Assembly: GCA_018335275.1 (NCBI GenBank)
Contig: JAGXKM010000001.1
Location: forward strand, 8,154 to 72,153
Direction of reading: 5' to 3'
DNA from: Anaerolineales bacterium
Lineage (GTDB): Bacteria > Chloroflexota > Anaerolineae > Anaerolineales > UBA11858
DNA length: 64,000 bases
Shown here: positions 1 through 64,000 of the stretch, piece after piece
How the letters are laid out: each line of letters starts with the position of its first letter
Position numbering within the stretch: position 1 is the stretch's first letter
The notes under the pieces: generated by a model
Database searches by the model: none
Seen by the model: the letters and a program-made list of their open reading frames with translations, nothing else
What the model was told of the DNA's origin: nothing
Translations under genes and position numbers: made by a program

Positions 1-603
1 ACCTGTCAGGTGAGCGCCCACATTCAAATCATTCCCCAGATCATTCGCCAAGGAACGGACGTAGGTGCCGGAGGATGCATAGACATCGATGACTGCTTCC
101 GGTGGAGCCCACTCCAAGAGCTCCAGATTATAGACATCGATCTCTCGGGGCTCCAAATCCACCTCTTCTCCGCGGCGCGCCTTCTCGTACGCCCGCTCAC
201 CATCTACTCTGGCAGCAGAATGAGAAGGGGGATATTGTTGGATCTTGCCTTCATAATCGATAAGCAGCTGATGAATTTCCTCATCCGTGATATGGTCCAC
301 GGACTTAGTCTCTCCCACCTGCTTTCCCTCTGTGTCATACGTGTCTGTAGCAACCCCGAACTTAATGATCGCCTGGTACCGTTTGTCAGACGCGGAGAGA
401 TACTCGCTCAAACGGACCGCCGGGCCAATCAGAACGACCAAAACCCCTGAAGCTCTGGGGTCCAACGTCCCGGTATGCCCCACCCGGCGAATATCCGTCC
501 CTTTGCGGATGGTCTTGACCACGTCATGGGAAGTCACCCCCACAGGCTTGTCCACGACCAGGGCTCCAGACACAAAATCCTTCAACTGCTCTTCATTCGA
601 CAT
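1..603 (-). CDS. truB: tRNA pseudouridine(55) synthase TruB; the 3' end runs off the window edge
   Basis: Absent from the ORF track because it runs off the edge. My minus-strand translation from the ATG at 603 reads MSNEEQLKDFVSGALVVDKPVGVTSHDVVKTIRKG..VGHTGTLDPRASGVLVVLIG..KRYQAIIKFGVATDTYDTEG. It carries the GHTGTLDP catalytic motif and is the last gene of the nusA-infB-rbfA operon. Confidence 0.85.
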   Translation of the reverse strand, partial: MSNEEQLKDFVSGALVVDKPVGVTSHDVVKTIRKGTDIRRVGHTGTLDPRASGVLVVLIGPAVRLSEYLSASDKRYQAIIKFGVATDTYDTEGKQVGETKSVDHITDEEIHQLLIDYEGKIQQYPPSHSAARVDGERAYEKARRGEEVDLEPREIDVYNLELLEWAPPEAVIDVYASSGTYVRSLANDLGNDLNVGAHLTG

Positions 604-639
604 AATTCAATCTCCCCAACCTTGACATTGTAATCTCTT

Positions 640-1644
640 CTATTCTTCTTCCCCCAAAATGCGTTTTGTGGCTCTGATCACATCCCCTTTGATGTTTTTT
701 AACTCACCCCGGATTTCCGCCCCCGCGGCCGGTTTATGGCCTCCCCCGCCAAATTGTAGTGCCACGCGGGAAACATCAAATCCCGGTTTCGCCCGCCAAC
801 TTATCTTGACAGATCCACCCCGCTGTTCCACGAAAACGATGCAAATATCCGTTTCCTTAATGGTTGACAAAATATTCACCAGATCCGCATCATCGCGTCC
901 CGGGTATCCCACGCTGTCTCTGTCTTCCAAGGAAAGCGTGGCCCACACCAGACGGCCTTCTTTTTGCGCCTTGGATAAACCCGCTCCCCAATACTTTACG
1001 GCCTCATAAGACCTTTCTAAGAGCGCTTTCCGATGGATCATGGAAATATTCGCACCCTGTTCTTGGAGATCCGCTGCAATTCGCAACACCTGGGAGGTGG
1101 TGTTCGACGTTCGAAACCCTAAGCTATCCATGATGATCCCCGTCAACAAAGCTTCTGCAATGGGTTTATTCAAGGGCAGAGAGAGGTGTTGGATCAGCTT
1201 ATAGATAATTTCCGCCGTGGCCACCGCTTCTTTCTGGACGATGTTAAGCGAGGCGAACATAGTATTTGTAGGATGGTGATCGATGTTGACATCCGGCTGT
1301 CCGATTTCATCCAACACAGAGCCTACCCGGCTGACATCTGAACAATCGACGACGATCACCAAGTCATATACGCCGGCAGCATCCTTATACACTCGTTGAT
1401 GGCCGTACAAAAAGTGAAAGGTGAGAGGGACGCCGTCCTCAAGCACGGTGTTTACTTTTTTCCCCATCTCCTCCAGGACAAGCCCCAGCCCCAATAACGA
1501 TCCCACAGCGTCTCCGTCCGGACGGATATGAGAGACAATGAGGATGCGGTTCGCGGACTGGATCTTTTCGCTGAAACGATCAAACACGCCACTACTCTCC
1601 GGAGGCATTCTCGTCACCCTCTTCCTCCGTGTCAAGTTCAGCAA
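640..1644 (-). CDS. nrnA: DHH-family phosphoesterase (NrnA-like oligoribonuclease/pAp phosphatase). An alternative start at 1608 (MPPESS) would reduce the overlap with rbfA.
   Basis: 334 aa with SHIRPDGDAVGS, NIDHHPTN (the DHH motif) and GGGGHKPAAG (DHHA1). It lies between rbfA and truB. Confidence 0.8.
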   Translation of the reverse strand: MLNLTRRKRVTRMPPESSGVFDRFSEKIQSANRILIVSHIRPDGDAVGSLLGLGLVLEEMGKKVNTVLEDGVPLTFHFLYGHQRVYKDAAGVYDLVIVVDCSDVSRVGSVLDEIGQPDVNIDHHPTNTMFASLNIVQKEAVATAEIIYKLIQHLSLPLNKPIAEALLTGIIMDSLGFRTSNTTSQVLRIAADLQEQGANISMIHRKALLERSYEAVKYWGAGLSKAQKEGRLVWATLSLEDRDSVGYPGRDDADLVNILSTIKETDICIVFVEQRGGSVKISWRAKPGFDVSRVALQFGGGGHKPAAGAEIRGELKNIKGDVIRATKRILGEEE

Positions 1645-1972
1645 TCAACTGCTCAATGCGGTCCGCTCTTTCCGGGACAAGATCCCAGTGAAAACGGAGT
1701 TGAGGGAACGTCCGCAAATGAGAGATATGATGAGCGAGCTCGGAGCGCAGAAACCCTCTGGCATGTTCTAAACCGGCCATGATCTCATCCAGGCGTTCTT
1801 TTCCCTCCAGCGCAGAAACATAGATGTCTGCAAACGCCAACTCTCGATCTACCTTGACATGCGTCACAGACACCCCCTCTAATCGGGGGTCTTCAATATC
1901 GTTTAGGAAGAGCAGCGATAGTTCTCTGTGTATTCGATCAGCAATCCGTATAGATCTAGATTCTGATACCAT
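1592..1972 (-). CDS. rbfA: Ribosome-binding factor A
   Basis: 126 aa with RIADRIHRELSLLF..DPRL..VSVTHVKVDRELAFADIYVS, typical of RbfA. It is directly downstream of infB. Confidence 0.85.
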   Translation of the reverse strand: MVSESRSIRIADRIHRELSLLFLNDIEDPRLEGVSVTHVKVDRELAFADIYVSALEGKERLDEIMAGLEHARGFLRSELAHHISHLRTFPQLRFHWDLVPERADRIEQLIAELDTEEEGDENASGE

Positions 1973-1984
1973 AAGTCATAACCT

Positions 1985-3793
1985 TTAATAATCGGTCACC
2001 ATTTCTATCACAAAACATTCCAGGATGTCGCCTTCCTGGAAATCAGAAAAGCCCTGCAGCCCAATCCCGCATTCATATCCCTCCCGGACTTCATTGACAT
2101 CGTCTTGATGCCGTTTGAGGGAAGCGATCCCACCCTCATACGCCAATTTGTCATCCCGCAGGACGCGGATCTGCGCGTTGCGTTTGATGGAACCCTTTTG
2201 TACTCGGCAGCCAGCTACTTGACCAAACCTGCCAGACGGGAAAACCGCCAGGACCTCCGCCCTCCCGATCAATATTTTCTTTTCGACAGGCTCAAGCATC
2301 CCGTGTAAGGCTTTCTCGATGTCATCAATCAGGTGATAGATAATGTCATATTCCCGGATAGAGATACCTTCGACTTCCGCTAAACGTTTCGCTGCGTTAT
2401 CAGGACCGACATTAAAGCCGAGCACAATAGCGTCGGAAGCCGCAGCCAGCATGATATCATTTTCTCCAATTTGACCCGTGCCGGTGTGAATGATGTTCAC
2501 GCCGATCTCCTGCTCCCCCCCACTTTTCAAGTCCTGCAAAGAGGACATGATCGGTTCCAGAGAACCCTGGACATCTGCCTTGACGATCAAGCGCAGCTCC
2601 TCTTCCTCGCCGGCCTGGACCCTTTCAAAGAGCTGTTCCAAACTGGCACCTTTGGTTTCTTCTATCTCTGCTCTCTCCTGCCTCAGGCTCCGTTCTTCCG
2701 CGATCTCCCGGGCTTTCTTTTCACTCTGCACAACCTCGAATAAATCTCCTGCCACCGGCACCTCATTCATCCCCATCACTGACACCGGTTTAGATGGACC
2801 CGCTTCTTTAATATTATTCCCGCGGAAATCAAACATGGCTTTGATCCGCCCAAAGGTCTGATTGGCGATCACCGTATCCGATTCCCGGAGGGTCCCGTTT
2901 TGAACCAGCAAAGTGGCCATGGGACCGCGGCCCCGGGTCAGCTCCCCTTCCACAACCGTGCCAAATACCTCCCCTTCCGGATTGGCATAGATATCCATAT
3001 CGTCCGCGACGAGAAGGATGGCTTCAAGCAGATCTTCCAGGCCTTCCCGCTCTGTGGCGGAAATGGGGACCACAATCGTATCCCCATCCCACTCATCAGG
3101 GATCAGACCAATCTCTGACAATTCTTGTTTGACCTGTTCCGGGACAGCGTTTGGTTTATCTATTTTGTTGAGAGCGACAATCATCGGCACCTGTGCAGCC
3201 CGGGCGTGGGAAATGGCCTCCTCCGTCTGGGGCATGACCCCGTCATCCGCAGCCACGACCAGGATCACGATATCCGCCCCCTGCGCGCCGCGGGCCCGCA
3301 TGGATGTGAAAGCCGCGTGACCAGGGGTGTCCAGAAAGGTGATCGTCTTCTGATTATGCTCGATTTGATAAGCTCCAATATGCTGCGTGATCCCCCCCGC
3401 TTCCCCTTCCGCCACAGTTGTATGTCGAATGGCATCCAACAACGTAGTCTTCCCGTGATCAACATGGCCTAACATGGTCACAACAGGTGGGCGAGGTTTC
3501 AGGTTTTTTTCTTCCTCCTCTTCCAGTTTCCTCCTCCACAGGGGGATCTGGGCCTTTTCCTCCTGAACATCTTCCTCCTCTACCTGCTCAGGGACGGCTT
3601 CAAATCCCATTTCCGTTGAGACGATAGCGGCTGTGTCAAAATCAATTTCCTGATTGATATTCGCCATCATTCCGTTCGCCATCAATGTTTTAATGACATC
3701 AATAGGACTTGCGCCAAGTTTTTGGGCCAAATCTCTCACGGTGATGCTGATGGGCAGTTCGACTTGTTTTGTATCTTGTTCGTTCTCTGCCAT
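1985..3793 (-). CDS. infB: Translation initiation factor IF-2 (short form)
   Basis: 602 aa with GHVDHGKTTLLD, DTPGH and NKID GTPase motifs. The C-terminal IF2 domains are present and there is a GAGG RBS upstream. Confidence 0.95.
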   Translation of the reverse strand: MAENEQDTKQVELPISITVRDLAQKLGASPIDVIKTLMANGMMANINQEIDFDTAAIVSTEMGFEAVPEQVEEEDVQEEKAQIPLWRRKLEEEEEKNLKPRPPVVTMLGHVDHGKTTLLDAIRHTTVAEGEAGGITQHIGAYQIEHNQKTITFLDTPGHAAFTSMRARGAQGADIVILVVAADDGVMPQTEEAISHARAAQVPMIVALNKIDKPNAVPEQVKQELSEIGLIPDEWDGDTIVVPISATEREGLEDLLEAILLVADDMDIYANPEGEVFGTVVEGELTRGRGPMATLLVQNGTLRESDTVIANQTFGRIKAMFDFRGNNIKEAGPSKPVSVMGMNEVPVAGDLFEVVQSEKKAREIAEERSLRQERAEIEETKGASLEQLFERVQAGEEEELRLIVKADVQGSLEPIMSSLQDLKSGGEQEIGVNIIHTGTGQIGENDIMLAAASDAIVLGFNVGPDNAAKRLAEVEGISIREYDIIYHLIDDIEKALHGMLEPVEKKILIGRAEVLAVFPSGRFGQVAGCRVQKGSIKRNAQIRVLRDDKLAYEGGIASLKRHQDDVNEVREGYECGIGLQGFSDFQEGDILECFVIEMVTDY

Positions 3794-3850
3794 AAATTAC
3801 CTCGTATTTACCCTTTCTCTCCCCTTTGCATTCCAACAAACGTACCCCTC

Positions 3851-4129
3851 CTATCCTTCCTGATCCAGGGAGGACAGGTAACTTACTAAACGATCCTTAT
3901 CTTCCTTTCCCAGCGAGGTGCGAAGCGCATGACTCAAGGAAGAATCAATACCCTGCTGCCAGCACTCTCGACGGGGGTGAAGATAAGCCCCGCGGCCCGG
4001 CCGTTTTCCCGTGGGGTCCACATAAACACCCTCCGGTGTGCGGACGATGCGTATCAAAACGCTTTTCTCTTCCACCTGACCGCAGCCGACGCATGTGCGT
4101 TGTGGTTTATGTTTTCTTTTTCCCATCAT
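3851..4129 (-). CDS. ylxR: YlxR/DUF448-family RNA-binding protein
   Basis: 92 aa with the RTCVGCGQ..IRIVRTPEG....DPTGKRPGRGAYL signature. It sits between nusA and infB. Confidence 0.85.
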   Translation of the reverse strand: MMGKRKHKPQRTCVGCGQVEEKSVLIRIVRTPEGVYVDPTGKRPGRGAYLHPRRECWQQGIDSSLSHALRTSLGKEDKDRLVSYLSSLDQEG

Positions 4130-4223
4130 CCTTCGTCAAATACTACTTATCTAAAAATTAAAACGAAAAGTTCTAAAAAGAAAACCGGATCTGATGCTCC
4201 ATCCCTATCTGAGTTTGCCTTCG

Positions 4224-6296
4224 TTACTCCTCTTCCCCCTGGTTTTCTTCTGGCTGTTCTGGTTCCTTTTCCTCCCCAGATTCTGGGGCAGCTTCTTCCT
4301 GATCACTCTCATCCCCTTCATCCGGCAGAGGTTTACGCTCCACCATGATATCCAGAGATTCCTGGATTGTCGCTGCAGCTTCAGGCCCGATACCTTCTAT
4401 ATCGGAGATTTCCTTGGGCTCCGAATACATTTGCTGGGCAAGTTCCCCGACGTTCTCAAATCCCGCCTCAGTCAATAAAGCCTCGGTTTCTTCAGACAAG
4501 CCCAGGGTCAACAAAGGCAAATCATAGGCGTCTTCAGGAACAACTACTTCCTCGGCTACATCCCCCTCAGCTGCTTCTTCCCGGTCCTCATCCTCCCCCA
4601 CTTCTTCCTCAATGGTCTCCTCATCTTTTTCCTCTGTTGGTTCCTCCGCGTCCTGATCTTCGGAGGGAGGTTTGCCTTCCTCCTCTTTATCCTCTTCCTC
4701 AGCGGCTTTCCCCTTCAGGTCCTTCTGTAGTTTTTCCAGATCAATATCTTTCTGCAGCATCTCCTCTTTGGCAATTTGCAGCTCCTCCGGAAGAGGCTCA
4801 TACCCTACCATGACCTGCAGGGAATCTTCGATCTTTTCAATATATGTGGGACCAATCCCTTCAATGTCCGCGATGGACTCCGGTTTCAGGAGCAATTTAT
4901 ACGTGAGATCGCCGACGTTTTCATACCCCTCTTCAAGCAGTATATTCTCGACCCGGGTTGGCAAACCCAGGGTCATCAGGGGCAGATCATAGGCATCATC
5001 AGGCACCGCTTCCTTCGCTGCCTCCATCCTCTCTTTTATCAACTTCTTGACTTTTTCGCGCCGGGTGATGAGTTCTTTCTCAACCCGCTCTGTGAATTTG
5101 TGCAGTTCCCGATATTCCTCGGGCTGGATGGGCCTCCCCTGGGCTTTTTTCTCCATGATGGCTTCAATCTTAGGGATGCTTTCCGATTCTTTCTCAGCGA
5201 ATAATGCATATTGGGGATTGTTTTTCAACTGGAACAAGGTCTCTGATGTGACTTCAAAGAGCCCTTTGATATCAATCCGCCAACCTGTCAATTTTGCTGA
5301 CAAACGCGCATTCTGACCGTTTCGACCAATGGCCAAGCTCAACTGATCTTCCGGGACAACCACCGTGGCTGTGGGCATTCCCCTTGTGTTCTTGTTAAGG
5401 AAAACGCTCAAAACCCGGGCCGGGCTGAGGGCTTTGGCGATAAATTCTTCTGTATTTGGATTCCACTCGATGACATCGATCTTTTCATCGCTTAATTCCC
5501 GGACAATGGCCTGGATCCGAACCCCCCGCACTCCGACGCACGCGCCTACAGGATCCACGCCCGGTTTCAAAGCAGCTACAGCCACTTTGGAGCGATGTCC
5601 CGCTTCCCTGGCGATGGAGCGAATTTCAACCAATCCCTGATAAATTTCGGGAACCTCATTTTCCAGCAGCCTGCGCAGGAAATCCCTGTGAGCTCTGGAG
5701 AGGATAATTTTCGGTTCCCGGGTTGTCTCCTCGACATCCAGCAATAAAGCACGAATTCTGTCATGGACCCGGAAGTATTCTCCGGGAATTTGTTGGCTTC
5801 GGGGCATGATCCCTTCAGCATTGATATTCAAACCGATGGTGAGTTCATTCCGGTGAATAGCCTGCACGACACCTGTGACAATTTCTCCCACCCGCTCATT
5901 ATAATATTCAAACTGGGCCCCACGCTCCGCCTGCCGGATACGCTGCTGGATGACCTGTCGTGCTGTTTGAGCTGCCACCCGTCCAAAATCATCCGGGGTG
6001 CTCTCCACCATCACCAGATCACCTAAATCCGCGTCCTCTTCTACTTTCCGGGCTTCGGAAAGTTTTACTTCCGTGCGATCGTCCTGGACCTCTTCGACGA
6101 CCTCTTTTTCAGCGAAAATCGTCACTTCGCCGGTTTCGAGGTCAATGTCCGCTTCCACTTTTTGAGCGCTTGAAGCTTTCACAGCGCGTCGATACGCTGA
6201 GACCATGGCGTCTTTCAAAGCTTCCAATATGATCTCTTCCGGCAAATTCCGGTCGCTGATGACTTGTTTAAAAGCCAATTCAAATTCGTTTTTCAT
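4224..6296 (-). CDS. nusA: Transcription termination/antitermination factor NusA with an extended duplicated C-terminus
   Basis: The track ORF starts at 6410, but MKNEFELAFKQV at 6296 is preceded by GGAGATGTAGCG (an RBS) and matches NusA N-termini. NTD, S1 and KH-KH regions are followed by two HhH-type repeats. Confidence 0.9.
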   Translation of the reverse strand: MKNEFELAFKQVISDRNLPEEIILEALKDAMVSAYRRAVKASSAQKVEADIDLETGEVTIFAEKEVVEEVQDDRTEVKLSEARKVEEDADLGDLVMVESTPDDFGRVAAQTARQVIQQRIRQAERGAQFEYYNERVGEIVTGVVQAIHRNELTIGLNINAEGIMPRSQQIPGEYFRVHDRIRALLLDVEETTREPKIILSRAHRDFLRRLLENEVPEIYQGLVEIRSIAREAGHRSKVAVAALKPGVDPVGACVGVRGVRIQAIVRELSDEKIDVIEWNPNTEEFIAKALSPARVLSVFLNKNTRGMPTATVVVPEDQLSLAIGRNGQNARLSAKLTGWRIDIKGLFEVTSETLFQLKNNPQYALFAEKESESIPKIEAIMEKKAQGRPIQPEEYRELHKFTERVEKELITRREKVKKLIKERMEAAKEAVPDDAYDLPLMTLGLPTRVENILLEEGYENVGDLTYKLLLKPESIADIEGIGPTYIEKIEDSLQVMVGYEPLPEELQIAKEEMLQKDIDLEKLQKDLKGKAAEEEDKEEEGKPPSEDQDAEEPTEEKDEETIEEEVGEDEDREEAAEGDVAEEVVVPEDAYDLPLLTLGLSEETEALLTEAGFENVGELAQQMYSEPKEISDIEGIGPEAAATIQESLDIMVERKPLPDEGDESDQEEAAPESGEEKEPEQPEENQGEEE
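4317..4541 (-). repeat. NusA C-terminal repeat 2 (AR/HhH-like module)
   Basis: VPEDAYDLPLLTLGLSEETEALLTEAGFENVGELAQQMYSEPKEISDIEGIGPEAAATIQESLDIMVERKPLPDE. By eye it is about half identical to repeat 1, and an E/D-rich linker (4542-4791) separates the two. Confidence 0.7.
4792..5006 (-). repeat. NusA C-terminal repeat 1 (AR/HhH-like module)
   Basis: VPDDAYDLPLMTLGLPTRVENILLEEGYENVGDLTYKLLLKPESIADIEGIGPTYIEKIEDSLQVMVGYEPLPEE. Confidence 0.7.
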
Positions 6297-6350
6297 CGCT
6301 ACATCTCCAATCCTTCTCCTAGGACGGAGGATCACATTACTAGCTGGCAA

Positions 6351-6374
6351 TAAAAAAAGTGGGATGTACCCACT
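6351..6374 (-). terminator. Intrinsic terminator inside the nusA 5' leader (candidate attenuator)
   Basis: The minus strand reads AGTGGG-TACAT-CCCACT followed by TTTTTTT. It lies between the predicted promoter (6415-6443) and the nusA ATG (6296). Confidence 0.55.
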
Positions 6375-6414
6375 TTCATCGCCACCAGTATTGCGACCTC
6401 CCTCTGCCAAAAAA

Positions 6415-6443
6415 TTCTATCACGAAATGATATCAATGGCAAG
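6415..6443 (-). promoter_or_regulatory. Sigma70-type promoter of the nusA operon
   Basis: The minus strand reads TTGCCA, a 17-nt spacer, then TAGAAT with TGa immediately upstream (extended -10). Confidence 0.5.
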
Positions 6444-6543
6444 GTAGCTGAAAACCAAACACCTCACAAATCTCGCTCAACTTCGCAAGAGAAAAAATAC
6501 CCCGCGTCTGGATGCAAATCATAAGACAACAGAAAGTGATTTC

Positions 6544-9174
6544 TCACGAAGTTATTTCCTCGTCCCATTCTTCTGAAAGCATCCTCTCCAGCAATGCTTT
6601 TTCTTCTTTTTCCGTTGAGACCTCTCCATCGATCCAAGCATTCCGGAGGTTTTCCAAAATTTCGCTGTAACGCGGTCCTGGCGGCAAACCCCGATCCTTC
6701 AAATCCTGACCGGAGATATGGGAGGAAACATGCTGCCAGGAAGATAAATAACGCGAGAGAAGACCTTTTTGTTCCGGTTTGTCTCTGCTGAGATACACTG
6801 CGTAAATCGCTACGTTTGAGATCTGATCCAGCCTTGATGTGATCTCACTGTGTGGTTTCCCCATCAGAGCAGGCAGCATGTTCTGTAAATCAACGGCTTC
6901 CAGAATGATTTGCGAGATCAGAGAGGTTAATTTCAGGCGTTTGATGACCCGGGTGGGTTCAGGTGTCCCCATCAGCCAAGTGGTGTAGATGAGGGATTCA
7001 TGGAGGGTCCCCGGCGGTAATTCCCCCTCCACTTTCCAATCTTTAGGAAGCTCCCTGTCGAATATAGAATCGATAAGCTCAAAAAGGTCATCATTCCAAG
7101 GGAGGTCAGGATGAACTGCTTCTAAAATGTTCAATTCATGCAGTCGTTCCATCATAGGAGCCGCGTTCTCCTCATCAAAGATACGGTCAAATTCATGCCG
7201 GATGCGGTCTCCGGAAACCCTCTTGAGCAGCGATTTCGCTTCCAAGAGCAGTTCCCGCGTTCGTTCTTCGATCTCAAAAGCATAACGTTGTTCATAGCGC
7301 ACGGCGCGTAAAATTCGCGTGGGGTCATCTACGAAAGAGAGGGAGTGAAGGACTCGAATGAGTCCCTGCTTCAAATCACTCAGCCCTCCCCAATAATCAT
7401 ACAGCTCCCCATAATGGCGCCCATCCAAACGTAAGGCAAGGGTATTGATCGTGAAATCCCGGCGGTGAAGGTCAAGTTTGATGCTCCCCCGCTCCACGGT
7501 GGGTAAGGCTGTGGGATGCGTGTAAAACTCCGTGCGGGCTGAGATGAAATCTAAAGCCTCGGGCAGCGATTTCATGTCTTCCTTGCTGAGTCCCAAGTTG
7601 TCCCCCATTTCTGGATCCAGAAACCACTTCGCCGTCCCAAATCGGCTGTGGCTGGTGACCCGACCTCCAAATTCCTCCTGAATCGCCTTTGAGAGTGCAA
7701 TAGCGTCCCCTTCCACAACCAAATCGAAGTCAAGGCTGGGGTATTCAAGGAGCAAATCCCGCACAAAACCACCCACAATATATAAAGCATCTTTGCGCTC
7801 CTGGGCGATTTCAGCGACTTTCTGAAGCAGCTTCACCCGCATTGGGGGAAGCTTAGCCTCCAGACGCGCTGCCAGATTCTGGCGTCCTGGGGTCGGTTTA
7901 CTGGGGGCGAGGATTTTTAAGAGATCCGTGCGGGTCACGATCCCGACAATGGTTTTTGAACGGGAGGTGACGACAGGGATCTGTCCCCATCCTGTATCTG
8001 TCATTACATTTTGAATATGTTCCAGGGAATCGGAGGGAAAAACACGCACATTCCCCGCTTCCATGAGGCTGGACACCGACAAATTCAAACCGTGCGCCAG
8101 GGCCCTGTCCACCGCGCGGCGGGTCAGTAACCCTACGATCTCTCCATCTTCCACAACTGGAAACCCCTCATACCCATACCTGACCATCATTTCCGACGCC
8201 TTCTGGACAGACATATCCGGGGGGATGGTTTGAGGATTTCGAGACATAATTTTTTTGGCAGTGATGGCCGGTTCGATATAATCAGGGAGGATATCCTGTA
8301 ACCGGGCATAAATTTCATCCACGTCTCCATCCTTGATCAACGCTGCTGCTGCCCGGGGATGACCTCCTCCCGTTTCAAACCCCTCCAACACCGCGGAAAC
8401 ATCAATCTGATCATCATTTGAACGGGCGATCATTTGCACACCAGCGCTCGTCTCCAAGAGCAGAAAAATAGCATCCGGGTCAAGTAGATCCCTCAGTTTA
8501 TGAGCCAGGGTGGAAAGTTCCGCATCCAATTCCTGCGCATCAGCCTGGGCGATGATAACGCTGTGCCCGTGGATGATCCTGCTCTCTGCATTAGCCCGCA
8601 GCTCCTCGTAAACTTTCTGTTGATCCAGTGAGAGGGGGTGGTTGAGGTAATCCGTGACAATAGCCAAGCTACCGCCCTCTTCAACAAGACAACCCGCGGC
8701 GTGGATATCCGAGGGCGAGGTCCTGGTATAGGTCAGGGACCCTGTATCCTCGTAAATTCCCAACAACAACAGCGTGGCCTGGATGGGCGTAAGCTGCAGA
8801 TCCCGCTCCTTGATGGCTTCCACGAAAATCGTGGTAGTCGCCCCGGTCTCTTCGATCGTCATTTCCCATTCCTCCGGCACATCGTCACCCAGCGAATGGT
8901 GGTCGATGACGCGAACCTTCGTATCGGATGACATGCCCTTGACGCTGATTAAAGATTGGGTATCGACCAGGGTCACCGATGAAATGGGGTCACCGGTAAG
9001 ATCACGGGGATCCATAAAGGGCAGCTCTACACCGTAAAGGTTCAGGAATGCCTCCACGTTGCGGTTTAACTGCCGGGGAAGGATAGGGATCAATTCCTCA
9101 TCTAGCAGATAGGCCCCAAGGAGAGATGCCAGACCGTCAAAATCGGTTCGCTCATGCGTCAGAATGATGTCCAT
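6544..9174 (-). CDS. Fusion protein: DHH/DHHA1 phosphoesterase, CBS pair and class-II tRNA nucleotidyltransferase/poly(A) polymerase
   Basis: 876 aa. The N-terminus has DFDGLAS, VIDHHS and GGGHPRAAAA, and a CBS pair sits in the middle. The C-terminal part has YIVGGFVRDLLL..DFDLVV and RRDFTINTLA nucleotidyltransferase motifs plus a helical tail. Confidence 0.8.
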   Translation of the reverse strand: MDIILTHERTDFDGLASLLGAYLLDEELIPILPRQLNRNVEAFLNLYGVELPFMDPRDLTGDPISSVTLVDTQSLISVKGMSSDTKVRVIDHHSLGDDVPEEWEMTIEETGATTTIFVEAIKERDLQLTPIQATLLLLGIYEDTGSLTYTRTSPSDIHAAGCLVEEGGSLAIVTDYLNHPLSLDQQKVYEELRANAESRIIHGHSVIIAQADAQELDAELSTLAHKLRDLLDPDAIFLLLETSAGVQMIARSNDDQIDVSAVLEGFETGGGHPRAAAALIKDGDVDEIYARLQDILPDYIEPAITAKKIMSRNPQTIPPDMSVQKASEMMVRYGYEGFPVVEDGEIVGLLTRRAVDRALAHGLNLSVSSLMEAGNVRVFPSDSLEHIQNVMTDTGWGQIPVVTSRSKTIVGIVTRTDLLKILAPSKPTPGRQNLAARLEAKLPPMRVKLLQKVAEIAQERKDALYIVGGFVRDLLLEYPSLDFDLVVEGDAIALSKAIQEEFGGRVTSHSRFGTAKWFLDPEMGDNLGLSKEDMKSLPEALDFISARTEFYTHPTALPTVERGSIKLDLHRRDFTINTLALRLDGRHYGELYDYWGGLSDLKQGLIRVLHSLSFVDDPTRILRAVRYEQRYAFEIEERTRELLLEAKSLLKRVSGDRIRHEFDRIFDEENAAPMMERLHELNILEAVHPDLPWNDDLFELIDSIFDRELPKDWKVEGELPPGTLHESLIYTTWLMGTPEPTRVIKRLKLTSLISQIILEAVDLQNMLPALMGKPHSEITSRLDQISNVAIYAVYLSRDKPEQKGLLSRYLSSWQHVSSHISGQDLKDRGLPPGPRYSEILENLRNAWIDGEVSTEKEEKALLERMLSEEWDEEITS

Positions 9175-9383
9175 AGTGAAAGGCTTCGTTTGAGCAGCTC
9201 GAAAACGGAGATATCCGACCCTATTGTACCTTATCTGTGGTTTGCAAACAGATCAGGATGGATCCTTGATGCCCTTCCAGATTTACCCCCTCTCCCCGGC
9301 GATCAAAGAAGGAAAACGTTTCTCATTCTAACCCGATCACTTTGTCTTTTTCCTCCACATATTTCCCTTTATAATACGAACTT

Positions 9384-9695
9384 ATGAACATTGACGATTT
9401 AACAAAGCGTATGAACGAGTTTGTGGAAGACAAAGGCTGGTACGACAAAAACAGCCCCCGCCCCCAAACGCAGCGTAATTTGTCCCTTTCTCTCCACTTA
9501 GAGACCTCAGAAATCCTGGAATTGTTCCAATGGGGAGAGAAGGAGGTACCAAAAACTGCCTTGGCTGGGGAATTGGCAGATGTCGCCTTATACTTGCTTC
9601 AGCTAGCCAGTGTGAGTGACATCGATCTGGAAAAGGCGGTCCTGCGCAAACTTCAAGAAAATTACCGTCGCACCTGGCCCGAGGAGAAGGGTTAA
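9384..9695 (+). CDS. MazG-like all-alpha nucleoside triphosphate pyrophosphohydrolase
   Basis: 103 aa with ETSEILELFQW and AGELADVALYLLQLA (the EXXE / E-AD metal-binding helices). Confidence 0.75.
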   Translation: MNIDDLTKRMNEFVEDKGWYDKNSPRPQTQRNLSLSLHLETSEILELFQWGEKEVPKTALAGELADVALYLLQLASVSDIDLEKAVLRKLQENYRRTWPEEKG

Positions 9696-9712
9696 CGACA
9701 AATGAGGATGAT

Positions 9713-10270
9713 ATGCAAAAAAAAGAAAAGCTGAAAGTCACCGTCTTTGGAGGATCAAAACCTGAGGAAGGGTCCGCGGCTTATCAGCAAGCGCAGCAGT
9801 TGGGGAAGCTGCTGGGAACCGCAGGGTACACCGCGATCACAGGAGGATACATTGGAACCATGGAAGCTGTTTCCCGGGGAGCTTCCCAGGCCGGAGGGCA
9901 CGTGATCGGGATCACCTGCGACGAGATTGAAGCCTGGCGGCCTGTAGGACCCAACCCCTGGGTTGAAGAAGAGATCCGCTTCCCGACCCTCAAAGAAAGG
10001 TTATCCGCCCTGATCGAAATCTGTGATGCGGCCATCGCCCTTCCCGGCGGAATAGGCACAATGGGCGAAATCACCATGATGTGGTCCCAGCTGCAGACAA
10101 GCGCTATCAACCCCCGCCTTTTGATCTTAGTCGGGAAGGGTTGGAAAGCCACTTTCTCTACTTTTCTTGACACTCTTGGAGAATACGTGCCAAAAGAGCA
10201 TCAAAGCTTGATCCAATTTTCCCCTACCGTGGAAGAAGCATTCCAGCTAATCAAAGGGGATATAGGATAA
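9713..10270 (+). CDS. LOG-family (TIGR00725-like) nucleotide N-glycosidase-fold protein
   Basis: 185 aa with VTVFGGS, ITGGYIGTMEAVSRGA and PGGIGTMGE (the PGGxGTxxE motif). Confidence 0.75.
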   Translation: MQKKEKLKVTVFGGSKPEEGSAAYQQAQQLGKLLGTAGYTAITGGYIGTMEAVSRGASQAGGHVIGITCDEIEAWRPVGPNPWVEEEIRFPTLKERLSALIEICDAAIALPGGIGTMGEITMMWSQLQTSAINPRLLILVGKGWKATFSTFLDTLGEYVPKEHQSLIQFSPTVEEAFQLIKGDIG

Positions 10271-11065
10271 ATGCCGGCCATCAACCCCACCCAATTAAAA
10301 CTCAGATCAGCGCAGGTCAGCGAATCATTCTCCCACCCAAAACAATATATCTCCGCCTTACACGAAATGCTCTCATCATATGCCAATCGGGTCCACCGGC
10401 CCGGTCAAAGAGGAGACCCCCCTCCGGGGATCGAATCCTATCAAGCGCCGCCACCTGTTCTGCGTTACCTTGAACGAGGAGTACGGCAAAGACTCCACGA
10501 ATCCCCCAGGGAAGGATTGATATTGATTGATGCTTTATGGAAAGAAGAGTGGCTGGAAACTCGCTTACTGGCGGCCGCGTACCTCCAGCACATTCCCTCT
10601 TCTTTCAAAGGAGAGGTTCTGGAGCGGGTGAAAACCTGGGCTTTCAATTGCGAGGAAGACCCCATTTTGGCCTCGCTCCTGGATCGGGGACTTTCCAGAT
10701 TGCGGGAAGCTCGGGATGAGATGTACTTCGCTTTCTTGGATGAGTTATCTTCCATGGTCAGCCCAGAGGCGGGAAAGTTGGTCCTGTTTACCCTCAAACC
10801 GCTGGCTGCGGACGACCAATTCCAGAACTTGCCCGTCATCTTTCAATACCTGAAACCCCTGATCCAGAATGAGCACGATTCCTACCTTTCCTCATTGGCG
10901 GAATTGGTGAAAACTTTGGCCCAACGTTCGGAACAGGAAACGCTGTATTTCCTTCAACATCAAATTCCCACCGCGCCCAAGCCGAAGATGACCCGCCTGG
11001 TGAGGCAAATCCTGGACGCGTTTGCGCCCCCTTCCCAAAAAATCCTCAAGGAAGCCGTTAGATAA
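10271..11065 (+). CDS. Helical-repeat protein weakly resembling AlkD-type DNA alkylation repair proteins
   Basis: 264 aa. The ATG directly abuts the LOG stop (TAAATG). By eye LIDALWKEEWLETRLLAAAYL resembles the AlkD ELWDLPEREFQAAALDI helix; the rest is unassigned. Confidence 0.35.
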   Translation: MPAINPTQLKLRSAQVSESFSHPKQYISALHEMLSSYANRVHRPGQRGDPPPGIESYQAPPPVLRYLERGVRQRLHESPREGLILIDALWKEEWLETRLLAAAYLQHIPSSFKGEVLERVKTWAFNCEEDPILASLLDRGLSRLREARDEMYFAFLDELSSMVSPEAGKLVLFTLKPLAADDQFQNLPVIFQYLKPLIQNEHDSYLSSLAELVKTLAQRSEQETLYFLQHQIPTAPKPKMTRLVRQILDAFAPPSQKILKEAVR

Positions 11066-11208
11066 CCCCGGCTGAGCATAAAACCTCCCGCACAGAAAAT
11101 ATAGGGAGTGAAGGCCGGTAATCGGCTCCCGGAACATGCTGTAGCAATTCATCGAATATCCAACCCTCTCGAACTTGCGCCTCCAAAAGACCGCCAAAAA
11201 GCCTTTTC

Positions 11209-11237
11209 TTGACAAAGGACGGCGGGAAGACTATACT
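11209..11237 (+). promoter_or_regulatory. Sigma70-type promoter driving the TPP riboswitch and thiamine salvage operon
   Basis: TTGACA (11209-11214), a 17-nt spacer, then TATACT (11232-11237). Confidence 0.55.
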
Positions 11238-11249
11238 ACCCTCAGAATT

Positions 11250-11346
11250 GAATAGGAAGCACGGGGAGCCGACCCTTCGGCTGAGAGGAAAGTTTGACTT
11301 TCGACCCGCGAACCTGATCCGGATAATACCGGCGGAGGCATGCTGT
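11250..11346 (+). promoter_or_regulatory. TPP (THI-box) riboswitch aptamer
   Basis: ACGGGGAGCC..GGCTGAGAGG..ACCC..AACCTGATCCGGATAATACCGGCGGAGG matches the conserved THI-element core. P1 is AGCA/TGCT. Confidence 0.9.
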
Positions 11347-11356
11347 TATCACTAAC

Positions 11357-11384
11357 AAAACTCCTCCGCAAAGAGGAGTTTTTT
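11357..11384 (+). terminator. Riboswitch expression-platform intrinsic terminator
   Basis: CTCCTC-CGCAAA-GAGGAG followed by TTTTTT, about 33 nt upstream of the thiN start. Confidence 0.8.
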
Positions 11385-11416
11385 AATTTTGAGCACCTTG
11401 ACCAAAGGAGCCTGCC

Positions 11417-12061
11417 TTGCGCGCTTTAGTTTTTGCCAATGGAAGATTTCAGGCGGACCCGGAATCCATCTGTGCCTCAGATTTTGAACTGGTTATCGCT
11501 GCGGACGGGGGAAGCACACACTGCCAGGAGGCAGGCATACATCCCCAGGTCTTGATCGGTGACCTGGATTCTACCTCTGCAAAGCTGGTGGAAGAATGGA
11601 GAGACCGTGGAGTGAATATCATCCGCCATCCCCAGCGCAAGGATAAAACCGATTTGGAGATCGCCCTGGAGTACGCCCAGGAAGAAGGCGCGGATGAGAT
11701 CCACGTCTATGGAGCACTGGGCGAACGTTTGGATATGACCCTGGGGAACATCCTTCTCCTCGCTCACCCTGACCTATCCTGCCAGATCAAATTAATCTGC
11801 GGGAACGAGATCGTAACCCTTTTGAGGGAAGGGGGTAAAATGACTTTAGAGGGTCAGAGGGAGGACACCGTTTCCCTGCTTCCCCTCCTGCCCGAGACCA
11901 CAGGGATTACGACCCAGGGTCTGGAATACCCACTCCAGGAAGGAAAATTGGTGTACGGGACCTCCCGGGGGATCAGCAACCTGATGAAAGACAATCAGGC
12001 TCAAATTACCTTACAAGAAGGACTCCTGTGTGTCATTCAGACCCGAATTTCCGATAAATAA
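11417..12061 (+). CDS. thiN: Thiamine pyrophosphokinase
   Basis: 214 aa with a TTG start 7 nt after AAGGAG. It carries AADGG and IGDLDS motifs and is the first gene after the TPP riboswitch. Confidence 0.8.
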   Translation: MRALVFANGRFQADPESICASDFELVIAADGGSTHCQEAGIHPQVLIGDLDSTSAKLVEEWRDRGVNIIRHPQRKDKTDLEIALEYAQEEGADEIHVYGALGERLDMTLGNILLLAHPDLSCQIKLICGNEIVTLLREGGKMTLEGQREDTVSLLPLLPETTGITTQGLEYPLQEGKLVYGTSRGISNLMKDNQAQITLQEGLLCVIQTRISDK

Positions 12062-12077
12062 TGGGAGTTTCTTTGCT

Positions 12078-13193
12078 ATGAAAACAAAACTCACCCTGAT
12101 TACCCTTTTCATTTTTACGCTCAGCGCATGCGGGCAAGTGGTCACCCCAACATCCCCCACAACTGACCAGACCTCCTTGCCACCCACCACACAAACCAAA
12201 GAGCAGCCGACGGAAACGTCAGCGAAACCTGAGACACTGACCGTCATGACCCACGATTCTTTTGCCGCTTCAGATGAAGTCATCCAAACTTTTGAAGAGG
12301 AACATAACGTCAATGTCCGGTTTCTGGAAGCGGGAGACACGGGTACGGCAGTAAATAAAGCTGTGCTTTCCAAAGGCAACCCGCTGGCAGATGTTTTTTA
12401 CGGCGTGGACAACACATTCCTCAGCCGGGCTTTAGAGGAAGGGATTTTCATCCCCTATCATTCCCCCCTGCTGGATGAGATCGATGACCGCTTTCAACTG
12501 GATGATCAAAATCGCGCTTTGCCCGTCGATTATGGGGATGTGTGTCTGAATTATCAAAAAGCTTACTTTGAAGAAAACGACCTCCAGCCTCCCCGTAATC
12601 TTGAGGATCTGACCGAGCCCGAATATAAAGGCCTTTTAACCGTGGAGAATCCAGCCACATCATCGCCCGGCCTGGCCTTTTTACTGGCCACCATCGGCCA
12701 TTTTGGGGAAGATCAATATCTTGAATACTGGCAGCAGCTGGTGGAAAATGACCTTAATGTGGTCAACGACTGGGAGACCGCCTATTACTCCTCCTTCAGC
12801 CAGGCTGGGGGTTCAACCCCCATCGTCGTTTCCTACGGCTCCAGCCCGCCCTTTGAAGTCATTTTCGCCGAAGAAGAGATCGAAGAACCCCCCACTGCAG
12901 CCGTAGTGGCGGAGGGGAGCTGCTTCCGGCAAATTGAGTTTGTGGGCATCCTGAAAGGCACAGAAAAACAAGAACTGGCTCAGAAATGGATCGATTTCAT
13001 GCTCTCCCCCACCTTCCAGGAAGATATCCCCCTGAATATGTTCGTTTTTCCGGTCAACGAAAACGCAGAACTCAACGAGACGTTCCAGAAGTACCTTGCC
13101 ATCCCGGATGAGACAGCAGAAGTCAGCCCCCAGGATATCTCTGAAAACCGTGAAAAATGGATCCGAGAATGGACGGAAGCGGTGCTCCGCTGA
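12078..13193 (+). CDS. thiB: Thiamine ABC transporter substrate-binding lipoprotein
   Basis: The track ORF begins at 12030. MKTKLTLITLFIFTLSACG at 12078 has a GGGAG RBS and a lipobox. The mature part (LTVMTHDSFAAS...ADVFYGVDN) is TbpA/ThiB-like. Confidence 0.8.
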   Translation: MKTKLTLITLFIFTLSACGQVVTPTSPTTDQTSLPPTTQTKEQPTETSAKPETLTVMTHDSFAASDEVIQTFEEEHNVNVRFLEAGDTGTAVNKAVLSKGNPLADVFYGVDNTFLSRALEEGIFIPYHSPLLDEIDDRFQLDDQNRALPVDYGDVCLNYQKAYFEENDLQPPRNLEDLTEPEYKGLLTVENPATSSPGLAFLLATIGHFGEDQYLEYWQQLVENDLNVVNDWETAYYSSFSQAGGSTPIVVSYGSSPPFEVIFAEEEIEEPPTAAVVAEGSCFRQIEFVGILKGTEKQELAQKWIDFMLSPTFQEDIPLNMFVFPVNENAELNETFQKYLAIPDETAEVSPQDISENREKWIREWTEAVLR

Positions 13194-13214
13194 TCTATCC
13201 AGCCCTCCCTGGGG

Positions 13215-14972
13215 GTGAAAGATCCCCCGGGGCATCTTGATCAAAACGGCAGTGAAACAATGAAACTATCCTCAAAAATAAAAATCAAACAATACCTCCC
13301 GTATCTTTTGTGGATCCTTCCCCTTGCTTTTTTGGGGATCTTTTACTTTTATCCCCTGGGCAGCATCATCCAGCTCAGTTTCAGCCGGGGAGAAGGAAAC
13401 GCGCTGGTTTCCTTCTGGAAAGCAATCACTGACTCCACAGTGCGGAGCGTGCTTGGTTTTACAGTCTGGCAGGCCACGCTGTCCACCTTGCTCACCTTGC
13501 TCCTGGGTCTCCCGGGGGCATACCTCTTTGCTCGGTATCAATTTCGCGGTAAGAATTTCCTTCGAGCCTTGATGGGGGTGCCTTTCGTGCTCCCCACCCT
13601 GGTAGTAGCAGCGGGATTCAATGCCCTTCTCGGACCCAACGGCTGGGTGAATACCCTGTTAATGGACCTGTTCTCTCTCTCCTCCCCGCCCATCCAATTC
13701 CTGCACACATTCGGAGCCATCCTGGTCGCCCATGTCTTTTACAATACGACCATTGTTCTCAGGGTGGTTGGGGATTTTTGGAGCCGATTGGATCCCCGCT
13801 TTTCCCAGGCTGCACAGGTGCTGGGAGGGAACCGCTGGCAGACGCTGCGGGAGGTGACCATCCCCTTGTTAGCCCCAGCAGTGGCTGCGGCAGCTCTGCT
13901 GGTTTTCATCTTCGACTTCACCTCGTTCGGCGTGATCCTGATCCTTGGAGGTCCCCAATTTGCCACCCTGGAAGTTGAGATCTACTACCAGACCATCAGC
14001 CTGTTCAATCTACCCCTGGCGGCCACCCTTTCCCTGCTCCAGCTGGGGATGACTCTTATCTTGACAATCATCTATACCCGCTTGATGAATAAAATTTCCC
14101 GCCCTGTACAGCAGCGAGCGGAGAGACAAACCCAACGCCCCCTCTCCACATGGCGCAAAAAAATTTCGGCGGGTGCCATAATTGGAATCCTTCTGCTGAT
14201 CCTGACCACACCATTAATTGCCCTGGGAACCCGTTCCATCACCCACCTCACCCCTTCCCAGGGCGGGAATCAGGGTTTAACCCTGGCTTTCTTCAAAGCC
14301 CTGACCCAAAATCCACAGCAATCCCTGTTCTACGTCCCTCCCTCCACAGCGATTATCGTTTCCCTTTTATACGGGGCGATAACTGTGGTATTTGCGCTTA
14401 TCCTTGGTTTACCCGCTGCCTGGGCGTTAGCCCGAGGTCGGGATAATGTCCTCAATAAAGTCCTGGATCCCCTGCTCATGCTCCCTTTGGGAACCTCTGC
14501 GGTAACCCTGGGGCTGGGCTTCATCATCTCTTTGGATCAACCACCTCTCGACCTTCGCGCTTCACCCATCCTTATCCCCCTGGTCCATACGCTGGTAGCT
14601 TTCCCCTTTGTTGTCCGCAGCCTTACGCCAGCGTTAAAGAGCATCCAACCCAACCTGCATCAAGCAGCCGCTGTTTTGGGAGCCTCGCCCCGCCAGGTTT
14701 TCCGGCACATCGATCTACCCATGATCGGTCGGGCTCTGTTGGTGGCTGCCACCTTCGCTTTCACCATTTCGATTGGTGAATTCGGAGCTACGTCTTTGAT
14801 CGTCCGTCCTGAGTTCCCCACCGTCCCCGTGGTCATTTACCGCCTTCTTTCCCGGCCGGGCACATTAAATTATGGGCAAGCCATGGCTTTGAGCACGATC
14901 CTCATGGTTTTCACATTGAGCGGAATGCTGGCCATTGAACGCTTCCGGATCGCGGATATTGGCGAATTCTAA
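13215..14972 (+). CDS. thiP: Thiamine ABC transporter permease (double permease domain). An alternative ATG start is at 13260.
   Basis: 585 aa with about 12 hydrophobic segments and two MalFG-type permease halves. It follows thiB. Confidence 0.75.
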   Translation: MKDPPGHLDQNGSETMKLSSKIKIKQYLPYLLWILPLAFLGIFYFYPLGSIIQLSFSRGEGNALVSFWKAITDSTVRSVLGFTVWQATLSTLLTLLLGLPGAYLFARYQFRGKNFLRALMGVPFVLPTLVVAAGFNALLGPNGWVNTLLMDLFSLSSPPIQFLHTFGAILVAHVFYNTTIVLRVVGDFWSRLDPRFSQAAQVLGGNRWQTLREVTIPLLAPAVAAAALLVFIFDFTSFGVILILGGPQFATLEVEIYYQTISLFNLPLAATLSLLQLGMTLILTIIYTRLMNKISRPVQQRAERQTQRPLSTWRKKISAGAIIGILLLILTTPLIALGTRSITHLTPSQGGNQGLTLAFFKALTQNPQQSLFYVPPSTAIIVSLLYGAITVVFALILGLPAAWALARGRDNVLNKVLDPLLMLPLGTSAVTLGLGFIISLDQPPLDLRASPILIPLVHTLVAFPFVVRSLTPALKSIQPNLHQAAAVLGASPRQVFRHIDLPMIGRALLVAATFAFTISIGEFGATSLIVRPEFPTVPVVIYRLLSRPGTLNYGQAMALSTILMVFTLSGMLAIERFRIADIGEF

Positions 14973-15009
14973 ACCCTTTCCCGAACGCGAACAAATCAGA
15001 TAAAAATAC

Positions 15010-15037
15010 TTGACGCCGAGGGGGGATGTGATAGAAT
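15010..15037 (+). promoter_or_regulatory. Promoter of tRNA-Asp
   Basis: TTGACG (15010-15015), a 16-nt spacer, then TGaTAGAAT (extended -10, hexamer at 15032-15037). Confidence 0.55.
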
Positions 15038-15048
15038 AGCTTTCGTTC

Positions 15049-15121
15049 GGGGGCGTGGTGTAGCGGTTAACATGCGGCCCTGTCAAGGCCGAGATCGCCG
15101 GTTCGAATCCGGTCGTCCCCG
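15049..15121 (+). tRNA. tRNA-Asp (anticodon GTC); no CCA encoded
   Basis: Manual cloverleaf: acceptor GGGGGCG/CGTCCCC, D stem GTGT/ACAT, anticodon stem CGGCC/GGCCG, loop CTGTCAA, T arm GCCGG-TTCGAAT-CCGGT and discriminator G. CTC follows the 3' end. Confidence 0.9.
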
Positions 15122-15125
15122 CTCT

Positions 15126-15163
15126 AAAAAGCCTGGAAGAGCTTACACTCTTTCAGGTTTTTT
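15126..15163 (+). terminator. Intrinsic terminator after tRNA-Asp
   Basis: CCTGGAAGAG-CTTACA-CTCTTTCAGG (10 bp with one G.T pair) followed by TTTTTT. Confidence 0.8.
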
Positions 15164-15529
15164 GTCTTCTGAAGAAACCACACATGGACATCAAATCTAT
15201 CAAGTTTTACAACCAGTCACTGACCGGGTTCCAGACCCATAAGCCCAGAATAAATATAGAACGAACACAATAAGTTTTTCTTGTTCGTTTTTAACTCATC
15301 ATATCCTCTCAAAAACGAGCTTCACTTCACACAGTTTCCAATCCTTCCTGCTCACACGAAAACTGTGGAAAAGAGTGGAGGTATGATGGACATTTTGGGA
15401 ACATCACCCGATCTGTAATGCTCTTATTGGGAATCGCATAACCTGCCAGCTGCAGCTCGGTAATGGGCAATCTGCCGCTCCAGAAAGCATCTTGCTAAAC
15501 ACCCCAGTTCACAGATTCGATGCGGCAAG

Positions 15530-15561
15530 AAAAAAGCCCGTCCTCCACTGCAGGGACGGGC
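15530..15561 (-). terminator. Intrinsic terminator of the 15604-17250 gene
   Basis: 8-bp GC-rich stem GCCCGTCC/GGACGGGC with a 10-nt loop, followed on the minus strand by a U-run (plus-strand A30-A35). Confidence 0.75.
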
Positions 15562-15603
15562 TTAAGAGAGCTTTTCGATGGACCTACAGGGTCCTTCACC
15601 TCT

Positions 15604-17250
15604 CTACGGGAAGGATACACAGACCGCGTATCCGTACATGGTCCGTTCCCCGCTTCCGGTGTTCTTGGCATACGTACTCCACTGCTCCCCAACGGTAAGA
15701 TAAGGAGATGTGTTGTAGATCACCAGCTCCTCTTGAGCTGCGAATCCACCTCCTGTGACTATCTCCCCTGAACCGCAGGCAGGTATTGCATAGCCCGTCG
15801 ATCCAGATGTGATATCCGTTGACTCCATGATTTGTTCCGCCTCAGCGCTGAGACCGGACAAACACACAGCATAAGCATTCATGGCCTGGCCTGATCCACT
15901 CAAATTCTCAGCATACACCTGCCAGCCGTTGCCTTTTTTCGAGCTGTTATAGACCCGGAGGGTGCCGTTTGAATTCGTGGCCCATCCCCCACCGGTGACC
16001 ACGCTGCCCGAGGGGCATTCAACTTCTGGGTGACCGATCCCTCCCCCTGAAGCGGTGACCTGCTGGAACACCTGGGTAGTGGAAGCGGCGGGGGCGTTAT
16101 ACAAACAGGTCGCATACACGTTCAGCAGTATACTGGAGCCTGCGTTATTTTTGGCATAAGCCCGCCAGCCGTTGCCGCTCTTGGCGTGAGAGTAAACCAG
16201 CATGTCGGGACTCGCAGCATACCCTCCGCTGACCACCACGCTGCCGCCCGGGCAGGAAACCGTCGCGGAGCCCGTGTCCCCCGACGCTATGGATACCTGT
16301 TCGTATACCAGGTCGGTATACGGTAGGATGGGCACCAGGGTTATTGGTTTAACGGTTATCACCACAAACGAAGTTGGCGTCGGGGTTGGGGTCTCCGTGG
16401 GTTCCGGCGTGTCGGAAGGTTCGGGTGTATCGGTTGCGGGCTCCGGGACAACGATCTCAACGATAAGATTGGTGCCAAAGAGCGACCCTTCCAGGGAACG
16501 AAAACGCCAATCCCCTTGATATGTTCCCGGTGATGAAGGCGCTGTCAAATCAACCGAGATGTCCAGGCTCTCTCCCACCGCGAGGGAGGGCAAATCGACC
16601 GCAGCAGGTCCCCCAAGCTGATCACCGCTGGCAAAAAGGAGCTGGAATCCCTCCTCCCAATCACAGGTCCCCGAATTCTCCACACGCCATGTTTTCACAA
16701 AGGACGCACCCGGATCCAGTTCCGTTCCGTCCGGGATGGTGACATCCGACACAAAGGATGCCTCATAGGTGCACTCTTCTTCGTCCTCAGGCTCAGGGGT
16801 AGGAGTATCGGGAGTTTCATCCGTGGGTTCTGGAGTTGCTGAAGGCAGTGGTTCCTCCACCGGACTCGCCTCCACAACCTGCAAGTTAATGATGGCAGGA
16901 GAGGAGATATTTCCATCCGCGTCATAAGCAACCGTGGAAATCGACATCTCCCCCTCTTCCTGGGGTGTCCAGAGCTGGGTAACTTGAAATTCTTGTGGAT
17001 TTTCAGCGGGAGCTTCATCGGTCTGTATGATCTCACCATCGACCCATAACTCAACCCGCGCTGCGCCCTCGCTGGCGTTGACATTGGAAACGACCTCCAC
17101 TTCCTCGCCAACAAGTACTTCCGCGTTGTCGCCTGGACTTCTAATCTCTACCTCGATCGTAGGCTCACCGCCTCCAAAATTACAGGCTAAGATGGACACG
17201 ATCAAGGTGACGATCACAACCCACAGCTGGTTTTTAAGCTTTGACTCCAT
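15604..17250 (-). CDS. Secreted or membrane-anchored multidomain protein: Ig-like domain, NBR1-FW-like domain and three Cys-bracketed repeats
   Basis: The track ORF starts at 17307. MESKLKNQLWVVIVTLIVSILAC at 17250 follows AGAGGAGGGAAC (a strong RBS). The NBR1-like segment is FVKTWRVENSGTCDWEEGFQLLF..PGTYQGDWRF, domains are joined by P/T/E linkers, and the C-terminus has three repeats. Confidence 0.7.
   Translation of the reverse strand: MESKLKNQLWVVIVTLIVSILACNFGGGEPTIEVEIRSPGDNAEVLVGEEVEVVSNVNASEGAARVELWVDGEIIQTDEAPAENPQEFQVTQLWTPQEEGEMSISTVAYDADGNISSPAIINLQVVEASPVEEPLPSATPEPTDETPDTPTPEPEDEEECTYEASFVSDVTIPDGTELDPGASFVKTWRVENSGTCDWEEGFQLLFASGDQLGGPAAVDLPSLAVGESLDISVDLTAPSSPGTYQGDWRFRSLEGSLFGTNLIVEIVVPEPATDTPEPSDTPEPTETPTPTPTSFVVITVKPITLVPILPYTDLVYEQVSIASGDTGSATVSCPGGSVVVSGGYAASPDMLVYSHAKSGNGWRAYAKNNAGSSILLNVYATCLYNAPAASTTQVFQQVTASGGGIGHPEVECPSGSVVTGGGWATNSNGTLRVYNSSKKGNGWQVYAENLSGSGQAMNAYAVCLSGLSAEAEQIMESTDITSGSTGYAIPACGSGEIVTGGGFAAQEELVIYNTSPYLTVGEQWSTYAKNTGSGERTMYGYAVCVSFP
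15616..16305 (-). repeat. Threefold ~70-aa protein repeat (C-x-G-x-x-V-x-GG ... W ... YA-x-C)
   Basis: The three copies are VSCPGGSVVVSGGYA..GNGWRAYAKNNAGSSILLNVYATC, VECPSGSVVTGGGWA..GNGWQVYAENLSGSGQAMNAYAVC and PACGSGEIVTGGGFA..GEQWSTYAKNTGSGERTMYGYAVC. Confidence 0.75.
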
Positions 17251-17530
17251 GTTCCCTCCTCTGATTCTCATCCCTTGTCTGAGTCTGCCACCATAAACCC
17301 CGGGCAAACACGGTTCATGGCTACAGCTTAGATTTTCCTGGAAACGATCCCAAACTGAGGATCATTCACCGGGATAAGGTTGAGACTACAGGCTATTTAT
17401 GAGATATTGCTTTCACGGATCGGATTATACACGGAACCCCCTGGGTATGCAATCATGTTTCATATAATTCCATGAGATGTCCGCCTTTAAGAACGTCGGC
17501 AAAGGCAACCCGTCAGAAACGAAAATCTAC

Positions 17531-17567
17531 CAAAAAGACTCCAGACGCTCCCTGCCATCTGGAGTCT
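17531..17567 (-). terminator. Intrinsic terminator of the alpha-2-macroglobulin gene
   Basis: 10-bp stem AGACTCCAGA/TCTGGAGTCT with a 12-nt loop and a U-run on the minus strand. Confidence 0.7.
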
Positions 17568-17596
17568 TTCATCTTTCCCCAAAAACTCATGAGAGA

Positions 17597-20500
17597 TTAT
17601 TCTACGATCACGCGGTCGCTGCCGCTGCGCCCGAAGACTTCGGGGGAATACATTTCCTCCGCTTTGGCAGGGGGAACGACGAAATTTCCGGGCGTGGTCG
17701 CTCGAGCGACATACGTATATTCATACACCCCATCCCAGAGCAAATTTGTGAAAGCTTCCGCCCTCTCATCGCGCATGTTCTGGTGGTTGTACCAGGTGCC
17801 CCACCACCACCAGCCAAAACGATACTCTTCCCCGTCCGGATCCTCCGGAACGCTGCCGGAGACAGCCAAAGCAGGATTGATGATCTCCAACCCCGCAGGG
17901 AGCGGATCAACCAGCGCGACATGGTATCGACGGTTATCCGCCACCATGGTCAGCCGCACCCGGACCCGGGCCCCAGCTTTGATATGCCAGGTCCCATCCT
18001 CCTCCTGCCAGACATCCTCGGGGTCATCGACCGCCTCATACTCCCGCTGGACCACAAAGCCCATATCCAGGGGATCCAAATCCAGATCCGTGGGCGCGTA
18101 CTTCAACCCCAAACGATAGTAAAGGCGTCCCGGACCTTCCTTGCTGATTACCAGGTCTCGAGTCTCCCCACCTTTTTCCTCGACGAGGAAGGACATCGGA
18201 ATCTGAGTCTCCTTGCGTTCCGTTGTCCGGCCCACAAACCTATGCGCCCCGGCGTAGGTTTCACCCAACCAGATCCGGGCCACGAACTCTGGTGTCTGTT
18301 TCTCAAAGGTATTGAAATAGCGGTCCAGCGCCAAAAGGACGAAGACGTTTTCCTGCGTGTTCCCCCACCGTCCTTTCTCCCGGTGTGCCAACAGACCAGT
18401 GACCAGCTTGGGAATCAGGTCGCTCTCCGGGTTGTCAGCGATCAAAGCATCCAGAAGGATGGCATCCGTGCGGCGGTTCGATCCCAGGAGGAGGTAATTC
18501 TGGTCATCGTATTGCGTGGTGAAATTCGCCGCCCCTGCAGTTTCCACCACCCGGTTTCCCACGTAACGGCGGATGGATTCAAGTTCCTCCGTGGAGCCGG
18601 GGGAATCCACCAAAACCTGCCAGATCCAACCCACAGCATCTAACCTCAGCTCCTCGATCCCAGCGTCGTTCAGCAAATTCCTCGCTTTCAAAGGGTCGCT
18701 GTCCCCCATCAGATCACGCACATAGAGAGCATAAGCGCTGAGAGTATTCCGTGTATCCTCGCTGTACCAGGATGGGAAATGACGCTCAATCTCCCGCAGA
18801 TAGCTCAAAAGTCGGTCCTGAGTCTCCTCCGGGACCTCAAATCCTTTCATTTCAGCCCGCTGCAGGGCATGCGCGACGTGAATGGTGTGGAAGGGGATGG
18901 ATTCTCTGCCTTTTCGCCAGTAACCATACCCACCGTCATTGTTTTGCAAGCGCTGCAGTTCTTCGATGTCCCGTTTCACAGCAGCTTCCAATTCCAGCGG
19001 CGAGGGCAAACCATCCGCCTCGAAAGCGCTGAGGACATCCCGCAGGGCAGCGATGCCCAGCACCCGGGAAGCAATTTGTTCCGAGCACTCATAAGGATAA
19101 GACGCCAGGTACAAGACGGCATCTGTGAGCGCCTGAAGCGCTGTGGAAGAGGTATTGACCTCCAATCCACCGAACTGAGGGAAGACATCTTCCGGGGCAG
19201 CAACCGGCTGGGCGACCGCTCCTTCATCGATCACCCCGTAGGTCGCGAAAGCTTCGGAGGTCGCCGGTGTATAGACCGGAAGCTGACCAAAGGCAGCGTC
19301 CTCATACTTCCCAGCAACAGCTGCCGCCTGGAAATGGACCGTCCCCGCCCTCTCAGTGGAAGCTGGGAAACGGACCTCGACTCGATCGTTCGCCGGGACC
19401 GTCACCCGGATCCCTTTCTCCTCCAGATCCAGATTGTTGGCCCGGATGACCACATCCGTCTCCAGCGGTTCATCGGTTTGATTCTGGAGCACAATGGGAA
19501 GTTTGAACGCATCCCCGAAGTTTAAGAAACGGGGAGCAGAGGGGCGCACCATCAGCGGCAGGCGCGCAGTTAGATTCGCTTCAGCAGAGCCGAACTGCTT
19601 CCCCCCCTGATCCACCGCGACCACCATCACCCTGTAACGGGTCAGATTGTCCGGAACCTGAATTTGAATACTCGCTTCTCCACGGCTATCGGTCCGAACC
19701 TCCGGGGCAAAGGTAGCCAGGGGATTGAAATCCGTCCTGACCTCGATGGGCTCTTGGGCAGCCGCTTCTCCTCCCCCTAATCCCGCCACATCCGCAGATT
19801 TTTCCTGGGGTGCTTCCGCCATCGCTTCTTCTTCCATGGCCCCCTCTACCGCCATAGTGGCCATGGGCTGATTTCTCCCCCCCACTTCCTGACTTTCATC
19901 CACCAATGTCTGGGGATCGACCAGGACGATATTGGCCCGGCTGTAAAATCCTTGAAAACCCGCTGATCTGGTTTGATAAAAAACGGAAAGGGGATCCGTC
20001 AATTGATAATCCGTCAAAGCCAGAATGGCCTCATCTACCACGACAACAGCCATTTCCGCGTTTTGAACAGGCTCTCCACGGGCATCGGTAATCTCCAAAT
20101 TCAAGTTTGTTGTCTCACCCGGCGCCAAGGCTTGATCTTCCAGCTCCGCTGCCACGGACAAAGTCCGCTCCAAAGGTGGGATTTCCAGGTTGATCTGCCC
20201 GGTAGCGTAGGCAGGCCGCGGTGCGATACCTTCCATTTCTCCCCCTGCTTCATCGATGCGGGGAGCAGAACCCACCACATCCACCTGGAGATGTAAATTG
20301 GGAAGATATGCCTCTTTGATCGGGATGCGAAGCGTCGTGCTTCCCTCTGTAAAGGAAAAACTCTGGGTATCAATGATCCCGCTGCGGGCAATGGTCAGCA
20401 GACCCTCCCCGGATTGGAACGGCGCCTGGACCAAAATCTCAGCTACCTCTCCAGGTTGATAGGTTTCTTTATCCGGGACCAGGGTCACTTCCTCCCGCTC

Positions 20501-23500
20501 CACCTTCCGGGAAGGCGGGCGCTGCCCCCCACTCACCCAGCGCACAAGGCGGCTCTGGTTCACACGGCCCTGTTCATCCGTGATTTCCGCTGTGATTTGA
20601 TACCGGCCTCCAGCTGGAGTATCAAAGGAGCAGGTCACAGGCTCGCTTTTTGACCCCTCGCTGCACTCCTGAATGTCAACTTCCTTTTCCTGCCATTGTC
20701 CATCCTCGTATTTCCACTCCAAACGGGCAGCTTCGACAAGGATGGGACGATCTGAAACTGGGTTCCCGTCCAGATCCGTGACGATCAGGTCCACATCCAA
20801 CGAGTCCCCTTGCTGGACAAAATAGCGCTCCGTACGCATCCCCACATACAGATCAGCAGGATGGACCATGAGGCTGGTGTTGCTGGCCCAGGCTTGACGA
20901 TTGACATCAAACACGGTAGCTTCCGCCTGCAAACTGTAGGGGCGCGGCGTCTCCACATCTTTGAAGTCAACCTTCAGGTAATGCGTGCCGGACGCATCAG
21001 TCCGACCGGAGAAAGTGCTTCCCGAACCCTGGCCCTGCGGACCAGGTCCCCCTCTGAAGATCCACCATGGCGTCCACATCCCGAATGTGAAATCAGGCCA
21101 ATTTGGAGGCTGGTAATTCGCGGCCTGGGAATTCACACGCCATTCCACATCCGCATTAGGCAGAGGACCCCCGGCATAATACGCAGCTTCAACACCGAGC
21201 ACCGCTTGATCGCCGACGAAATACGGACCCGTGGACTCATTGCGGGCTTTGACTTCAAACTCAGGCCGCCGGAATTCTTGAATCTGGAACATGTGCCAAT
21301 GCTGGTTCGTACGCATCCCCCCTGCACTCCCCAGAGATCGCAATACCAGTTGAGCAGCGCCGAGGTTGATGTTTTCAGGCAGGCTGAAGGAGAAATCAAA
21401 CCCTCCCCAGGCATTCAATTCCGTCTGTCCCTGCGTGATCTCATTCCCCTGCGGCCCGTTTACCTGATAGTGAACGCCCGTGATCCCATCCCCGACCAAC
21501 TCCACATCTCCGGTCTCCGTCGTGCCAATCCGCCGCATCCAGCCTTTGACATGGACTTCCTCTCCCGGTTTGTACATCTCCCGATCATCGAACACATACC
21601 AGCGCAATTCATCCATCACGGACCTTTTTTCCCACTTTCCCGACCCCCAATAGGAACTTGACGAGGGGAGTAATGCCTGATCCTCCCCTTTGGAAGCGAC
21701 CAGGTAAGAGATCCCTCCTGCCGGGATGCCAAATCGAGCGATACCATCCTGATCCGTTTCGCTGAGTATACTTTGAATTTCAGACCTTATGGTCACCCCG
21801 GAAAGCGGTGTGCCATCCTGTAAAGCGGTCGTCCAGACCACCATCTCGCTGTGGTCCTTAAAGGCATCCAATCCTATCTGTGTGACCTGGACCCAGACCT
21901 GGACCGTTTCCCAATACCGCTCCTCCTTGAACAACTCTTTAGGGGGTTTGACGATGACGATAAATTGACCATATTCACCTGACATCACTTCACTCAGATC
22001 AACGGGGACTTCAGTCAGGGTATCCGCGCCCCCCTCCACCGGGAGAGAGGAATCAAATACCAATTTCCCGGGAGGATTTGGGGGATCATCTCTCCGCTGG
22101 TAATCCTGCAAATACGCTTTGAAATCCGGCCAGTGGGAGGTGTTCACGTCGTAAATCCTGACATCCAAGCGGTCATAATTAATCGCATAGAGTGACAAGA
22201 CAGGCCGCTTAGAAGCAGGGTCAAGGGTAACCAGTGTCTGTCTCGGACCATATAAAACGGGCTCAGCAGGTCCGATCCTAAACTTTACCGTTTGATCCTC
22301 GCCTAAAGTCTGCCCAAAGACATCCTTTATCTCCCCATCCAAGGTCACGCGGTACGTCGTCCGGGGCTTTGTCGCACCCTGGATGTTGATCGTATTACCG
22401 TAGATATTCACCGTCGCGTCAGGCAGCTCCGGTTGGATCCGCAGCATCCCTTCTTGATAAGCGTCTGTATCCAGGGGATTGTTAAAGCGAATGAACAAGG
22501 GTGTTAAAGGTCGACATTTCGGGCCTCCCCAAGAGCAGCCGTGCTCCTGTACCCGCAGGGGTGGATAGGTATAAAAACTGAATCCCTGCCCGCTATCTGT
22601 CTTTAAAGGTCCTTCGGCAGAAGGCGTACCGGGACCGATATCCACTGTGATGGTCGTGTCCGCGGGTAATGGCTCTTGACTGCGAAAGGCCAGCCAACGA
22701 CCCTCCATCGCGTCATCCACCATGCGGCTCACCCTTTCATCCTCCTGGATTTCTTCCTCTTTGGCCAGACGCACAGGGATAACCTGCCCTCCAGCGGAGA
22801 CGCGGATCGTATCAAGGACCGCTTCCGGCTCGATGCGTTGATCAAAGGAAGCGAAGAGCAGGGGATCCAGAGGCTGGGGCCCCTGGGAAGGGTAATAAGT
22901 TTGCAGAGTTGGAGGCGGCGTTTGGAACCTGAATTGAACCGCTTCTTCCAATCTCTCTCCAGAAACCGACTCCACCCCTTCAGGAATCGTGACCTGATAC
23001 GCAGTGGCCATGGGCAAGCGGTCGATGTCTTCAGAATCAGATTGGAAATTTAACGTCCTCGTCCCCAGCCAGTGCCATGAACCCGGAACACCTGGATCTA
23101 TCTCTACCGGTACATCCTCATCCGCCAATCCTTGTAAAGTGTCCAAAGGCACCATGGGCTGGTTAAAGGTGACATTGACGAAAGGCGCGATGGGGACTTC
23201 TCCCTGCGGCGCGTATCGCAAAACTTTTAAAGGCTGATCTTCAACCGGGCCTGGACCCCCGGTCTCGCCAGGAGAAGGGAAGACAACCTCGATGGTCTGG
23301 CCCGTGCGGGGCGGAGGCAGCACTTCATCCGGGAGGTTAAACTCCATCTCCAAGCCTTCTGCGTCAGGCAAATCAGGCAGCCGGGAGAATATATCCAGGA
23401 TCTCACCCTCAAGGAGCGGCTCTCCCTCCGCCATCTGTGGACCTTCAGCGGGGTCAGGTTGCGCACTCCCGTCACTGAGGTCAAAGATCAGGCCGGAGCC

Positions 23501-23689
23501 ATCCCCTTCTTCTCCATTTTGGGCTCCGATCTGCTCACCGTTTGAAGAGGGGCCTGTATCCAGAGGAATAGGTTGATCATCAAACAAGTCCATGTCGATC
23601 ACCTGGGTGAGACTGCACCCCATGCCGACAACCAAAACCAATCCAATTCCGATTAGTTTTCGCCAAGATAAGCGCGTGTGCTCAAACAT
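17597..23689 (-). CDS. Bacterial alpha-2-macroglobulin family lipoprotein with a thioester motif
   Basis: 2030 aa. The N-terminal signal has a lipobox-like VVGMGC. YPYECSEQIAS carries the CxEQ thioester (19076-19087, in frame), and the rest is long MG-domain-like beta-rich sequence. Confidence 0.85.
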   Translation of the reverse strand: MFEHTRLSWRKLIGIGLVLVVGMGCSLTQVIDMDLFDDQPIPLDTGPSSNGEQIGAQNGEEGDGSGLIFDLSDGSAQPDPAEGPQMAEGEPLLEGEILDIFSRLPDLPDAEGLEMEFNLPDEVLPPPRTGQTIEVVFPSPGETGGPGPVEDQPLKVLRYAPQGEVPIAPFVNVTFNQPMVPLDTLQGLADEDVPVEIDPGVPGSWHWLGTRTLNFQSDSEDIDRLPMATAYQVTIPEGVESVSGERLEEAVQFRFQTPPPTLQTYYPSQGPQPLDPLLFASFDQRIEPEAVLDTIRVSAGGQVIPVRLAKEEEIQEDERVSRMVDDAMEGRWLAFRSQEPLPADTTITVDIGPGTPSAEGPLKTDSGQGFSFYTYPPLRVQEHGCSWGGPKCRPLTPLFIRFNNPLDTDAYQEGMLRIQPELPDATVNIYGNTINIQGATKPRTTYRVTLDGEIKDVFGQTLGEDQTVKFRIGPAEPVLYGPRQTLVTLDPASKRPVLSLYAINYDRLDVRIYDVNTSHWPDFKAYLQDYQRRDDPPNPPGKLVFDSSLPVEGGADTLTEVPVDLSEVMSGEYGQFIVIVKPPKELFKEERYWETVQVWVQVTQIGLDAFKDHSEMVVWTTALQDGTPLSGVTIRSEIQSILSETDQDGIARFGIPAGGISYLVASKGEDQALLPSSSSYWGSGKWEKRSVMDELRWYVFDDREMYKPGEEVHVKGWMRRIGTTETGDVELVGDGITGVHYQVNGPQGNEITQGQTELNAWGGFDFSFSLPENINLGAAQLVLRSLGSAGGMRTNQHWHMFQIQEFRRPEFEVKARNESTGPYFVGDQAVLGVEAAYYAGGPLPNADVEWRVNSQAANYQPPNWPDFTFGMWTPWWIFRGGPGPQGQGSGSTFSGRTDASGTHYLKVDFKDVETPRPYSLQAEATVFDVNRQAWASNTSLMVHPADLYVGMRTERYFVQQGDSLDVDLIVTDLDGNPVSDRPILVEAARLEWKYEDGQWQEKEVDIQECSEGSKSEPVTCSFDTPAGGRYQITAEITDEQGRVNQSRLVRWVSGGQRPPSRKVEREEVTLVPDKETYQPGEVAEILVQAPFQSGEGLLTIARSGIIDTQSFSFTEGSTTLRIPIKEAYLPNLHLQVDVVGSAPRIDEAGGEMEGIAPRPAYATGQINLEIPPLERTLSVAAELEDQALAPGETTNLNLEITDARGEPVQNAEMAVVVVDEAILALTDYQLTDPLSVFYQTRSAGFQGFYSRANIVLVDPQTLVDESQEVGGRNQPMATMAVEGAMEEEAMAEAPQEKSADVAGLGGGEAAAQEPIEVRTDFNPLATFAPEVRTDSRGEASIQIQVPDNLTRYRVMVVAVDQGGKQFGSAEANLTARLPLMVRPSAPRFLNFGDAFKLPIVLQNQTDEPLETDVVIRANNLDLEEKGIRVTVPANDRVEVRFPASTERAGTVHFQAAAVAGKYEDAAFGQLPVYTPATSEAFATYGVIDEGAVAQPVAAPEDVFPQFGGLEVNTSSTALQALTDAVLYLASYPYECSEQIASRVLGIAALRDVLSAFEADGLPSPLELEAAVKRDIEELQRLQNNDGGYGYWRKGRESIPFHTIHVAHALQRAEMKGFEVPEETQDRLLSYLREIERHFPSWYSEDTRNTLSAYALYVRDLMGDSDPLKARNLLNDAGIEELRLDAVGWIWQVLVDSPGSTEELESIRRYVGNRVVETAGAANFTTQYDDQNYLLLGSNRRTDAILLDALIADNPESDLIPKLVTGLLAHREKGRWGNTQENVFVLLALDRYFNTFEKQTPEFVARIWLGETYAGAHRFVGRTTERKETQIPMSFLVEEKGGETRDLVISKEGPGRLYYRLGLKYAPTDLDLDPLDMGFVVQREYEAVDDPEDVWQEEDGTWHIKAGARVRVRLTMVADNRRYHVALVDPLPAGLEIINPALAVSGSVPEDPDGEEYRFGWWWWGTWYNHQNMRDERAEAFTNLLWDGVYEYTYVARATTPGNFVVPPAKAEEMYSPEVFGRSGSDRVIVE

Positions 23690-23917
23690 AACAGGGCTCC
23701 TATTCTATATTCGGGTAAACGGCAAATGCGAGTGCTGGAAAAACCCTTTCTTCTTCCTGATCAGGATGAGATATTTTCCTCTTGGGAAAAAATGCATTTA
23801 TACTAAAAAAGCATCTCTCTTAAAGGATAGACGTAATTGAAACCTTTTTTGTTCCCGAAACCTGGCTGATAAGATCTCAAACAAAGAAACCTTCCGCCAT
23901 CCCTGGTCAGATAAGAT

Positions 23918-24343
23918 TTATCCCTCAGAAAGTTGAGAGAGAAAACGTTTTAACGCTTTCACAGCGCCCTGCTGGTTCTGATACGCTTGAACAGCCAATA
24001 AAGGGTGAGGATTTCCAGAGATCATTTTGGAGATCTTCCTGTCTCTCTGATAAAGGCAGAGCACAGGTTTATCCAAAGATAAAGCGTAGCCAATCTCATA
24101 TCCCACCCCATGGGAAGGCGTGCTGACCTCAGCCACCAAAAGGTCACTCTCTTTGATCCAATTCACATCCCTGTGAAAAATATCCCCCGGGTCCTCGTTC
24201 TGATCCATCTCTTCTACACCTGTATCAGCGATATGCGCTGTGGGGACTTCGTGGCCAGATTGCCCCAAAAACTGGACAAGGGTTTGATACATCCCCTCAT
24301 CCTGCCTCCCTCCTGTGATAGAACAAGCGAAATAAATTTTCAT
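23918..24343 (-). CDS. Nucleoside 2-deoxyribosyltransferase-fold protein, DNPH1/Rcl-like (deoxy)nucleotide N-hydrolase
   Basis: MKIYFACSITGGRQD...SDLLVAEVSTPSHGVGYEIGYA is the DNPH1-type pattern. The track ORF starts 12 codons earlier, at 24379. Confidence 0.7.
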   Translation of the reverse strand: MKIYFACSITGGRQDEGMYQTLVQFLGQSGHEVPTAHIADTGVEEMDQNEDPGDIFHRDVNWIKESDLLVAEVSTPSHGVGYEIGYALSLDKPVLCLYQRDRKISKMISGNPHPLLAVQAYQNQQGAVKALKRFLSQLSEG

Positions 24344-24505
24344 ATCAACTTTGCCATCCTCTGAATCAGCATAAAACAAAAAAGCGATAAAATAGAGATA
24401 TGATGCATGTAATTATAAGGCCAATTGAGGCTGAAATGGCTCCTTTTCACATGTGTTATACTCGATCCATATTCCGGTGAGAAGGATGAGAATCAGGTAC
24501 AAATT

Positions 24506-25564
24506 ATGAATTCAGTTCAGGGCTTGGAACTCAAAAACGTCCAGAAAACCTTCGGTAACACCCAGGCGGTCTCCGGGGTATCATTCAAGGTCCAGAAGGG
24601 GGAAATTGTAGGCCTTTTAGGCCCCAGTGGAAGCGGAAAAACCACCTTGCTGGAGATCATAGCCGGATTGATCCAACCAGACCGGGGGGTATGCACCTGG
24701 GACGGGGAAGATTTGGCGGACATCCCGACCCATAAACGCGGATTTGGACTCATGTTCCAGGACTTTGCCCTCTTCCCTCATAAAAACGTTCATGAGAATG
24801 TGTCTTTTGGCTTACTGATGCAAGATTGGTCATCCGCAAGGGTGTCCCAGCGCGTGGAGGAAGTGCTGGATCTGGTCGGATTGCCAGGCTTCGGCTCCCG
24901 GGAAGTTGACACGCTGTCGGGCGGTGAGAAGCAGCGCGTGGCTCTGGCCCGGTCATTCGCTCCACAACCCCGCTTGTTGATGCTGGATGAACCCATTGGC
25001 TCACTGGACCGCACGCTGCGTGAGCGTTTGATGGGAGAGGTGCGAGAAATATTAAAATCGATGAAACAAACAGCCATCTATGTCACGCATGACCAGAAGG
25101 AAGCCTTTACCGTCGCTGACCGCATCGTGGTCCTGCAGGAGGGAACCGTGGCTCAAATAGGGACCCCATTGGAAATTTACCACCACCCCGATACCCCATT
25201 CATAGCCCAATTTCTCGGTCTCAGAAACGTTTTTCCAGCGGAAATCAAAAAGGTAGATGGACAAATGGTCATCTCAAGCCCCTTTGGTGAATGGCCCAGC
25301 CAAGAGGACAGGGAAAGAAAGGTCTCCCTCTTACTCCGGCCTGATGCCGTCATGCTCGGCCCCTCTCCTGATGCAAATCATTGTGAATTAAGGGGGACGT
25401 TGATGAAAAAATCCTTCACTGGAAAAGCCTATCAAGCAGAGGTGGATGCAGAAGGCACCCGGCTGCATTTTACCTTTTCATCCTCTGCCGAGGATTTCCC
25501 TCCCCAGGGCCAAGAGATCACCCTGCATTTTCATCCCTCGAAAGCATTCCAGGTATTTGAATAA
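24506..25564 (+). CDS. ABC transporter ATP-binding protein (PotA/FbpC/ThiQ-like with a C-terminal TOBE-like domain); no adjacent permease
   Basis: GPSGSGKTT (Walker A), LSGGEKQRVALAR and LLMLDEP are present. The track ORF starts at 24425, but MNSVQGLELKNV at 24506 fits the ABC N-terminus. Confidence 0.8.
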   Translation: MNSVQGLELKNVQKTFGNTQAVSGVSFKVQKGEIVGLLGPSGSGKTTLLEIIAGLIQPDRGVCTWDGEDLADIPTHKRGFGLMFQDFALFPHKNVHENVSFGLLMQDWSSARVSQRVEEVLDLVGLPGFGSREVDTLSGGEKQRVALARSFAPQPRLLMLDEPIGSLDRTLRERLMGEVREILKSMKQTAIYVTHDQKEAFTVADRIVVLQEGTVAQIGTPLEIYHHPDTPFIAQFLGLRNVFPAEIKKVDGQMVISSPFGEWPSQEDRERKVSLLLRPDAVMLGPSPDANHCELRGTLMKKSFTGKAYQAEVDAEGTRLHFTFSSSAEDFPPQGQEITLHFHPSKAFQVFE

Positions 25565-25673
25565 CCATAAACCCCCTCTTCCAGGCAAATACTCCAACGG
25601 TAAATATAGCCGGGAACGAGAAACCACCTCCTGACCGCAGCGTGCGTGTATATCTCACTTTCCTATACACCCA

Positions 25674-26471
25674 TCAGCCGATGTGAAAGCCGCTCCAGGT
25701 GCCCGTCAAGCCATACCGGAGGAGATCCATTCCTGCTATCTGCAGGAGGGCGGTGAGGAAACCCCCTAATAAGGGCCAGATCAGGTCAGAAAATCGTCTG
25801 GCCTTATTCTCCATGCCAAAGAAAATGATCCAAATTAAACCATAAAGCAAAGTCAGGAGAGTCAGCACCCCGAGTGCACTGACCAAAGTCAGAGGATATA
25901 AAATCCAGGATCTCCCAGAAAGGAAAGCTGCAGTGACCAGGGCGCCGGACAGGAAAAAACCAGCCCATTCCCGGAATCCCTTCAGAATTGCTTGGGTAGA
26001 GAAACGCTTCCAGACTGTCCTTTGAAAGAGAATATATACCATCAGGCTGATATCCAATCCTGCCCCCACACCGGTGATCAGGCGCAGGTCATTCCGCGGC
26101 TCGTAGAGAACGTAATCCTCCCAGTAGGCAAAGTGGACCAGGGAATTCAACGCGTCTGCCAGATAGGCCAAAAAAATCAACCCCAGAAGGACAATGACCA
26201 TCCACTGGGGTGCGCCCGCACGCTTTTTTGCCACCAGAAAAAGGTATATTAAACCTACCACCAGCCCCAGATATTGGCCGGAACACCGGGCACACAGCGA
26301 GACGGGCCGCTCCTGGATAAAAAATGAGTGAGACGGAAGACGGTGGCAGATGGCGTAACCGACAGCATCCGCTTTTCCCAAGAGCCCGCCAGGTGTGTTC
26401 GCCAACCAGGCCCCAAGGACAAGCAGACTAAAAAGGATCAACAATGTTTTCCAAGAGATAACTTCCCGCAT
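25674..26471 (-). CDS. DUF2085-family integral membrane protein
   Basis: 265 aa with CHRLPSHSF....CARCSGQYLG and multiple transmembrane segments. Confidence 0.65.
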   Translation of the reverse strand: MREVISWKTLLILFSLLVLGAWLANTPGGLLGKADAVGYAICHRLPSHSFFIQERPVSLCARCSGQYLGLVVGLIYLFLVAKKRAGAPQWMVIVLLGLIFLAYLADALNSLVHFAYWEDYVLYEPRNDLRLITGVGAGLDISLMVYILFQRTVWKRFSTQAILKGFREWAGFFLSGALVTAAFLSGRSWILYPLTLVSALGVLTLLTLLYGLIWIIFFGMENKARRFSDLIWPLLGGFLTALLQIAGMDLLRYGLTGTWSGFHIG

Positions 26472-26482
26472 CGTTTACCCTT

Positions 26483-26782
26483 TTATCCTTGATCATCAAC
26501 GTGAGATTTCACCATTCTTGTCAATGTCATTTTTTGGGGGAGGAGCTCGGTGATGGCGAGGTAAACACACAACCCACCCACAGCTATCCAGGCCTCTATG
26601 GCATACAGGCGTCTCTTTAATATCACCTCAAGAGGTGTTTCCACAGCTTTCCGAAGCAAAGGCCATTTTCCCCCACCGATCACAAAAAACACCATGTAAA
26701 AGCTGTAGAGTATTTCAATGATGAAGTTAATAATGATCAAGGAGTGAATGTATCTCCAAATTCTTTTCATTTTATACCCCAT
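26483..26782 (-). CDS. Small hydrophobic membrane protein, unknown function
   Basis: 99 aa with 2-3 predicted transmembrane segments. It is 12 nt upstream of the DUF2085 gene on the same strand. Confidence 0.45.
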   Translation of the reverse strand: MGYKMKRIWRYIHSLIIINFIIEILYSFYMVFFVIGGGKWPLLRKAVETPLEVILKRRLYAIEAWIAVGGLCVYLAITELLPQKMTLTRMVKSHVDDQG

Positions 26783-26989
26783 AAAGATGGATAGGTCTTA
26801 AAGAGCAAAGAGGCTTTGTGAATTTCTTAATCTTGAAAACTAATTATACCGGAGAACGACTGCCAAACGCCTAGAGGGTTATCAACATAGATGAATTCAA
26901 AAACAAAAGGGGGATCCGTGAATTTTCCCCGTTGGGTCCTCCTTTCAGATAGTACAATGAGGTCTGGTCCATAAAAAAAGGTTTGTCCA

Positions 26990-28237
26990 ATGCAAAAACC
27001 ACTCATCCCACCCTCCATCAAACATCGAATGGATCAATTTCGCCGCTCGTATCCTCCTCAATTTTGGCTGCTTTTCTGGGGTACCCTGGTAAGCACGGTA
27101 GGGATGAGTATGATCTGGCCCTACCTGGTTGTTTACATCAGCAAGCAATTATCTCTGCCTATGGCATCCATCGGGGGTTTGATCACCTTGAACGCCGCCA
27201 TGAGTTTATTGACGTCTTTCCTGGCAGGTTCATTTACAGATCGATTGGGGCGCAAGTGGGCCATGGTTATCAGCTTATCATTCAACGGTCTGGCGTACTT
27301 CGCCATGATCCACGCCCAAACCCTGGGTCAATTTGCCCTTTTGATGGCGCTGCGGGGGGCGTTCCGACCTCTCTATCGGGTTGGATCGGATGCCATGCTG
27401 GCTGATCTGGTGTCTCCTGATCAACGGGCAGACGCGTACGCTTTGTATCGCCTCAGCAAGAATGTTGGCGTGGCCATGGGACCGGCCCTGGGCGGGTTTC
27501 TGGCCGCAACCTCCTACAACATTGCCTTCGGGATTGCTTCGATGACATCCATCATCTTCAGTTTGCTGATCGCCTTTTTCGCTCAAGAAACCCTTTCCCC
27601 CCAAGCACATCAGAAAAGCACTTTCCCAGAGTCCATTCAGGGGTACAGCAATATCTTTGCGGACAAATTCTTTATGACCTTTATCTTTGGCGTCATCTTC
27701 CGACAGATCAGCGCCAGCATCCTCTGGGTGCTCCTTGCAGCCTATACGAAGGAAAATTATGGCCTCACCGAAAGCCTCTACGGCCTCATCCCTACTACAA
27801 ATGCCCTCATGGTCGTTTTCCTCCAGGTGTTTGTAACCAGGAAGACTCAACAATATCCCCCCATAAAGGTGATGACCCTGGGGACGTTTTTATATGCCGC
27901 CGGGGTGGGCAGCATCGCTCTGGGAAACGGGTTCTGGGGATTTTGGGTGAGCATGGTGATCGTCACCATAGGGGAATTGATGGTCATCCCTACCGGCAGT
28001 TCTTTTACGGCAAACATCGCTCCCGAAGATATGCGAGGCCGTTACATGAGCCTGCTGGCTCTGACCTGGGGAGCAGGTTCCCTGGTTGGACCTCTATTAG
28101 GAGGGATCCTGAATGATCAATTCAACCCCGTATCCATATGGTACGGGGGAGGGATCGCTGGCCTATTGGGAACCTTTTTGCTCTTCTTTCTCTCCTTCAG
28201 GGATAAAGGATCACAAACGGACCAGCCTCGCTTGTAA
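26990..28237 (+). CDS. MFS transporter
   Basis: 415 aa with about 12 transmembrane segments and the DRLGRK loop motif. Confidence 0.8.
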   Translation: MQKPLIPPSIKHRMDQFRRSYPPQFWLLFWGTLVSTVGMSMIWPYLVVYISKQLSLPMASIGGLITLNAAMSLLTSFLAGSFTDRLGRKWAMVISLSFNGLAYFAMIHAQTLGQFALLMALRGAFRPLYRVGSDAMLADLVSPDQRADAYALYRLSKNVGVAMGPALGGFLAATSYNIAFGIASMTSIIFSLLIAFFAQETLSPQAHQKSTFPESIQGYSNIFADKFFMTFIFGVIFRQISASILWVLLAAYTKENYGLTESLYGLIPTTNALMVVFLQVFVTRKTQQYPPIKVMTLGTFLYAAGVGSIALGNGFWGFWVSMVIVTIGELMVIPTGSSFTANIAPEDMRGRYMSLLALTWGAGSLVGPLLGGILNDQFNPVSIWYGGGIAGLLGTFLLFFLSFRDKGSQTDQPRL

Positions 28238-28252
28238 CCGCGGAGGATCTAT

Positions 28253-28282
28253 AAAAAAGGATGGCTGTGGATACAGCCATCC
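28253..28282 (-). terminator. Intrinsic terminator of htpG (possibly bidirectional, also serving the MFS gene)
   Basis: Perfect 10-bp stem GGATGGCTGT-GGAT-ACAGCCATCC, followed on the minus strand by TTTTTT. Confidence 0.8.
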
Positions 28283-28318
28283 AGGAACTCTTAAAATCTC
28301 CCTGCACGCATTCCTTGT

Positions 28319-30214
28319 TCACTCTTTCAAAGCGGACTTCATAAACTTTTGTATGCGAGGGATCATGTCTGCTGGATCCGGATGTAAGCCTTCAATCATC
28401 AAGGTGCTCTCAAAGATCTGCTCGATGACCGCCCCTTTCAAATCATGCCCATCCTCTAATCTGCCCAACCGTTGGATGAGCGGATGTTCCGTGTTGAGTT
28501 CTAAAATCTTTTTAGGAATCTTAAAATCCCGATCCATCATCTTGTATACACGCTGCATTTCCTGACCCATGGCTCCTTCCGGGTCCACTAACCGGGCTAC
28601 AGAGGATGTCAAGCGATCCGTGGGGCGCACATCTGCCACCCGATCTCCCAGTTTGTCTTGGAACGTCTGGAGCAGATGATCCACCTGTTCACCTGACAGC
28701 GATGATTCTTGATCATCTTCCTCTGTTTTACCTTCCTGACCATCAGGAGACGTGGGGAGTTCAAGGTCCGCATCCGACACATTCTTAAGGGCGTAGTCCT
28801 TATATTCCCGAATCCCCATCAGCATAAAGGAGTCCACGGGGTCAGCGAGAATCAGTACCTCATATCCATGGGTCTGAAAATAATCCAGATGGGGGCTTCG
28901 AGTCACCGAGTGTTCGTCATCACCCAGGATGTAATATATCTTATCCTGGCCCTCCTGCATGCGTTCGATGTAATCATCAAGGGATGACCAGATGTCGGGG
29001 CAAGAAGTGGTTCGAAAGCGGAGCAATGGGTAGAGAGATGACCGGTCCGACTCATCTGAAGCCACTCCCTCCTTAATAAACTGCCCAAACTTGCTCCAGA
29101 ATTCTTCATATTTCTCTTCCTCATTGGAAGCCATTGAAGCCAAAGTCTGGGTCACCTGATTGGTAAGAATCCGCTTCAAGCGGGCCATCACCGCAGAAGC
29201 CTGAACGCTTTCCCTGGAGACATTGAGCGGTAAATCCTCCGCATCCACCACACCCTGGATAAAGCGGTAATACTGGGGCAGCAATTCCTTAGAATACTCG
29301 TCTATCAACACCTTTCGAGCATACAGCTTCAGCCCATTTTCCTCCCTGATGGTGGTTAATCCCCGATCTGGTTCAGGGGGAATATACAGGAGAGCGAAAA
29401 TTTTCATAGGCGCATCCGCTACGAAGTGTATCGTCTCCAAAGGAGGTTCAAATTCATAGGTGAGGTGCTGATAAAAATCTTCATACTCTCCCTCATCAAC
29501 AGCGCGCGGGTTTTCACGCCAGACAGCGTTTTGCCGGTTTACTTGTTCTTCATCCTCACCGAGATAAATCGGGTACGCAACATAATCTGAGTGTTTCTTG
29601 ATGATCTCTCTCAATCTGTGTTTCCGGGCAAATTCCGCTGCATCATCTTTGAGTTTTACCGTCACTGTCGTTCCCCGGTTATCTTTTTCTGCACTCCCAA
29701 GCATAAACGTCTCCGCGCCGGTGGCAAACCAACTGGCGGGATCCGCGTCCGGTTTGTAAGACCTGCTGGTTACCTTCACCCAATCGGCAACCATAAATAC
29801 GGAATAAAAACCCACCCCGAACTTCCCAATCACATCTTCGAGATCCTTCTCTTCATCTTCCGCTGCTTCTAAAAACGCCCGCGCACCGGATTGGGCAATG
29901 GTCCCTAAATTGGTCCGGACTTCCTCCTGGGTCATGCCAATGCCCGTATCCGTGATTTCCAATATGTTCTCATCCTCATCGACATCCACATGGATTTCAT
30001 ATTCCACCCCCGGGTCCACCACTTCGCGCTCCGTCTCCATCACGAACCGCATCTGCGTCAGGGCATCGGAGGCATTGGAAATCAATTCCCGCAAGAAAAT
30101 CTCCCGCTCCGTGTACAAAGAATGGATTAATATGTTTAATAACTGTTTTACTTCGGTTTCAAAAGCGATGGGGTCGCTGGGATTTTGAATCTGATCCTTA
30201 AAACCCACACTCAT
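28319..30214 (-). CDS. htpG: Molecular chaperone HtpG (Hsp90)
   Basis: 631 aa with FETEVKQLLNILIHSLYTEREIFLRELISNASDA and GKFGVGFYS. Confidence 0.95.
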   Translation of the reverse strand: MSVGFKDQIQNPSDPIAFETEVKQLLNILIHSLYTEREIFLRELISNASDALTQMRFVMETEREVVDPGVEYEIHVDVDEDENILEITDTGIGMTQEEVRTNLGTIAQSGARAFLEAAEDEEKDLEDVIGKFGVGFYSVFMVADWVKVTSRSYKPDADPASWFATGAETFMLGSAEKDNRGTTVTVKLKDDAAEFARKHRLREIIKKHSDYVAYPIYLGEDEEQVNRQNAVWRENPRAVDEGEYEDFYQHLTYEFEPPLETIHFVADAPMKIFALLYIPPEPDRGLTTIREENGLKLYARKVLIDEYSKELLPQYYRFIQGVVDAEDLPLNVSRESVQASAVMARLKRILTNQVTQTLASMASNEEEKYEEFWSKFGQFIKEGVASDESDRSSLYPLLRFRTTSCPDIWSSLDDYIERMQEGQDKIYYILGDDEHSVTRSPHLDYFQTHGYEVLILADPVDSFMLMGIREYKDYALKNVSDADLELPTSPDGQEGKTEEDDQESSLSGEQVDHLLQTFQDKLGDRVADVRPTDRLTSSVARLVDPEGAMGQEMQRVYKMMDRDFKIPKKILELNTEHPLIQRLGRLEDGHDLKGAVIEQIFESTLMIEGLHPDPADMIPRIQKFMKSALKE

Positions 30215-30387
30215 TTCTGACCTCCTTCAAGCATGACTGTTCAAGTACATCTACTATATCGAATGAGTGTTAAAAAGTTGTAAGAATAGGATCAACAAAG
30301 GATAAAGTCCTCATTGACGGCCAAAAAAATGGACCTTTCCTCAGGTTTTCCCCCTCCCGGATTTCGTTTCCCCCTTCTTGGAAGGAG

Positions 30388-31275
30388 TTATCCGCCGCGC
30401 ACAATCGCATCCGTCATTTTCGCCACCCGGGTCATTTGGGCCACATCATGAACGCGAACGATATCTGCCCCCCTGGCAATGCCGATGGACACCGTGGCTG
30501 CAGTCCCTTCCACGCGTTCCTCAGGAGGTAGGTCAAGGGTATAGCCAATGAAGGACTTCCGGGAAGGGCCCAGGAGAACGGGATATCCCAGCCCACGGAT
30601 CTCATCAAGACGGTTGAGGAGTTCTAAATTTTGATTGACCGTCTTCCCAAACCCAATTCCCGGATCCAGGATGATATGCTTTTCTGGAATGCCGGCTTCC
30701 CTGGCAACCTGCACACTCTCCATCAGCTCGCGCTTGACATCTTGCAGTAAATCTTCGTATTCCACCCCCACATAACGACCTCCCAGCTGTTCTTTGATCT
30801 GCGCGTTGCTGGGATCACTGCGGTTGTGCATCAGGATAACGGGAACCTGATGTTCAGAAATGACAGTCTTCAACTCAGGATCCGCCCTTAATCCCCAGAC
30901 ATCATTGACAAGATCCGCCCCTCTTGCAAGGGCTTTCTCGGCAACCAGCGCTTTATAGGTATCAATGGAGATCACGGTCTCGAACTCATCTGACAGCCGA
31001 TCAATCACAGGCAGGACCCGGTTCAACTCCTCATCAACAGAAACCGGATCTGCTCCCGGTCTCGTACTTTCTCCACCCACATCCAGGATATCCACCCCTG
31101 CCTTGACGAAGGCACGAGCCTGTTCCACCGCTCCTTCCATCCCCTTCCCCACCAGACCATCCCCCGAAAAACTATCCGGCGTCACGTTGAGAATACCCAT
31201 CACATAGGTCCGCTTTCCCCAACGAAAAAGGAAATCCCCCACAGATAATTCATGTTCAATGACTTTTTTCATCAA
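30388..31275 (-). CDS. folP: Dihydropteroate synthase
   Basis: 295 aa with GILNVTPDSFSGDG, DVGGESTRPG and DPGIGFGK. Confidence 0.9.
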   Translation of the reverse strand: MMKKVIEHELSVGDFLFRWGKRTYVMGILNVTPDSFSGDGLVGKGMEGAVEQARAFVKAGVDILDVGGESTRPGADPVSVDEELNRVLPVIDRLSDEFETVISIDTYKALVAEKALARGADLVNDVWGLRADPELKTVISEHQVPVILMHNRSDPSNAQIKEQLGGRYVGVEYEDLLQDVKRELMESVQVAREAGIPEKHIILDPGIGFGKTVNQNLELLNRLDEIRGLGYPVLLGPSRKSFIGYTLDLPPEERVEGTAATVSIGIARGADIVRVHDVAQMTRVAKMTDAIVRGG

Positions 31276-31284
31276 AGGTTCCTT

Positions 31285-32706
31285 TTAAATCACTTCTGCA
31301 TCTGGTTGCCGAGTCAGGAATTGCCCCATCCCCGCTTTTCCCAACCACTCATCACCATCGACGATCAATTTTCCGCGCAGGAGCACTTTCGCGGGGTAAC
31401 CCTGTAACTCCCATCCCTCGTAAAGATTATAATCCGTGCGGTGGTGAGCCACATCCACCCCGTAAGTCAGGGTCTTTTCCGGATCCCAGATGGCGATATC
31501 CGCATCGGCCCCCGGCATCAACGACCCTTTTCGGGGGTAAAGGCCAAAGATCTTCGCCGCGTTCGTGCTCGTTTGAGCTACAAATTGATTCGGGGTTAAG
31601 GCCCCTTTGACCACTCCCTCTGTCCACAGAACTGGTAAACGATCCCCCACACCCGGCAACCCGTTGGGGATTTTTGTAAAGTCATCTTTGCCAAGCTCTT
31701 TTCCGGGAATTTTAACCTCTTCTCCCTCATATTCAATGGGCGTAGTGCCATCATAGAAGAACGGACAGTGATCTGTTCCCAGAGTCTGGAGGGTGTTATC
31801 CTCCAGGCCCAGCCAAATCCGTTCCTTGTCAACAATTGAGCGCATGGGGGGAGAACAGATCCATTTTGCCCCATCCGGGCGCCGCAGATGATCCACCGTG
31901 AAGAACAGGTACGGGGGGCATGTCTCGCCCATCACAGGAAGGCCCAGATCCCGGGCATATTTCAATTGGTCAACGCCCCCCGCTGTATTCATGTGCACGA
32001 TATACAGAGGTGCCCCCGCCTGAGCTGCCAACGCGGTCCCCCGCAAGACGGATTCCACCGCTCCCCAAGCAGGGCGTGTATGGGCATGCCATTCCGGCGA
32101 GGTGTGCCCTGCCTCCAGGGCTTCCTGCACCAAGACCTCAATGACATCCCCATTTTCAGCATGGAGCATGGTCAGCATCCCCTGATCACGGGCGATGCGC
32201 ATCACCTGAAAGATCTCCCCATCTTGCAGCCGGAGGCGTCCATTATAAGCAGTGAACACTTTAAGCGTGGTGATTCCCGCACCAACCAGATCCGGAATTT
32301 GGGCAGCGATCTCTTTGTCGAAATGGGTGATATTCATGTGAAAACTGAAGTCCACGGCTGCTTTGGGATCCGCTTTGTCACGCCACGCTTCCACATTTTG
32401 CAGCAAATCATTTTTGTCATCGGGCACAAAATCCATCACGGTTGTCGTCCCCCCAAAGGCCGCTGCTTTATGCCCGGAGTAATGGTCGTCCGAGGAAACC
32501 GTATCAAACATCGGCAGATCAAGGTGCGTGTGGGGGTCAATTCCTCCCGGCAAGACGAACTTGTCTTCTGCGTCCACCACCCGGCAGCCGGCCTCATCGA
32601 AATCACGACCGACAGCCGCGATCTTTTCCCCCTCGATCAGGATATCCGCCTGGAAGGTCTCCGAAGCGGTAATCAACGTTCCATTTTTGATGATTGTCTT
32701 GCTCAT
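31285..32706 (-). CDS. Dihydropyrimidinase / D-hydantoinase
   Basis: 473 aa with GGIDPHTHLDLPM, GGTTTVMDF and TTLKVFTAY (the carboxylated-Lys context); cyclic amidohydrolase family. Confidence 0.85.
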   Translation of the reverse strand: MSKTIIKNGTLITASETFQADILIEGEKIAAVGRDFDEAGCRVVDAEDKFVLPGGIDPHTHLDLPMFDTVSSDDHYSGHKAAAFGGTTTVMDFVPDDKNDLLQNVEAWRDKADPKAAVDFSFHMNITHFDKEIAAQIPDLVGAGITTLKVFTAYNGRLRLQDGEIFQVMRIARDQGMLTMLHAENGDVIEVLVQEALEAGHTSPEWHAHTRPAWGAVESVLRGTALAAQAGAPLYIVHMNTAGGVDQLKYARDLGLPVMGETCPPYLFFTVDHLRRPDGAKWICSPPMRSIVDKERIWLGLEDNTLQTLGTDHCPFFYDGTTPIEYEGEEVKIPGKELGKDDFTKIPNGLPGVGDRLPVLWTEGVVKGALTPNQFVAQTSTNAAKIFGLYPRKGSLMPGADADIAIWDPEKTLTYGVDVAHHRTDYNLYEGWELQGYPAKVLLRGKLIVDGDEWLGKAGMGQFLTRQPDAEVI

Positions 32707-32921
32707 AAACCCTTCCTTGAGAATACTCTTACTTCAGGACGAATCTACCTGAAGTCAAATAACCCTGAAATTAGGATGATGTATGGGGAAATTATACTCC
32801 ACAGCCGGGAGTTTTTTCCACAGCCATGGCAGGGTTGAAGGGATAAAAAACCCGGACATCCAGCAGCTCCTTAAGCTGGTACAAATCAGCGCGGAACCTG
32901 AACATGCCTGCATATATTCAC

Positions 32922-33491
32922 CTATTTACTGAGTTCATCCGGGTGGGTGCTGAGACCTAATAAGGCAGCCAGGACCTTCGGGGAAAGGTCTTCATCCGCA
33001 GCATCAGCCGTATACTCGCTGGTTTGATCCGACCGTTCTCTGAGCGCTTTCCACAGCCTTTTTCGTTCACTGGAACGCACCGTCAGATCCGTCAACAATC
33101 TGGCCTTCCGCATATATTGGCCCGTGGTGTACAAAAAAGTGAACCGTTTCCAGTTTCCAGCCAGGATCGGTTCAGGGAGGTTCTGTAAAGGTCCTAACTG
33201 AACCTTGTAATATTCCTCATGCGCCCGAGGATGTTCGGGGTCTTCGCTGATCAGATCAATCCTCCTCGTCAACTCATGACCCCGAACAGGAGCGATTCTT
33301 TCCACACGCCAGCGATCGTCCCCAAAGGTTGCCGGTTGGTAAAAAGCCAAATAGTCCACATTCAAAATCCGCGGGGCGGTGCACACCGGGATCCTATACC
33401 AGCCCAGGACCCGGGCATACTGCATATCACGGGGTTCAGGCATGATCGCCACCAGGATCAGCGCAGAAGGAGAGAGTTGCACGGTCTTCAT
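32922..33491 (-). CDS. Conserved-looking hypothetical protein
   Basis: 189 aa with no motif I can assign. It is soluble with a basic/acidic C-terminal tail. Confidence 0.5.
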   Translation of the reverse strand: MKTVQLSPSALILVAIMPEPRDMQYARVLGWYRIPVCTAPRILNVDYLAFYQPATFGDDRWRVERIAPVRGHELTRRIDLISEDPEHPRAHEEYYKVQLGPLQNLPEPILAGNWKRFTFLYTTGQYMRKARLLTDLTVRSSERKRLWKALRERSDQTSEYTADAADEDLSPKVLAALLGLSTHPDELSK

Positions 33492-33647
33492 AACTTACCC
33501 CCACATGCTGTCAGCTGTCAGGAGACGAAAACAGCTGTTACAGCAAAACAAAAGGTTCTTTTATCTCTTATTTTCATTATACACAAAGCAAGTCACCTCA
33601 TCTTATGAGCCATTTTCCCTCCATGAATCAACTCCCAATTGAAAGTG

Positions 33648-33686
33648 AAAAGCGCCGTGTTCCAAGACTCAGAACGCGGCGCTTTT
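33648..33686 (-). terminator. Intrinsic (bidirectional-type) terminator after the 33710-35170 gene
   Basis: 11-bp stem GCGCCGTGTTC/GAACGCGGCGC (one G.T pair) flanked by AAAA and TTTT. Confidence 0.75.
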
Positions 33687-33709
33687 AAGTTCCTTACTGG
33701 AATAAGGGC

Positions 33710-35170
33710 CTAGAGCAGACCCACTCGGTCGTTAAAATCTTTGATCAATTCATCCATATCGTCAACCTGCTGGTGGTAGCCATCCCAATACGATTTGTCG
33801 GACCATTGGGTATTGAGTTCTTCCAGCTCTTTGCCCTGCTGCTCGATCCAGGTGTAGTACTTCAGGTTGTGGATCCGGCGTTTAGCTTCAAAGTTCAGGT
33901 CCAGTAAATAATTGGGGGTCACCCCTTTCAAGTAACGAGCGTGATGGCGGGCGGCGTCCATTTCCGTGTACTCTCCAAATTCCTCGTGCATCTCTTTCAG
34001 GCGGCTCTGGTAGAGCTCCATGGAATCCGTAAACACGGTGAGGACGATATCGTTCTCATCCAGCTCATAATACTTGGCATATTTGATGGACATGAGCACG
34101 TTAGCAATGCAGGAAAAGCCCATGAAATCCAGCTGGCAGACGAGGTCCTGAGGGACCCCTTTGTCGATCAGATACTGCCGGCCGGCCGGTTCGTTGAAAA
34201 GGCGGGCCAGGTTGACCACCGCGTTGTCGTCGATGGCGATGACCATATCCGTATTTCTGACGTTATGGATCCAGGGTACGTGTTTGTCGCCAATACCCTC
34301 AATGCGGTGCGCGCCAAATCCGTTTTCCAGCAAGGTCGGGCACTGCAGCGCTTCACCAACCGCGATCCTGCTGTTGGGGAAGATCTCTTTCAGGTAATCC
34401 CCGCAGCCCAGGGTGCCGGAAGAGCCGGAGGTCAGCGCCACGCCGTGGTAGTTGTCGTCAGGCCCCATCTCGATACCCAGGACCTCTTCCATGGCATGGC
34501 CCGTGACGTTATAGTGCCAGAGGTGATTGCCAAACTCGTCAAATTGATTGAAGACGAAGACATTTTCCCGTTCCTCGCGCAGTTCCCAGACCTTATCGTA
34601 AATCTCTTTGACGTTGGATTCAGAACCCGGGGTAGCGATCGTTTCCCCGGCCACTTTAGACAGCCAGTCAAAGCGCTCCTGACTCATCCCCTCGGGCAGG
34701 ATGGCGATGGAATCACAGGCCAGTAAAGAAGCATCGTAAGCTCCTCCGCGGCAGTAGTTGCCGGTGGAAGGCCAGACCGCTTCATGGTAGGTGGGGTCAA
34801 ACTGACCGGTCACCAGGCGGGGAACGAGGCATCCAAAGGTGGCGCCCACTTTATGCGATCCCGTCGGGAACCATTTCCCCACCAAAGCAATGATGCGGGC
34901 ATCCACGCCCGTCAAACTTTTAGGGAGCTCTACATAGTTAACACCATTAAACCCGCCCCCATGCTCAACAGGCTCGTTCTTCCAGGTGATGCGGAATAAA
35001 TTCCGCGAAGTGATATCCCACAGGCCAATATCCTTCAATTCCTCTTTGACCTTGTCAGGAATCAATTCCGGGTTCCTCATCTGTGCAAAGGTAGGGATGA
35101 TGATATCCCGCTCCCGGGCTCGTTGGACTGTTCTTTCTCGCTGCTCTTCATTTATAGTTAGATCAATCAT
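33710..35170 (-). CDS. Fold-type-II (TrpB/cysteine-synthase-like) PLP-dependent enzyme, subfamily unassigned
   Basis: 486 aa with FPTGSHKVGATFG (candidate PLP lysine) and PSTGNYCRGGAY. It is longer than CysK or TrpB. Confidence 0.6.
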   Translation of the reverse strand: MIDLTINEEQRERTVQRARERDIIIPTFAQMRNPELIPDKVKEELKDIGLWDITSRNLFRITWKNEPVEHGGGFNGVNYVELPKSLTGVDARIIALVGKWFPTGSHKVGATFGCLVPRLVTGQFDPTYHEAVWPSTGNYCRGGAYDASLLACDSIAILPEGMSQERFDWLSKVAGETIATPGSESNVKEIYDKVWELREERENVFVFNQFDEFGNHLWHYNVTGHAMEEVLGIEMGPDDNYHGVALTSGSSGTLGCGDYLKEIFPNSRIAVGEALQCPTLLENGFGAHRIEGIGDKHVPWIHNVRNTDMVIAIDDNAVVNLARLFNEPAGRQYLIDKGVPQDLVCQLDFMGFSCIANVLMSIKYAKYYELDENDIVLTVFTDSMELYQSRLKEMHEEFGEYTEMDAARHHARYLKGVTPNYLLDLNFEAKRRIHNLKYYTWIEQQGKELEELNTQWSDKSYWDGYHQQVDDMDELIKDFNDRVGLL

Positions 35171-35227
35171 ATGCTTCTATTCCTTTTCTCCAAGTAAAGT
35201 GTTTCTTTTCCATTCCCCTGTGTTTTA

Positions 35228-36160
35228 TCATTCCTCTATCTGGGGAGCCTCCCGAACGATATAAAGGGGCCTCCCTTTGGCCTCGTCGTAAATGCGCCCG
35301 ATGTATTCTCCCAAAACTCCCAGGAAGATCAACTGCACCCCTCCCAGGAATAAGATCAGGATCAGGGTCAATGCCTGTCCATACAGAGCCCGGGATCCCG
35401 CTAATCGCAGAACAATGGTGGTCAACAGGGCCAGGATCCCCAACCCGGTCGCCCCAAACCCTACATACATGGCAAGCTGTAAGGGGAAGATTGAAAAGCC
35501 GGTCACGGCATCACTGGCTAACTTGACCATTTTCCGCAAAGGGTATTTGGTTTCACCGGCATGCCGCTCCTCCCTCTCATAAGCCACACCCGTTTGTTTG
35601 AAGCCCACCCAGACGGACATCCCCCGTAAAAAGCGGTGCTGTTCGCGCATCTGGTTGAGCACGGAGACCACTTTGCGGTCTAACAACCGGAAATCGCCGG
35701 TATCCAGAGGGATCGAGATCTCCGTAATGCGTTGGATGAAGCGGTAAAAGGCGGCAGCGGTGGCCAGTTTGAACCAGCTCTCCCCTTCCCGTGTTTCCCT
35801 CACCGCGTAGACGACCTCATATCCCTCCTTCCATTTTTGAATCAGATCCAGGATCACTTCGGGAGGATCCTGCAAATCCGCGTCGATGATGACCACAGCT
35901 TCCCCCCGGCTGTAATCCAGCCCAGCGGTGACCGCGATCTGATGACCGAAATTCCGGGCGAAGATCACCGGACGTACGCGGTCATCCTTCTCGGCAAGCT
36001 GCCGTATGTGGTCCACAGACCCATCCGTGGACCCATCATCCACCATCACGAACTCCCAGCTCTCTCCCGTCCTCTCCATGACCTCACGGATCCGGCGATA
36101 GAGGACGGGAAGGTTGTCTATTTCGTTATAAATGGGTGCAATGATCGTATAGGTAGGCAT
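35228..36160 (-). CDS. Family-2 glycosyltransferase (polyprenol-phosphate sugar transferase-like) with C-terminal transmembrane helices
   Basis: 310 aa with IIAPIYNE, VMVDDGSTDGS, IDADLQDPPE and two C-terminal hydrophobic helices. Confidence 0.8.
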   Translation of the reverse strand: MPTYTIIAPIYNEIDNLPVLYRRIREVMERTGESWEFVMVDDGSTDGSVDHIRQLAEKDDRVRPVIFARNFGHQIAVTAGLDYSRGEAVVIIDADLQDPPEVILDLIQKWKEGYEVVYAVRETREGESWFKLATAAAFYRFIQRITEISIPLDTGDFRLLDRKVVSVLNQMREQHRFLRGMSVWVGFKQTGVAYEREERHAGETKYPLRKMVKLASDAVTGFSIFPLQLAMYVGFGATGLGILALLTTIVLRLAGSRALYGQALTLILILFLGGVQLIFLGVLGEYIGRIYDEAKGRPLYIVREAPQIEE

Positions 36161-36178
36161 AGTTATAAACCTGGTTGA

Positions 36179-37444
36179 TTAACTTTCCAGCAGCTTCTTC
36201 ACCTCATCTAAATCGGGTTTGATGACAGGCGCTTCCCCGGCTGCTTCCATGGCCGCATCCACGTCCTTCAACCCGCTCCCGGTATTTAAAACCAGGACCG
36301 GGTCCCGGGGCTGGACCAGGCCATCCTCAAGGGCTTTTTTGAGCCCTGCATAGGAGGTGGCCCCAGCTGGTTCAGCGAAGATACCCACGCGCCCCAAATC
36401 AGCGACAGCCTGCAGGATCGCCTGATCATCAACGGCTACATAGGCTCCCTCCGTTTCCGTCGCTGCCCGTAAGGCCCGCAACCCATCACTGGGCAAATTG
36501 ACAGAAATGCTGTCCGCCAGGGTATCCGCGGATACAGGCTCGATCTCTTCTGTCCCTTTCTGATAGGCGTTGGCGATGGCTGCTGAGCCTGTGGATTGGC
36601 AGCCAAAGATGCGGGGCATACGCTCCAGCATCCCTATTTCAGAGAGGTCCTTAAAGCCTTTGTGCAGGCCGGAAATGATATTCCCGTCTCCCACAGAGAC
36701 GAACACAGACAACGGCCGGTCTAAATCCTTCTTCTCAATGACCGTTTCCCAGATTTCGAAGGCGGCAGTTTTCTTCCCTTCCGCGGTGAAAGGGTTATAT
36801 CCCGTATTCCGGTTATACCAGCCGAATTCCTCTGTGGCCTCCAGCGAGAGCTGGTAGGCGGCATCGTAATTATCATCGACCAGGATCACCCGGGCGCCGT
36901 AAATCTGCAGCTGGGCGATCTTGGCAGGCGGAGCCGTTTTAGGGGCAAAAATCACCGATTGATGACCCACCGCAGCGGCCATACCCGCCAGGGCCGCGCC
37001 CGCATTTCCCGTGGAAGCAGTGACGATCACCTCCGCACCGATTTCCCTGGCCCGGGCTACCAGCAGCGCGCTGGCCCGGTCCTTGAAGGAAGCTGTGGGA
37101 TTACTGCTTTCATCCTTGATCCAGAGCTGCTTCAATCCCAGCTCGCTGGCCAGTCGGGGTGTTGAATAGGTCGGGGTCCATCCTGCAGCCCCCAGCGGAG
37201 TTCCCAACCCGATGGCTTCTTCCACAGGCAGCAGCGCCAGATAACGCCAAAGAGACTCTTCAGGAAAACAGATCAGCTCTTCCCGTGACTTATCCTCCAG
37301 GGTTTCATAATCCAGCAGGACATCCAGAATGCCGTCGTCCTCCGGGCAGGTGTAGGTGACCTCACCGGGTTGATATCTCTTTCCACAAACCGAGCACCGA
37401 TAACCGACATACTTCTCCATGCAGTTAGACTCCTTCTTTGACAC
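36179..37444 (-). CDS. thrC: Threonine synthase family PLP enzyme with an N-terminal zinc ribbon
   Basis: 421 aa with YRCSVCGKRY..YTCPEDDG, NPTASFKDRAS and ASTGNAGAALA. The start overlaps the upstream ABC ATPase stop by 20 nt. Confidence 0.7.
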   Translation of the reverse strand: MSKKESNCMEKYVGYRCSVCGKRYQPGEVTYTCPEDDGILDVLLDYETLEDKSREELICFPEESLWRYLALLPVEEAIGLGTPLGAAGWTPTYSTPRLASELGLKQLWIKDESSNPTASFKDRASALLVARAREIGAEVIVTASTGNAGAALAGMAAAVGHQSVIFAPKTAPPAKIAQLQIYGARVILVDDNYDAAYQLSLEATEEFGWYNRNTGYNPFTAEGKKTAAFEIWETVIEKKDLDRPLSVFVSVGDGNIISGLHKGFKDLSEIGMLERMPRIFGCQSTGSAAIANAYQKGTEEIEPVSADTLADSISVNLPSDGLRALRAATETEGAYVAVDDQAILQAVADLGRVGIFAEPAGATSYAGLKKALEDGLVQPRDPVLVLNTGSGLKDVDAAMEAAGEAPVIKPDLDEVKKLLES

Positions 37445-38975
37445 CAGCCATCAGCAAACCCAGCTTTTCCGGGGTGGCTTCTTCTCGGGGCACAATGCCC
37501 ATGATCTGACCTTCATAAATAACGGCAATGCGATCTGCTAGGGCGAGAATTTCATCCAGGTCCTCGGAGATCAATAATATTGCCGTCCCATCCAGCCGCT
37601 CTTCCAGCAGTCGGGAGTGGACGTATTCCATCGCACCCACATCCAGGCCCCGGGTAGGCTGGGAAGCGACAATCACCCGCGGATCCCGGGAAAGCTCCCG
37701 GGCTACAACTACCTTTTGTATATTTCCGCCGGAAAGACTTTTCGCCAGGGTTTCCTGGGAGGGAGTTTTGATCTGGTAATTATGAATCAATTCGCTGCTG
37801 TGTTGCTCAACCGCTTTCAAATTCAGAAAACCCCAGTTCGAGAAGGGTTGTTTGTGATGTTCCCGGAGAATCAGGTTTTCCGCAACGGTGAAATCCTTGA
37901 TCATGCCATCCCGCATTCTCTCCTCGGGAATATAAGACAGAGCACGATCTGTCCGGCTGATCGGCGGCAAGGCGGTGATGTCCTCGCCATCCAGGAAAAT
38001 CCGTCCAGCTGTGGCTTCCCGCAGGCCGGTGATCACTTCAGCCAGCTCGCGCTGCCCGTTGCCGGAAACTCCTGCAACGCCCAGAATCTCACCGGAATGC
38101 ACATCAAGATCGACTTCCTGCAGGCTGGAGGTTCCCCGATTACTCAAGCAGGAAATGTTATCTACTTTCAAACGAACTTCTCCCGGTTCAACCTGTTCAA
38201 TTTCAGGGCGAAAGTCAACCTCCCTGCCCACCATCCAGCGGGCTAAATCCGCTTTCGTTGCCTGGGCGGTTTGATGAGTGCCTACTTTCTTCCCATCGCG
38301 CAGCACCGTCACCCGGTCGCTGATGTCAATGACCTCATGCAGTTTATGAGAGATGAAAATCAGCGCGTGGCCGTCCTTCGCCATCTCCCTGATGATGCAG
38401 AAGAATTCATCCACTTCCTGCGGGGTGAGCACAGCTGTGGGCTCATCCAGAATCAGCAGGGCGGCTCCGCGGTAAAGGGCTTTGATGATCTCCACCCGCT
38501 GCTGCTGGCCAACAGAAAGCTGCCAGATATAGGCATCCGGATCAATATTCAACCCGTACAGCTCCGCCAGTTCCAGAATACGCTCGGAGACTTTGTTCAG
38601 ATCCGTCAGCGGCTCCCGGGAGGAGCGCAGGCCGAGGGCAACATTTTCCGCCACCGTCAGGGTTTCCACAAGCATAAAGTGCTGGTGGATCATGCCGATC
38701 CCCTGTTCAATGGCATCGGTGGGCGATTCTATGACCACCTCTTCACCATTGAGAATGATCTCGCCCTCATCGGCATGATACAAACCATAGAGAACGTTCA
38801 TCAGCGTGGTTTTCCCCGCCCCGTTTTCCCCCAGCAGGGCATGCACCTCACCGGAGCGGACATCAAAGTCCACTTTATGATTGGCAACCACACCGGGAAA
38901 CCGCTTGGTGATACCCTTCATGGAGAGGTGATCAATCTGGGTGTGGCCAGAAGGTAAAATGGTTCTTTCAGTCAT
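37425..38975 (-). CDS. ABC transporter ATP-binding protein, duplicated ATPase (nucleoside/sugar type), locus 2
   Basis: 516 aa with two Walker A/B plus signature sets (GENGAGKTT, LSVGQQQRVEI, LSGGNIQKVV). Confidence 0.85.
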   Translation of the reverse strand: MTERTILPSGHTQIDHLSMKGITKRFPGVVANHKVDFDVRSGEVHALLGENGAGKTTLMNVLYGLYHADEGEIILNGEEVVIESPTDAIEQGIGMIHQHFMLVETLTVAENVALGLRSSREPLTDLNKVSERILELAELYGLNIDPDAYIWQLSVGQQQRVEIIKALYRGAALLILDEPTAVLTPQEVDEFFCIIREMAKDGHALIFISHKLHEVIDISDRVTVLRDGKKVGTHQTAQATKADLARWMVGREVDFRPEIEQVEPGEVRLKVDNISCLSNRGTSSLQEVDLDVHSGEILGVAGVSGNGQRELAEVITGLREATAGRIFLDGEDITALPPISRTDRALSYIPEERMRDGMIKDFTVAENLILREHHKQPFSNWGFLNLKAVEQHSSELIHNYQIKTPSQETLAKSLSGGNIQKVVVARELSRDPRVIVASQPTRGLDVGAMEYVHSRLLEERLDGTAILLISEDLDEILALADRIAVIYEGQIMGIVPREEATPEKLGLLMAGVKEGV

Positions 38976-39065
38976 GAGATATTCCTGTACCTGGTTACCG
39001 GTATCTTTCGCTGTCCCTGTAAATCCGGCAAATCGTCATCTCTGAGATGCCGATCTCCCGGCTTT

Positions 39066-39100
39066 CCCCCTCCCGCTCCACAGCTGGAGCAAGGAGGGGG
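39066..39100 (-). other. GC-rich extended hairpin between the SBP and ATPase genes (candidate mRNA stabiliser or processing element)
   Basis: CCCCCTCC-c-GCTCCA-cagc-TGGAGC-aa-GGAGGGGG. No U-run follows on the minus strand. Confidence 0.5.
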
Positions 39101-39153
39101 AGGATTTCGGAGTTTCAGGCAGGGAAAAGCACTCCCCACCAGCAGTGAGAATC

Positions 39154-40158
39154 CTACTCACTCACGTCGGTCGAGATGGTCCCATCGATGATCCCTTGAA
39201 TGGTATCATCGGCCAGATCCTTGACATCTTCCGGCAGGTCGTATTCAGGATTGAACTCGATCACTTCGCCGCCGTTTTCCAGATTGATGGTGAAGGATTG
39301 ACCCCCGAGGGTTCCTTCGCCGATCAAATCAATGATCTCGTTGAGGACAACCTCCCAGCGGTAGATCTGGTTGGCCACCACCACATCGGGGGCCAATTCG
39401 GTCTGGGAAGATTGGGTGCCAAACCACATCGCATCGTTTTCCTCGGCCACGCCGATCGCGCCCACCACCATCTGGGCAGTTCCGGTCATCGCATCTGCGC
39501 CGGCTGCTACGTGGGTGTTGGCCGCTTCCGAGGCCAGGGCGACATCGGAGAAGGATCCAATGTAGTTTACGTTAACTTGAACGTCAGGATTGGTGGCTTC
39601 TGCGCCAGCTACAAAGCCGTCCACATACAGCTTGGCGTCCCCGGTTTCAATCGGGCCCACCACACCCAGCACGTCGCTCTCGGTTAAACTGGCAGCGATC
39701 ACGCCGTTGACATAACCGCCTTCATCTGAGGCAGCCTCGTAAGCAAAGATATTGTCAATGCCGAAGGTGTCCACTGTCGTCCCCCAGACAAAGCTGGTCT
39801 CCGGGAAATCAGGGGCGATTTCCTGCAACGAGCTGCCGTACTGGGAGCCATGGGCAATCACCAGATCGTAACCCTCAGCCGCATAGTCGCGGATAGCCGC
39901 CGCAGCGTCATCCACCACGAACATGCCATCCGAGTAATCAAAGGTCATAGCCTCTTCCCCGCCCATTTCCTCCTGAACGCGCAGCAGAGCGTCGTACATA
40001 CTCTGGCTAAAGGCCAGGTCGTTGATCGAACTGGGCATCACGACCGCGATTTGGAAAGGCCCTTCCTCTTCTTCGGGTGCTGCCGGCTGTGCCTGACAGG
40101 CACTGAGCAGCAGTCCAACTACCAATAAAACAATCAAAATCCATCGAAGCTTCTTCAT
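39154..40158 (-). CDS. BMP-family (PnrA-like) ABC substrate-binding lipoprotein, locus 2
   Basis: 334 aa with signal and lipobox LLLSAC; BMP/Med-type sequence. Confidence 0.8.
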   Translation of the reverse strand: MKKLRWILIVLLVVGLLLSACQAQPAAPEEEEGPFQIAVVMPSSINDLAFSQSMYDALLRVQEEMGGEEAMTFDYSDGMFVVDDAAAAIRDYAAEGYDLVIAHGSQYGSSLQEIAPDFPETSFVWGTTVDTFGIDNIFAYEAASDEGGYVNGVIAASLTESDVLGVVGPIETGDAKLYVDGFVAGAEATNPDVQVNVNYIGSFSDVALASEAANTHVAAGADAMTGTAQMVVGAIGVAEENDAMWFGTQSSQTELAPDVVVANQIYRWEVVLNEIIDLIGEGTLGGQSFTINLENGGEVIEFNPEYDLPEDVKDLADDTIQGIIDGTISTDVSE

Positions 40159-40239
40159 CCTTTACTCCTTACTAAATAATGGTCTCCATTTTTCTTCTGA
40201 GCACTGTCTTCGTTCTCGTTTCACCTCCAGCTTGAATGA

Positions 40240-41172
40240 TTATTCCTCTCGTTTGAATGGTTTTGTTAATGCCGATGGCGCTCGCACCCGGGATACCGAA
40301 ATAACCAGCACAAGAATAGTCAGGATGTAGGGCATCATGACCGCGATATCGGAGGGAATGGGAATGCCCAGTACCTGCACCCACAGCTGCAGCGAGTTAA
40401 CCAGGCTGAACAGCAGCGCCCCACCCAGCACCCCGAACGGGCGCCAGGCGCCGAAATAAACCAGGGCAACGGCGATAAAGCCCAGGCCGCTGGTCATATT
40501 TTGCTGAAATACGTTCAATAAAGCGATGGACAGGGAGGCTCCGGCAATTCCGGAAAGCGTTCCTCCGAGAATGATCGTCAGATAGCGTATCCTGGCCACG
40601 CTTACCCCCAGAGAGTCAGCTGCTTCGGGATTCTCACCCACCGCGCGGATTTTCAGCCCCAGGGTGGTTTTATTGAGAACAAACCAGGCCAGCGGCACCA
40701 GTGCAAAAGAAATATAAACCAGAATATTCTGCTGGAAGAAAATTTCACCCACAATCGGCAGATCGCTCAACACCGGTAGGTTAAATTTCGGAAATCCTTT
40801 CACAGTCTCCACCGTGCCAAGGACCCTCTGGAAGAGCAGGTCACTCAATCCCAGCCCAAACAAATAAAAGCCAATTCCGCTGATACCCTGCACCGCCTGT
40901 AAATTGACGGTGACAAAAGCCATTGCCAATCCCATCACTGCGCCCACAATCATGGCGCTTAGCACCCCCAGCCAGAGATTGCCGGTCTGGATGGCGACAT
41001 AAAAAGCAGTGAAAGCTCCTAAAAGCATCTGGCCTTCCACGCCGAGATTGAGCACCCCGCTGCGCTGACCAAAGGTTTCTCCTATAGCAGCATAGAGATA
41101 AGGCGTGGCCAGGCGAATGCCGGAAGCTAAAATACCCACCAGGACAGTCATGGAGAAGAGATCAGATATCAT
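40240..41172 (-). CDS. ABC transporter permease (BMP/nucleoside type), locus 2
   Basis: 310 aa, polytopic. There is a TGATG stop/start overlap with the upstream permease. Confidence 0.8.
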   Translation of the reverse strand: MISDLFSMTVLVGILASGIRLATPYLYAAIGETFGQRSGVLNLGVEGQMLLGAFTAFYVAIQTGNLWLGVLSAMIVGAVMGLAMAFVTVNLQAVQGISGIGFYLFGLGLSDLLFQRVLGTVETVKGFPKFNLPVLSDLPIVGEIFFQQNILVYISFALVPLAWFVLNKTTLGLKIRAVGENPEAADSLGVSVARIRYLTIILGGTLSGIAGASLSIALLNVFQQNMTSGLGFIAVALVYFGAWRPFGVLGGALLFSLVNSLQLWVQVLGIPIPSDIAVMMPYILTILVLVISVSRVRAPSALTKPFKREE

Positions 41173-42332
41173 CAGTCCACCTCCCCACCGTAGTGAGCAG
41201 CTTCGCTACCGTCACTCTCCCCCGGAGCACCCTCCTGCAAAGCCATTTCCGCGGCCAGACGGCGGCGCTGCCGTTTTCTGCGCCAGATTTCACTGCTGAC
41301 CACGAAGACCACAACCAGGCCGTTGAGTGCGATCACCAGCGCGGAGGGCACCTGCACAACCCGCTGCATCTTATTGGCCCCTACCAGCAGAGCGCCGAAG
41401 AGAATGGAAGCCGGGATGGTCCCCAGCGGATGCAGTTGGCCAAAAAGAGCAGCGACAATCCCGTTGAAGCCGGCCCTGCCGGTGAATCCGGACCCGGAGC
41501 CATCGGTGATCATCCGGTAGTTCACCCCGTATACCTGCATCACACCGGCCAGTCCGGCAAAGGCGCCGCTGAGCACCAGCGCCAAGACGATGTAATTCTT
41601 GACTTGTATGCCAGCGTAGGCGGAGGCATCCGGGTTCTGACCCACGGAGCGGATCCGGTACCCCCAGGTCGTTCTCCAGAGCAAAATATACACCAGCACC
41701 GCCAGGACCACAGCGATCAGTGCTCCCAGATGTAAGCGGGTGGGAATCCAGCGTGGAAGCCGGAAATTTTCCATCAGCCGGGCAGTCTGAGGGATTTTTG
41801 ATGCCAGTTCGGCCTGGGCTGGATCAATCATCGGGCCCCGGAGCAAAAAAGTCATCAGCTGCACGGCTATGGCATTCATCATCACCGTGCTGAGGATCTC
41901 ATTGACATTGAAATACGCTTTCAAGAGTCCTGGAATGCCGCCCCACAAAGCGCCGCCGGCGAAACCAGCCAGGAGCGCCAGGGGGACAACCAGCCAGCCT
42001 GGAGAGTCGACCATTCTCAGGCCCACCTGGGTGCCAATGATCGCCCCGACGATCATCTGCCCTTCTCCGCCAATATTGATCACATCTCCCCGGAAGGAAA
42101 TACAGATGCCCAAACCCACCAGAAGCAGCGGTGTGGCTTTGACCAGCGTTTCAGCCAGGGCGTTCTGGCTGCCAAAGGCGCCCTCCCAGAGAGCGGCGTA
42201 AGCTTCAATCGGATTGACATTGAGCAGCAGCAGCATCACCGCTCCCACGATCAATGCCGCCAGGGTGGCAAAAATCGGCAGGGCTATATCAATCAGTTTT
42301 GCGTACCAATTTTCTTGACTGGGTTTACTCAT
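41172..42332 (-). CDS. ABC transporter permease (BMP/nucleoside type), locus 2
   Basis: 386 aa, polytopic, with a charged C-terminal tail. Confidence 0.8.
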   Translation of the reverse strand: MSKPSQENWYAKLIDIALPIFATLAALIVGAVMLLLLNVNPIEAYAALWEGAFGSQNALAETLVKATPLLLVGLGICISFRGDVINIGGEGQMIVGAIIGTQVGLRMVDSPGWLVVPLALLAGFAGGALWGGIPGLLKAYFNVNEILSTVMMNAIAVQLMTFLLRGPMIDPAQAELASKIPQTARLMENFRLPRWIPTRLHLGALIAVVLAVLVYILLWRTTWGYRIRSVGQNPDASAYAGIQVKNYIVLALVLSGAFAGLAGVMQVYGVNYRMITDGSGSGFTGRAGFNGIVAALFGQLHPLGTIPASILFGALLVGANKMQRVVQVPSALVIALNGLVVVFVVSSEIWRRKRQRRRLAAEMALQEGAPGESDGSEAAHYGGEVD

Positions 42333-42617
42333 AAACAGTGACCTTTTCTATTTTTCATAAAATCACCTGCTTTGCGGATGGCCCTTGGATCACACCTGTT
42401 GTTTTTTTCACTCGTCAATTCTGACTGTAAAGCCAGCAAGACTTCCGGGCCAATCAGCGATATTATTTTGGTCATACCTCATCCTCACAGGGGTAAGGTT
42501 TTCCCAGCAATTTATCCTTGCTTCACAGCTGTTTGCAATTCACAGCGGTGGTACATCATCGATCACGACCAGAATTCTAGATCGGATTCCCCCAAGACAC
42601 ATTCCCAAAAGGAATCT

Positions 42618-43574
42618 TTAGTGTTTCTCCTCCCGGATGTACGGTATACCCAGGGCGGCCGGCGCCCCTAAACGTTTCCTGACCGCTTCTCCCCAGGTGA
42701 TGAGCACGAGGACAAGGATTGTGAAGAAATAGGGCATCATATTCAGGAATGAAGACGGGATCGTCGTTCCCGCAGCCTGAAGGCGGAACTGTAGGGCGTT
42801 GATTCCTCCAAAAAGCAAGGCTCCAACTGCTGCCCGCAATGGATCCCAAGTGGCAAAAATCACCAGAGCAATCGCGATCCAACCTCGGCCCCCTGTGATA
42901 TTTTGAGCCCACCCCTGCAGGTAGGCCATGGAGAGATGAGCACCCGCCACTCCCATTAAACACCCTCCGAAAATAGTGTACAGGTATCGGGAAAGTTTAA
43001 CAGGGACACCCAGGACGTCTGCCGCGGCTGGATTATCGCCCACAGCCCTCAAATGAAGCCCAGGCTGGGTCTTACGCAGGTAAAACCACATCAAGGGCAG
43101 CAGCAAGTACAGCGCATAAGCCAGCACGTCTTGATTGAACATCGAGGGACCAAGGATGGGGATGTCCTCCAAAACTGGAATAGGTATTCTCGGAAAGACC
43201 GGGCCTTGCAAACCAACCATGGTCTCCCCTCCGGGTCCAAGACGCTGGCCCATAAAACTTGCCAGGCCGGTGCCGAATAATGTCAGCGCCAGTCCTGTCA
43301 CAACCTGATCTGCCCGTAAAGTAATAGTTAAAAAGGCATGCGTAAAGGACATCATAGCGCCCACCAGCATGGCGACACCCAATCCTAACCAGGCGCTGTC
43401 ACTGTGAAAAGCCACCGCAAAGGCAGTGGCTGCGCCCGTCATCATGATCCCTTCCACGCCCAGGTTGAGAATGCCGGACCGTTCCGTGAATATCTCGCCC
43501 AGCGTGGCATACAGCAGAGATACACCGGCCCTGATCGTGATCGTTAACAGGGAAACAATCATCGCTTCATTCAT
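42618..43574 (-). CDS. ABC transporter permease, locus 1
   Basis: 318 aa, polytopic, and a paralogue of 40240-41172. It overlaps the upstream permease by 8 nt. Confidence 0.8.
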   Translation of the reverse strand: MNEAMIVSLLTITIRAGVSLLYATLGEIFTERSGILNLGVEGIMMTGAATAFAVAFHSDSAWLGLGVAMLVGAMMSFTHAFLTITLRADQVVTGLALTLFGTGLASFMGQRLGPGGETMVGLQGPVFPRIPIPVLEDIPILGPSMFNQDVLAYALYLLLPLMWFYLRKTQPGLHLRAVGDNPAAADVLGVPVKLSRYLYTIFGGCLMGVAGAHLSMAYLQGWAQNITGGRGWIAIALVIFATWDPLRAAVGALLFGGINALQFRLQAAGTTIPSSFLNMMPYFFTILVLVLITWGEAVRKRLGAPAALGIPYIREEKH

Positions 43575-44658
43575 TTAGTTCTCCTGCTTGCTTTTGTTTA
43601 CCAGATCTCAGGATTCGGATGCGGTAGTTGATAAATACCCAACCTCCTAAGACGAAAAAGAGGATGGCCCCCTGCAGAACCAAAGATACAGCAGCGGGGA
43701 TCCCCATCGCGACCTGCAGCTGGTCTCCACCCACCGTCAAAGCACCCATAAATGCGCCCACAAAGACCACACCCAAGGGATTGAGATTAGCCATCCAAGC
43801 CACGATGATAGCGGTAAATCCATATCCCACGGTCAGTCCCTGGTAAAGCCGCCGGGCAATCCCGGACACTTCCGCCATCCCCGCCAGCCCGGAAAGCGCG
43901 CCAGACAAAAGCATCACCAAGACCATATTCCTTTTGGCATCGATACCAGCGTACTTTGCTGCCCGGGGGTTTTCACCGATGAGCCGGATCTCATACCCCC
44001 ACTGGGACCGGTTCATGATCAGCCAGATGATGAACGCAGCCAGGACAGCGAATATAATTCCCAAATGGACCCGCCCCCATAACCTGGGAAGCAGGGCTTC
44101 CTGCGGGAAAGGTGCTGAACCTGGAAACCCATACCCTTCAGGGTCCCTCCAGGGACCCAGATAAAGGTATTCCACCAGGAGGATGGCGATGTAATTCATC
44201 ATCAAAGTGGTCAGAATTTCATTGACCTCCAGGTATGCTTTCAGGAGGGCGGGGATCAGAGCCCAAAGGGCTCCCGCAAGCATGCCCATCAGGATCATCA
44301 CGGGGATGGTCAGCGGGTCAGGTAGGGAATCACTCAAGAATAAAGCCACATAGGAGGCGCCAATACCACCCATGGCCAATTGACCCTCCGCCCCGATGTT
44401 CCAAAACAGCATCCGGAAGGCGATGGCCACAGCAAGCCCCGTCAATATCAAGGGGATGGCCTTGACAAGCGTTTCCGTCAGGGCGTACTGATCTCCTAAG
44501 GATCCGCTGACCATGACGCGGTATGCCTGAAGCGGGTTAATGCCAAAAGCCAATAATAATACGGCACCAAAGACAAGCGCTAATAAAAAAGAAGCGATCG
44601 GCACGATGACAACAGCCCAGCGGGCTTTTTCCAATCGGCGCTCCAGAACAATATTCAT
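43567..44658 (-). CDS. ABC transporter permease, locus 1
   Basis: 363 aa, polytopic, and a paralogue of 41172-42332. Confidence 0.8.
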   Translation of the reverse strand: MNIVLERRLEKARWAVVIVPIASFLLALVFGAVLLLAFGINPLQAYRVMVSGSLGDQYALTETLVKAIPLILTGLAVAIAFRMLFWNIGAEGQLAMGGIGASYVALFLSDSLPDPLTIPVMILMGMLAGALWALIPALLKAYLEVNEILTTLMMNYIAILLVEYLYLGPWRDPEGYGFPGSAPFPQEALLPRLWGRVHLGIIFAVLAAFIIWLIMNRSQWGYEIRLIGENPRAAKYAGIDAKRNMVLVMLLSGALSGLAGMAEVSGIARRLYQGLTVGYGFTAIIVAWMANLNPLGVVFVGAFMGALTVGGDQLQVAMGIPAAVSLVLQGAILFFVLGGWVFINYRIRILRSGKQKQAGELNE

Positions 44659-44661
44659 TGT

Positions 44662-46224
44662 TTACTGACCTCCGCTGCTTTGTGATATTTCGTCAGTTCG
44701 CCGTTCTCTTTTCTCTCCGGCCATCATCAATCCGATCTCTTCAACCGCGGCTTCTTCTCGATCTAACTCTCCCATAAATTCACCTTCATAAATCACAAAA
44801 ATCCGATCTGCAAGCTGCATGACTTCTTCCAGTTCTCCTGAGATGAGGAGAATGGCTGCCCCTTGATCGCGCTGTTCAAGCAATGTTTTCCGAACCGCCT
44901 CCGTGGCGCCAATATCCAACCCACGTGAAGGATTCACGGCCACCAACGCACCGCTGCTGGCATCGATTTCCCGGGCTAAAACCACTTTTTGCTGGTTTCC
45001 TCCGGAGAGCAAGCGGGCATTGGTTTTCACAGAAGGGGTGATTATATTGAAGGCATCAACCAGGCGTTCTGAAAAACCTTCCACGCGCTGGTAATCAATG
45101 AAGGGACCGTTGGAAATTGGGGGTTTGCGATACACTTTCATGACCAGGTTGTCGGAGATGGGTAAATTAGGGACCAAACCCCGTCCGATTCTATCCCCGG
45201 GGATGAAACTCAATCCCGCCTTGATTACCTGCCAGGGATTCTTCTTGGTGATATCCACCCCCCGGATCCAGATCCTTCCATCCTGCACACGCCGTAAACC
45301 GGTGATGGCTTCCGCCAATTCACGCTGGCCATTTCCGGCAACGCCTGCCACAGCGACGATCTCCCCGGCCCGCACTTCTAAGGAGACTCCCTTTAGAGCG
45401 GGGAGACCCTTATCACTCAGCGCTTTTAGATTTTCCACTTTCAAGACCACATCTCCCCGTTCGTGGGCCCGTTCCTGGAAATTAAATAAAACTTCCCTGC
45501 CAACCATCAGTTTTGCTAATTCGTTCTTGGTCGTCTGCGATGTAACCCGGGTGTCGATCATCTCGCCATCCCGCAACACGGAAACCCGATCTGAAAAATC
45601 CATCACCTCATGCAGCTTGTGAGTGATAAAGATAATAGTCTTGCCTTCCGAGGCCATTTTGTGGAGAATATCAATCAGTTGGTCCGATTCTTGAGGGGTA
45701 AGGACAGCGGTCGGCTCATCAAGGATCAATATTTTTGCGCCGCGATAGAGCAACTTCAAAATTTCCACCCGCTGCTGCTCTCCCACCGAAAGCTGCCAGA
45801 TGTACGCATCCAAATCCACATTCAAATGATAGCTGTCCGCAAGATCACGGAGCTCTTGCTTGACTTTCCTCTCATTAATCACCAGGCCGGTAGGATATAA
45901 GCCCAGGATGACATTTTCCGCTACGGTCAGGCTTTCCACAAGCATGAAATGCTGGTGAACCATGCCGATCCCCAATTCAATGGCATCCTTTGGAGATTGA
46001 ATGTTTACTGGTTCACCAAAAATACAAATCTGCCCTTCATCTTGTTGATATAAACCCGCAAGAACGTTCATCAGGGTGCTTTTTCCAGCCCCGTTTTCAC
46101 CTAACAAGGCATGCACATGGCCCCTTTCGACGGACAAATCAACCGCTTGATTAGCAACCACACCGGGAAATCGTTTGGTCACCCCCTGCATTTGGATCGC
46201 ATATGAATTTTCTGATTCTCCCAT
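44662..46224 (-). CDS. ABC transporter ATP-binding protein, duplicated ATPase, locus 1
   Basis: 520 aa with GENGAGKST, LSVGEQQRVEI and LSGGNQQKVVL. It is a paralogue of 37425-38975. Confidence 0.85.
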   Translation of the reverse strand: MGESENSYAIQMQGVTKRFPGVVANQAVDLSVERGHVHALLGENGAGKSTLMNVLAGLYQQDEGQICIFGEPVNIQSPKDAIELGIGMVHQHFMLVESLTVAENVILGLYPTGLVINERKVKQELRDLADSYHLNVDLDAYIWQLSVGEQQRVEILKLLYRGAKILILDEPTAVLTPQESDQLIDILHKMASEGKTIIFITHKLHEVMDFSDRVSVLRDGEMIDTRVTSQTTKNELAKLMVGREVLFNFQERAHERGDVVLKVENLKALSDKGLPALKGVSLEVRAGEIVAVAGVAGNGQRELAEAITGLRRVQDGRIWIRGVDITKKNPWQVIKAGLSFIPGDRIGRGLVPNLPISDNLVMKVYRKPPISNGPFIDYQRVEGFSERLVDAFNIITPSVKTNARLLSGGNQQKVVLAREIDASSGALVAVNPSRGLDIGATEAVRKTLLEQRDQGAAILLISGELEEVMQLADRIFVIYEGEFMGELDREEAAVEEIGLMMAGEKRERRTDEISQSSGGQ

Positions 46225-46306
46225 TTCTCCCTGCTTTTATACATCATAACGCCCTCCCCGCCCCTCCTTCGCAGAGGGACAGGGAGAGCGCAAGTCTTAG
46301 ATTCAA

Positions 46307-47398
46307 CTACTCAAGGGTGCCTTCCACACCTTCTACGAACCAATCCATAGAAAGCATATCCTCATCAGTCATGCATTCACCCTCGGCAACCATCTCGCTG
46401 CCATCCTGGCCGTTGATCGGGCCGCAGAAAACATCCCATTCGGTGTCAATGATCCGTGACCGTTCCTCGTCAACCTTCTCTGCCACGTCATCGGGAACTT
46501 TCGGGCTCAGATCCGCCAGCTTGACGACATCGCTTTCCAAGCCTCCCCAGAACTGGTGGGGTTCCCAGGTATCATCAAGTATTTCCTGAATGGTGTCCAC
46601 ATAGTATGTGCCCCAGTTCCAGACCGGGCTGGTGAGCACGGTGTCACCCACAAACTGAGCCATATCTGAGTCATAGCCTATGCTGAGAACACCAGCTTCC
46701 TTGGCCGCTTTCTGGGGTTCTGTGGTGTCCTGGTGCTGAGCGATCATGTCGACGCCTTCATCCAGAAGGGCCTGAGCCGCTTCGCGCTCTTTCACTGGGT
46801 CGTACCAGGTATTGGTCCAGACCACATTCACCGTGGCTTCAGGGTTAACTTCCCGCACACCCAGCGTGAAGGCATTGATGCCGCGTAGTACCTCAGGAAT
46901 GGGGAAAGCTGCCACATAACCAATCTGGTTGTTTTCCGTCATCCTGCCGGCTACCAAACCGGATAGGTACCGGGGTTGGTACATGCGCCCAAAGTATGTC
47001 GCCATGTTGTCATTGGTCTTGTACCCCGAGCAGTGTTCGAAAATGACCTCAGGATTGTCCTGGGCCACCGTCAGTGTGGGGTCCATGTATCCAAAGCTGG
47101 TTGTGAACACCACGTCCGCACCCTGATTGACCACATCGCGAATGGATTTTTCCGCATCAGGTCCTTCCGGCACATCAGGAACGGTAGAGGTATTCACTTG
47201 ATCTCCAAGCTCCTCTTCCACCATCAACCGGCCCTGCTCATGCTCATAGGTCCAGCCGAGGTCGCCGGGTTGGCCAATATAGATAAAGGCCACCTGCAGT
47301 TCATCCTCTTCTGCGCCGGGCCCAGCCTGGCAGCCTGTGGCTACTAACACAGCCACAAGTAACAGGCTCAGCAATATCCATATTTTCTTGCTTTCCAT
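46307..47398 (-). CDS. BMP-family ABC substrate-binding lipoprotein, locus 1
   Basis: 363 aa with signal and lipobox LVATGC; BMP-type sequence. Confidence 0.8.
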   Translation of the reverse strand: MESKKIWILLSLLLVAVLVATGCQAGPGAEEDELQVAFIYIGQPGDLGWTYEHEQGRLMVEEELGDQVNTSTVPDVPEGPDAEKSIRDVVNQGADVVFTTSFGYMDPTLTVAQDNPEVIFEHCSGYKTNDNMATYFGRMYQPRYLSGLVAGRMTENNQIGYVAAFPIPEVLRGINAFTLGVREVNPEATVNVVWTNTWYDPVKEREAAQALLDEGVDMIAQHQDTTEPQKAAKEAGVLSIGYDSDMAQFVGDTVLTSPVWNWGTYYVDTIQEILDDTWEPHQFWGGLESDVVKLADLSPKVPDDVAEKVDEERSRIIDTEWDVFCGPINGQDGSEMVAEGECMTDEDMLSMDWFVEGVEGTLE

Positions 47399-47528
47399 AA
47401 CTTGCTCTCCTCTTTAACTAAACTAGGTTTACTAGGGAGATCGATCCCTGAATATGCGGGTGACCTCCGATGCTAATCCAGCGAACAATTTTCTCTGTTT
47501 AGTATACACGAGAAACACTCATAAATAA

Positions 47529-47557
47529 ACTATGCGCTTTCATCCATCTCTTGTCAA
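47529..47557 (-). promoter_or_regulatory. Candidate promoter of transporter locus 1
   Basis: The minus strand reads TTGACA, a 17-nt spacer, then CATAGT. It would give a ~125-nt leader. Confidence 0.35.
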
Positions 47558-47584
47558 CCCAAATAGGATTGATTTTAACTTATT

Positions 47585-48541
47585 TTAAGGGACGATATGG
47601 GTGCCGGTTTCTCCCTGTAAAGCTCGGCCGATGTTTTCCGGATTCGTGACAATGGCCTTTTTGCCGCCGCTCTCCAGGAAATGCACAATGGCTTTGATCT
47701 TGGGCTCCATGGAACCTTTCGCAAAGTGCGTCCCCTCTTCGAGATATGCTTTGGCCTCCGCAACGGTCATCTGATCGACCCATTCCTGATCGGGTTTCCC
47801 GAAATTCAGGGCAACCTTTTCAACATCCGTTGAGATCAGATACAAATCCGCATCGATTTCATTGGCCAACATGCCAGACGCGAAATCCTTATCGATCACA
47901 GCTGCGGTCCCCCGCACCTCGTCGCCATCCCGAATGACCGGGATACCGCCGCCGCCCACAGTGATGGTGATCGTCCCCGACTCAATCATGGCTTTCACGG
48001 CTTCTAGCTCCATGATTTCCTGGGGAAGGGGTGAAGGCACAACCCGCCGCCACCCGCGCCCAGCGTCTTCCACGACATCCCATCCATCTTCTTCCTTTCG
48101 GCGCTGGGCTTCCTTCTGCTCCATAAAACTGCCAATAGGCTTGGATGGTTCCTGAAAAGCGGGGTCATTTGGGTCCACCCGAACCTGGGTGATCACCGTG
48201 GCCGCTATCTTGTCAATCCCGCGTTTCCTGAGTTCGTTCTGTATATTCTGCTGTAAGGCATATCCAATCGCGCCCTGGCTGTCTGAGCCGCAGACATCTA
48301 AAGGCAGCTCATGCATGCCTTCCACCCTGTGGGCAATTTCCGAGCGGCGGAGGATGAACCCCACCTGCGGTCCGTTCCCATGCCCGATGGCGATATCCCA
48401 CCCCTGCTCGATCATGTTTACCAGGTGCTTGGCGGTTTCTTTTGCCGCCAGGTACTGGTCCTCTACGGTCTGGTGATCTTTATCTCTGATTAACGAGTTG
48501 CCGCCAATGGCAACAACTGCAACTTTTCTTTCCTCACTCAT
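47585..48541 (-). CDS. arcC: Carbamate kinase
   Basis: 318 aa with VVAIGGNSL, GHGNGPQVG and GGGGIPV. Confidence 0.9.
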   Translation of the reverse strand: MSEERKVAVVAIGGNSLIRDKDHQTVEDQYLAAKETAKHLVNMIEQGWDIAIGHGNGPQVGFILRRSEIAHRVEGMHELPLDVCGSDSQGAIGYALQQNIQNELRKRGIDKIAATVITQVRVDPNDPAFQEPSKPIGSFMEQKEAQRRKEEDGWDVVEDAGRGWRRVVPSPLPQEIMELEAVKAMIESGTITITVGGGGIPVIRDGDEVRGTAAVIDKDFASGMLANEIDADLYLISTDVEKVALNFGKPDQEWVDQMTVAEAKAYLEEGTHFAKGSMEPKIKAIVHFLESGGKKAIVTNPENIGRALQGETGTHIVP

Positions 48542-48553
48542 TCTCTCTCCTTC

Positions 48554-49534
48554 TCAGCGCATGGTCAAAGCCATAACAGCTTTCTGGGCATGCAGACGAT
48601 TTTCCGCTTGATCATAGACAACAGATTGAGGTCCATCCATGACTTCACTCGTGACTTCGACATCACGGTCTGCGGGGAGGGGATGCATATAGATAGCATC
48701 TTTATCCGCCAGCGCCATTTTCCGGGCATCTGTGATCCAATCTTTGTATTGATCCTGAATGCGTTTGCCTTCTTCCTGGTCCCGCGTGGTCAGCAAAGGA
48801 CCCCATGATTTTGCATAGACAATGTCCGCACCCTCAAAACCGGCTTCCATATCATCCACAACTTCAAATTTACTGTCAAATTTCTCTGCCTGTTCCCGGG
48901 CCTGGTCCATGATCTCAGGCATGAGCTCAAACTCCGGAGGATGAGCTAAGGTTACATCCAGTCCAAAGCGGGGCATCTGCAGGATCAATGATTGGGGAAC
49001 GGAAATCGGCTTCAGATAGGAGGAAGCGTAAGCCCAGGAGACGACGATCTTCTTTCCCCGCAGATCCTTGCCTTTCTTCTCCTGAATGGTCATGATGTCG
49101 GCCAGGCATTGATGAGGATGGTAAAACTCATCCTGCATGTTAAGCACGGGGACACGGGAAGCGGATGCGACGTTGTTGAGATAATTATTGCCGATCCCCC
49201 AATCCACATGGCGGATGGCGATCCCGTCAAAATACCGGCCCAGGATCTCGCCCAGTTCTTTCTCCGTGTCTCCATGGGAGACCTGCGTGGTGCGGCTCTC
49301 AATGAAAGCAGCGTGCCCGCCTAATTGGGCCATGCCGGACTCGAAAGATGACCTCGTGCGTGTGCTGGAAAAGAAGAACAACATGCCCAATGTCTTGTTG
49401 TCCAGATAGGCATGAGGCTGACCCAGGGCCCGTTTTTTCTTCAGGTCCCAAGCCACATCCAACACCGTTTCCACTTCTTCTCTGCTGAAATCAAGATCGC
49501 TGATCAAATCCCGATTTCTCAAATCAGTAATCAT
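48554..49534 (-). CDS. Carbamoyltransferase of the AOTCase/SOTCase/YgeW-like (knotted) type; substrate unknown
   Basis: 326 aa with SSTRTRSSFE, HPHQCLAD, VVSWAYASSYLKPISVPQS, YAKSWGP and MHPLPADRDVEV (HPLP rather than the OTCase HCLP). Confidence 0.6.
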   Translation of the reverse strand: MITDLRNRDLISDLDFSREEVETVLDVAWDLKKKRALGQPHAYLDNKTLGMLFFFSSTRTRSSFESGMAQLGGHAAFIESRTTQVSHGDTEKELGEILGRYFDGIAIRHVDWGIGNNYLNNVASASRVPVLNMQDEFYHPHQCLADIMTIQEKKGKDLRGKKIVVSWAYASSYLKPISVPQSLILQMPRFGLDVTLAHPPEFELMPEIMDQAREQAEKFDSKFEVVDDMEAGFEGADIVYAKSWGPLLTTRDQEEGKRIQDQYKDWITDARKMALADKDAIYMHPLPADRDVEVTSEVMDGPQSVVYDQAENRLHAQKAVMALTMR

Positions 49535-49567
49535 ATTTCCTACTCCTCTTTCTAGTCAAACTATCCC

Positions 49568-49605
49568 GGGGCCAGAGCCATTAATCAGGTCCTCAGCTCT
49601 GGCCC
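49568..49605 (-). other. Stem-loop between the two carbamoyltransferase genes
   Basis: GGGCCAGAGC, a 17-nt loop, then GCTCTGGCCC; no U-run follows. Confidence 0.45.
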
Positions 49606-49632
49606 TCTATTGGTACGCTCGGATTACGCCGT

Positions 49633-50586
49633 CTACTCTTTTGCGCCCAGCACCAGGGCGATAAGCGCCATGCGCATGACTACGCCGTTGAACCCTTCTT
49701 CCCAATAGCGGGACCAACGGGTATGGTCCACGTCAGGGGGAATCTCATCCATGCGGGGCAGGGAGTGGAGCAAGACAGCATCTGACTTCGCCTTGGTTTC
49801 CAGCAGTTCCTTGGTGATCTTGAATTCAGGCGGAGTCTGGGGTACTTCACCCTTCCGCTCATCGCGGGACTTGGTGTAATCGGGCTGCACCACGGGTTCC
49901 ACGAGGATGACATCCGCGTCAGCGATCACCTCACGGACATCATCGCCTTCGGTGAAATCCAGGCTGCCCGCTTTGAAATCTTCCCGGTACTCATCGGGCA
50001 GGGACATATCCTCAGGAGAAATCAGGGTCAAAGGGCAGTCAAACTGGGTCAAAGCATGACCCAGGGAGTGCATGGTGCGCATGCGCATATCCCCGACAGC
50101 CACCCAGTTCAAACCGTCAATGGTCCCCTTCTCCTTCAAGATTGTGTAGAGATCGGTCAATATCTGCGTGGGGTGTTCGCCCCAGCCGTCTCCCCCATTG
50201 ATGACCGGCACACTGACCCATTTGGCCGCTTCATGAGGGGCACCCTTCTGGAAATGGCGGGTGACAATCACATCGCCGTAATGCTCCAACATCTTGAAGG
50301 TGTCTTTGATGGACTCCTGGTAGAAATCGCCCGCCCTGGTCACTGTGGCATCCGCGAACCCCGTCACTTTCCCACCTAAACGGAGCATGGCGGATTCATG
50401 GGCCAGCCGAGTGCGCGTTGACGGTTGATAGAAAGCCGTCACCAGCGTCTTCTCTTTGAGCAAATCCACATTCTTGCGGTTATGAGCGATGGGGGCCAGT
50501 TCATCCGCGACTTCGAAAACTCGCAAAAATTCGCGGCGTTCAAAATCCTTTAACGATAATATGTCACGTCCTGAAAAACTTCTCAT
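49633..50586 (-). CDS. Aspartate-carbamoyltransferase-like enzyme with divergent substrate loops
   Basis: 317 aa with QPSTRTRLAHE, HPTQILTD, RTMHS and HSLPRMDEI. The 80s-loop reads TRAGDFYQES instead of S-x-x-KGE-[ST], and the RVQKER region reads PVVQPD. Confidence 0.6.
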   Translation of the reverse strand: MRSFSGRDILSLKDFERREFLRVFEVADELAPIAHNRKNVDLLKEKTLVTAFYQPSTRTRLAHESAMLRLGGKVTGFADATVTRAGDFYQESIKDTFKMLEHYGDVIVTRHFQKGAPHEAAKWVSVPVINGGDGWGEHPTQILTDLYTILKEKGTIDGLNWVAVGDMRMRTMHSLGHALTQFDCPLTLISPEDMSLPDEYREDFKAGSLDFTEGDDVREVIADADVILVEPVVQPDYTKSRDERKGEVPQTPPEFKITKELLETKAKSDAVLLHSLPRMDEIPPDVDHTRWSRYWEEGFNGVVMRMALIALVLGAKE

Positions 50587-50638
50587 GTCTTAACTCCTTG
50601 AAATAAATTAACTTTTCTCATCCAATTCGTATCCTTGG

Positions 50639-51364
50639 TTAAATTCCATTTCCCACGCGTCGGACGATGTGAAAATGAAAGTAACCCGGTAAAAAGTAGC
50701 TGTAAGAATAATCAACCACACGTCCCCTCGTAGAACATAACTCCGAACGGAAAACTAAAAGAGGAGCATGCCGCTGGATATCCAGCGCACTGGCAATTTC
50801 TGAAGACGCGCCGGCGGCGTTGATTTCCGTGCGGGAGCTGGCCAGAAGAGGCTGATCTTTCTTTAATAACAAATCCAGAATCGAACCCGTAAAATCCAAC
50901 GTGATCTCTGCTGCCGATAAGATATCCATGGGTAAGATATCAATCAGATAGGCAACAGGACGGTTCTCTGCCATGATAACCCGTGACACATGGGTGACTT
51001 CTGCTCCAGGTTCCAAACCGAGCGCTTCCCTTGCTTCCTCAGACGCAGGTTTTTGTTCCACGATCAGTTCGCCCATGGAAACGGGAAGCCCAATTCTCTC
51101 TGCCAGGGTTTCCAGACTGACCAAATGCTCCAGCCCGCTTTCAAAAACCTGTGTAGGGTGGATCACAAATGTGCCCACCCCCTGCTTCCTGCGCAGCAAT
51201 CCTCGGGTTTCAAAAGTTCTCATCACTTCCCTGAGCGTTGCGCGGGACACGTCAAGTTGATCCGCGAGTTTGGGTTCCGATGGCAGCCGTTCCCCGGTCT
51301 CCATGTCAGCTATGATCACACTTAAGCGTTCCTTGACGGTTTCTGATACTCCTTGTCCGCTCAT
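50639..51364 (-). CDS. GntR-family transcriptional regulator, HutC/UTRA subtype
   Basis: 241 aa with an N-terminal wHTH (LPSEPKLADQLDVSRATLREVMRTFETRGLL) and a UTRA-length C-terminal domain. There is an ATGA overlap with the adenine deaminase stop. Confidence 0.8.
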   Translation of the reverse strand: MSGQGVSETVKERLSVIIADMETGERLPSEPKLADQLDVSRATLREVMRTFETRGLLRRKQGVGTFVIHPTQVFESGLEHLVSLETLAERIGLPVSMGELIVEQKPASEEAREALGLEPGAEVTHVSRVIMAENRPVAYLIDILPMDILSAAEITLDFTGSILDLLLKKDQPLLASSRTEINAAGASSEIASALDIQRHAPLLVFRSELCSTRGRVVDYSYSYFLPGYFHFHIVRRVGNGI

Positions 51365-53178
51365 AATTTCACTTCTTCAATTGCTGGAATGAGTTCAAAT
51401 TTCTCTGCATCAACCAATCCAAGATCCGAGATCCGTAAAGCGGGAATGACCACTAACGCCAGAAGACTGAGCTGCATATTTGGATTTTTAATTGTGCACC
51501 CGCACTGCCTGAATCCCTCTAACACCGAGGCAGCTTCTTTAGCTACCCGTTCAGCCCGTTTATCAGACATCAAGCCAGCGATCGGCAAAGGGACCTTTCC
51601 GATCACAGCATCCTCTTTGATCACGACCTGTCCCCCCTGCATCTCAACCAGTTCATTGGCTGCGCGCGCCATCTGTGCTTCATCCGTGCCCACCACAATC
51701 ATGTGATGGGAATCATGGGCAACCGTGCTGGCGACAGCGCATCCCGCTTCGAGCTCAAATCCCTGAACCAGTGCCACCTGCACATCCCCCGTGGCATTGT
51801 GCCTTTCTACCAGGGCGATCTTCGCCAAATCACGTTCCAAATCCACCTTGATCTCGCCGTCCTCGGCCTGAACGGAAACCTGTACATGCTTGGTGGGGGC
51901 CTGACCTTCCATGACGCCTATGACATGAGCCACCAGATTATCTCCAGCGGTTCCCTCCGGGACCCGCAAACGGAAATCCTCAGCCTGAAGCGACCTTTTG
52001 ACATTCACGGAGTGTGTCGCCCAGCGTGGATATTCCACCTCGGGCAAATCAACCACCAAGCTCCCGCTCTCCGCGATCACATGGCCCTTGGCCACCACGG
52101 TCTGAACATGGAAATCGTCCAAATCCGGGACCAGGAGGATATCCGCAAAGCGTCCGGGGGCAATCTGACCCATATCCTTGGCCACACCAAAATGTTCCGC
52201 TGTGTTCAAAGTCGCCATCTGGATCACAGTAAGAGGGTCCACACCCAAATCGATGGTATGCCGGACCACGCGATCCATGTGTCCTTCGGTGACCAGGGTT
52301 TCAGAGTGAGTGTCATCCGTACAGAGCAGGAAATGCCGGGAGTCCAGACCTTCCTCAGTGACAGCCTTAATCTGAGCAGCGACATCCAACCAGCCGGACC
52401 CATAACGCAGCATGGCTTTCATGCCCTGTCGAACACGCTTCAATGCATCCACCTTCCGCGTCCCTTCATGATCATCTTCAGGGCCACCTGCCGCATACCC
52501 ATGAAATGGTAAGCCAAGATCAGGAGAAGCATAATGCCCTCCGATCACTTTCCCCGCATGCCGGGTGGCAGCCATTTCAGCGTGCATTTTTCGATCATTT
52601 TGGAAGACGCCGGGAAAATTCATCATCTCTCCCAATCCGATGATCCGCTCCCATGCCATGGCCTCTTTAACGTCTTCCGGTCCAATGCGAGCACCCGGCG
52701 TTTCCAATCCAGGGGCAGAGGGAACGCAAGAGGGAACCTGCACCCAAACATGAATGGGCTGTTTTTCCGCCTCTTCTGCCATCAGGCGGACACCTTTGAG
52801 CCCAAACACATTAGCAATTTCATGAGGATCGACAAACATGCCCGTCGTCCCCTGAGGTGCTACCGCCCGGACGAACTCTGTGATGGTAACCATGCCCGAT
52901 TCAATATGCATATGAGCATCCAAGAGGCCAGGGACCAGATATTGACCTTCCGCCCGGATGACCTCCGTTTCATCCCCCACAGCATGAGACGCATCCTCCC
53001 CCACAAAAGCGATTCGCTTTCCAGCAACGGCCACATCTATTCCGGGCAATATCTCTCCCGATTGTACGTTCACCCACTGCCCTCCCGTGATCACCAGGTC
53101 AGCGGGGGTTCTTCCCATCGATACGTTTACCAGCTTCTGTGTTCGTTCACGGATGTCATCTACGTGCATTCTACACAC
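51361..53178 (-). CDS. ade: Adenine deaminase
   Basis: 605 aa with PGLLDAHMHIESGM; the two-domain Ade architecture and length fit. Confidence 0.85.
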   Translation of the reverse strand: MCRMHVDDIRERTQKLVNVSMGRTPADLVITGGQWVNVQSGEILPGIDVAVAGKRIAFVGEDASHAVGDETEVIRAEGQYLVPGLLDAHMHIESGMVTITEFVRAVAPQGTTGMFVDPHEIANVFGLKGVRLMAEEAEKQPIHVWVQVPSCVPSAPGLETPGARIGPEDVKEAMAWERIIGLGEMMNFPGVFQNDRKMHAEMAATRHAGKVIGGHYASPDLGLPFHGYAAGGPEDDHEGTRKVDALKRVRQGMKAMLRYGSGWLDVAAQIKAVTEEGLDSRHFLLCTDDTHSETLVTEGHMDRVVRHTIDLGVDPLTVIQMATLNTAEHFGVAKDMGQIAPGRFADILLVPDLDDFHVQTVVAKGHVIAESGSLVVDLPEVEYPRWATHSVNVKRSLQAEDFRLRVPEGTAGDNLVAHVIGVMEGQAPTKHVQVSVQAEDGEIKVDLERDLAKIALVERHNATGDVQVALVQGFELEAGCAVASTVAHDSHHMIVVGTDEAQMARAANELVEMQGGQVVIKEDAVIGKVPLPIAGLMSDKRAERVAKEAASVLEGFRQCGCTIKNPNMQLSLLALVVIPALRISDLGLVDAEKFELIPAIEEVKL

Positions 53179-53218
53179 TCCCGGAAGTAAAACCAGGACC
53201 TGAGAATAAACTCCGTCA

Positions 53219-54631
53219 TCATTGGACCAACTGCTGCGCTAATTGGTTGTGAGTTTCTATCAACTGGTCGACATCTGCGGTGACCAGGGCACCTTCCTTG
53301 ACCACAAATTTTCCACCCACAACGTTGTAAGCGACTCCCCGCGGTGCACAAAAAGGCAGGGCTGCAACCGGATCGTGCAGCGCACCCGCATAACTAACCT
53401 GGCTCAAATCCAGGGCTATAAAATCGCCGGCCTTCCCCTCTTCCAACGATCCGATGTCAGAACGTCCCAGCACGGCTGCTCCCCCGCGGGTTCCCATCTC
53501 CAGCGCTTGCCGCGCAGACATGATCGGGAGGTGTTCTTCATTTGAGCGGGAAGCGCCTAACATCCCCGCTCTCAACCGAGCTAAAAGCATCGCCTGCCGG
53601 ACTTCTTCCAGCATATGTGAACTGTCATTGCTGGCTGAACCATCCACCCCCACACCCACATCAATCCCAGCCTGCAACATATCCAGGATGGGGGCCGCTC
53701 CCGAAGCCAGCCGCATATTCGAACTCGGGCAATGGGCAACCCCACAGTGATTTTCCGCATACACATCCAGCTCCTGCTCATTGACGTGAACGGAATGAGC
53801 GAACCAGACATCGGGTCCGATCCAATCCACCTCTTCCATATAAGCTACAGGGCGGTGGCCAAATTGCTCCAGGCAAAAATCGATTTCATCCTCTGTCTCC
53901 GACAGGTGGGTATGCAGACGCACCCCATAGTCACGGGCTAACGCTGCGCTTTCCCTCATCAGATCACCCGTGACGCTGAAAGGTGAACACGGCGCCAGCA
54001 CAATTTGCACAAAGGAACCTGGTTCAGGATCATGATAGGCTTCAATCACCCGCTGCGAATCGCGGAGAATTTCATCTTCACCCTCCACCACACTGTCCGG
54101 GGGAAGTCCTCCTTTGCTCTCCCCCAGACTCATCGAACCCCGAGAAGCATGCAATCGCAAACCGATCTCTTGGGCAGCTTGAATCTCATCATCCAAGCGA
54201 GAGCCGTTAGGAAATAAGTAGAGATGATCCGAAGCCGTCGTGCAGCCCGATAAAGCCAACTCAGCCAGGGCAGTCTTCGTGGATACCCTGATATGCTCCG
54301 GTCCCATTCGCGCCCAGATGGGATAAAGTGTTTTCAACCAGTGAAAAAGATTTACATCTTGAGCATCCGGGATCACCCTGGTTAACGTCTGATAAAAATG
54401 GTGATGCGTGTTCACCAGCCCAGGGAGAACAATATGCCCGGAAAGATCAAGGATCTCCTCTGCCTGACCAGGCAAAGAGTCAGTGGGTCCCACCGCTTCA
54501 ATGAACCCGTCCTTAATAAAAATACCACCGCCTTTGATTTCGCGGCGGTGGTCATCCATCGTGACTAAAATATCTGCGTTCTTGATCAATAAAGTGCCCA
54601 TTAGATTCATCCACTTGTTAATCCTGAACAA
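53219..54631 (-). CDS. Amidohydrolase of the guanine/8-oxoguanine deaminase (SsnA/AtzB-like) group. The true start may be at 54610 or 54601.
   Basis: 470 aa with LIKNADILVTMDD, GLVNTHHHFYQTLTR, HLSET and GVDGSASND. Confidence 0.75.
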   Translation of the reverse strand: MFRINKWMNLMGTLLIKNADILVTMDDHRREIKGGGIFIKDGFIEAVGPTDSLPGQAEEILDLSGHIVLPGLVNTHHHFYQTLTRVIPDAQDVNLFHWLKTLYPIWARMGPEHIRVSTKTALAELALSGCTTASDHLYLFPNGSRLDDEIQAAQEIGLRLHASRGSMSLGESKGGLPPDSVVEGEDEILRDSQRVIEAYHDPEPGSFVQIVLAPCSPFSVTGDLMRESAALARDYGVRLHTHLSETEDEIDFCLEQFGHRPVAYMEEVDWIGPDVWFAHSVHVNEQELDVYAENHCGVAHCPSSNMRLASGAAPILDMLQAGIDVGVGVDGSASNDSSHMLEEVRQAMLLARLRAGMLGASRSNEEHLPIMSARQALEMGTRGGAAVLGRSDIGSLEEGKAGDFIALDLSQVSYAGALHDPVAALPFCAPRGVAYNVVGGKFVVKEGALVTADVDQLIETHNQLAQQLVQ

Positions 54632-54635
54632 CCCG

Positions 54636-54649
54636 ATTGTCTGACAATT
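54636..54649 (-). promoter_or_regulatory. Operator copy 1 (ATTGTCTGACAATT), at or near the predicted +1
   Basis: Palindrome ATTGTC-N-GACAAT, an exact 14-nt repeat of copy 2. Confidence 0.55.
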
Positions 54650-54652
54650 GAA

Positions 54653-54681
54653 AGTGTATCAAAAAGGGTCTGGGTTGTCAA
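54653..54681 (-). promoter_or_regulatory. Sigma70-type promoter of the deaminase-gntR-carbamoyltransferase operon
   Basis: The minus strand reads TTGACA (54676-54681), a 17-nt spacer, then TACACT (54653-54658). Confidence 0.55.
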
Positions 54682-54694
54682 TTGTCTGACAATT
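54680..54694 (-). promoter_or_regulatory. Operator copy 2 (AATTGTCTGACAATT), overlapping the -35
   Basis: Perfect 7-1-7 palindrome AATTGTC-T-GACAATT; its end overlaps the TTGACA -35 hexamer. Confidence 0.55.
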
Positions 54695-54805
54695 AGTTAT
54701 TGATGAGAATGGGATTTCGTCCGTGGATAGACAATGCCCCCACATTTCCCCGGGACCCATCTTATCGACTACCCCCTACCCGCCAGGGACGCAGCTCAGG
54801 AAAGC

Positions 54806-55921
54806 TTAGAATAAGTTCATGCCCAGGAGATAATTCGCCAAGGAAGGATACAACAAACCAAAGACAGTAAATGCCAGGATCAAGATCAGACTTAAAAGTG
54901 CCAATAAAGCAAGGCATCCACCTCGAAACCTTTCCGCCCGGGATGGGGAGGATGATCCATTTTCATTCTTCACCAAAAGGGAAGAGGACTTTTCCTGCTC
55001 GTGGTCACCTAAATCTTTTGTGATGATCCGGGGAGGGCTGGAACCCTCCTGAGCCTCTCCTTCCCTTTCCTTTACTTCATCCCGGGGCCTGCTGAAGTTG
55101 AGTGAGAACCGCCCGCTCTGCGCTTTCAACAATTCATTTTTAAACTCTGCTGCCAATTGGAAGCGGTTCCCGGGGTGGACCTCAAGGGCCTTCTCAATGG
55201 CATCCGCCACTCTCCGGGAAACTTTAGGGTTCCGCTCCCGGACAGGGGTCAACTCCTCCTGATCCATTGTTCGCGCCAGGCTGTCCTCAGGCGTGATCCC
55301 TGTCAGGACTGTATATAAGGTTGCCCCCAAGGAGTAAATATCCGTCCTGGGATCTGTTCGAGCAGCCCCATACTGCTCGGGTGGAGAGAACCCCATAGTC
55401 ATCGCCCGGGCACCCGTTGAGGTCGTCTTATCTCCCTGGATGATCTTCGCCAGCCCAAAATCCACAAGATAAATTTCTTCTCGGGGCGTGATTCTGACGT
55501 TGCCTGGTTTGATATCACGGTGTAATACCACAGGATCGTGAGAGTGCATATAAGCAAGCGCGTCACAAATCGCGGCCCCGATCACAACCACTTCTTCTTC
55601 AGGGATGAACTGATAGCGCTCCATCCTTTCCTGAAGGTCCTCCCCCTCTACATAATCCATAATCAAGTATTGCCCCTGATCTTCCATGGAAAAGTGGTCT
55701 GTCACACGAGGCAGATTTCGATGCCGCAGACTGGCCAAGATGACCGCTTCCCGCTTAAACTGCCGGGTATAATCTTCGATGGTGAACAGATTCTCTTTTA
55801 CGGCAACCTCTACCCCCAGGTTCTCATCCACCGCACGGTAGATGGAACCCATCCCCCCCTGACCAAGGACTTCGATAATGCGGTATCGATCTTTAAGGAG
55901 AGAACCTTGATTGAGGGTCAT
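54806..55921 (-). CDS. Ser/Thr protein kinase with a C-terminal membrane anchor
   Basis: 371 aa with GQGGMGSIYRA, VAVKE, HRDIKPGN and DFGLAK, plus a C-terminal hydrophobic helix. Confidence 0.85.
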   Translation of the reverse strand: MTLNQGSLLKDRYRIIEVLGQGGMGSIYRAVDENLGVEVAVKENLFTIEDYTRQFKREAVILASLRHRNLPRVTDHFSMEDQGQYLIMDYVEGEDLQERMERYQFIPEEEVVVIGAAICDALAYMHSHDPVVLHRDIKPGNVRITPREEIYLVDFGLAKIIQGDKTTSTGARAMTMGFSPPEQYGAARTDPRTDIYSLGATLYTVLTGITPEDSLARTMDQEELTPVRERNPKVSRRVADAIEKALEVHPGNRFQLAAEFKNELLKAQSGRFSLNFSRPRDEVKEREGEAQEGSSPPRIITKDLGDHEQEKSSSLLVKNENGSSSPSRAERFRGGCLALLALLSLILILAFTVFGLLYPSLANYLLGMNLF

Positions 55922-56105
55922 AGGAAGAGATCACCCTGTTCAAAAATTGTATGGGCCTGCCTTCGCCCTGTGAAATGAAGAGTCAAACGCCCGCATTCCC
56001 CGGACTGCGCCCATCATCAAACATATATCTTCTGCAAGCAAGCACTCACCTAAAATCCAATCATAGCGAATCCCATCTCTACCTGCAAGCAAGACACAAG
56101 AAGCA

Positions 56106-58052
<1,947 letters not shown>

Positions 58053-58068
58053 TTACCGAAGAAAGCTA

Positions 58069-59091
58069 TCATGTTTGATTTCCCTGTTCGCCTTTTCCTA
58101 AAGGCATTTCCTTTTCCTTCCAAACGATGATTTCCTTCAACCATCGGGACATGTCCTGATAATAAACAAAACTGGCTGCCAACACTCCAGTAGTCACAAA
58201 AGCGTGACCGGTGACGCTGATCAACATCAACCAGGAATCTCCAGGGGCAACCTGCCATACGACATCCAATCCCTGGGTTATTAATATCGCCAGAATGATG
58301 AAAAAACCCGTCTGTAAAAATGATAGCCCGGTCATGCGGATGCTTTCATATACCGAACGCCAAGCTCTTTTCTTTCCTGTGAAAATGCCGTGAGGCGAGA
58401 AAAAAAGCGGAAACATCATCCACAGGTACAAGAAACTGAAAATGAGTAAAGCCCCTTGGGCAAGCAAGGTGTTCACAAGAGCCGCGCCCGTAATCAAGCA
58501 ACCCCCAAGTAAAGAGACTGCAAAAAACAAACCCAGCCAGATCAAACTCAGCAGCACAGTGTGCTTGATCAACCACGGCCCCCGGGCGATTACTTCGCGC
58601 CACCGGACACGATCATAAAGCGCAGCTTGACATACTGCCGCATAATAAATTACTCCCAAGACCATGCCCACTAACAGAAAACTGAGTACGAATAAAAAGG
58701 CATTTCCTGGACTTTCCACTTCCACAAACATGGGCTCACCAAGAGGGGTTGAAATCGGAAGTACCGAGCTCAATAAGCTAAAGATCCCCACCGGAAAAGA
58801 CCGAAGTGCGGCAACCAGATTCAACCTTTCCGCGAAAACCGTCCACATCTCCCGGCTGGCTGTTACGAGTTCTTCCAACTCCGGGTTGTCCAGGGTTGGA
58901 AAGGAGAAAAATCCCTTTATCAGCCCCTCCATTAACCCCTTAATCCGCATATGAGGGGCAAACCAGATGATTAAATCCAAGACGAGTGGAAACAAGATCA
59001 AGCCTATATGTTGTGTGATGGCATCAAATCCAATTCGTATTGATTTTAACGTTTTTGGGGGCTCAGGCATACGGTTTTCTTTACTCATCAT
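58069..59091 (-). CDS. Polytopic membrane protein, unknown function
   Basis: 340 aa with about 7 hydrophobic segments and no assignable motif. Confidence 0.5.
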   Translation of the reverse strand: MMSKENRMPEPPKTLKSIRIGFDAITQHIGLILFPLVLDLIIWFAPHMRIKGLMEGLIKGFFSFPTLDNPELEELVTASREMWTVFAERLNLVAALRSFPVGIFSLLSSVLPISTPLGEPMFVEVESPGNAFLFVLSFLLVGMVLGVIYYAAVCQAALYDRVRWREVIARGPWLIKHTVLLSLIWLGLFFAVSLLGGCLITGAALVNTLLAQGALLIFSFLYLWMMFPLFFSPHGIFTGKKRAWRSVYESIRMTGLSFLQTGFFIILAILITQGLDVVWQVAPGDSWLMLISVTGHAFVTTGVLAASFVYYQDMSRWLKEIIVWKEKEMPLGKGEQGNQT

Positions 59092-59223
59092 CGAACATTT
59101 ATTTTACCATACATGTGCGATCTTTTGGTCATCATCCCCCTTTCGTGGGCCACATCCAGGACGCAATCTTTCCCAGCAGCTAGTAACTCCCCCCTCTCTG
59201 CACTCCACACACAAAACATCAAC

Positions 59224-59253
59224 TTGTGAATAAGAATGAAAGGATGTTACAAT
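59224..59253 (+). promoter_or_regulatory. Promoter of the mtaD-CYTH operon
   Basis: TTGTGA (59224-59229), an 18-nt spacer, then TGtTACAAT (hexamer at 59248-59253). Confidence 0.45.
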
Positions 59254-59310
59254 CACATTTTAACAAAGTCTTGCAATCCCGAAAATCTTACATTCAAATA
59301 AGGAAGAAAA

Positions 59311-61296
59311 ATGAAACCCAAGATCGACCTTTTACTCACCAACGCGATCGTCCTCACCATGGACGAAGCGTTTAGAAAATACGATCATGGTGGTTTGGCT
59401 ATTCAGGGGGACCAGATCTATGCCGTGGGTTCCAGCGAGAAATTGAGGGAGGAATTCGAGGCTGATTCAGTGGTGGACTGCCAGGGAAAAGTAGTCATGC
59501 CCGGTCTGATCAACACCCATACTCATCTGGCCATGAACCTCCTGCGGGGGTTGGCTGATGACCTCCGGCTGGATGTCTGGCTGCTGGGATACATCATGCC
59601 TGTGGAGCGAGAATTTGTCTCCCCGGAATTTGTCAGGTTGGGAACCACCCTCGCCTGCGCGGAATTGATCCGATCCGGGGTGACCGCCTTTGCGGATATG
59701 TATTATTTTGAAGATCAAGTAGCCCAATCCGCGGCCGATGCTGGCCTGCGGGGGGTGTGTTCCCAGACCATCCTCAAATTCAAGGGCCCGGATGCCTCCA
59801 CGTACGAAGAAGCCCTTGATTCCGCGGAAACCTTGATCAAGAAATGGAAGGGGCATCCCCTGATCACCCCGGCTGTCGCCCCGCACGCAGCTTATACTTC
59901 CACAGAAGACATCTTAGCCTCCTCAAGAGAACTCGCGGTTTCTTCTGATGTCCCTCTCCACATCCACATCGCAGAGACCAGCAACGAGGTGGAAGAATGC
60001 ATCGAAAACTACGAAATGAGGGTCGTACACTATCTTGAAAAACAAGGATTGTTCTCGGCGAAAACGATCGCTGCCCACTGTGTCCACATTGATGAAAGCG
60101 AGATGCACACTTTAAATCACCACAATGTAGGTATCGCCCACAACCCGACTTCAAACCTCAAACTGGGATCAGGCATAGCCCCTGTACCGGCTATGTTGAA
60201 CGCTGGGTTAAATGTCGGCATCGGCACAGATGGGGTCTCTTCGAACAACGACTTGGATATGTTCGAAGAAATGCGTTTGGCCGCGCTGCTCGCTAAGGGA
60301 AACACAGGGGATCCAACGCTCCTTCCCGCTAAAACAGCCCTGGCAATGGCAACCAGGAGGGGAGCTGAAGCGATCCACATCGCCCACCAGACCGGTTCTT
60401 TGAGCGCCGGGAAGAAAGCGGATCTGATCATGGTCGATATTTCTACCTTGCATAATTCCCCCCGCTTCCATAATGACCCGGACGGCGTTTACGCCCAATT
60501 GGTCTATGCCGCGAAATCAACGGATGTCCAAGATGTTATGGTCAATGGTAAGTGGCTCATGCGGTCCCGAGAGTTATTGACTTTAGATGTGGAAGAGCTG
60601 CTCCCCAAAGCACAAAAAATCGCCGGGAAAATCGACCGATTCGTTTCCAAGCGCGAGCAGTCCGTTTACTCAAAGCTGATTGCGGTCGGAGGCGCAGTTG
60701 AACAAGAAAGTTATGAAGTACAGGCCAAGGTAAAAGTGGAAGACCCACAGGCTGTGATTAAAGCTCTGAAGAGTTCCGATTTGGAGATCATATACGACCG
60801 ACACTACCATGAGTATGACACGTATTTTGAATTCGAAGATTCGGAGGAGGGTTGGCTGCGGTACCGAGAAGATGAATTCATCAACGACCGAGGCGAGGTA
60901 TATGATATTCGATACCGTTTGACGCTTATTGGCCCGGAACGAGAACGAAAATTTCCCCAGGAAGTCCTCCTTTCCCGGAGCCGCTTCATCGCTCCTGCAT
61001 CCCACAGCCTCCGCTTTTACAGAGAATACTTCCAACCCACAGGAGAAACCTTTATTGAAAAAGACCGTTTGCGGTGGAAGGTCAGTTACCATGGAATCGA
61101 TTTTTACATTAATGTGGACCGCCTGGATGACCCAGATTTAGGCACATTCCTGGAGGTGAAAAGCCGAACATGGAGCCTCGAAGATGCGGAAAAAAAGTCG
61201 GAAATGGCAGATGATTTGCTCAACATCCTCGGCGTCTCCCCTCAAGAGCGCAGGACGGACGATTATGTCTTAATCGTTGAGTCAGAGTCAGCATGA
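59311..61296 (+). CDS. mtaD: Fusion: MTA/SAH deaminase (MtaD-type amidohydrolase) with a C-terminal CYTH (triphosphate tunnel) domain
   Basis: 661 aa. Residues 1 to about 440 have PGLINTHTHLAM, HIAET and GIGTDGVSSNNDLDM. The tail from about 455 has YEVQAKVKV, YDIRYRL and VDRLDDPDLGTFLEVKS, a CyaB/ThTPase-like pattern. Confidence 0.75.
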   Translation: MKPKIDLLLTNAIVLTMDEAFRKYDHGGLAIQGDQIYAVGSSEKLREEFEADSVVDCQGKVVMPGLINTHTHLAMNLLRGLADDLRLDVWLLGYIMPVEREFVSPEFVRLGTTLACAELIRSGVTAFADMYYFEDQVAQSAADAGLRGVCSQTILKFKGPDASTYEEALDSAETLIKKWKGHPLITPAVAPHAAYTSTEDILASSRELAVSSDVPLHIHIAETSNEVEECIENYEMRVVHYLEKQGLFSAKTIAAHCVHIDESEMHTLNHHNVGIAHNPTSNLKLGSGIAPVPAMLNAGLNVGIGTDGVSSNNDLDMFEEMRLAALLAKGNTGDPTLLPAKTALAMATRRGAEAIHIAHQTGSLSAGKKADLIMVDISTLHNSPRFHNDPDGVYAQLVYAAKSTDVQDVMVNGKWLMRSRELLTLDVEELLPKAQKIAGKIDRFVSKREQSVYSKLIAVGGAVEQESYEVQAKVKVEDPQAVIKALKSSDLEIIYDRHYHEYDTYFEFEDSEEGWLRYREDEFINDRGEVYDIRYRLTLIGPERERKFPQEVLLSRSRFIAPASHSLRFYREYFQPTGETFIEKDRLRWKVSYHGIDFYINVDRLDDPDLGTFLEVKSRTWSLEDAEKKSEMADDLLNILGVSPQERRTDDYVLIVESESA

Positions 61297-62165
61297 CCAA
61301 AGTCGCTCTTCTGGCAGATATCCACGCCAATTTCCCTGCCCTTCTGGCAGCTTCTGAACAAATCCAGCGCTGGAAACCAGATGCCGTCTATGTGCTCGGG
61401 GATTCCATCAACCGGGGTCCGCGACCCCGGGAATGCTGGCGCCATCTCGTGAAAATGCGCCGGGAACGGCATTGGAAACTTATTTATGGAAATCACGAGG
61501 ATTACGTCCTGAAGTTCGAGACCGAAGACGCTCCCCGATCAGGGCCCCGCTTTGAAATCCTCCAATTTGTCCACTGGACATATCAAAAACTTTCTCGGGA
61601 AGAGATCCAAACGCTCCGCAGTTTACCTGCCCAAATCGAGGAACATTTATCCACGGGTCAATATTTAAGGGCAGTACATGCTTCCATGGCAGGTTTACGG
61701 GCGGGTATCTACCCCCATACCCCACAAGAAAAAATACGCGAAATGATCCAACCCGCGCCTGATATCTTTTGCGTGGGCCATACCCATAAACCGCTTGCCC
61801 GCCAGATTGGACAGACACACGTCATCAACGCAGGCTCCGTTGGACTTCCTTTTGACGGCAATCCCCAACCGAGTTACGCAAAAATTTACACCACACTCGA
61901 TGAGGTAAGGGTGGAGATCTGCCGCTTTGATTATGATCGGTCGCAAGCTATCAAAGATTTCCATGAGACTCGTTTCCTGGATGAGGGCGGTCCCATGGTC
62001 AAGGTCATCTATCATGAATTATTATCAGCACAACCTCTCATCAACCGCTGGAACCAAAGTTATGAAGAGAAAGTCTTGAGTGGGGAATGCACGCTGGAGG
62101 AATCTGTAAAAGATTTCTTAAAAGGTATCCATATCCCCAAATTTTCCGCTGACCTTAAAGAATGA
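61293..62165 (+). CDS. Calcineurin-like metallophosphoesterase
   Basis: 290 aa with LADIHAN, LGDSINRGP, GNHEDY and GHTH. There is an ATGA overlap with the upstream stop. Confidence 0.8.
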   Translation: MTKVALLADIHANFPALLAASEQIQRWKPDAVYVLGDSINRGPRPRECWRHLVKMRRERHWKLIYGNHEDYVLKFETEDAPRSGPRFEILQFVHWTYQKLSREEIQTLRSLPAQIEEHLSTGQYLRAVHASMAGLRAGIYPHTPQEKIREMIQPAPDIFCVGHTHKPLARQIGQTHVINAGSVGLPFDGNPQPSYAKIYTTLDEVRVEICRFDYDRSQAIKDFHETRFLDEGGPMVKVIYHELLSAQPLINRWNQSYEEKVLSGECTLEESVKDFLKGIHIPKFSADLKE

Positions 62166-62189
62166 TCAAGCCAGAATGGTATACTGAGT

Positions 62190-62990
62190 ATGATGAATAA
62201 TGAAATAACCTCTTTCGCTGTTAAGGTAGCAAGAGAGACAGGAAACTTGCTGCAGGATTTCTTTCAACTCAACGGGGTAAAGAGCAGTCTAAAAGCTGAT
62301 CACTCCCTGGTAACACAGGCAGATTTAGAAGCCGATAAACTGATCCGAAAAGCCATCCATGAGAGTTATCCCCAAGATGGGATCCTCAGCGAAGAACAAA
62401 ATACATCATACCCGGGTGGACATTCTTGTGTCTGGGTGGTAGATCCATTGGATGGGACGACCAATTTCAGCCTCGGATTACATTATTGGGGTGTATCCAT
62501 CGCCCGCATCAGAGATGGTCACCCCCAGACGGCGGTCGTCTACTTCCCTATTGTGGACGAATTATATGCTGCTCAACGGGGGGAAGGATTGCTTCTCAAC
62601 GGGGTCAAGCACTTCATCCCAGAGGCACAGAAATACAAGCCCCAGTCATTTTTTGCACATTGTTCCAGGACTTTCCAACGATATCAAGTGAACATACCTT
62701 ACAAGACTCGCTCACTGGGCGCGGCCGCTTACCACATTTGCGCAGTCGCCAAGGGATCAGCCATTCTCGCCTTAGAAACCACTCCCAAACTTTGGGATAT
62801 CGCAGGAGCCTGGCTGGTGGTTAAAGAAGGGGGTGGTTCCATAACCACACTCAAGGGTGGAAAACCATTTCCTGCCGTCCCAGGCGTGGATTATCAAAAC
62901 AAACCTTTCGTCACGTTAGCGGCCGCAAACCCATCATTGTTGAAAAAGGCACAACAAGGACTTATTCCTAAAAATCCACATAGAACATAA
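62190..62990 (+). CDS. Inositol monophosphatase / CysQ-family phosphatase
   Basis: 266 aa with [16 protein letters not shown] and WDIAGA. Confidence 0.8.
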
Positions 62991-62992
62991 AT

Positions 62993-63997
62993 ATGGAGGA
63001 AAACATGGAGTATCGATTTCTAGGTAAATCAGGTTTAAAAGTTTCCGCTCTCTCCTATGGTTCCTGGGTTACTTTTGGCTCCCAGATCGGGGTCGATGAA
63101 GCTCATGAAATGATGAGCATCGCTTATGAAGCCGGTGTTAACTTTTTCGACACCGCAGAAGTATACAGCAGCGGAGAAGCGGAAACGATCATGGGGAAGG
63201 TGATCAAAAAAGCGGGCTGGAAACGCTCTGACCTCGTCCTCTCCACCAAGATCTTCTGGGGTGGTGACGGCCCTAATGACCGCGGCCTGTCCCGTAAGCA
63301 CCTGATCGAAGGATTGGATGCTTCCCTGGAGCGCATGCAGACTGATTATGTTGACTTGCTATTTGCCCACCGGCCGGATAAGTTCACCCCCATAGAGGAA
63401 ACCGTTCGGGCCATGAATCACGTTATAGATCAGGGGAAAGCGTTCTATTGGGGGACAAGCATGTGGTCCGCTCAAGAGATCATGGAGGCTTACGCTGTGG
63501 CGCGACGAGAACACCTGATCCCCCCGCTCATGGAGCAGCCCCGGTACAACATGTTCCACCGGGAGCGCGTCGAAAAAGAATATCGCCGCCTCTATGAAGA
63601 AATTGGCCTGGGGACGACGATTTGGAGCCCCCTGGCAAGCGGTCTTCTGACTGGTAAGTACAACGAAGGGATCCCAAAGGATTCCAGGGCCAATGTGGAA
63701 GGGTATGATTGGTTGCGGGAGCGTTTCACGAGTGAAACCGCCCAACAAAATATAGAAAAAGTGAAAAAGATGATGCCCCTCGCGGAAGAAGTGGGATGCA
63801 CGATGGCGCAACTCGCCCTCGCCTGGTGCCTGGCCAACCCTCATGTCAGCACGGTGATCACAGGCGCTTCCAAACCTTCTCAGGTCGAGGAGAATATGAA
63901 AGCGATGGAAATCGTCGACAAACTTTCCCCCGATCTCCTGGAACGCATCGATGAGATCCTGGATAATAAACCGGATCTCCCCGGAGATTTTCGCTAG
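62993..63997 (+). CDS. Aldo/keto reductase (Kv-beta-like subgroup)
   Basis: 334 aa with [34 protein letters not shown] and ITGASK. Confidence 0.85.
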
Positions 63998-64000
63998 TCA

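Follow-up and report, generated by a model that had tools for sequence, protein, structure and literature searches.

A cluster of genes on the minus strand of a 64-kb stretch of Anaerolineales DNA (64,000 nucleotides, here called the window) probably encodes the lower part of the reductive uric-acid (2,8-dioxopurine) pathway, the half that handles ureides, in the form it takes in Anaerolineae (Chloroflexota), combined with purine deaminases and nucleoside-type importers. The anaerobic urate pathway of Escherichia coli and Clostridium was reconstituted in 2025 (PMC12507026; bioRxiv 10.1101/2025.04.24.650524), and the view of its chemistry as only partly resolved, taken in an earlier, sequence-only reading of this DNA, is outdated. 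The likeness noticed there to the E. coli ygeW-ygeX-hyuA-yqeA-ssnA region holds up and stems from shared function, with the same core contiguous with pathway genes in relatives. The gene-by-gene equivalences are looser: neither PLP enzyme corresponds to DpaL, one of the transcarbamylases is a pseudo-ATCase without an E. coli counterpart, and overall a pair of carbamoyltransferases and a pair of unstudied vitamin-B6 enzymes replace E. coli parts.

In the pathway that we propose, in which every substrate is a predicted one, Bmp-type ABC systems would import purines or nucleosides, and an adenine deaminase and an 8-oxoguanine-type deaminase would channel bases towards hypoxanthine and urate. Urate would be taken to ureidomethyl-hydantoin by an XDH-family molybdenum enzyme, a dearomatising reductase and SsnA, none of them encoded in the window; the simplest reading is that the upper pathway would be encoded elsewhere in the genome. 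A hydantoinase would open the hydantoin ring to give 2,3-diureidopropionate, a YgeW-type carbamoyltransferase (OTCl) would phosphorolyse the first ureido group, and a pseudo-ATCase (ATCl) would phosphorolyse the second, whereas in E. coli the latter falls to the hydrolase YgeY. Carbamate kinase (CK) would turn both carbamoyl phosphates into ATP; with both ureido groups phosphorolysed, we infer a yield of two ATP per urate instead of one. Two PLP fold-type-II enzymes, ThrCl and PALP486, would take the place of YgeX, releasing pyruvate and ammonia from 2,3-diaminopropionate or a mono-ureido form of it, and a GntR/HutC protein would regulate the set.

Gene content and conservation of gene order

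The sequence-only reading had described a run of genes on a single strand, and all of them were found, within 31285–54631 of the minus strand. The same string also holds a GntR/HutC regulator, a GT2 glycosyltransferase and a 189-aa open reading frame. According to Pfam scans, the other large open reading frames of the window encode housekeeping functions only, and no AIR-synthase-type frame, as a selD gene would give, was seen among them.

We compared gene order in the best 80 of at least 595 species genomes matching OTCl, in Chloroflexota. The recurrent order in these 80 is GntR-ATCl-OTCl-CK-(ABC)-ThrCl-(GT2)-PALP486-(unk189-DHPase), where unk189 is the 189-aa protein. Retention was counted in those 49–50 related loci that extend 9 kb or more on the side in question: 45 have ATCl, 45 of 49 have CK and 33 of 49 have ThrCl, after CK, while gyrB, a housekeeping gene of the flank, persists in just 7. 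The cluster survives both rearranged order (L033, L051) and loss of the ABC genes, and the grouping is beyond chance. Shared ancestry nevertheless contributes to the synteny, because much of it comes from one class.

Pathway genes adjoin the core in relatives

Bona fide genes of the urate pathway are contiguous with the core in relatives, as judged by NCBIfam scores, which here and below are quoted against curated cut-offs: SsnA (NF005540, 511–554 versus 444), YgfK (TIGR03315, 870 versus 835), selenium-dependent XDH (TIGR03311, 926 versus 830) and YgeY (TIGR03526, 467 versus 321). The core is followed by NpdG, Se-XDH, SsnA and an 8-oxoguanine-deaminase-type amidohydrolase (OGD) in L033; it lies between YgeY and YgfK-SsnA in L064, and in L030 the order GntR, YgeY, OTCl, CK, ThrCl, PALP486 leads into XDH. 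Loci centred on SsnA, which come from metagenomes, present the same picture from the other side. L151 and L166 read OTCl-CK-ThrCl-(GT2)-PALP486-(unk189)-SsnA-NpdG, and L169 reads YgeY-GntR-TCase-TCase-CK-PALP-PALP-SsnA followed by F420 genes; L170 has, in addition, CofC/D/E, a luciferase-like reductase and an XDH FAD subunit. XDH-family genes occur within 10 kb of the core in about 12 of 80 loci, and true SsnA lies beside it within 10 kb in only 2 of the 80 genome loci.

The window itself gave no match at E <= 1e-3 in tblastn searches with E. coli XdhA/B/C/D, YgfK, YgfM and YgeY, in agreement with the earlier report that XDH and YgeY are missing from it, nor in the same searches with Chloroflexota Se-XDH, PucD-like, FAD/FeS, YgfK and NpdG queries; SsnA is likewise absent from the 64 kb. 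Genes for XDH, SsnA, YgfK and F420 reductase were not found in the closest relatives of the same synteny either (L001, L086). This leaves the upper pathway a prediction for this organism. The further proposal of the sequence-only reading, an XDH-independent route, is not supported, since it was based solely on absence from a 64-kb window, and XDH-family genes and SsnA adjoin the identical core in relatives.

A related possibility is that this lineage, without XDH, reductase or SsnA, ferments external hydantoins and ureides (cross-fed ureidomethyl-hydantoin, diureidopropionate or dihydropyrimidine-type compounds) by means of the importers, the hydantoinase, the two transcarbamylases, CK and the PLP enzymes. 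The absence of upper-pathway genes across 64 kb and in L001 and L086 is consistent with such a lower pathway standing alone, as are two importers of variable type within the cluster and a hydantoinase that scores over the dihydropyrimidinase equivalog cut-off. Absence from the window is weak evidence, however, and XDH subunits directly follow the ABC genes in L003, L004, L007, L010 and L017. The Bmp-type binding proteins are classed among nucleoside binders, PydA-like dihydropyrimidine dehydrogenase is absent, and the regulator shares its transcript with the adenine and 8-oxoguanine deaminases, an arrangement that is sensible only if the purine ring is degraded. We regard fermentation of external ureides alone as unlikely.

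Carbamoyltransferases and carbamate kinase

ATCl (49633–50586) shares 61% identity over 308 aa with the pseudo-ATCase A1SH59 of Nocardioides sp. JS614 (sequence from PMC4016543, suppl. 5), whose gene adjoins a ygeW homologue, xdhABC and hyuA, and which Barba et al. keep apart from genuine ATCases (PMC4016543). The carbamoyl-phosphate residues are retained in ATCl. It departs from ATCase in the change of K84 to Y, in an 8-aa insert (EPVVQPDY) at the aspartate-binding R229/Q231 site, where the aligned residues are ambiguous (P/V or K/R depending on the alignment), and in HSLP for HPLP. By sequence, ATCl is an uncharacterised Nocardioides-type pseudo-ATCase with an altered second-substrate site, and we propose it as a candidate phosphorolytic stand-in for YgeY. 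ATCl occurs alone in 49 loci, YgeY alone occupies the same slot in 5, and because both are present in another 5 the two are not strict alternatives.

OTCl (48554–49534) is a compact YgeW-type carbamoyltransferase (YTCase). It shares 62% identity with Nocardioides A1SH60, 69% with Anaerolinea thermophila E8MZ16 and 53% with Moorella Q2RGZ7, all of which carry the YTC label in the tree of Barba et al. (PMC4016543); ATCl and OTCl are orthologous to a Nocardioides gene pair. Identity to E. coli YgeW is 35%, with loops in common, but a small neighbor-joining tree gave no resolved grouping of OTCl with E. coli YgeW against AOTCase (41 of 100 bootstraps). It scores under every NCBIfam cut-off, those for OTC and AOTC included, and reaches only 184–196 with the YgeW models, far short of their cut-offs (453–500). 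OTCl is a member of the published YTC family by sequence, and a candidate 2,3-diureidopropionate phosphorylase. CK (47585–48541; TIGR00746, 383.5 versus 358) starts 12 nt past OTCl and is 48% identical to E. coli YqeA. Carbamate kinase makes ATP from carbamoyl phosphate and ADP.

One alternative is that the pseudo-ATCase acts on allantoate, as in Rubrobacter, with the hydantoinase as allantoinase, ATCl as ureidoglycine carbamoyltransferase and the second transcarbamylase acting on oxalurate or ureidoglycolate. A different pseudo-ATCase, Rxyl_2847 of Rubrobacter, encoded beside allantoinase and carbamate kinase, does phosphorolyse allantoate in vitro (PMC4016543), and 2,3-diureidopropionate resembles allantoate (PMC12990295). 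ATCl, however, falls in the Nocardioides subgroup, outside that of Rubrobacter, and the hydantoinase reaches only 237 against the allantoinase cut-off of 358. Genes for uricase, HIU hydrolase and glyoxylate were not seen, SsnA, YgfK or F420 genes mark the reductive route in relatives, and allantoate catabolism involves no PLP fold-type-II enzyme. Allantoate phosphorolysis is, in our judgement, very unlikely.

PLP enzymes

ThrCl (36179–37444) retains the SFKDR lysine, but among motifs invariant in the five solved threonine synthases STGNT is changed to STGNA, NPxRxEGQKT to NPFTAEGKKT and VGNAGN to VGDGN. These changes are found family-wide, and from its sequence ThrCl is no canonical threonine synthase. 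PALP486 (33710–35170) is a 486-aa enzyme of the CysK/CBS superfamily (PALP, 41.8 bits) with its conserved lysine within a TGSHK motif; among PDB structures, cysteine synthases come closest (about 57 bits). At E <= 1e-30 this small family comprises 338 clusters, and no named relative is among them. Comparison with the E. coli proteins led us to reject YgeX/DpaL orthology for both enzymes.

Among the 47 SsnA-centred loci, ThrCl is present beside SsnA in 9, PALP486 in 8, both PLP genes in 7 and YgeX in 2, and YgeX never occurs together with ThrCl or PALP486. In L113 and L128, true YgeW (63–65% identity to E. coli) and YgeY are found together with ThrCl, PALP486 or both, and YgeX is missing. Together these sequence patterns make ThrCl and PALP486 a candidate replacement for YgeX. 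The proposed pathway offers no explanation for the need for two PLP enzymes.

The cluster could instead be housekeeping, with PyrB and an (acetyl)ornithine transcarbamylase, CK supplying carbamoyl phosphate as in Pyrococcus, ThrCl as threonine synthase, and clustering by phylogenetic inertia. ATCl does score narrowly over the TIGR00670 ATCase cut-off (250 versus 237) and ThrCl over that of TIGR00260 (180 versus 167), the Pyrococcus ATCase and OTCase are the best PDB matches, the 75–96% identity of OTCl over hundreds of species is typical of core enzymes, and database annotation agrees. Against this stand the altered active sites of ATCl and ThrCl, the YTC membership of OTCl, the genuine OTCase (A1SJJ1) that the tree of Barba et al. 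(PMC4016543) lists for that Nocardioides genome, and an ATCl slot that can hold YgeY. No arg, pyr or thr genes adjoin; the genes nearby encode SsnA, XDH, YgeY, purine deaminases and a HutC-type regulator. We consider a housekeeping role very unlikely. The core genes co-occur in related genomes, and the plain thrC, pyrB and argF roles that the sequence-only reading had raised against itself are not borne out.

Deaminases, hydantoinase, regulator and importers

OGD (53219–54631) had been labelled SsnA/8-oxoguanine-deaminase-like. It is of the 8-oxoguanine deaminase type (NF006055, 677.6 versus 532); the SsnA half of the label was rejected (137–149 bits versus cut-offs of 444–455). Identity is 23% to E. 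coli SsnA and 27% to GuaD. In 28 of 50 loci OGD precedes the core, in L033 it stands beside true SsnA, and it probably feeds oxidised guanine into urate. Adenine deaminase (51361–53178; TIGR01178, 510 versus 472.5), which converts adenine to hypoxanthine, is encoded upstream in 29 of 50 loci; in 8 loci another paralogue stands after the ABC genes. Its stop overlaps by 4 nt the start of the GntR/HutC-family gene (50639–51364; PhnF/HutC-type model matches), which directly precedes ATCl in 43 of 50 loci and is proposed to encode the transcriptional regulator of the cluster. The regulator in L169 has GntR and UTRA domains.

The hydantoinase (31285–32706), of the HyuA hydantoinase/dihydropyrimidinase type (TIGR02033, 505.7 versus 393), shares 37% identity with E. 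coli HyuA along its whole length, and its proposed substrate is ureidomethyl-hydantoin. It is syntenic in L018, L022, L061, L080, L086 and L088, and a 66% homologue adjoins Se-XDH and SsnA in L168. folP begins 9 nt past its stop, and the two genes may form a separate transcription unit; folP and htpG follow the hydantoinase in the window, as they do in L086.

Bmp/PnrA-type importer 1 (42618–47398) comprises a binding protein (46307–47398; Bmp Pfam, 208 bits), an ATPase (44662–46224) and permeases (43567–44658 and 42618–43574), the latter three assigned by ABC models. It is found at the same position in about 28 of 49 loci and is missing in the others. Importer 2 (37425–42332), of the same type, occurs in 7–8 loci; it has a binding protein (39154–40158; Bmp Pfam, 136 bits) and, again assigned by ABC models, permeases (41172–42332 and 40240–41172) and an ATPase (37425–38975) whose stop overlaps the ThrCl start by 20 nt. 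The GT2 polyprenyl-phosphate glycosyltransferase (35228–36160; PgfS/ArnC-like model matches) separates ThrCl from PALP486 in 16 of 49 loci and also in the SsnA locus L166; a role in the pathway is doubtful. The unk189 protein (32922–33491) has no Pfam or NCBIfam match, and its homologues lie downstream of PALP486 in 9 genome loci and beside SsnA in L136, L140 and L166.

Gene content of the cluster

ORF listing combined with NCBIfam and Pfam scans of the window defined the cluster as an unbroken string of minus-strand genes (profile scores are in bits and are given against the NCBIfam curated cut-off). At its upstream end are an 8-oxoguanine-deaminase-type amidohydrolase (OGD, 53219–54631; NF006055, 678 vs 532), an adenine deaminase (51361–53178; TIGR01178, 510 vs 472) and a GntR/HutC regulator (50639–51364) that overlaps the adenine deaminase stop by 4 nt. 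These are followed by an ATCase-like transcarbamylase (ATCl, 49633–50586), which lies 98 nt upstream of an OTCase/AOTCase-like transcarbamylase scoring under all curated cut-offs (OTCl, 48554–49534), and, after a further 12 nt, by a carbamate kinase (CK, 47585–48541; TIGR00746, 383.5 vs 358). Two Bmp/PnrA-type ABC importers (42618–47398 and 37425–42332; Pfam Bmp, 208 and 136 bits) precede a ThrC-like PLP enzyme (ThrCl, 36179–37444), the start of which overlaps the adjoining ABC ATPase by 20 nt. A GT2 glycosyltransferase (35228–36160; PgfS/ArnC-like models), a 486-aa CysK-like PLP enzyme (PALP486, 33710–35170; PALP, 41.8 bits), a 189-aa protein with no Pfam or NCBIfam match (unk189, 32922–33491) and a hydantoinase/dihydropyrimidinase (31285–32706; TIGR02033, 505.7 vs 393) complete the string. 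It is flanked downstream by folP and htpG and upstream by a Ser/Thr kinase and gyrB, and Pfam scans of the remaining ORFs identified housekeeping genes. No riboswitch was detected with Rfam within the cluster or around it, and promoter and terminator scans, with counts at chance level (15 vs 14.6; 17 vs 20.1), define no operons.

Proteins identical to those of the window bear generic names in NCBI. In BLASTP comparisons with E. coli K-12, the hydantoinase is 37% identical to HyuA over its full length, CK is 48% identical to YqeA and OTCl 35% to YgeW, while identity is 26% over 140 aa between ThrCl and YgeX and 23% between OGD and SsnA. The hydantoinase belongs to the HyuA type (IPR011778/TIGR02033), with predicted activity on ureidomethyl-hydantoin, and OTCl and CK form the transcarbamylase–carbamate kinase pair expected for ureido phosphorolysis, again with a substrate predicted from sequence. 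tblastn with E. coli and Chloroflexota queries gave no match in the window to XDH subunits, YgfK, YgfM, YgeY or NpdG; a dearomatising reductase of the YgfK, UacX or F420-dependent luciferase-like type was likewise absent from the 64-kb window by tblastn and Pfam scans, and neither the YgeY M20 hydrolase nor the YgeX ammonia-lyase was found there by tblastn or by BLASTP against E. coli proteins. For SsnA (IPR017700/TIGR03314), the window's amidohydrolases reach just 137 and 221 bits against a cut-off of 455. ORF listing, profile scans and tblastn thus bear out the genes listed in the sequence-only reading and the absence of XDH and YgeY that it reported. Its labels held less well: the genes are present, but the supposed SsnA-like amidohydrolase is not SsnA (137–149 bits with SsnA models, cut-offs 444–455) and the PLP enzymes are not YgeX.

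Two divergent transcarbamylases

ATCl retains all carbamoyl-phosphate residues, including the STRTR and HPTQ motifs, but K84 of ATCase is replaced by tyrosine, the 80s loop is changed and HPLP has become HSLP. The K84 substitution is shared by 58 of 59 family members. An 8-aa insert is located at R229/Q231, and the RxQ region reads EPVVQPDYTK, a pattern identical to that of Nocardioides A1SH59, although the exact equivalence is alignment-dependent. Since two alignments disagree at R229/Q231, the case rests on K84, the insert, HSLP and the 61% identity (E = 1e-136) to A1SH59, a published pseudo-ATCase. With TIGR00670, ATCl scores barely past the cut-off (250 vs 237), and it does not carry the PyrB combination of K84, R229, Q231 and HPLP. 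In its motif pattern, in its close similarity to the type member and in lying beside a YTCase gene, it fits the Nocardioides HSLP subgroup of pseudo-ATCases. A1SH59 adjoins a ygeW homologue, xdhABC and hyuA and was assigned no function (Barba et al. 2013, PMC4016543); its homology to ATCl and the identity of its neighbours indicate that two phyla have kept the ATCl/OTCl pair in a purine context. Rubrobacter Rxyl_2847, which falls in another pseudo-ATCase subgroup, cleaves allantoate phosphorolytically in vitro (PMC4016543).

OTCl shares with YgeW the loops SWAYxxSYxKPxSVPQ, DADIVYxKSW, KDW and YMHxLPAD but is without YgeW's insertions. In their supplementary alignment and tree, Barba et al. 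(2013, PMC4016543) label Anaerolinea thermophila E8MZ16, Nocardioides A1SH60 and Moorella Q2RGZ7 as YgeW-type transcarbamylases (YTC), with E8MZ16 and A1SH60 as sisters (support 99). Identity of OTCl to these three proteins is 69%, 62% and 53%, respectively; both placement and this close identity assign it to the YTC clade. Of the YTCase motifs S[LT]RT, HP[TMF]Q and H[AVC]LP (Barba et al. 2013, PMC4016543), OTCl has STRT, with HPHQ and HPLP at the other two positions, as in the Nocardioides orthologue. Its score with the NCBIfam YgeW equivalog TIGR03316 is 184 vs 500. The branching order of YgeW, AOTCase and OTCl was unresolved in our own 30-sequence NJ tree, and we have therefore relied on the larger published tree (PMC4016543). 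Support for a trefoil knot in OTCl comes solely from the aligned proline-rich loop SWAYASSYLKPISVPQS; the AlphaFold2 model, built from a shallow alignment at ≥75% identity, is poor (pLDDT 52.2).

Two PLP enzymes distinct from ThrC and YgeX

Although ThrCl keeps the PLP lysine, it lacks the threonine synthase motifs STGNT, NPxR[IL]EGQKT and VGNAGN, which are invariant in five solved enzymes. The window protein and 40 of 41 family members deviate at each of the three, which sets the family apart from ThrC. The altered positions presumably correspond to residues that bind the substrate phosphate in Thermus threonine synthase. PALP486 has CysK-like motifs, including the lysine in TGSHK, and represents a small family with no named relatives; its AlphaFold2 model is also poor (pLDDT 53.6; shallow alignment, ≥75% identity). 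Neither protein is an orthologue of YgeX/DpaL: ThrCl aligns at 26% over 140 aa and PALP486 over 44 aa only, and the score with NF006058 is 58 vs 276.

Conservation of the cluster in relatives

A scan of one genome per species detected OTCl-family members in at least 595 genomes; the 80 best of these are all Chloroflexota-type MAGs (75–96% identity). Around these best 80 loci, tblastn and ORF clustering within ±10 kb revealed the recurring order GntR–ATCl–OTCl–CK–[ABC, variable or absent]–ThrCl–[GT2]–PALP486–[unk189–hydantoinase]. Counting only loci whose sequence extends 9 kb or more on the side concerned, ATCl is kept in 45/50, GntR in 43/50, CK in 45/49, ThrCl in 33/49 and PALP486 in 23/49, while the housekeeping flank gene gyrB is kept in 7/50. 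The gene families singled out in the sequence-only reading thus do co-occur across related genomes. The cluster tolerates rearrangement, with CK shifted upstream in L033 and L051, and is kept in loci that have no ABC genes, such as L013, L039, L044, L052, L056 and L058. Survival of both rearrangement and ABC loss argues for selection on clustering, beyond shared ancestry alone.

Several other genes recur at these loci. The GT2 polyprenyl-phosphate glycosyltransferase, which has no obvious role in purine catabolism, separates the two PLP genes in 16 of the 49 related loci, as it does at L166, an SsnA locus. unk189 is conserved downstream of PALP486 and directly adjoins SsnA in metagenome loci L136, L140 and L166; it may be an unrecognised pathway component. 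An ORF of ~120–160 aa, of the 23S rRNA-intervening-sequence (four-helix-bundle) type, repeatedly occurs between the transcarbamylase and kinase genes (L010, L012, L015, L021, L056, L057, L069, L076 and L079) and in L170 is also found beside SsnA. Eight related loci (L004, L007, L010, L016, L020, L031, L034 and L079) have a second, divergent adenine-deaminase paralogue (35–41% identical) after the Bmp ABC genes, in some cases followed by XDH FAD and FeS subunits. OTCl homologues of 85–86% identity are filed under Candidatus Heimdallarchaeaceae MAGs (P0064, P0066, P0069, P0070 and P0077), and locus L038 is labelled Zixiibacteriota; these entries are probably mis-binned Chloroflexota contigs rather than cases of gene transfer.

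Link to the reductive urate pathway

The anaerobic urate pathway was reconstituted in 2025 in two studies (PMC12507026; bioRxiv 10.1101/2025.04.24.650524; commentary, PMC12990295). Urate is reduced to 2,8-dioxopurine by XdhD/XdhAC, the ring is dearomatised by YgfK or UacX and opened to ureidomethyl-hydantoin by SsnA, and HyuA produces 2,3-diureidopropionate. One ureido group is then phosphorolysed by YgeW, with ATP formed by YqeA, the other is hydrolysed by YgeY, and YgeX converts the resulting 2,3-diaminopropionate to pyruvate (PMC12507026; bioRxiv 10.1101/2025.04.24.650524).

The missing upper-pathway genes are found next to the same core (GntR, ATCl, OTCl, CK, ThrCl, PALP486) in relatives. 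XDH-family genes adjoin it in L033, L052, L064, L030, L003 and L017, among others, and true SsnA lies beside it in L033, L064, L151, L166, L169 and L170. L033 carries XDH subunits, the core, NpdG, Se-XDH (926 vs 830), SsnA (511 vs 444) and OGD; L064 carries YgeY, the core, YgfK (870 vs 835) and SsnA (554 vs 444); and L030 has GntR, YgeY (467 vs 321), OTCl, CK, ThrCl and PALP486, followed by XDH. A reverse test used 80 metagenome loci centred on SsnA relatives. In L151 and L166 the order is OTCl–CK–ThrCl–(GT2)–PALP486–(unk189)–SsnA–NpdG, and in L168 a 66% homologue of the window's hydantoinase adjoins Se-XDH and SsnA. Two Chloroflexota SsnA neighbourhoods show the core beside F420 genes: L169 reads YgeY–GntR–TCase–TCase–CK–PALP–PALP–SsnA and continues into F420 genes, and L170 combines the same core with CofC/D/E, a luciferase-like reductase (Bac_luciferase) and an XDH FAD subunit. 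These gene sets match a Pfam-level remark that Chloroflexota SsnA clusters contain a putative F420-dependent (yanthine) reductase (PMC12507026, Fig. 3 and Discussion). The contiguity of the core with SsnA, YgfK, Se-XDH and YgeY in relatives substantiates the resemblance to the E. coli ygeW-ygeX-hyuA-yqeA-ssnA region proposed from the sequence alone.

The same proposal suggested that the route may operate independently of XDH. In a full form, this would be a stand-alone, XDH- and selenium-independent ureide/hydantoin fermentation in the Anaerolineales lineage, in which imported purine products, already ring-opened or reduced, are opened by the hydantoinase, two different transcarbamylases remove both ureido groups to yield two ATP per molecule via a single carbamate kinase, and the ThrC-like/CysK-like pair forms pyruvate from the C3 skeleton; the organism would then cross-feed on the purine-degradation intermediates of others. 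What speaks for it is an absence, that of upper-pathway genes from the window. The closest relatives of identical synteny, L001 and L086, also have no Mo enzyme, reductase or SsnA at the locus. A walk past the window ends via two edge genes reached a fragmented sister MAG, where the stretch covered has housekeeping genes (purB, truB, ribF, rpsO) and none of the upper pathway. SsnA is common in Chloroflexota, in a search seeded with Chloroflexota SsnA and not tied to the source MAG. Stand-alone operation fits poorly with the co-transcribed purine deaminases, and in near relatives L003, L004, L007, L010 and L017 XDH genes come just after the ABC genes; independence of XDH is thus not supported, and we consider the stand-alone scheme unlikely.

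A Rubrobacter-like allantoate route is highly improbable: the amidohydrolase scores as a hydantoinase rather than an allantoinase, the pseudo-ATCase is of another subgroup, and relatives carry markers of the reductive pathway. Two further schemes were rejected. For reductive pyrimidine catabolism (dihydropyrimidinase plus β-ureidopropionate phosphorolysis), PydA was not seen, the relatives point to SsnA, and fold-type-II PLP enzymes have no role in it; for the Rabinowitz clostridial purine fermentation, none of the signature enzymes was seen.

Apparent replacement of YgeY and YgeX

YgeY was present in 10–11 related loci. It occupies the ATCl slot in 5 loci and accompanies ATCl in 5, while 49 loci have ATCl without YgeY. 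A second phosphorolysis seems to take the place of the hydrolytic, energy-wasting YgeY step. The 80 genome loci contain no YgeX orthologue. From the SsnA side, among 47 loci of at least 7 kb, ThrCl is found in 9, PALP486 in 8 and both in 7, whereas YgeX is present in 2 and never together with ThrCl or PALP486. In L113 and L128, which lack YgeX, ThrCl and/or PALP486 accompany YgeY and a true YgeW (63–65% identical to the E. coli protein). Together with the co-occurrence counts, this pattern implies that the ThrCl/PALP486 pair apparently stands in for YgeX with either type of transcarbamylase.

In a housekeeping interpretation, the transcarbamylases, the PLP gene and CK would be pyrB, argF, thrC and a biosynthetic carbamate kinase. 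In its favour, two equivalog cut-offs are passed narrowly and conservation is very high. The active-site departures, the published paralogue status, the neighbouring genes and the YgeY substitution are all against it, and we regard it as very improbable.

Proposed route and comparison with known systems

The cluster would encode the ureide half of urate breakdown. The hydantoinase would open ureidomethyl-hydantoin, and OTCl and ATCl would each remove one ureido group of 2,3-diureidopropionate by phosphorolysis. ATCase chemistry acts on an α-N-carbamoyl amino acid, and ATCl seems to lack the cationic residues that bind the β-carboxylate of aspartate; we therefore favour 3-amino-2-ureidopropanoate, the YgeY substrate in the order of Liu et al., as its candidate substrate. 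Both carbamoyl phosphates would be converted to ATP by CK, giving a predicted two ATP per urate from the ureide part, and ThrCl and PALP486 would eliminate the β-amino group to form pyruvate. Purines may be supplied by the adenine deaminase, the 8-oxoguanine-type deaminase and the Bmp importers, with the HutC-type regulator probably controlling the set. To get from urate to the hydantoin, a Mo enzyme, a reductase and SsnA would be required, none of which the window encodes.

The E. coli/Clostridium cluster (xdhD-ygfM, ygfK, ssnA, hyuA, ygeW, yqeA, ygeY, ygeX; PMC12507026; bioRxiv 10.1101/2025.04.24.650524) has in common with the window a HyuA-type hydantoinase, a carbamate kinase and a YgeW-family transcarbamylase, as well as the logic of ureido phosphorolysis coupled to ATP. 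It has XDH, reductase, SsnA, YgeY and YgeX, whereas the window has none of these, adds a second transcarbamylase (the pseudo-ATCase), and carries the ThrC-like and CysK-like pair instead of YgeX. The YgeW homologue of the window is compact (326 aa, lacking the YgeW insertions), adenine and 8-oxoguanine deaminases and Bmp ABC importers take the place of GuaD and NCS2 permeases, and the regulator is GntR/HutC rather than the sigma-54 YgeV. The Chloroflexota SsnA/F420 clusters, exemplified by L169 and L170, are from the same phylum and have the same core genes, but in the lineage of the window the SsnA and F420 segment is missing from the locus. Neighbours of those clusters were scored by Pfam alone (PF00185 as YgeW, PF00291 as YgeX; PMC12507026), which does not tell apart two transcarbamylases or distinguish non-DpaL PLP enzymes. 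In Nocardioides sp. JS614, the A1SH59 and A1SH60 genes are adjacent and a hydantoinase is present, as in the window (PMC4016543); unlike the window, the host is an actinobacterium and xdhABC is adjacent. The ureidoglycine carbamoyltransferase Rxyl_2847 of Rubrobacter xylanophilus, which is ATCase-derived, phosphorolyses an α-N-carbamoyl (ureido) acid of purine catabolism and is encoded beside a carbamate kinase, offers by analogy a mechanistic precedent for the role suggested for ATCl, although its subgroup is different (HTLP label), its context is aerobic uricase/allantoinase and its substrate is allantoate. In arginine deiminase-type modules a phosphorolytic transcarbamylase is also pulled by carbamate kinase to yield ATP, but substrates and subfamilies differ, and in the window two transcarbamylases share one kinase.

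The pathway itself is already known, having been worked out only in 2025 in gut bacteria; its Chloroflexota variant has so far been mentioned at the Pfam level only (PMC12507026), and the only earlier mention of adjoining pseudo-ATCase and YTCase genes dates from 2013 and gives them no function (PMC4016543), with no follow-up on the pair found in our literature search. New here are the breadth and fixed architecture of the cluster, a naturally re-engineered form present in at least 595 Chloroflexota species and at least one actinobacterium, together with evidence for alternation of the pseudo-ATCase with YgeY and for substitution of YgeX by the ThrC-like/CysK-like pair, and the two-ATP prediction. 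If phosphorolysis replaces the YgeY step, substrate-level ATP from the ureide part would double. Concrete candidate substrates are now available for three orphan families: the Nocardioides-type pseudo-ATCase, the ThrC-like family, currently annotated as threonine synthase, and the 486-aa CysK-like family, currently annotated as cysteine synthase. A regio-specific transcarbamylase pair could also settle the disputed order of ureido cleavage. In Anaerolineae MAGs the cluster genes are systematically mis-annotated as pyrB, argF, thrC and cysK, and this skews the metabolism reconstructed for organisms that abound in digesters and sediments.

Other features of the window

The chromosomal dihydropteroate synthase gene folP (30388–31275, minus strand) starts 9 nt past the hydantoinase stop; its product scores best with the Sul4 sulfonamide-resistance model NF033502 (394.8 bits, cut-off 600) and lower with ordinary folP models. 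A 661-aa amidohydrolase (59311–61296, plus strand), with a TRZ/ATZ/MtaD-like N-terminal domain and an unassigned ~220-aa C-terminal extension, is the protein nearest to SsnA in the window (26% identical), far under SsnA cut-offs. Its stop is overlapped by a metallophosphoesterase gene, and a metallophosphoesterase is also found beside the cluster in L169. A TPP riboswitch (11252–11357, plus strand; 69 bits, gathering score 54) lies upstream of thiamine pyrophosphokinase (11417–12061) and an ABC binding-protein/permease pair (12030–14972), and a tRNA is located at 15049–15121. The minus strand also encodes a 2030-aa bacterial alpha-2-macroglobulin homologue with MG2, A2M bait-region and bMG10 domains (17597–23689) and a nucleoside 2-deoxyribosyltransferase-family protein (23918–24379; PF05014, 62 bits), a nucleoside-handling gene ~7 kb from the cluster.

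Follow-up and report, generated by a model that had tools for sequence, protein, structure and literature searches.

Databases label two neighbouring genes of this Anaerolineales bacterium as aspartate carbamoyltransferase and ornithine (or N-acetylornithine) carbamoyltransferase, that is, as ordinary pyrimidine- and arginine-making genes, and a carbamate kinase gene directly follows them. What do two transcarbamylases and one kinase accomplish together at this locus? Our analysis suggests that they likely turn the ureido groups that remain once the purine ring is opened into ATP instead, as part of a purine-degradation operon common to hundreds of Anaerolineae species.

Two divergent transcarbamylases and a YqeA-like kinase

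The window, a 64-kb stretch of DNA, has open reading frames exactly where the sequence-only reading had placed three adjacent minus-strand genes: an ATCase-like protein (T1, 49633-50586), a short YgeW-like transcarbamylase (T2, 48554-49534) and a carbamate kinase (CK, 47585-48541), which indeed starts 12 nt after the T2 stop codon. Inspection of the sequence revealed an AGGAG-type ribosome-binding site before each gene. Pfam detects OTCace_N and OTCace in both transcarbamylases (E-values of 1e-22 to 1e-43) and AA_kinase in CK, which also exceeds the NCBIfam cut-offs of TIGR00746 (383 versus 358 bits) and NF009007 (401 versus 266) and is 48% identical to E. coli YqeA. The AlphaFold models of both transcarbamylases were of low confidence.

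Alignment of T1 with E. coli PyrB bears out the motif assignments that had been made by eye. The carbamoyl-phosphate motifs are kept (S56-T-R-T-R60, H138-P-T-Q141 and HSLPR at 274-278), as are R110 and R170 (R105 and R167 in PyrB). The two claimed losses are equally evident, with TRAGDFYQES (83-92) replacing the S-x-x-KGE-T motif of the 80s loop and EPVVQPDY (230-237) standing at the position of the ATCase RxQxER segment. Relative to PyrB, T1 carries Q for E50, R for S80, Y for K84, P for R229, V for Q231 and S for P266, substitutes that do not vary among 33 family members. Judging from these residues, T1 is a pseudo-ATCase, with an intact carbamoyl-phosphate site and a replaced aspartate side-chain site; the name was given in 2013 to ATCase-like paralogues, one of which adjoins a ygeW homologue (PMC4016543). 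A rough neighbour-joining tree separates T1 from canonical ATCases and places it among other proteins with the RAGD loop and no RxQ, and its subfamily is tight (full-length representatives are 65-69% identical within it and at most 52% to others). The 240s loop contains invariant K239 and R244 and a nearly invariant R241, and the 80s loop contains R84; the substrate may therefore still carry an anionic side chain, which counts against the main reading set out below.

The second transcarbamylase had been described as a knotted-type enzyme. The HPLP, SWAY- and YAKSW-type features behind this description are present (HPLP at 284-287, SWAYASSYLKPISVPQS at 166-182 and YAKSWGP at 240-246), whereas the knot itself is presumed from such loop signatures only. 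T2 is 35% identical to E. coli YgeW versus 28% to ArgI, and has in common with YgeW the proline-rich loop WAY-x-x-SY-x-KP-x-SVPQ, the 80s loop (Q84 corresponds to YgeW Q98) and the K-S-W start of the 240s loop. The ornithine motif DxxxSMG is absent, HCLP and the AOTCase 80s-loop insertion are also missing, and the protein falls under every curated NCBIfam cut-off, including all of those for OTCases and AOTCases; with 196 bits versus a cut-off of 453 for the YgeW model, it does not qualify as a YgeW orthologue under curated models.

A conserved operon with purine-linked neighbours

The minus-strand operon begins with a promoter-like site (TTGACA at 54681, a 17-nt spacer and TACACT ending at 54653) with a copy of the palindrome AATTGTCAGACAATT on either side, at 54680-54694 and 54635-54649; these are the two best of eight matches with up to three mismatches (1.7 expected). 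Of 80 related loci, 64 contain the core of this palindrome, TTGTCNGACAA (125 sites, compared with 21 in shuffles), mostly as two copies spaced by about 45 bp where the operon starts, and the pair at 54635-54694 probably represents the operators of the GntR repressor described below. The operon's first gene (53219-54631), whose true start codon probably lies a little downstream of the listed TTG, encodes an amidohydrolase of the 8-oxoguanine deaminase family (NF006055, 677.6 bits versus 532) and is found upstream of T1 in 41-43 of the 80 loci. It is followed on the same strand by an adenine deaminase (51361-53178; TIGR01178, 510 bits versus 472.5, with an Adenine_deam_C domain; 44-45 loci) and by a GntR/UTRA (HutC-type) transcription regulator (50639-51364; Pfam GntR and UTRA), which lies directly upstream of T1. 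The 98-nt spacer between T1 and T2 includes a perfect 10-bp inverted repeat on the minus strand (GGGCCAGAGC, 17 nt, GCTCTGGCCC; 49569-49605) that lacks a T-tract. In other loci, a 23S_rRNA_IVP gene is inserted in this spacer.

Downstream of CK, the minus strand encodes two gene sets for BMP/PnrA-family (nucleoside-type) ABC transporters (37425-47398), comprising binding proteins (46307-47398, 39154-40158), ATPases (44662-46224, 37425-38975) and permeases (43567-44658, 42618-43574, 41172-42332, 40240-41172); such a set follows CK in about 34-38 of the 80 loci. The minus-strand gene string that comes next (31285-37444) consists of a threonine-synthase-like PLP enzyme (36179-37444), a GT2 glycosyltransferase (35228-36160), a CysK-like PLP enzyme of 486 aa (33710-35170), an unknown 189-aa protein (32922-33491) and a HyuA-type D-hydantoinase/dihydropyrimidinase (31285-32706; 37% identical to E. 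coli HyuA), after which come folP and htpG. The hydantoinase is the sole pyrC-superfamily relative in the scan: as the sequence-only reading had noted, pyrI, pyrD, pyrC and arg biosynthesis genes are absent among the scanned window ORFs of at least 150 aa. The same string directly follows CK in four related loci (L062, L070, L072 and L082) and continues into SsnA and an F420 reductase in three others (L166, L143 and L122). The order in L166 (ABC, PALP1, GT, PALP2, unk189, hydantoinase, SsnA, LLM, XDH) thus connects the downstream genes of the window to SsnA.

T1 has relatives in at least 583 species genomes, and the trio, kept in hundreds of them, is more than a chance or local oddity. We surveyed the loci of the best 80 relatives, all labelled Chloroflexota/Anaerolineae except two oddly labelled bins. 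The order GntR-T1-T2-CK is nearly constant among them: T2 is present in 75, always after T1, GntR in 71, directly upstream of T1, and CK in 67. Some purine-linked neighbour is found in 68 loci, and at least one of YgeY, SsnA, HyuA and XDH in 28; identities to the E. coli proteins are 40% for YgeY, 36% for SsnA and 37-40% for HyuA. In 19 loci the gene immediately upstream of T1 encodes a YgeY-family hydrolase (TIGR03526, 443-450 bits versus 321.5), and T1 is therefore not simply a YgeY replacement. One locus, L079, reads XDH, ThrC-like, F420 LLM reductase, YgeY, T1, T2, CK, SsnA (NF005540, 523 bits versus 444), XDH, hydantoinase, while L099 reads T2, CK, SsnA. T1/T2 and SsnA lie within 10 kb of each other in only 2 of the 80 T1 loci and 2 of 80 SsnA loci, so that in most genomes the link between the trio and SsnA is a chain of partial overlaps. 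Across loci, the neighbours of the trio correspond to the gene set of the reductive urate (2,8-dioxopurine) pathway, which was described in 2025.

A candidate energy-conserving module

The residues, the YqeA-like kinase, the purine deaminases and the related loci support the earlier proposal of a catabolic module that derives carbamoyl phosphate and ATP from nucleobases. Its description of YgeW and YqeA as an orphan pair is outdated: YgeW phosphorolyses 2,3-diureidopropionate in the 2,8-dioxopurine pathway (bioRxiv 10.1101/2025.04.24.650524; PMC12507026), so the substrate candidates for T1 and T2 can be narrowed, and YgeW and YqeA yield ATP from this compound (bioRxiv 10.1101/2025.04.24.650524). 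We consider it probable that T1, T2 and CK form the energy-conserving end of Anaerolineae purine degradation, and that this degradation follows a Chloroflexota form of the reductive urate pathway, with T2 in the YgeW role and T1 acting on the second ureido group.

Purines would enter through the nucleoside-type ABC transporter and be deaminated (8-oxoguanine to urate, adenine to hypoxanthine), and XDH-type enzymes, an F420-dependent reductase, SsnA and the HyuA-type hydantoinase would lead on to 2,3-diureidopropionate. Of the genes forming this compound, only the hydantoinase lies in the window; the others are neighbours of the trio in related genomes. The reductase used by SsnA clusters of Chloroflexota is an F420 luciferase-like one (PMC12507026). 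With the substrate loops of YgeW, T2 would form carbamoyl phosphate by transfer of one ureido group to phosphate, and T1, presumably in the following step, would phosphorolyse the other, most plausibly the 2- (alpha-) ureido group, given its ATCase-type carbamoyl-phosphate site, retained alpha-carboxylate arginine and seemingly rebuilt side-chain pocket. CK would convert each carbamoyl phosphate and ADP into ATP, CO2 and ammonia, for a predicted yield of up to two ATP per purine versus one in E. coli, which loses the second ureido group to hydrolysis by YgeY. The GntR/UTRA protein would act as a repressor on the paired operators. Counting against this reading, the intermediates of the pathway are (R)-configured, versus L-aspartate for ATCases, and SsnA, YgeY, F420 reductase and xanthine dehydrogenase are all absent from the 64-kb window. 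The two papers on the pathway (bioRxiv 10.1101/2025.04.24.650524; PMC12507026) also give conflicting accounts of the ureido group that is removed by YgeW.

That the database labels are right, T1 being PyrB, T2 ArgF or ArgF' and CK an anabolic supplier of carbamoyl phosphate to both, seems to us scarcely credible. Carbamate kinase reportedly works in this direction in Pyrococcus, T1 does pass the TIGR00670 ATCase cut-off (250 versus 237 bits), and among solved structures T1 best matches the Pyrococcus abyssi ATCase and T2 the P. furiosus OTCase. However, T1 is below the NF002032 cut-off and, like T2, lacks the specificity residues of its namesake; pyr and arg genes are missing around it; and the operon is headed by purine deaminases, has a catabolic-type repressor and, in related loci, is accompanied by YgeY, SsnA and XDH. 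Reductive pyrimidine degradation, in which a dihydropyrimidinase would open dihydrouracil or dihydrothymine and T1 and T2 would phosphorolyse N-carbamoyl-beta-alanine and N-carbamoyl-beta-aminoisobutyrate, has little chance of being correct: the cyclic amidohydrolase passes the dihydropyrimidinase/D-hydantoinase model (TIGR02033, 506 bits versus 393), and a catabolic beta-alanine transcarbamylase has been postulated (PMC4581275), but no dihydropyrimidine dehydrogenase, cytosine deaminase or uracil transporter appeared among the neighbours scanned, and the specific neighbours (adenine deaminase, 8-oxoguanine deaminase, XDH, SsnA, YgeY) are all purine-linked.

Within purine metabolism, T2 alone might belong to the reductive urate pathway in the YgeW role, with T1 acting on a different ureido compound and CK common to both, a possibility that we rate as real but rather unlikely. 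Candidate T1 substrates would be allantoate (compare the Rubrobacter UGTCase), N-carbamoyl-beta-alanine, or the N-carbamoyl-D-amino acids that the hydantoinase releases. Where YgeY accompanies T1, the second ureido group may already be taken care of, the 240s loops differ greatly between pseudo-ATCase subfamilies, which suggests different substrates, and one pseudo-ATCase does phosphorolyse allantoate (PMC4016543). Yet T1 and T2 are inseparable, T1 has HSLP and PVV/VQP rather than the HPLA and AIA/SIA of the UGTCase subgroup, and no uricase, allantoinase or dihydropyrimidine dehydrogenase was found among the conserved and selected neighbours scanned with Pfam and NCBIfam (rarer gene clusters were left unannotated). 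In the classical oxidative allantoin route, T1 would be a ureidoglycine carbamoyltransferase, turning allantoate into ureidoglycine and carbamoyl phosphate, and T2 would serve as an oxamate carbamoyltransferase that turns oxalurate into oxamate and carbamoyl phosphate. Allantoate too has two ureido groups, and alignment and tree put T1 and the Rubrobacter enzyme together in one broad pseudo-ATCase assemblage (PMC4016543). The route is nevertheless very improbable: the hydantoinase-type amidohydrolase is below the allantoinase cut-off (237 versus 358 bits), HIU hydrolase, OHCU decarboxylase and ureidoglycolate dehydrogenase are, like uricase, absent among the neighbours scanned, E. coli has the unrelated AllFGH enzyme as its oxamate transcarbamylase (PMC11326118), and SsnA, YgeY and F420 reductase point to the reductive route.

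Relation to known transcarbamylase systems

As in E. coli, a transcarbamylase with YgeW-type loops lies directly upstream of a YqeA-type kinase, and YgeY, SsnA, HyuA and XDH are companions in related loci. T2, however, is shorter than YgeW (326 versus 396 aa), lacking its N- and C-terminal helices, its 120s insert and its 19-residue 240s insert, and has HPLP instead of HCLP. The Anaerolineae system further differs in the constant presence of T1, in an F420 LLM reductase in place of YgfK, in a ThrC-like PLP enzyme at the place of YgeX, and in a GntR repressor versus the sigma-54 activator YgeV. T1 in turn resembles the pseudo-ATCases of Barba et al. 2013, including the Rubrobacter xylanophilus UGTCase Rxyl_2847, in keeping STRT and HPTQ, losing RxQ and adjoining carbamate kinase and purine genes; its HSLP is the variant found in subgroups 2 and 3, and the subgroup 2 gene of Nocardioides JS614 likewise sits beside a ygeW homologue, xdhABC and hyuA (PMC4016543). 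It nonetheless constitutes its own subfamily, set apart from the allantoate-cleaving subgroup by signature and by the lack of a nearby allantoinase. With PyrB (ATC II type, Pyrococcus abyssi 1ML4) T1 shares fold family, length, all carbamoyl-phosphate ligands and R167, at 35% identity to the E. coli enzyme, and departs from it in the exchanged residues, a 240s loop about 8 residues longer and a catabolic context. Finally, the arginine and agmatine deiminase pathways (catabolic OTCase or PTCase with ArcC) similarly couple ureido phosphorolysis to substrate-level phosphorylation by carbamate kinase, but they use one transcarbamylase where there are two here, draw on a different ureido source, and rely on enzymes whose OTCase and PTCase specificity motifs T2 lacks.

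Two divergent transcarbamylases and one carbamate kinase

Three open reading frames on the minus strand lie where the sequence-only reading had placed them: an aspartate transcarbamylase (ATCase)-like gene (T1, 49633-50586), a YgeW-like gene (T2, 48554-49534) and, adjoining the latter, a YqeA-like carbamate kinase gene (CK, 47585-48541), whose start indeed lies 12 nt past the T2 stop codon. A good ribosome-binding site precedes each of the three. Two OTCace domains were found in T1 and likewise in T2, and the CK product is an amino-acid-kinase-fold protein that exceeds the thresholds of both the carbamate kinase equivalog TIGR00746 (383.5 bits, cut-off 358.25) and NF009007 (400.8 bits, cut-off 266). 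All the motifs previously read by eye in the two transcarbamylases were found again on re-reading, and the reported absence of pyr and arg biosynthesis genes nearby held among the larger ORFs of the window, in which family-model scans detected none.

T1 was aligned with E. coli PyrB and 92 full-length representatives drawn from the 1.8 billion cluster representatives searched. Its carbamoyl-phosphate motifs are largely kept: S52-T-R-T-R56 of PyrB corresponds to S56-T-R-T-R60, R105 to R110 and H134-P-T-Q137 to H138-P-T-Q141, while the third motif is a variant HSLP (residues 274-277) in which S275 stands for P266. The alpha-carboxylate residue R167 is also kept, as R170. The substitutions include E50 to Q54 and extend to both loops that the sequence-only reading had described as non-canonical, a description the alignment bears out. 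The 80s loop reads T-R-A-G-D-F-Y-Q-E-S (canonically S-x-x-KGE-T), with S80 replaced by R84 and K84 by Y89, and the position of the aspartate-binding RVQKER segment (RxQxER) reads E-P-V-V-Q-P-D-Y, with R229 replaced by P231 and Q231 by V233. In ATCase, R229 and Q231 of this 240s-loop motif are ligands of the aspartate beta-carboxylate. Across 33 family members the replacement residues show no or almost no variation (P231 invariant, V233 the consensus residue), and the 240s loop is about 8 residues longer than that of PyrB and contains conserved basic residues.

T1 is 35% identical to E. coli PyrB, its best relative of solved structure is the Pyrococcus abyssi ATCase (237 bits), and it scores narrowly above the cut-off of the ATCase model TIGR00670 (250.4 bits, cut-off 236.95) and below that of NF002032 (219.5, cut-off 263). 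The same alignment contains a large and diverse set of proteins that carry a T-RAGD-x-Y-x-E-[ST] 80s loop and are without RxQxER; in a rough neighbour-joining tree without bootstrap, T1 groups with these proteins, apart from the canonical ATCases. Barba et al. 2013 named such proteins pseudo-ATCases (PMC4016543), and the features by which that work defines them recur in T1: STRT and HPTQ are kept, the H265-P268 motif is altered and RxQ is lost. T1 is a pseudo-ATCase and almost certainly not PyrB. Among full-length representatives it forms a tight subfamily of its own, with 65-69% identity within and at most 52% to others.

None of the curated transcarbamylase family models scanned gives T2 a score above its cut-off: AOTCase (NF003384, 265.5 bits, cut-off 288), OTCase (TIGR00658, 245.3, cut-off 280.85; NF001986, 260.6, cut-off 306), PTCase (214, cut-off 500) and the YgeW-type models (NF005538, 195.9, cut-off 453; TIGR03316, 184.3, cut-off 500). 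It is 35% identical to E. coli YgeW (E 4e-58), compared with 28% to ArgI. When T2 was aligned with YgeW, Xanthomonas AOTCase, Pyrococcus OTCase and ArgI, its proline-rich loop SWAYASSYLKPISVPQS matched TWAYSPSYGKPLSVPQG of YgeW, its 80s loop proved YgeW-like (Q84 corresponds to YgeW Q98) and the start of the 240s loop was common to both. At 326 residues, T2 is without the terminal helices and two insertions of YgeW. The OTCase motifs DxxxSMG and HCLP are replaced by YAKSWGP and HPLP, the 80s loop is without the 9-residue AOTCase insertion, no arg genes lie nearby, and the 120s loop is intermediate in length, exceeding that of OTCase by 4-6 residues and falling short of that of AOTCase. A proline-rich loop is a signature of knotted transcarbamylases (PMC4581275), and we regard T2 as a short YgeW-like transcarbamylase, presumed to be knotted by its loop signatures. 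The AlphaFold models of both enzymes, built on shallow family alignments (78-99% identity), are of low confidence (T1: mean pLDDT 67.5, below 50 in the N-domain; T2: mean pLDDT 56.7, pTM 0.52).

A conserved module and its purine-catabolic neighbours

T1 and T2 each have hundreds of close relatives (78-100% identical), of which the few named ones come mostly from bins of Anaerolineae and other Chloroflexota and are labelled aspartate, ornithine or N-acetylornithine carbamoyltransferase. In a scan of one genome per species, at least 583 genomes held a T1 relative, and the best 80 are all labelled Chloroflexota save two oddly labelled bins. A 122-kb contig labelled Heimdallarchaeota (L015) and a 2.0-Mb one labelled Eisenbacteria (L056) both have T1-T2-CK genes 77-87% identical to those of Anaerolineae, which points to either mislabelled bins or recent gene transfer. 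Of the best 80 T1 loci, 75 have T2 after T1, 71 have a GntR-family gene before T1 and 67 have CK after T2; contig ends account for most of the missing cases. Both transcarbamylases are conserved to the same degree as GyrB, where comparison is possible, and the only further transcarbamylase in the 160 fetched loci is a partial OTCase-like gene, from another organism (L101). Small 23S_rRNA_IVP (four-helix-bundle) genes are inserted in the T1-T2 or the T2-CK spacer of some 12-20 related loci (L006, L031, L057, L058 and L061 among them), and in the window itself the T1-T2 spacer has a hairpin of 10 perfectly paired bp (49569-49605) that is without a T-tract.

The operon of the window opens with an 8-oxoguanine-deaminase-family gene (53219-54631; 678 bits, cut-off 532) and an adenine deaminase gene (51361-53178; 510 bits, cut-off 472), followed by GntR (50639-51364), T1, T2 and CK. 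Upstream of the first deaminase gene, a promoter-like site lies between two copies of the perfect palindrome AATTGTCAGACAATT (54635-54694 in all). Its core, TTGTCNGACAA, occurs in 64 of the 80 related loci (L007-L086), with 125 sites compared with 21 in shuffled sequence, and is usually paired at the operon start or, in loci without deaminases, placed right before GntR. This pattern suggests a small GntR regulon and fits a single GntR-family repressor acting on both the deaminases and the transcarbamylase module, with the palindromes as predicted operators. The core is sometimes also seen ahead of downstream genes. The HutC-type operator consensus GTNTANAC had matched at chance level only, and the palindrome was found by eye instead.

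On the 3' side of CK are two BMP/PnrA-type ABC transporter sets (37425-47398), back to back and unusually arranged: genes for a binding protein and an ATPase come first, then four permease genes, then a second binding protein and ATPase. A minus-strand string follows (31285-37444) that encodes a ThrC-like PLP enzyme, a GT2 transferase, a 486-aa CysK-like PLP enzyme, a 189-aa protein (32922-33491) and a D-hydantoinase (31285-32706). With E. coli HyuA the hydantoinase shares 37% identity, and it scores below the cut-off of the allantoinase model TIGR03178 (237 bits, cut-off 358). The ThrC-like gene is above the threonine synthase model cut-off (180 bits, cut-off 167), yet occupies the place of YgeX; the GT2 glycosyltransferase is an unexpected member of a purine operon. 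Pfam returned no match for the 189-aa protein, a 340-aa protein or a protein of about 677 aa, the last of which also has no NCBIfam match and, absent from the window, is encoded in 12 of 80 loci (L085, 15604-17637, and 11 others) in the interval that separates CK from the ABC transporter.

Many of these neighbours recur. Of the 80 T1 loci, 41-45 have the deaminases, 34-38 an ABC transporter, 28 the ThrC-like gene and 7-9 xanthine dehydrogenase (XDH) subunits, and 19 have a YgeY-family hydrolase gene immediately upstream of T1 (443-450 bits, cut-off 321.5). In four loci without a transporter (L062, L070, L072, L082), CK abuts the ThrC-like-to-hydantoinase string with overlapping or near-zero spacers. 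Judged by gene spacing, CK and this string share a transcript in several genomes; elsewhere the string leads into SsnA and an F420 reductase. Some loci carry a DAO-family FAD-dependent oxidoreductase or a 4Fe-4S protein in place of adenine deaminase (L032, 1853-3220; L045, 7929-9128), between the amidohydrolase and GntR; the amidohydrolase of L045 is related to SsnA (41% identity to the SsnA of L079). Elsewhere in the window, a plus-strand gene (59311-61296) encodes an amidohydrolase of 661 aa that belongs to the TRZ/ATZ, guanine-deaminase and SsnA superfamily; its place on the opposite strand next to gyrB is conserved in the closest relatives. The protein has some 220 extra C-terminal residues and scores below all curated cut-offs (best 465 bits, cut-off 540). 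Two further genes are nucleobase-linked, one nucleoside 2-deoxyribosyltransferase-like (23918-24379) and one LOG/lysine-decarboxylase-like (9713-10270), and a minus-strand gene at 17597-23689 encodes a 2030-aa bacterial alpha-2-macroglobulin-like protein.

Ties to the reductive urate pathway

2,3-Diureidopropionate carries two ureido groups. In E. coli, urate was shown in 2025 to be converted through 2,8-dioxopurine to this compound (bioRxiv 10.1101/2025.04.24.650524; PMC12507026); YgeW then phosphorolyses one ureido group and YqeA makes ATP (bioRxiv 10.1101/2025.04.24.650524), while YgeY removes the second ureido group by hydrolysis and diaminopropionate is deaminated by YgeX. The two 2025 papers are at odds over which group YgeW removes. 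Chloroflexota SsnA clusters have been described with an F420 luciferase-family reductase in place of YgfK (PMC12507026), and one related locus, L079, fits that description, with an F420 reductase and no YgfK. Its order is XDH, ThrC-like, F420-dependent LLM oxidoreductase, YgeY, T1, T2, CK, SsnA (523 bits, cut-off 444), XDH FAD/FeS, XDH Mo and hydantoinase. Compared with the E. coli ygeW-xdhD cluster it holds homologues throughout (YgeY 40%, SsnA 36%, HyuA 40% and YqeA 51% identical), except for its reductase and PLP enzyme.

With the SsnA of L079 as query, a metagenome scan yielded 80 SsnA loci, in 28 of which the F420 reductase comes next after SsnA. One (L166) reads ABC transporter, ThrC-like, glycosyltransferase, CysK-like, 189-aa protein, hydantoinase, SsnA, reductase and XDH; two more (L143, L122) have the same type of string without hydantoinase, and L099 reads T2, CK, SsnA and adenine deaminase. 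Three independent architectures therefore tie T1-T2-CK to the SsnA pathway. The SsnA/HyuA/YgeY/reductase/XDH set beside the module is complete in L079 and partial in L099, L045, L166 and 28 of the 80 T1 loci. Within the 64-kb window, SsnA, YgeY, the F420 reductase and XDH were not found, the HyuA-type hydantoinase being the only member of the set there.

A proposed phosphorolytic route and its place among known systems

Given its YgeW-like substrate loops, T2 would most likely carry out the YgeW step. In T1 the carbamoyl-phosphate and alpha-carboxylate binding set is kept and the side-chain pocket rebuilt; its most plausible target would be the 2-ureido (N-alpha) group, carried either by the diureido compound or by 3-amino-2-ureidopropionate. 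Together with CK, the two enzymes would yield two ATP per purine. That Anaerolineae run a fully phosphorolytic reductive urate pathway, in which T1 and T2 each release one ureido group as carbamoyl phosphate at twice the ATP yield of E. coli, is a proposal we make tentatively and rate somewhat short of probable. Against it stand the (R) configuration of the pathway intermediates, the conserved basic residues in the long loop of T1, the dispute over YgeW regiochemistry and the missing SsnA, YgeY, reductase and XDH in the window itself, as do the 19 loci in which YgeY co-occurs with T1.

Other assignments were considered and rejected. A biosynthetic PyrB/ArgF pair with an anabolic kinase conflicts with the motif losses in both proteins, the sub-cut-off scores of T2 and the lack of pyr and arg neighbours, and T2 as an N-acetylornithine or ornithine carbamoyltransferase conflicts with its scores below cut-off and its absent specificity motifs. 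An oxidative allantoin route finds no allantoinase-class enzyme nearby and no UGTCase signature in T1; nor does T1 suit a ureidoglycine carbamoyltransferase of pseudo-ATCase subgroup 1, as it reads HSLP and PVV, not HPLA and AIA/AIS/SIA, again with no allantoinase-class neighbour. Reductive pyrimidine degradation was dismissed on the grounds that the specific neighbours are purine-linked.

If the phosphorolytic route is correct, an HSLP-type pseudo-ATCase gains its first assigned function, as a 2-ureido (N-alpha-carbamoyl-diaminopropionate) carbamoyltransferase; the HSLP subgroups have been without a function since 2013, and pseudo-ATCases would acquire a concrete substrate hypothesis. Phosphorolysis of both ureido groups would give two ATP by substrate-level phosphorylation, a yield relevant to the slow-growing fermenters of sediments, digesters and activated sludge that live on necromass, and a natural regiospecific enzyme pair could help settle which ureido group YgeW-type enzymes remove. 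In at least 583 species-level genomes T1 is labelled aspartate carbamoyltransferase and T2 ornithine or N-acetylornithine carbamoyltransferase. The two almost certainly do not perform these biosynthetic steps, and reconstructions of Anaerolineae metabolism that follow such labels therefore credit wrong biosynthetic steps and miss a purine-fermentation route.

Our literature search returned no paper on the Anaerolineae genes and none on pseudo-ATCases later than 2013. Nor did we find a description of a pseudo-ATCase constantly paired with a minimal YgeW-like enzyme so that both feed a single kinase, of the spread of that pair across Anaerolineae or of its tie to the F420 form of the reductive urate pathway. 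The logic of a transcarbamylase coupled to carbamate kinase, the pathway and the pseudo-ATCases themselves are already known: the Rubrobacter pseudo-ATCase phosphorolyses allantoate, and a pseudo-ATCase beside a ygeW homologue was noted in 2013 (PMC4016543). Unlike the allantoate-cleaving enzyme, T1 is without the HPLA and AIA signature; like subgroups 2 and 3 of Barba et al. 2013, it carries the HSLP variant.

Follow-up and report, generated by a model that had tools for sequence, protein, structure and literature searches.

The window analysed here is a stretch of 64,000 nucleotides from an Anaerolineales bacterium (GCA_018335275.1, JAGXKM010000001.1:8154-72153). Read directly, its positions 59311 to 61296 on the plus strand form one open reading frame of 661 amino acids, stop codon included, in which a deaminase is fused to a CYTH domain; its TGA stop shares an ATGA with the ATG of the next gene. 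An identical protein in the public databases (P0001) is labelled 'amidohydrolase family protein [Anaerolineales bacterium]'. The locus comprises the following features.

59300..59306, plus strand: Shine-Dalgarno-like AAGGAAG, 4 nt 5' of the ATG, read directly in the sequence
59311..61296, plus strand: deaminase-CYTH fusion gene, 661 aa, identical to a public-database protein
59311..60636, plus strand: amidohydrolase domain of cog0402 type (MTA/SAH/5'-deoxyadenosine/adenosine deaminase-like), residues 1-442, from Pfam, NCBIfam and PDB matches
60601..60690, plus strand: two-helix linker, residues 431-460 (…SKLIAIGG…), well conserved, placed with moderate confidence by the full-length AF2 model
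60697..61290, plus strand: divergent CYTH/triphosphate-tunnel (TTM) domain, residues 463-660, from AF2, Foldseek, family Pfam matches and hhalign
61293..62165, plus strand: YfcE-like metallophosphoesterase, co-oriented, its start overlapping the fusion stop (ATGA); Pfam Metallophos_2 and Metallophos, NCBIfam models below cut-offs
62190..62990, plus strand: phosphatase of the IMPase superfamily (HisN/SuhB/CysQ-like), co-oriented; Pfam Inositol_P, E 3e-49, all NCBIfam equivalogs below cut-off
62993..63997, plus strand: Kv-beta-type aldo-keto reductase, co-oriented; TIGR01293, 421 bits, over the 365 cut-off

A single gene for two domains

The fusion is a real single gene. The preliminary description of this DNA had read an uninterrupted frame of 661 residues at exactly these positions, and related genomes bear it out: the frame runs for at least 640 residues without interruption in 77 of the 84 related loci that were fetched, and the full-length fusion recurs in more than 120 clusters at 90% identity, drawn from independent assemblies. 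A few database entries are separate short proteins (P0226 and P0228, on megabase contigs) and the frame is interrupted in four of the 84 loci, as a sequencing or assembly error joining two neighbouring genes, or a decaying pseudogene tail, might leave them. In at least two of these four loci (L001 and L002), however, the neighbouring CinA and IMPase genes are split as well, and the separate tail genes were set aside as frameshift splits, neighbouring genes in those assemblies also being broken. Conservation is moreover equal in the tail and the catalytic domain (0.83 against 0.83); purifying selection of the same strength on both speaks for a function under selection rather than decay. An artefact, from a missed stop or otherwise, is vanishingly improbable and already effectively refuted.

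The sequence marks the N-terminal domain as a cog0402 amidohydrolase whose metal and catalytic motifs are all intact. Pfam Amidohydro_1 matches residues 61-416 from end to end (model positions 1-345 of 345, E 1e-77), and the nearest solved structures, MTA/SAH deaminases, align over 420-435 residues with E values from 6e-92 to 1.5e-67. Among these known relatives are Chromobacterium Cv1032 (4f0r, E 6e-92), Pseudomonas PA3170 (4gbd) and Thermotoga TM0936 (1p1m), to which archaeal DadD may be added. A complete deaminase-like domain of about 440 residues, as first proposed, thus stands. Its active-site residues are carried by four motifs.

59512..59529, plus strand: NTHTHL, HxH metal ligands H70 and H72; invariant in the family alignment, aligned to NLHGHS of 4f0r
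59959..59979, plus strand: HIHIAET, metal-ligand His219 and catalytic Glu222 (HxxE); both invariant, aligned to HCHIHET of 4f0r
60070..60087, plus strand: AAHCVH, active-site His256; invariant, aligned to AAHMVH of 4f0r
60220..60234, plus strand: IGTDG, metal-ligand/catalytic Asp307; invariant, identical in 4f0r and 4dzh

H70, H72, H219, E222, H256 and D307 are all invariant in the family and aligned to 4f0r and 4dzh; the MTA/SAH deaminases share these HxH, HxxE, His and Asp motifs unchanged, and likewise the 'APHA' and 'P-x-E' segments. The characterised MTA/SAH deaminases, however, are all single-domain proteins of about 405-470 residues, to which the fusion adds a CYTH tail of 200. It also differs from MtaD and DadD in scoring under every NCBIfam equivalog cut-off: PRK09045 gives 465 bits and the DadD model 371 bits, and the MtaD/DadD thresholds are all missed (NF012037, 348.7 against 779; NF005557, 371.4 against 522; NF006549, 465 against 540). 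Because of this a nucleoside substrate is predicted from the nearest solved relatives only. MtaD-type enzymes accept varied 5' substituents, their known substrates being SAH, MTA, 5'-deoxyadenosine and adenosine.

Two linker helices (residues 431-449 and 452-460, pLDDT about 65-77) connect this domain to the tail in the full-length AF2 model, whose pTM of 0.74 gives moderate confidence in how the two domains are placed with respect to each other. Modelled by itself, the tail reaches a pLDDT of 86.9 and a pTM of 0.83, with the strand pattern expected for a TTM barrel. Foldseek against the PDB returns class IV adenylate cyclase, SaTTM and ThTPase structures with probability 1.0 (3n0z, 2fjt, 7ns9, 5a65 and 7z67 at the top, E 5e-9 to 1.2e-6); of 53 matches at E<=1e-3, 50 are listed, comprising CYTH/TTM proteins together with chains of Mediator Med18. 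At the level of sequence the tail is far more elusive. Six of 19 family tails match Pfam CYTH (PF01928, best E 9e-8), and hhalign of the family tail against a small profile of authentic CyaB and SaTTM sequences reaches 93% probability in global mode and 71% in local mode; with single-sequence templates the probability is just 1-6%, the register being correct. The window's own tail has no Pfam match even at E<=10 and falls below the threshold of every sequence model searched; the only NCBIfam model to touch it is cyaB (TIGR00318), at 17.5 bits against a cut-off of 57.95. A phmmer search of the tail against the PDB gave chance matches only, and the family tail profile gave none there. Structure prediction with Foldseek, and the family-level Pfam matches, nonetheless point to a true, highly divergent CYTH/TTM fold. 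A CYTH-like tail of about 200 residues, truly fused to an MtaD-like amidohydrolase, had been proposed from the first; profile models recover it for part of the family and miss it in the window's own protein. As Pfam CYTH fails on most members, annotation as 'amidohydrolase' or 'MTA/SAH deaminase' misses a domain of 200 residues.

The fusion is conserved across hundreds of species of Anaerolineae (Chloroflexota) and was found in at least 519 species-representative genomes. When 1.84 billion representatives were searched exhaustively with the tail profile, no other architecture came to light, the matches being fusions or fragments thereof; the search yielded no true stand-alone tail, and in every distant representative the amidohydrolase C-terminus still lies upstream. 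The gene occupies a conserved housekeeping context adjoining gyrB. The metallophosphoesterase follows it in about half of the related loci, the IMPase-superfamily gene lies 3' of it in most loci with enough flank, and the aldo-keto reductase is conserved downstream in most loci; no SAM-related gene occurs in this conserved neighbourhood. PDB entry 3qfm, a relative of the metallophosphoesterase, is presumably an ATP/ApnA hydrolase. A role in anti-phage defence was rejected on the housekeeping context beside gyrB and the lack of any PADLOC match.

Metal sites and lining of the tunnel

The register of individual residues was taken from profile alignments to authentic PDB sequences and agreed in four independent hhalign runs, and residues were counted over about 380 unique family tails. 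The tunnel elements in the window's protein are listed below.

60715..60729, plus strand: E469-V-Q471-A-K473, the hallmark motif ExExK with Gln in place of its second Glu; aligned to YpAC-IV E10/E12/K14
60817..60825, plus strand: D503-T-Y505, DxY motif; 98% conserved, aligned to DIY of YpAC-IV and SaTTM
60853..60867, plus strand: W515-L-R517-Y-R519, predicted phosphate-binding arginines of xRxR, both kept; motif rule from PMC8233210
60910..60936, plus strand: R534-Y-R536-L-T-L-I540-G-P, the T-x-K-G-P strand with Lys replaced by Ile; I540 aligned to YpAC-IV K76 and to the Lys of SaTTM 'TYKGP'
60973..60984, plus strand: S-R556-S-R558, start of the family-specific, near-invariant LLSRSRFIAPAxHSLRFYREYF, from family counts
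61060..61074, plus strand: K584-D-R586-L-R588, predicted phosphate-binding strand KxR(xR); aligned to YpAC-IV K111/R113, 98-99% conserved
61141..61176, plus strand: G-T-F-L-E615-V-K617-S-R619-T-W-S, last barrel strand, encoded by GTFLEVKSRTWS; aligned to YpAC-IV E136/A138 and SaTTM EIE
61261..61266, plus strand: D651-Y652, with the Tyr of the 'plug' helix at the C-terminus; invariant in both family alignments, aligned to the Y of YpAC-IV 'RSYRQLL'

In TTM enzymes, metal 1 is held by the invariant first Glu of ExE, and metal 2, which activates water, by both Glu of ExExK and the second Glu of ExE, the Lys of T-x-K orienting the first Glu (PMC4641920, PMC8233210). TTMs of plants and bacteria lose much of their activity when a metal-2 Glu is replaced by Ala or Asp, and equivalent changes are also detrimental to RNA triphosphatases, to a polyphosphatase from a clostridium and to an adenylate cyclase of the TTM type (PMC4641920).

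The preliminary description had read EVQAK and LGTFLEVKS as altered forms of the two acidic motifs, and the alignments confirm both. At residues 469-473, in register with E10-x-E12-x-K14 of YpAC-IV, the family has E in 352 of 353 sequences, Q in 359 of 361 and K in 364 of 365, and the position of Q471 is never Glu. On the last strand (LGTFLEVKS lying within residues 610-618), E615 aligns with E136 of YpAC-IV and the first E of EIE in the SaTTM segment 'EFIEIE', and K617 with A138 and the second E; the metal-1 Glu is thus kept (381/382), while the metal-2 Glu has become a Lys (379/381, never Glu), followed by an all but invariant Arg at 619 (374/380). The present comparison adds that both substitutions lie in metal site 2, the water-activating site in the scheme of Martinez 2015 and Vogt 2021. 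It also adds the loss of a third element of this site, the Lys of T-x-K-G-P, alongside retention of the metal-1 Glu, all fixed across about 380 sequences: position 540 is I, L, T, V, M or A in the family and Lys in none of 394, and two conserved arginines stand earlier on the same strand (R534, 375/393; R536, 378/394).

The residues on the substrate side of the tunnel are kept. The RxR pair (R517 and R519, each 384/386) and the KxR residues (K584 and R586) are conserved at 98-99%, and across some 380 tails a conservation of at least 95% holds for the metal-1 Glu together with about a dozen Arg and Lys residues. The aromatic residue at 515 varies (W 142, R 70, Y 49, Q 29, L 24, H 20, others). 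Roles have been described for the DxY motif (PMC8233210) and for the plug-helix Tyr (PMC9582702). The Arg-rich segment opening with S-R556-S-R558 takes the place of the canonical helix region and has no counterpart in the YpAC-IV and SaTTM alignments (R556, 380/387; R558, 382/388; R568, 379/385). The family signature of the tail may be written ExQxK … T-x-[ILV]-G … ExKSRTW. Since E469 and the metal-1 Glu are retained, the tail could still hold one metal or more.

Possible functions of the tail

Loss of site 2 beside retention of the substrate-side residues suggests that a ligand is bound and most likely not hydrolysed. We therefore favour, at a probability of about one half, an active deaminase coupled to a non-hydrolytic TTM module that binds a phosphate ligand and acts as a sensor or allosteric element. 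One gene would give a cytoplasmic protein of two domains, the first a functional zinc amidohydrolase converting MTA, SAH, 5'-deoxyadenosine and adenosine to the inosine analogues. The second retains the substrate side of the tunnel, namely the metal-1 Glu615, Lys473, the arginines of RxR and KxRxR, DxY, the plug-helix Tyr and the extra conserved arginines, and has lost metal site 2 through the changes of Glu to Gln471, of Glu to Lys617 and of the orienting Lys to Ile540. With its phosphate-binding lining kept and its water-activating metal site gone, it most likely binds a tri- or polyphosphate-bearing ligand, possibly with a metal, without the canonical two-metal hydrolysis. Ligand binding would then be coupled to deaminase activity or assembly, much as the TTM domain of plant TTM1 and TTM2 has been proposed to regulate its kinase.

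A ligand-binding or regulatory module had already been offered as one of two options in the preliminary description, the other being a triphosphatase of changed chemistry, and the substitutions on which both were based are real. Its further proposal, that the protein links the disposal of two classes of SAM by-product, is not supported. Tripolyphosphate does arise in SAM synthesis, and SAM synthetase hydrolyses it before it can leave the enzyme. A link to PPPi disposal was rejected for want of support, there being no SAM-related neighbours and no site 2; a TTM domain so altered is hardly suited to hydrolysing PPPi.

The changed-chemistry option would make the protein bifunctional, the CYTH domain working with one metal at site 1 and with Lys617 and Gln471 in place of metal 2, and hydrolysing PPPi, PPi, polyphosphate or NTP. 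A lysine is able to stand in for a metal ion, and the tail may in this way retain some residual or altered catalysis. That Q471 and K617 are themselves strictly conserved, beyond the mere loss of Glu, suggests a specific role; DxY and the basic residues persist, as do E469 and E615. AtTTM1/2 lack ExExK and ExE and yet show weak pyrophosphatase activity (PMC8233210, PMC9582702), and AC-IV enzymes function with Ala at the second ExE position (PMC8233210). Three separate elements of site 2 have nevertheless been lost together, mutation of a metal-2 Glu strongly lowers TTM activity (PMC4641920), and the AtTTM1 structure, with its Gln substitutions, binds no metal and was judged incompetent (PMC9582702); an active CYTH enzyme is rather unlikely. 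The barrel might also have been kept as a scaffold for structure or oligomerisation, with no ligand at all. CyaB-type CYTH proteins form dimers, and non-catalytic CYTH-like folds exist, Mediator Med18 being among the Foldseek matches; however, E469, K473, R517, R519, K584, R586, E615, K617 and R619 are conserved at alternating positions aligned to the canonical tunnel lining, which is expected of a ligand site and not of a packing surface, and a bare scaffold is very unlikely.

The tunnel could also serve the deaminase more directly, gripping the phosphates of an adenosine 5'-polyphosphate (ATP, Ap4, Ap4A or adenosine thiamine triphosphate) while the adenine enters the amidohydrolase site. The tolerance of MtaD-type enzymes for 5' substituents would permit this, the neighbouring genes encode phosphoesterases for phosphorylated small molecules, and W515 gives the window's clade a ThTPase-like WxRxR. 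The presence of both RxR arginines favours the TTM/ThTPase binding orientation (PMC8233210). Against it, W515 is not conserved in the family, the placement of the domains is only moderately confident, the nearest solved relatives take nucleosides and not nucleotides, turning ATP into ITP would be damaging in a housekeeping setting, and PADLOC shows no match to defence systems using such chemistry; we regard such anchoring as quite unlikely. A broader proposal, in which the tunnel is a dedicated tri- or polyphosphate receptor that gates adenosine-type salvage across Anaerolineae, or else presents adenosine 5'-polyphosphate to the active site, is unlikely too. PPPi, polyphosphate, ATP, Ap4A and a thiamine or adenosine triphosphate derivative are candidate ligands for such a receptor. 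Presentation of adenosine 5'-polyphosphate, if true, would establish a new nucleotide deaminase, together with the first pseudo-TTM regulatory module from a bacterium.

Comparison with known tunnel proteins

With the TTM triphosphatases and ThTPases (SaTTM 7ns9, NeuTTM 2fbl, YgiF 5a60, AtTTM3 5a67, ThTPase 3tvl) the tail shares the predicted eight-stranded tunnel fold, the Lys of ExExK, both RxR arginines, KxR, DxY, the metal-1 Glu and the plug Tyr. It differs from them in that two of the three metal-2 Glu and the orienting Lys are replaced, in its extra near-invariant SRSRF…SLRFYREYF and in never being free-standing. A thiamine triphosphatase was rejected: the aromatic of W/YxRxR, which stacks on thiamine, is W515 in the window's protein and variable in the family. 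CyaB proteins (Yersinia 2fjt/3n0z, Vibrio 2aca) give the best Foldseek matches (E 5e-9), and AC-IV too has a residue other than Glu at the second ExE position. The tail nevertheless lacks HF-x4-ExExK, with V463/E464 at -6/-5 (in the family E/T/S… and E/Q), keeps the first RxR Arg (R517) where AC-IV has a small residue, and has Lys, not Ala, at 617. A class IV adenylate cyclase was rejected accordingly, the HF-x4-ExExK, RxR and ExE diagnostics of Vogt et al. failing together with TIGR00318. Yeast Vtc4p likewise has basic or neutral residues at the positions of the acidic patch and retains the metal-1 Glu (PMC4641920). Vtc4, however, is part of a membrane complex of eukaryotes that includes an SPX domain, and it appears neither as a sequence match nor as a ranked structural match to the tail among the matches listed; a polyphosphate polymerase activity of the fusion protein would be pure speculation.

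No description of a deaminase paired with a CYTH domain was met in the searched literature, in agreement with the early impression that this architecture was not a described one. CYTH/TTM domains are commonly regarded as enzymes, and to our knowledge a 'dead' tunnel domain joined to a second enzyme has been characterised structurally only in plant TTM1/2. In Arabidopsis TTM1/TTM2 (7z67) a P-loop domain resembling uridine/cytidine kinases is joined to a TTM domain, and AtTTM1 is among the Foldseek matches of our tail (E 1.2e-6). Both systems fuse a nucleoside enzyme to a C-terminal TTM domain with Glu-to-Gln change in ExExK and with the basic tunnel and plug Tyr kept. The AtTTM1/2 domain, in which Gln stands at both Glu positions of ExExK and no metal is bound, was called 'catalytically incompetent', its suggested role being to bind a (tri)phosphate metabolite and so regulate the fused kinase (PMC9582702). 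The bacterial tail, in contrast, has Gln only at the second ExExK Glu, keeps the first ExE Glu and has Lys for the second; its partner is a zinc amidohydrolase deaminase and not a kinase, there is neither coiled-coil nor membrane anchor, and its nearest folds are of the CyaB/SaTTM type and not of the plant cluster. If our reading is right, the fusion offers a testable case of a tunnel domain repurposed from catalysis to ligand binding, and of control of adenosine, MTA and 5'-deoxyadenosine salvage by phosphate or energy state in a poorly studied phylum. The family would then be a bacterial counterpart of plant TTM1/2, large (at least 519 species), tightly conserved and built on a different nucleoside enzyme.

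Gene integrity and domain identity

The reading of the gene as one uninterrupted 661-aa frame, made in the preliminary description, was confirmed by the ORF listing, and the whole Amidohydro_1 profile of Pfam is matched within its N-terminal domain.

59300-59306, +, AAGGAAG, four bases before the ATG
59311-61296, +, fusion ORF, one 661-aa frame with an ATG start
aa 61-416 of the fusion, +, Amidohydro_1 domain (Pfam, E 1e-77)

The TGA stop shares bases with the ATG of the next gene (ATGA overlap), base composition is uniform between the two halves, and an identical database protein (P0001) is titled 'amidohydrolase family protein [Anaerolineales bacterium]'. A missed stop or frameshift was also considered, but an uninterrupted frame of at least 640 aa is found in 77 of 84 related loci, so the fusion does not represent two genes; the exceptions are three contig ends and four interrupted frames (L001, L002, L074, L078). 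L001 and L002 also have split CinA and inositol-monophosphatase-superfamily phosphatase (IMPase) genes beside the fusion, a sign of indel errors in the two assemblies, and these frame splits create spurious 'stand-alone CYTH-like' database proteins. That the fusion is an artefact is extremely improbable.

The NCBIfam neighbours of the N-terminal domain are TRZ/ATZ, MTA/SAH and 5'-deoxyadenosine deaminase models, and it lies under every curated equivalog cut-off (best PRK09045, 465 bits vs 540). Its closest solved structure is the Chromobacterium MTA/SAH deaminase 4f0r (E 6e-92), followed by 4dzh, 3lnp, Pseudomonas 4dyk/4gbd and Thermotoga TM0936 1p1m. With H70/H72, H219/E222, H256 and D307 invariant in the family alignment (n=26 sequences) and matching the equivalent residues of 4f0r and 4dzh, the domain looks complete and active. 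Which nucleoside it acts on is inferred from these closest solved relatives.

The window's own tail gives no Pfam match, even at E<=10, its only NCBIfam signal is a sub-threshold cyaB hit (17.5 bits vs 57.95), and neither this tail nor the family profile retrieved anything meaningful among PDB sequences. The signal emerges at the family level: Pfam CYTH is matched by 6 of 19 close relatives (best E 9e-8). AlphaFold2 models the tail with confidence (pLDDT 86.9, pTM 0.83), and Foldseek finds 53 matches to this model in the PDB at E<=1e-3. CYTH/TTM proteins top the matches listed, among which Mediator Med18 chains are also present; they include the Yersinia class IV adenylate cyclase (YpAC-IV; 3n0z/2fjt, E 5e-9, probability 1.0), Vibrio 2aca, Pyrococcus 1yem, Sulfolobus SaTTM 7ns9, ThTPases, AtTTM3 and AtTTM1 7z67. 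The C-terminal half is thus a CYTH/TTM domain, as had been proposed by eye. In the full-length model (mean pLDDT 87.7, pTM 0.74), the domains are connected by two helices (aa 431-460, pLDDT ~65-77), so their relative placement is only moderately defined.

Motifs and conservation of the tail

The non-redundant tail profile (n=73 sequences) was aligned by hhalign with authentic reference sequences taken from PDB alignments (YpAC-IV, Vibrio 2aca, SaTTM, 1yem, NeuTTM, human ThTPase). Against a four-sequence CyaB/SaTTM profile the probability was 93% in global mode (E 4e-8) and 71% in local mode, and one register was common to the runs against this profile, YpAC-IV and SaTTM. Since these registers agree on Q471 and K617, the by-eye reading of Glu-to-Gln in ExExK and Glu-to-Lys in ExE proved correct.

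Tail residues, their hhalign counterparts and their frequency in some 380 unique tails, drawn both from proteins and from genome loci
E469/Q471/K473: YpAC-IV E10/E12/K14; E in 352/353, Q in 359/361, K in 364/365
D503-x-Y505: DIY
R517/R519: YpAC-IV V61/R63
I540: Lys of 'IVKGP'/'TYKGP'; I/L/T/V/M/A, Lys in 0/394
K584/R586: YpAC-IV K111/R113
D603: YpAC-IV D126
E615: YpAC-IV E136; E in 381/382
K617: YpAC-IV A138, second Glu of SaTTM 'EIE'; K in 379/381
Position 619: R in 374/380
Y652: plug-helix Tyr

In TTM enzymes, the invariant first Glu of ExE bridges the triphosphate-metal complex at metal 1, both ExExK Glu and the second ExE Glu bind metal 2, by which the attacking water is activated, and the T-x-K Lys aids substrate binding and orients the first ExExK Glu; mutation of the metal-binding Glu residues cripples activity (Martinez et al. 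2015, PMC4641920; Vogt et al. 2021, PMC8233210). Judged from sequence, metal site 1 of the tail is intact (E615), and of the metal-2 ligands two out of three are replaced (Q471, K617), as is the orienting Lys (I540). Under the rules of Vogt et al. 2021 (PMC8233210), the tail was rejected as a class IV adenylate cyclase (it is without the HF-x4 motif, keeps the first RxR Arg and has Lys, not Ala, at 617) and as a ThTPase (the W/YxRxR aromatic is unconserved across the family).

Conservation reaches 95-99% at each of R517, R519, R534, R536, R556, R558, R568, K584, R586, R588 and D603, and along the predicted strands it alternates residue by residue, as expected of a tunnel lining. A near-invariant, family-specific segment, LLSRSRFIAPAxHSLRFYREYF, stands in place of the usual helix region. 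Mean conservation is 0.83 in the tail vs 0.83 in the deaminase domain, and the tail substitutions are fixed, with no sign of drift.

Distribution and gene neighbourhood

More than 120 clusters (90% identity), at 65-100% identity, are full-length fusions. Among 1.84 billion representatives searched by profile there were only 278 matches to the tail, and all listed matches inspected were the fusion or fragments still bearing the amidohydrolase-domain end. Species-representative genomes contain the fusion in at least 519 cases, the best 80 being nearly all Anaerolineales/Chloroflexota MAGs. One locus labelled 'uncultured Nitrosomonadaceae' MAG (L013, CAXMRF010000007.1; 76% tail identity) has exactly Anaerolineales-like synteny (gyrB, membrane protein, metallophosphoesterase, IMPase, aldo-keto reductase) and is probably a mis-binned Chloroflexota contig. 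P0341, the most divergent fused homologue (40% identical; L085 5001-7861), keeps EMQIK … YVEVKSRAW in a different gene context: a PLP-dependent decarboxylase upstream, a PfkB-family sugar/nucleoside kinase downstream whose start overlaps the fusion's stop, and a Tubulin_2-domain protein nearby.

Loci of the window's clade run from gyrB(-) through a membrane protein(-) to the fusion, after which come the metallophosphoesterase, the IMPase-family phosphatase and the Kv-beta aldo-keto reductase. Clades further removed have a CinA-like gene just upstream, usually IMPase and aldo-keto reductase genes downstream, and the metallophosphoesterase in about half of the loci. Outside the window's clade (L001-L002, L032-L084), most loci have this CinA-like gene (MoCF_biosynth and CinA_KH domains, ~380 aa) adjoining the fusion and co-oriented with it, often with IMPase-family and Kv-beta reductase genes downstream. 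The bacterial Kv-beta-type reductase accompanies the fusion in most loci.

17597-23689, -, very long ORF (2030 aa), with several opposite-strand ORFs of >=200 aa inside its span
50639-51364, GntR/PhnF-like regulator
51361-53178, -, adenine deaminase (TIGR01178, 510 bits, above the 472.5 cut-off)
53219-54631, -, '8-oxoguanine deaminase'-model protein (NF006055, 678 bits, above the 532 cut-off)
54806-55921, -, Ser/Thr protein kinase (PknB-like catalytic domain, below cut-off)
58069-59091, -, hydrophobic, apparently multi-pass 340-aa protein, divergent to the fusion
62993-63997, +, Kv-beta-type aldo-keto reductase (TIGR01293 'voltage-dependent potassium channel subunit beta' model, 421 bits vs a 365 cut-off)

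Both purine-type deaminases (51361-54631, -) lie 5-8 kb upstream of the fusion, making three amidohydrolase-superfamily deaminases within 10 kb; the '8-oxoguanine deaminase'-model protein shares 33% identity with the N-domain of the fusion and is without the CYTH tail. The kinase, between this pair and gyrB, is syntenic in L003. The 340-aa protein, with no Pfam, NCBIfam or PADLOC match, is conserved beside gyrB in 28 related loci (mostly 47-52% identity, up to 95% in the closest). PADLOC gave no matches. The conserved neighbourhood holds no SAM-cycle gene, which leaves unsupported the earlier proposal of a coupled disposal of SAM-derived adenosyl nucleosides and tripolyphosphate.

Possible roles of the tail and known systems

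The reading we favour, at a probability of about 0.5, is an active deaminase of the adenosine type whose tail binds a phosphate ligand without hydrolysing it or acts as a regulatory module. It follows from the analogy with Arabidopsis TTM1/2 and from metal site 2 being selectively lost, the substrate-binding side being kept. An altered chemistry, using one metal and the Lys, is an unlikely alternative reading of the retained E615 and the near-invariant K617, set against a site 2 that seems to have lost two of its three ligands. It is more doubtful still that the tail anchors an adenosine 5'-polyphosphate substrate of the deaminase, and slightly less probable again is a purely structural role, against which stands the tunnel-lining pattern of conservation.

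Fusion partners of CYTH on record are HD, exopolyphosphatase, nucleotidyl-kinase and CHAD domains, and literature searches for CYTH or a triphosphate tunnel joined with an amidohydrolase or deaminase found nothing relevant, in line with the initial impression of an undescribed architecture. Neither domain is new, nor is the idea of an inactive tunnel domain; the novelty lies in the fusion partner, the motif signature and the lineage-wide distribution in bacteria. The closest functional precedent for such a regulatory module is Arabidopsis TTM1/2, in which a nucleoside kinase is joined to a TTM domain with Gln for both ExExK Glu. Metal-free, and with its basic walls and plug Tyr retained, this domain is described as catalytically incompetent; its proposed role is to take a (tri)phosphate metabolite as ligand and to control the kinase (PMC9582702).
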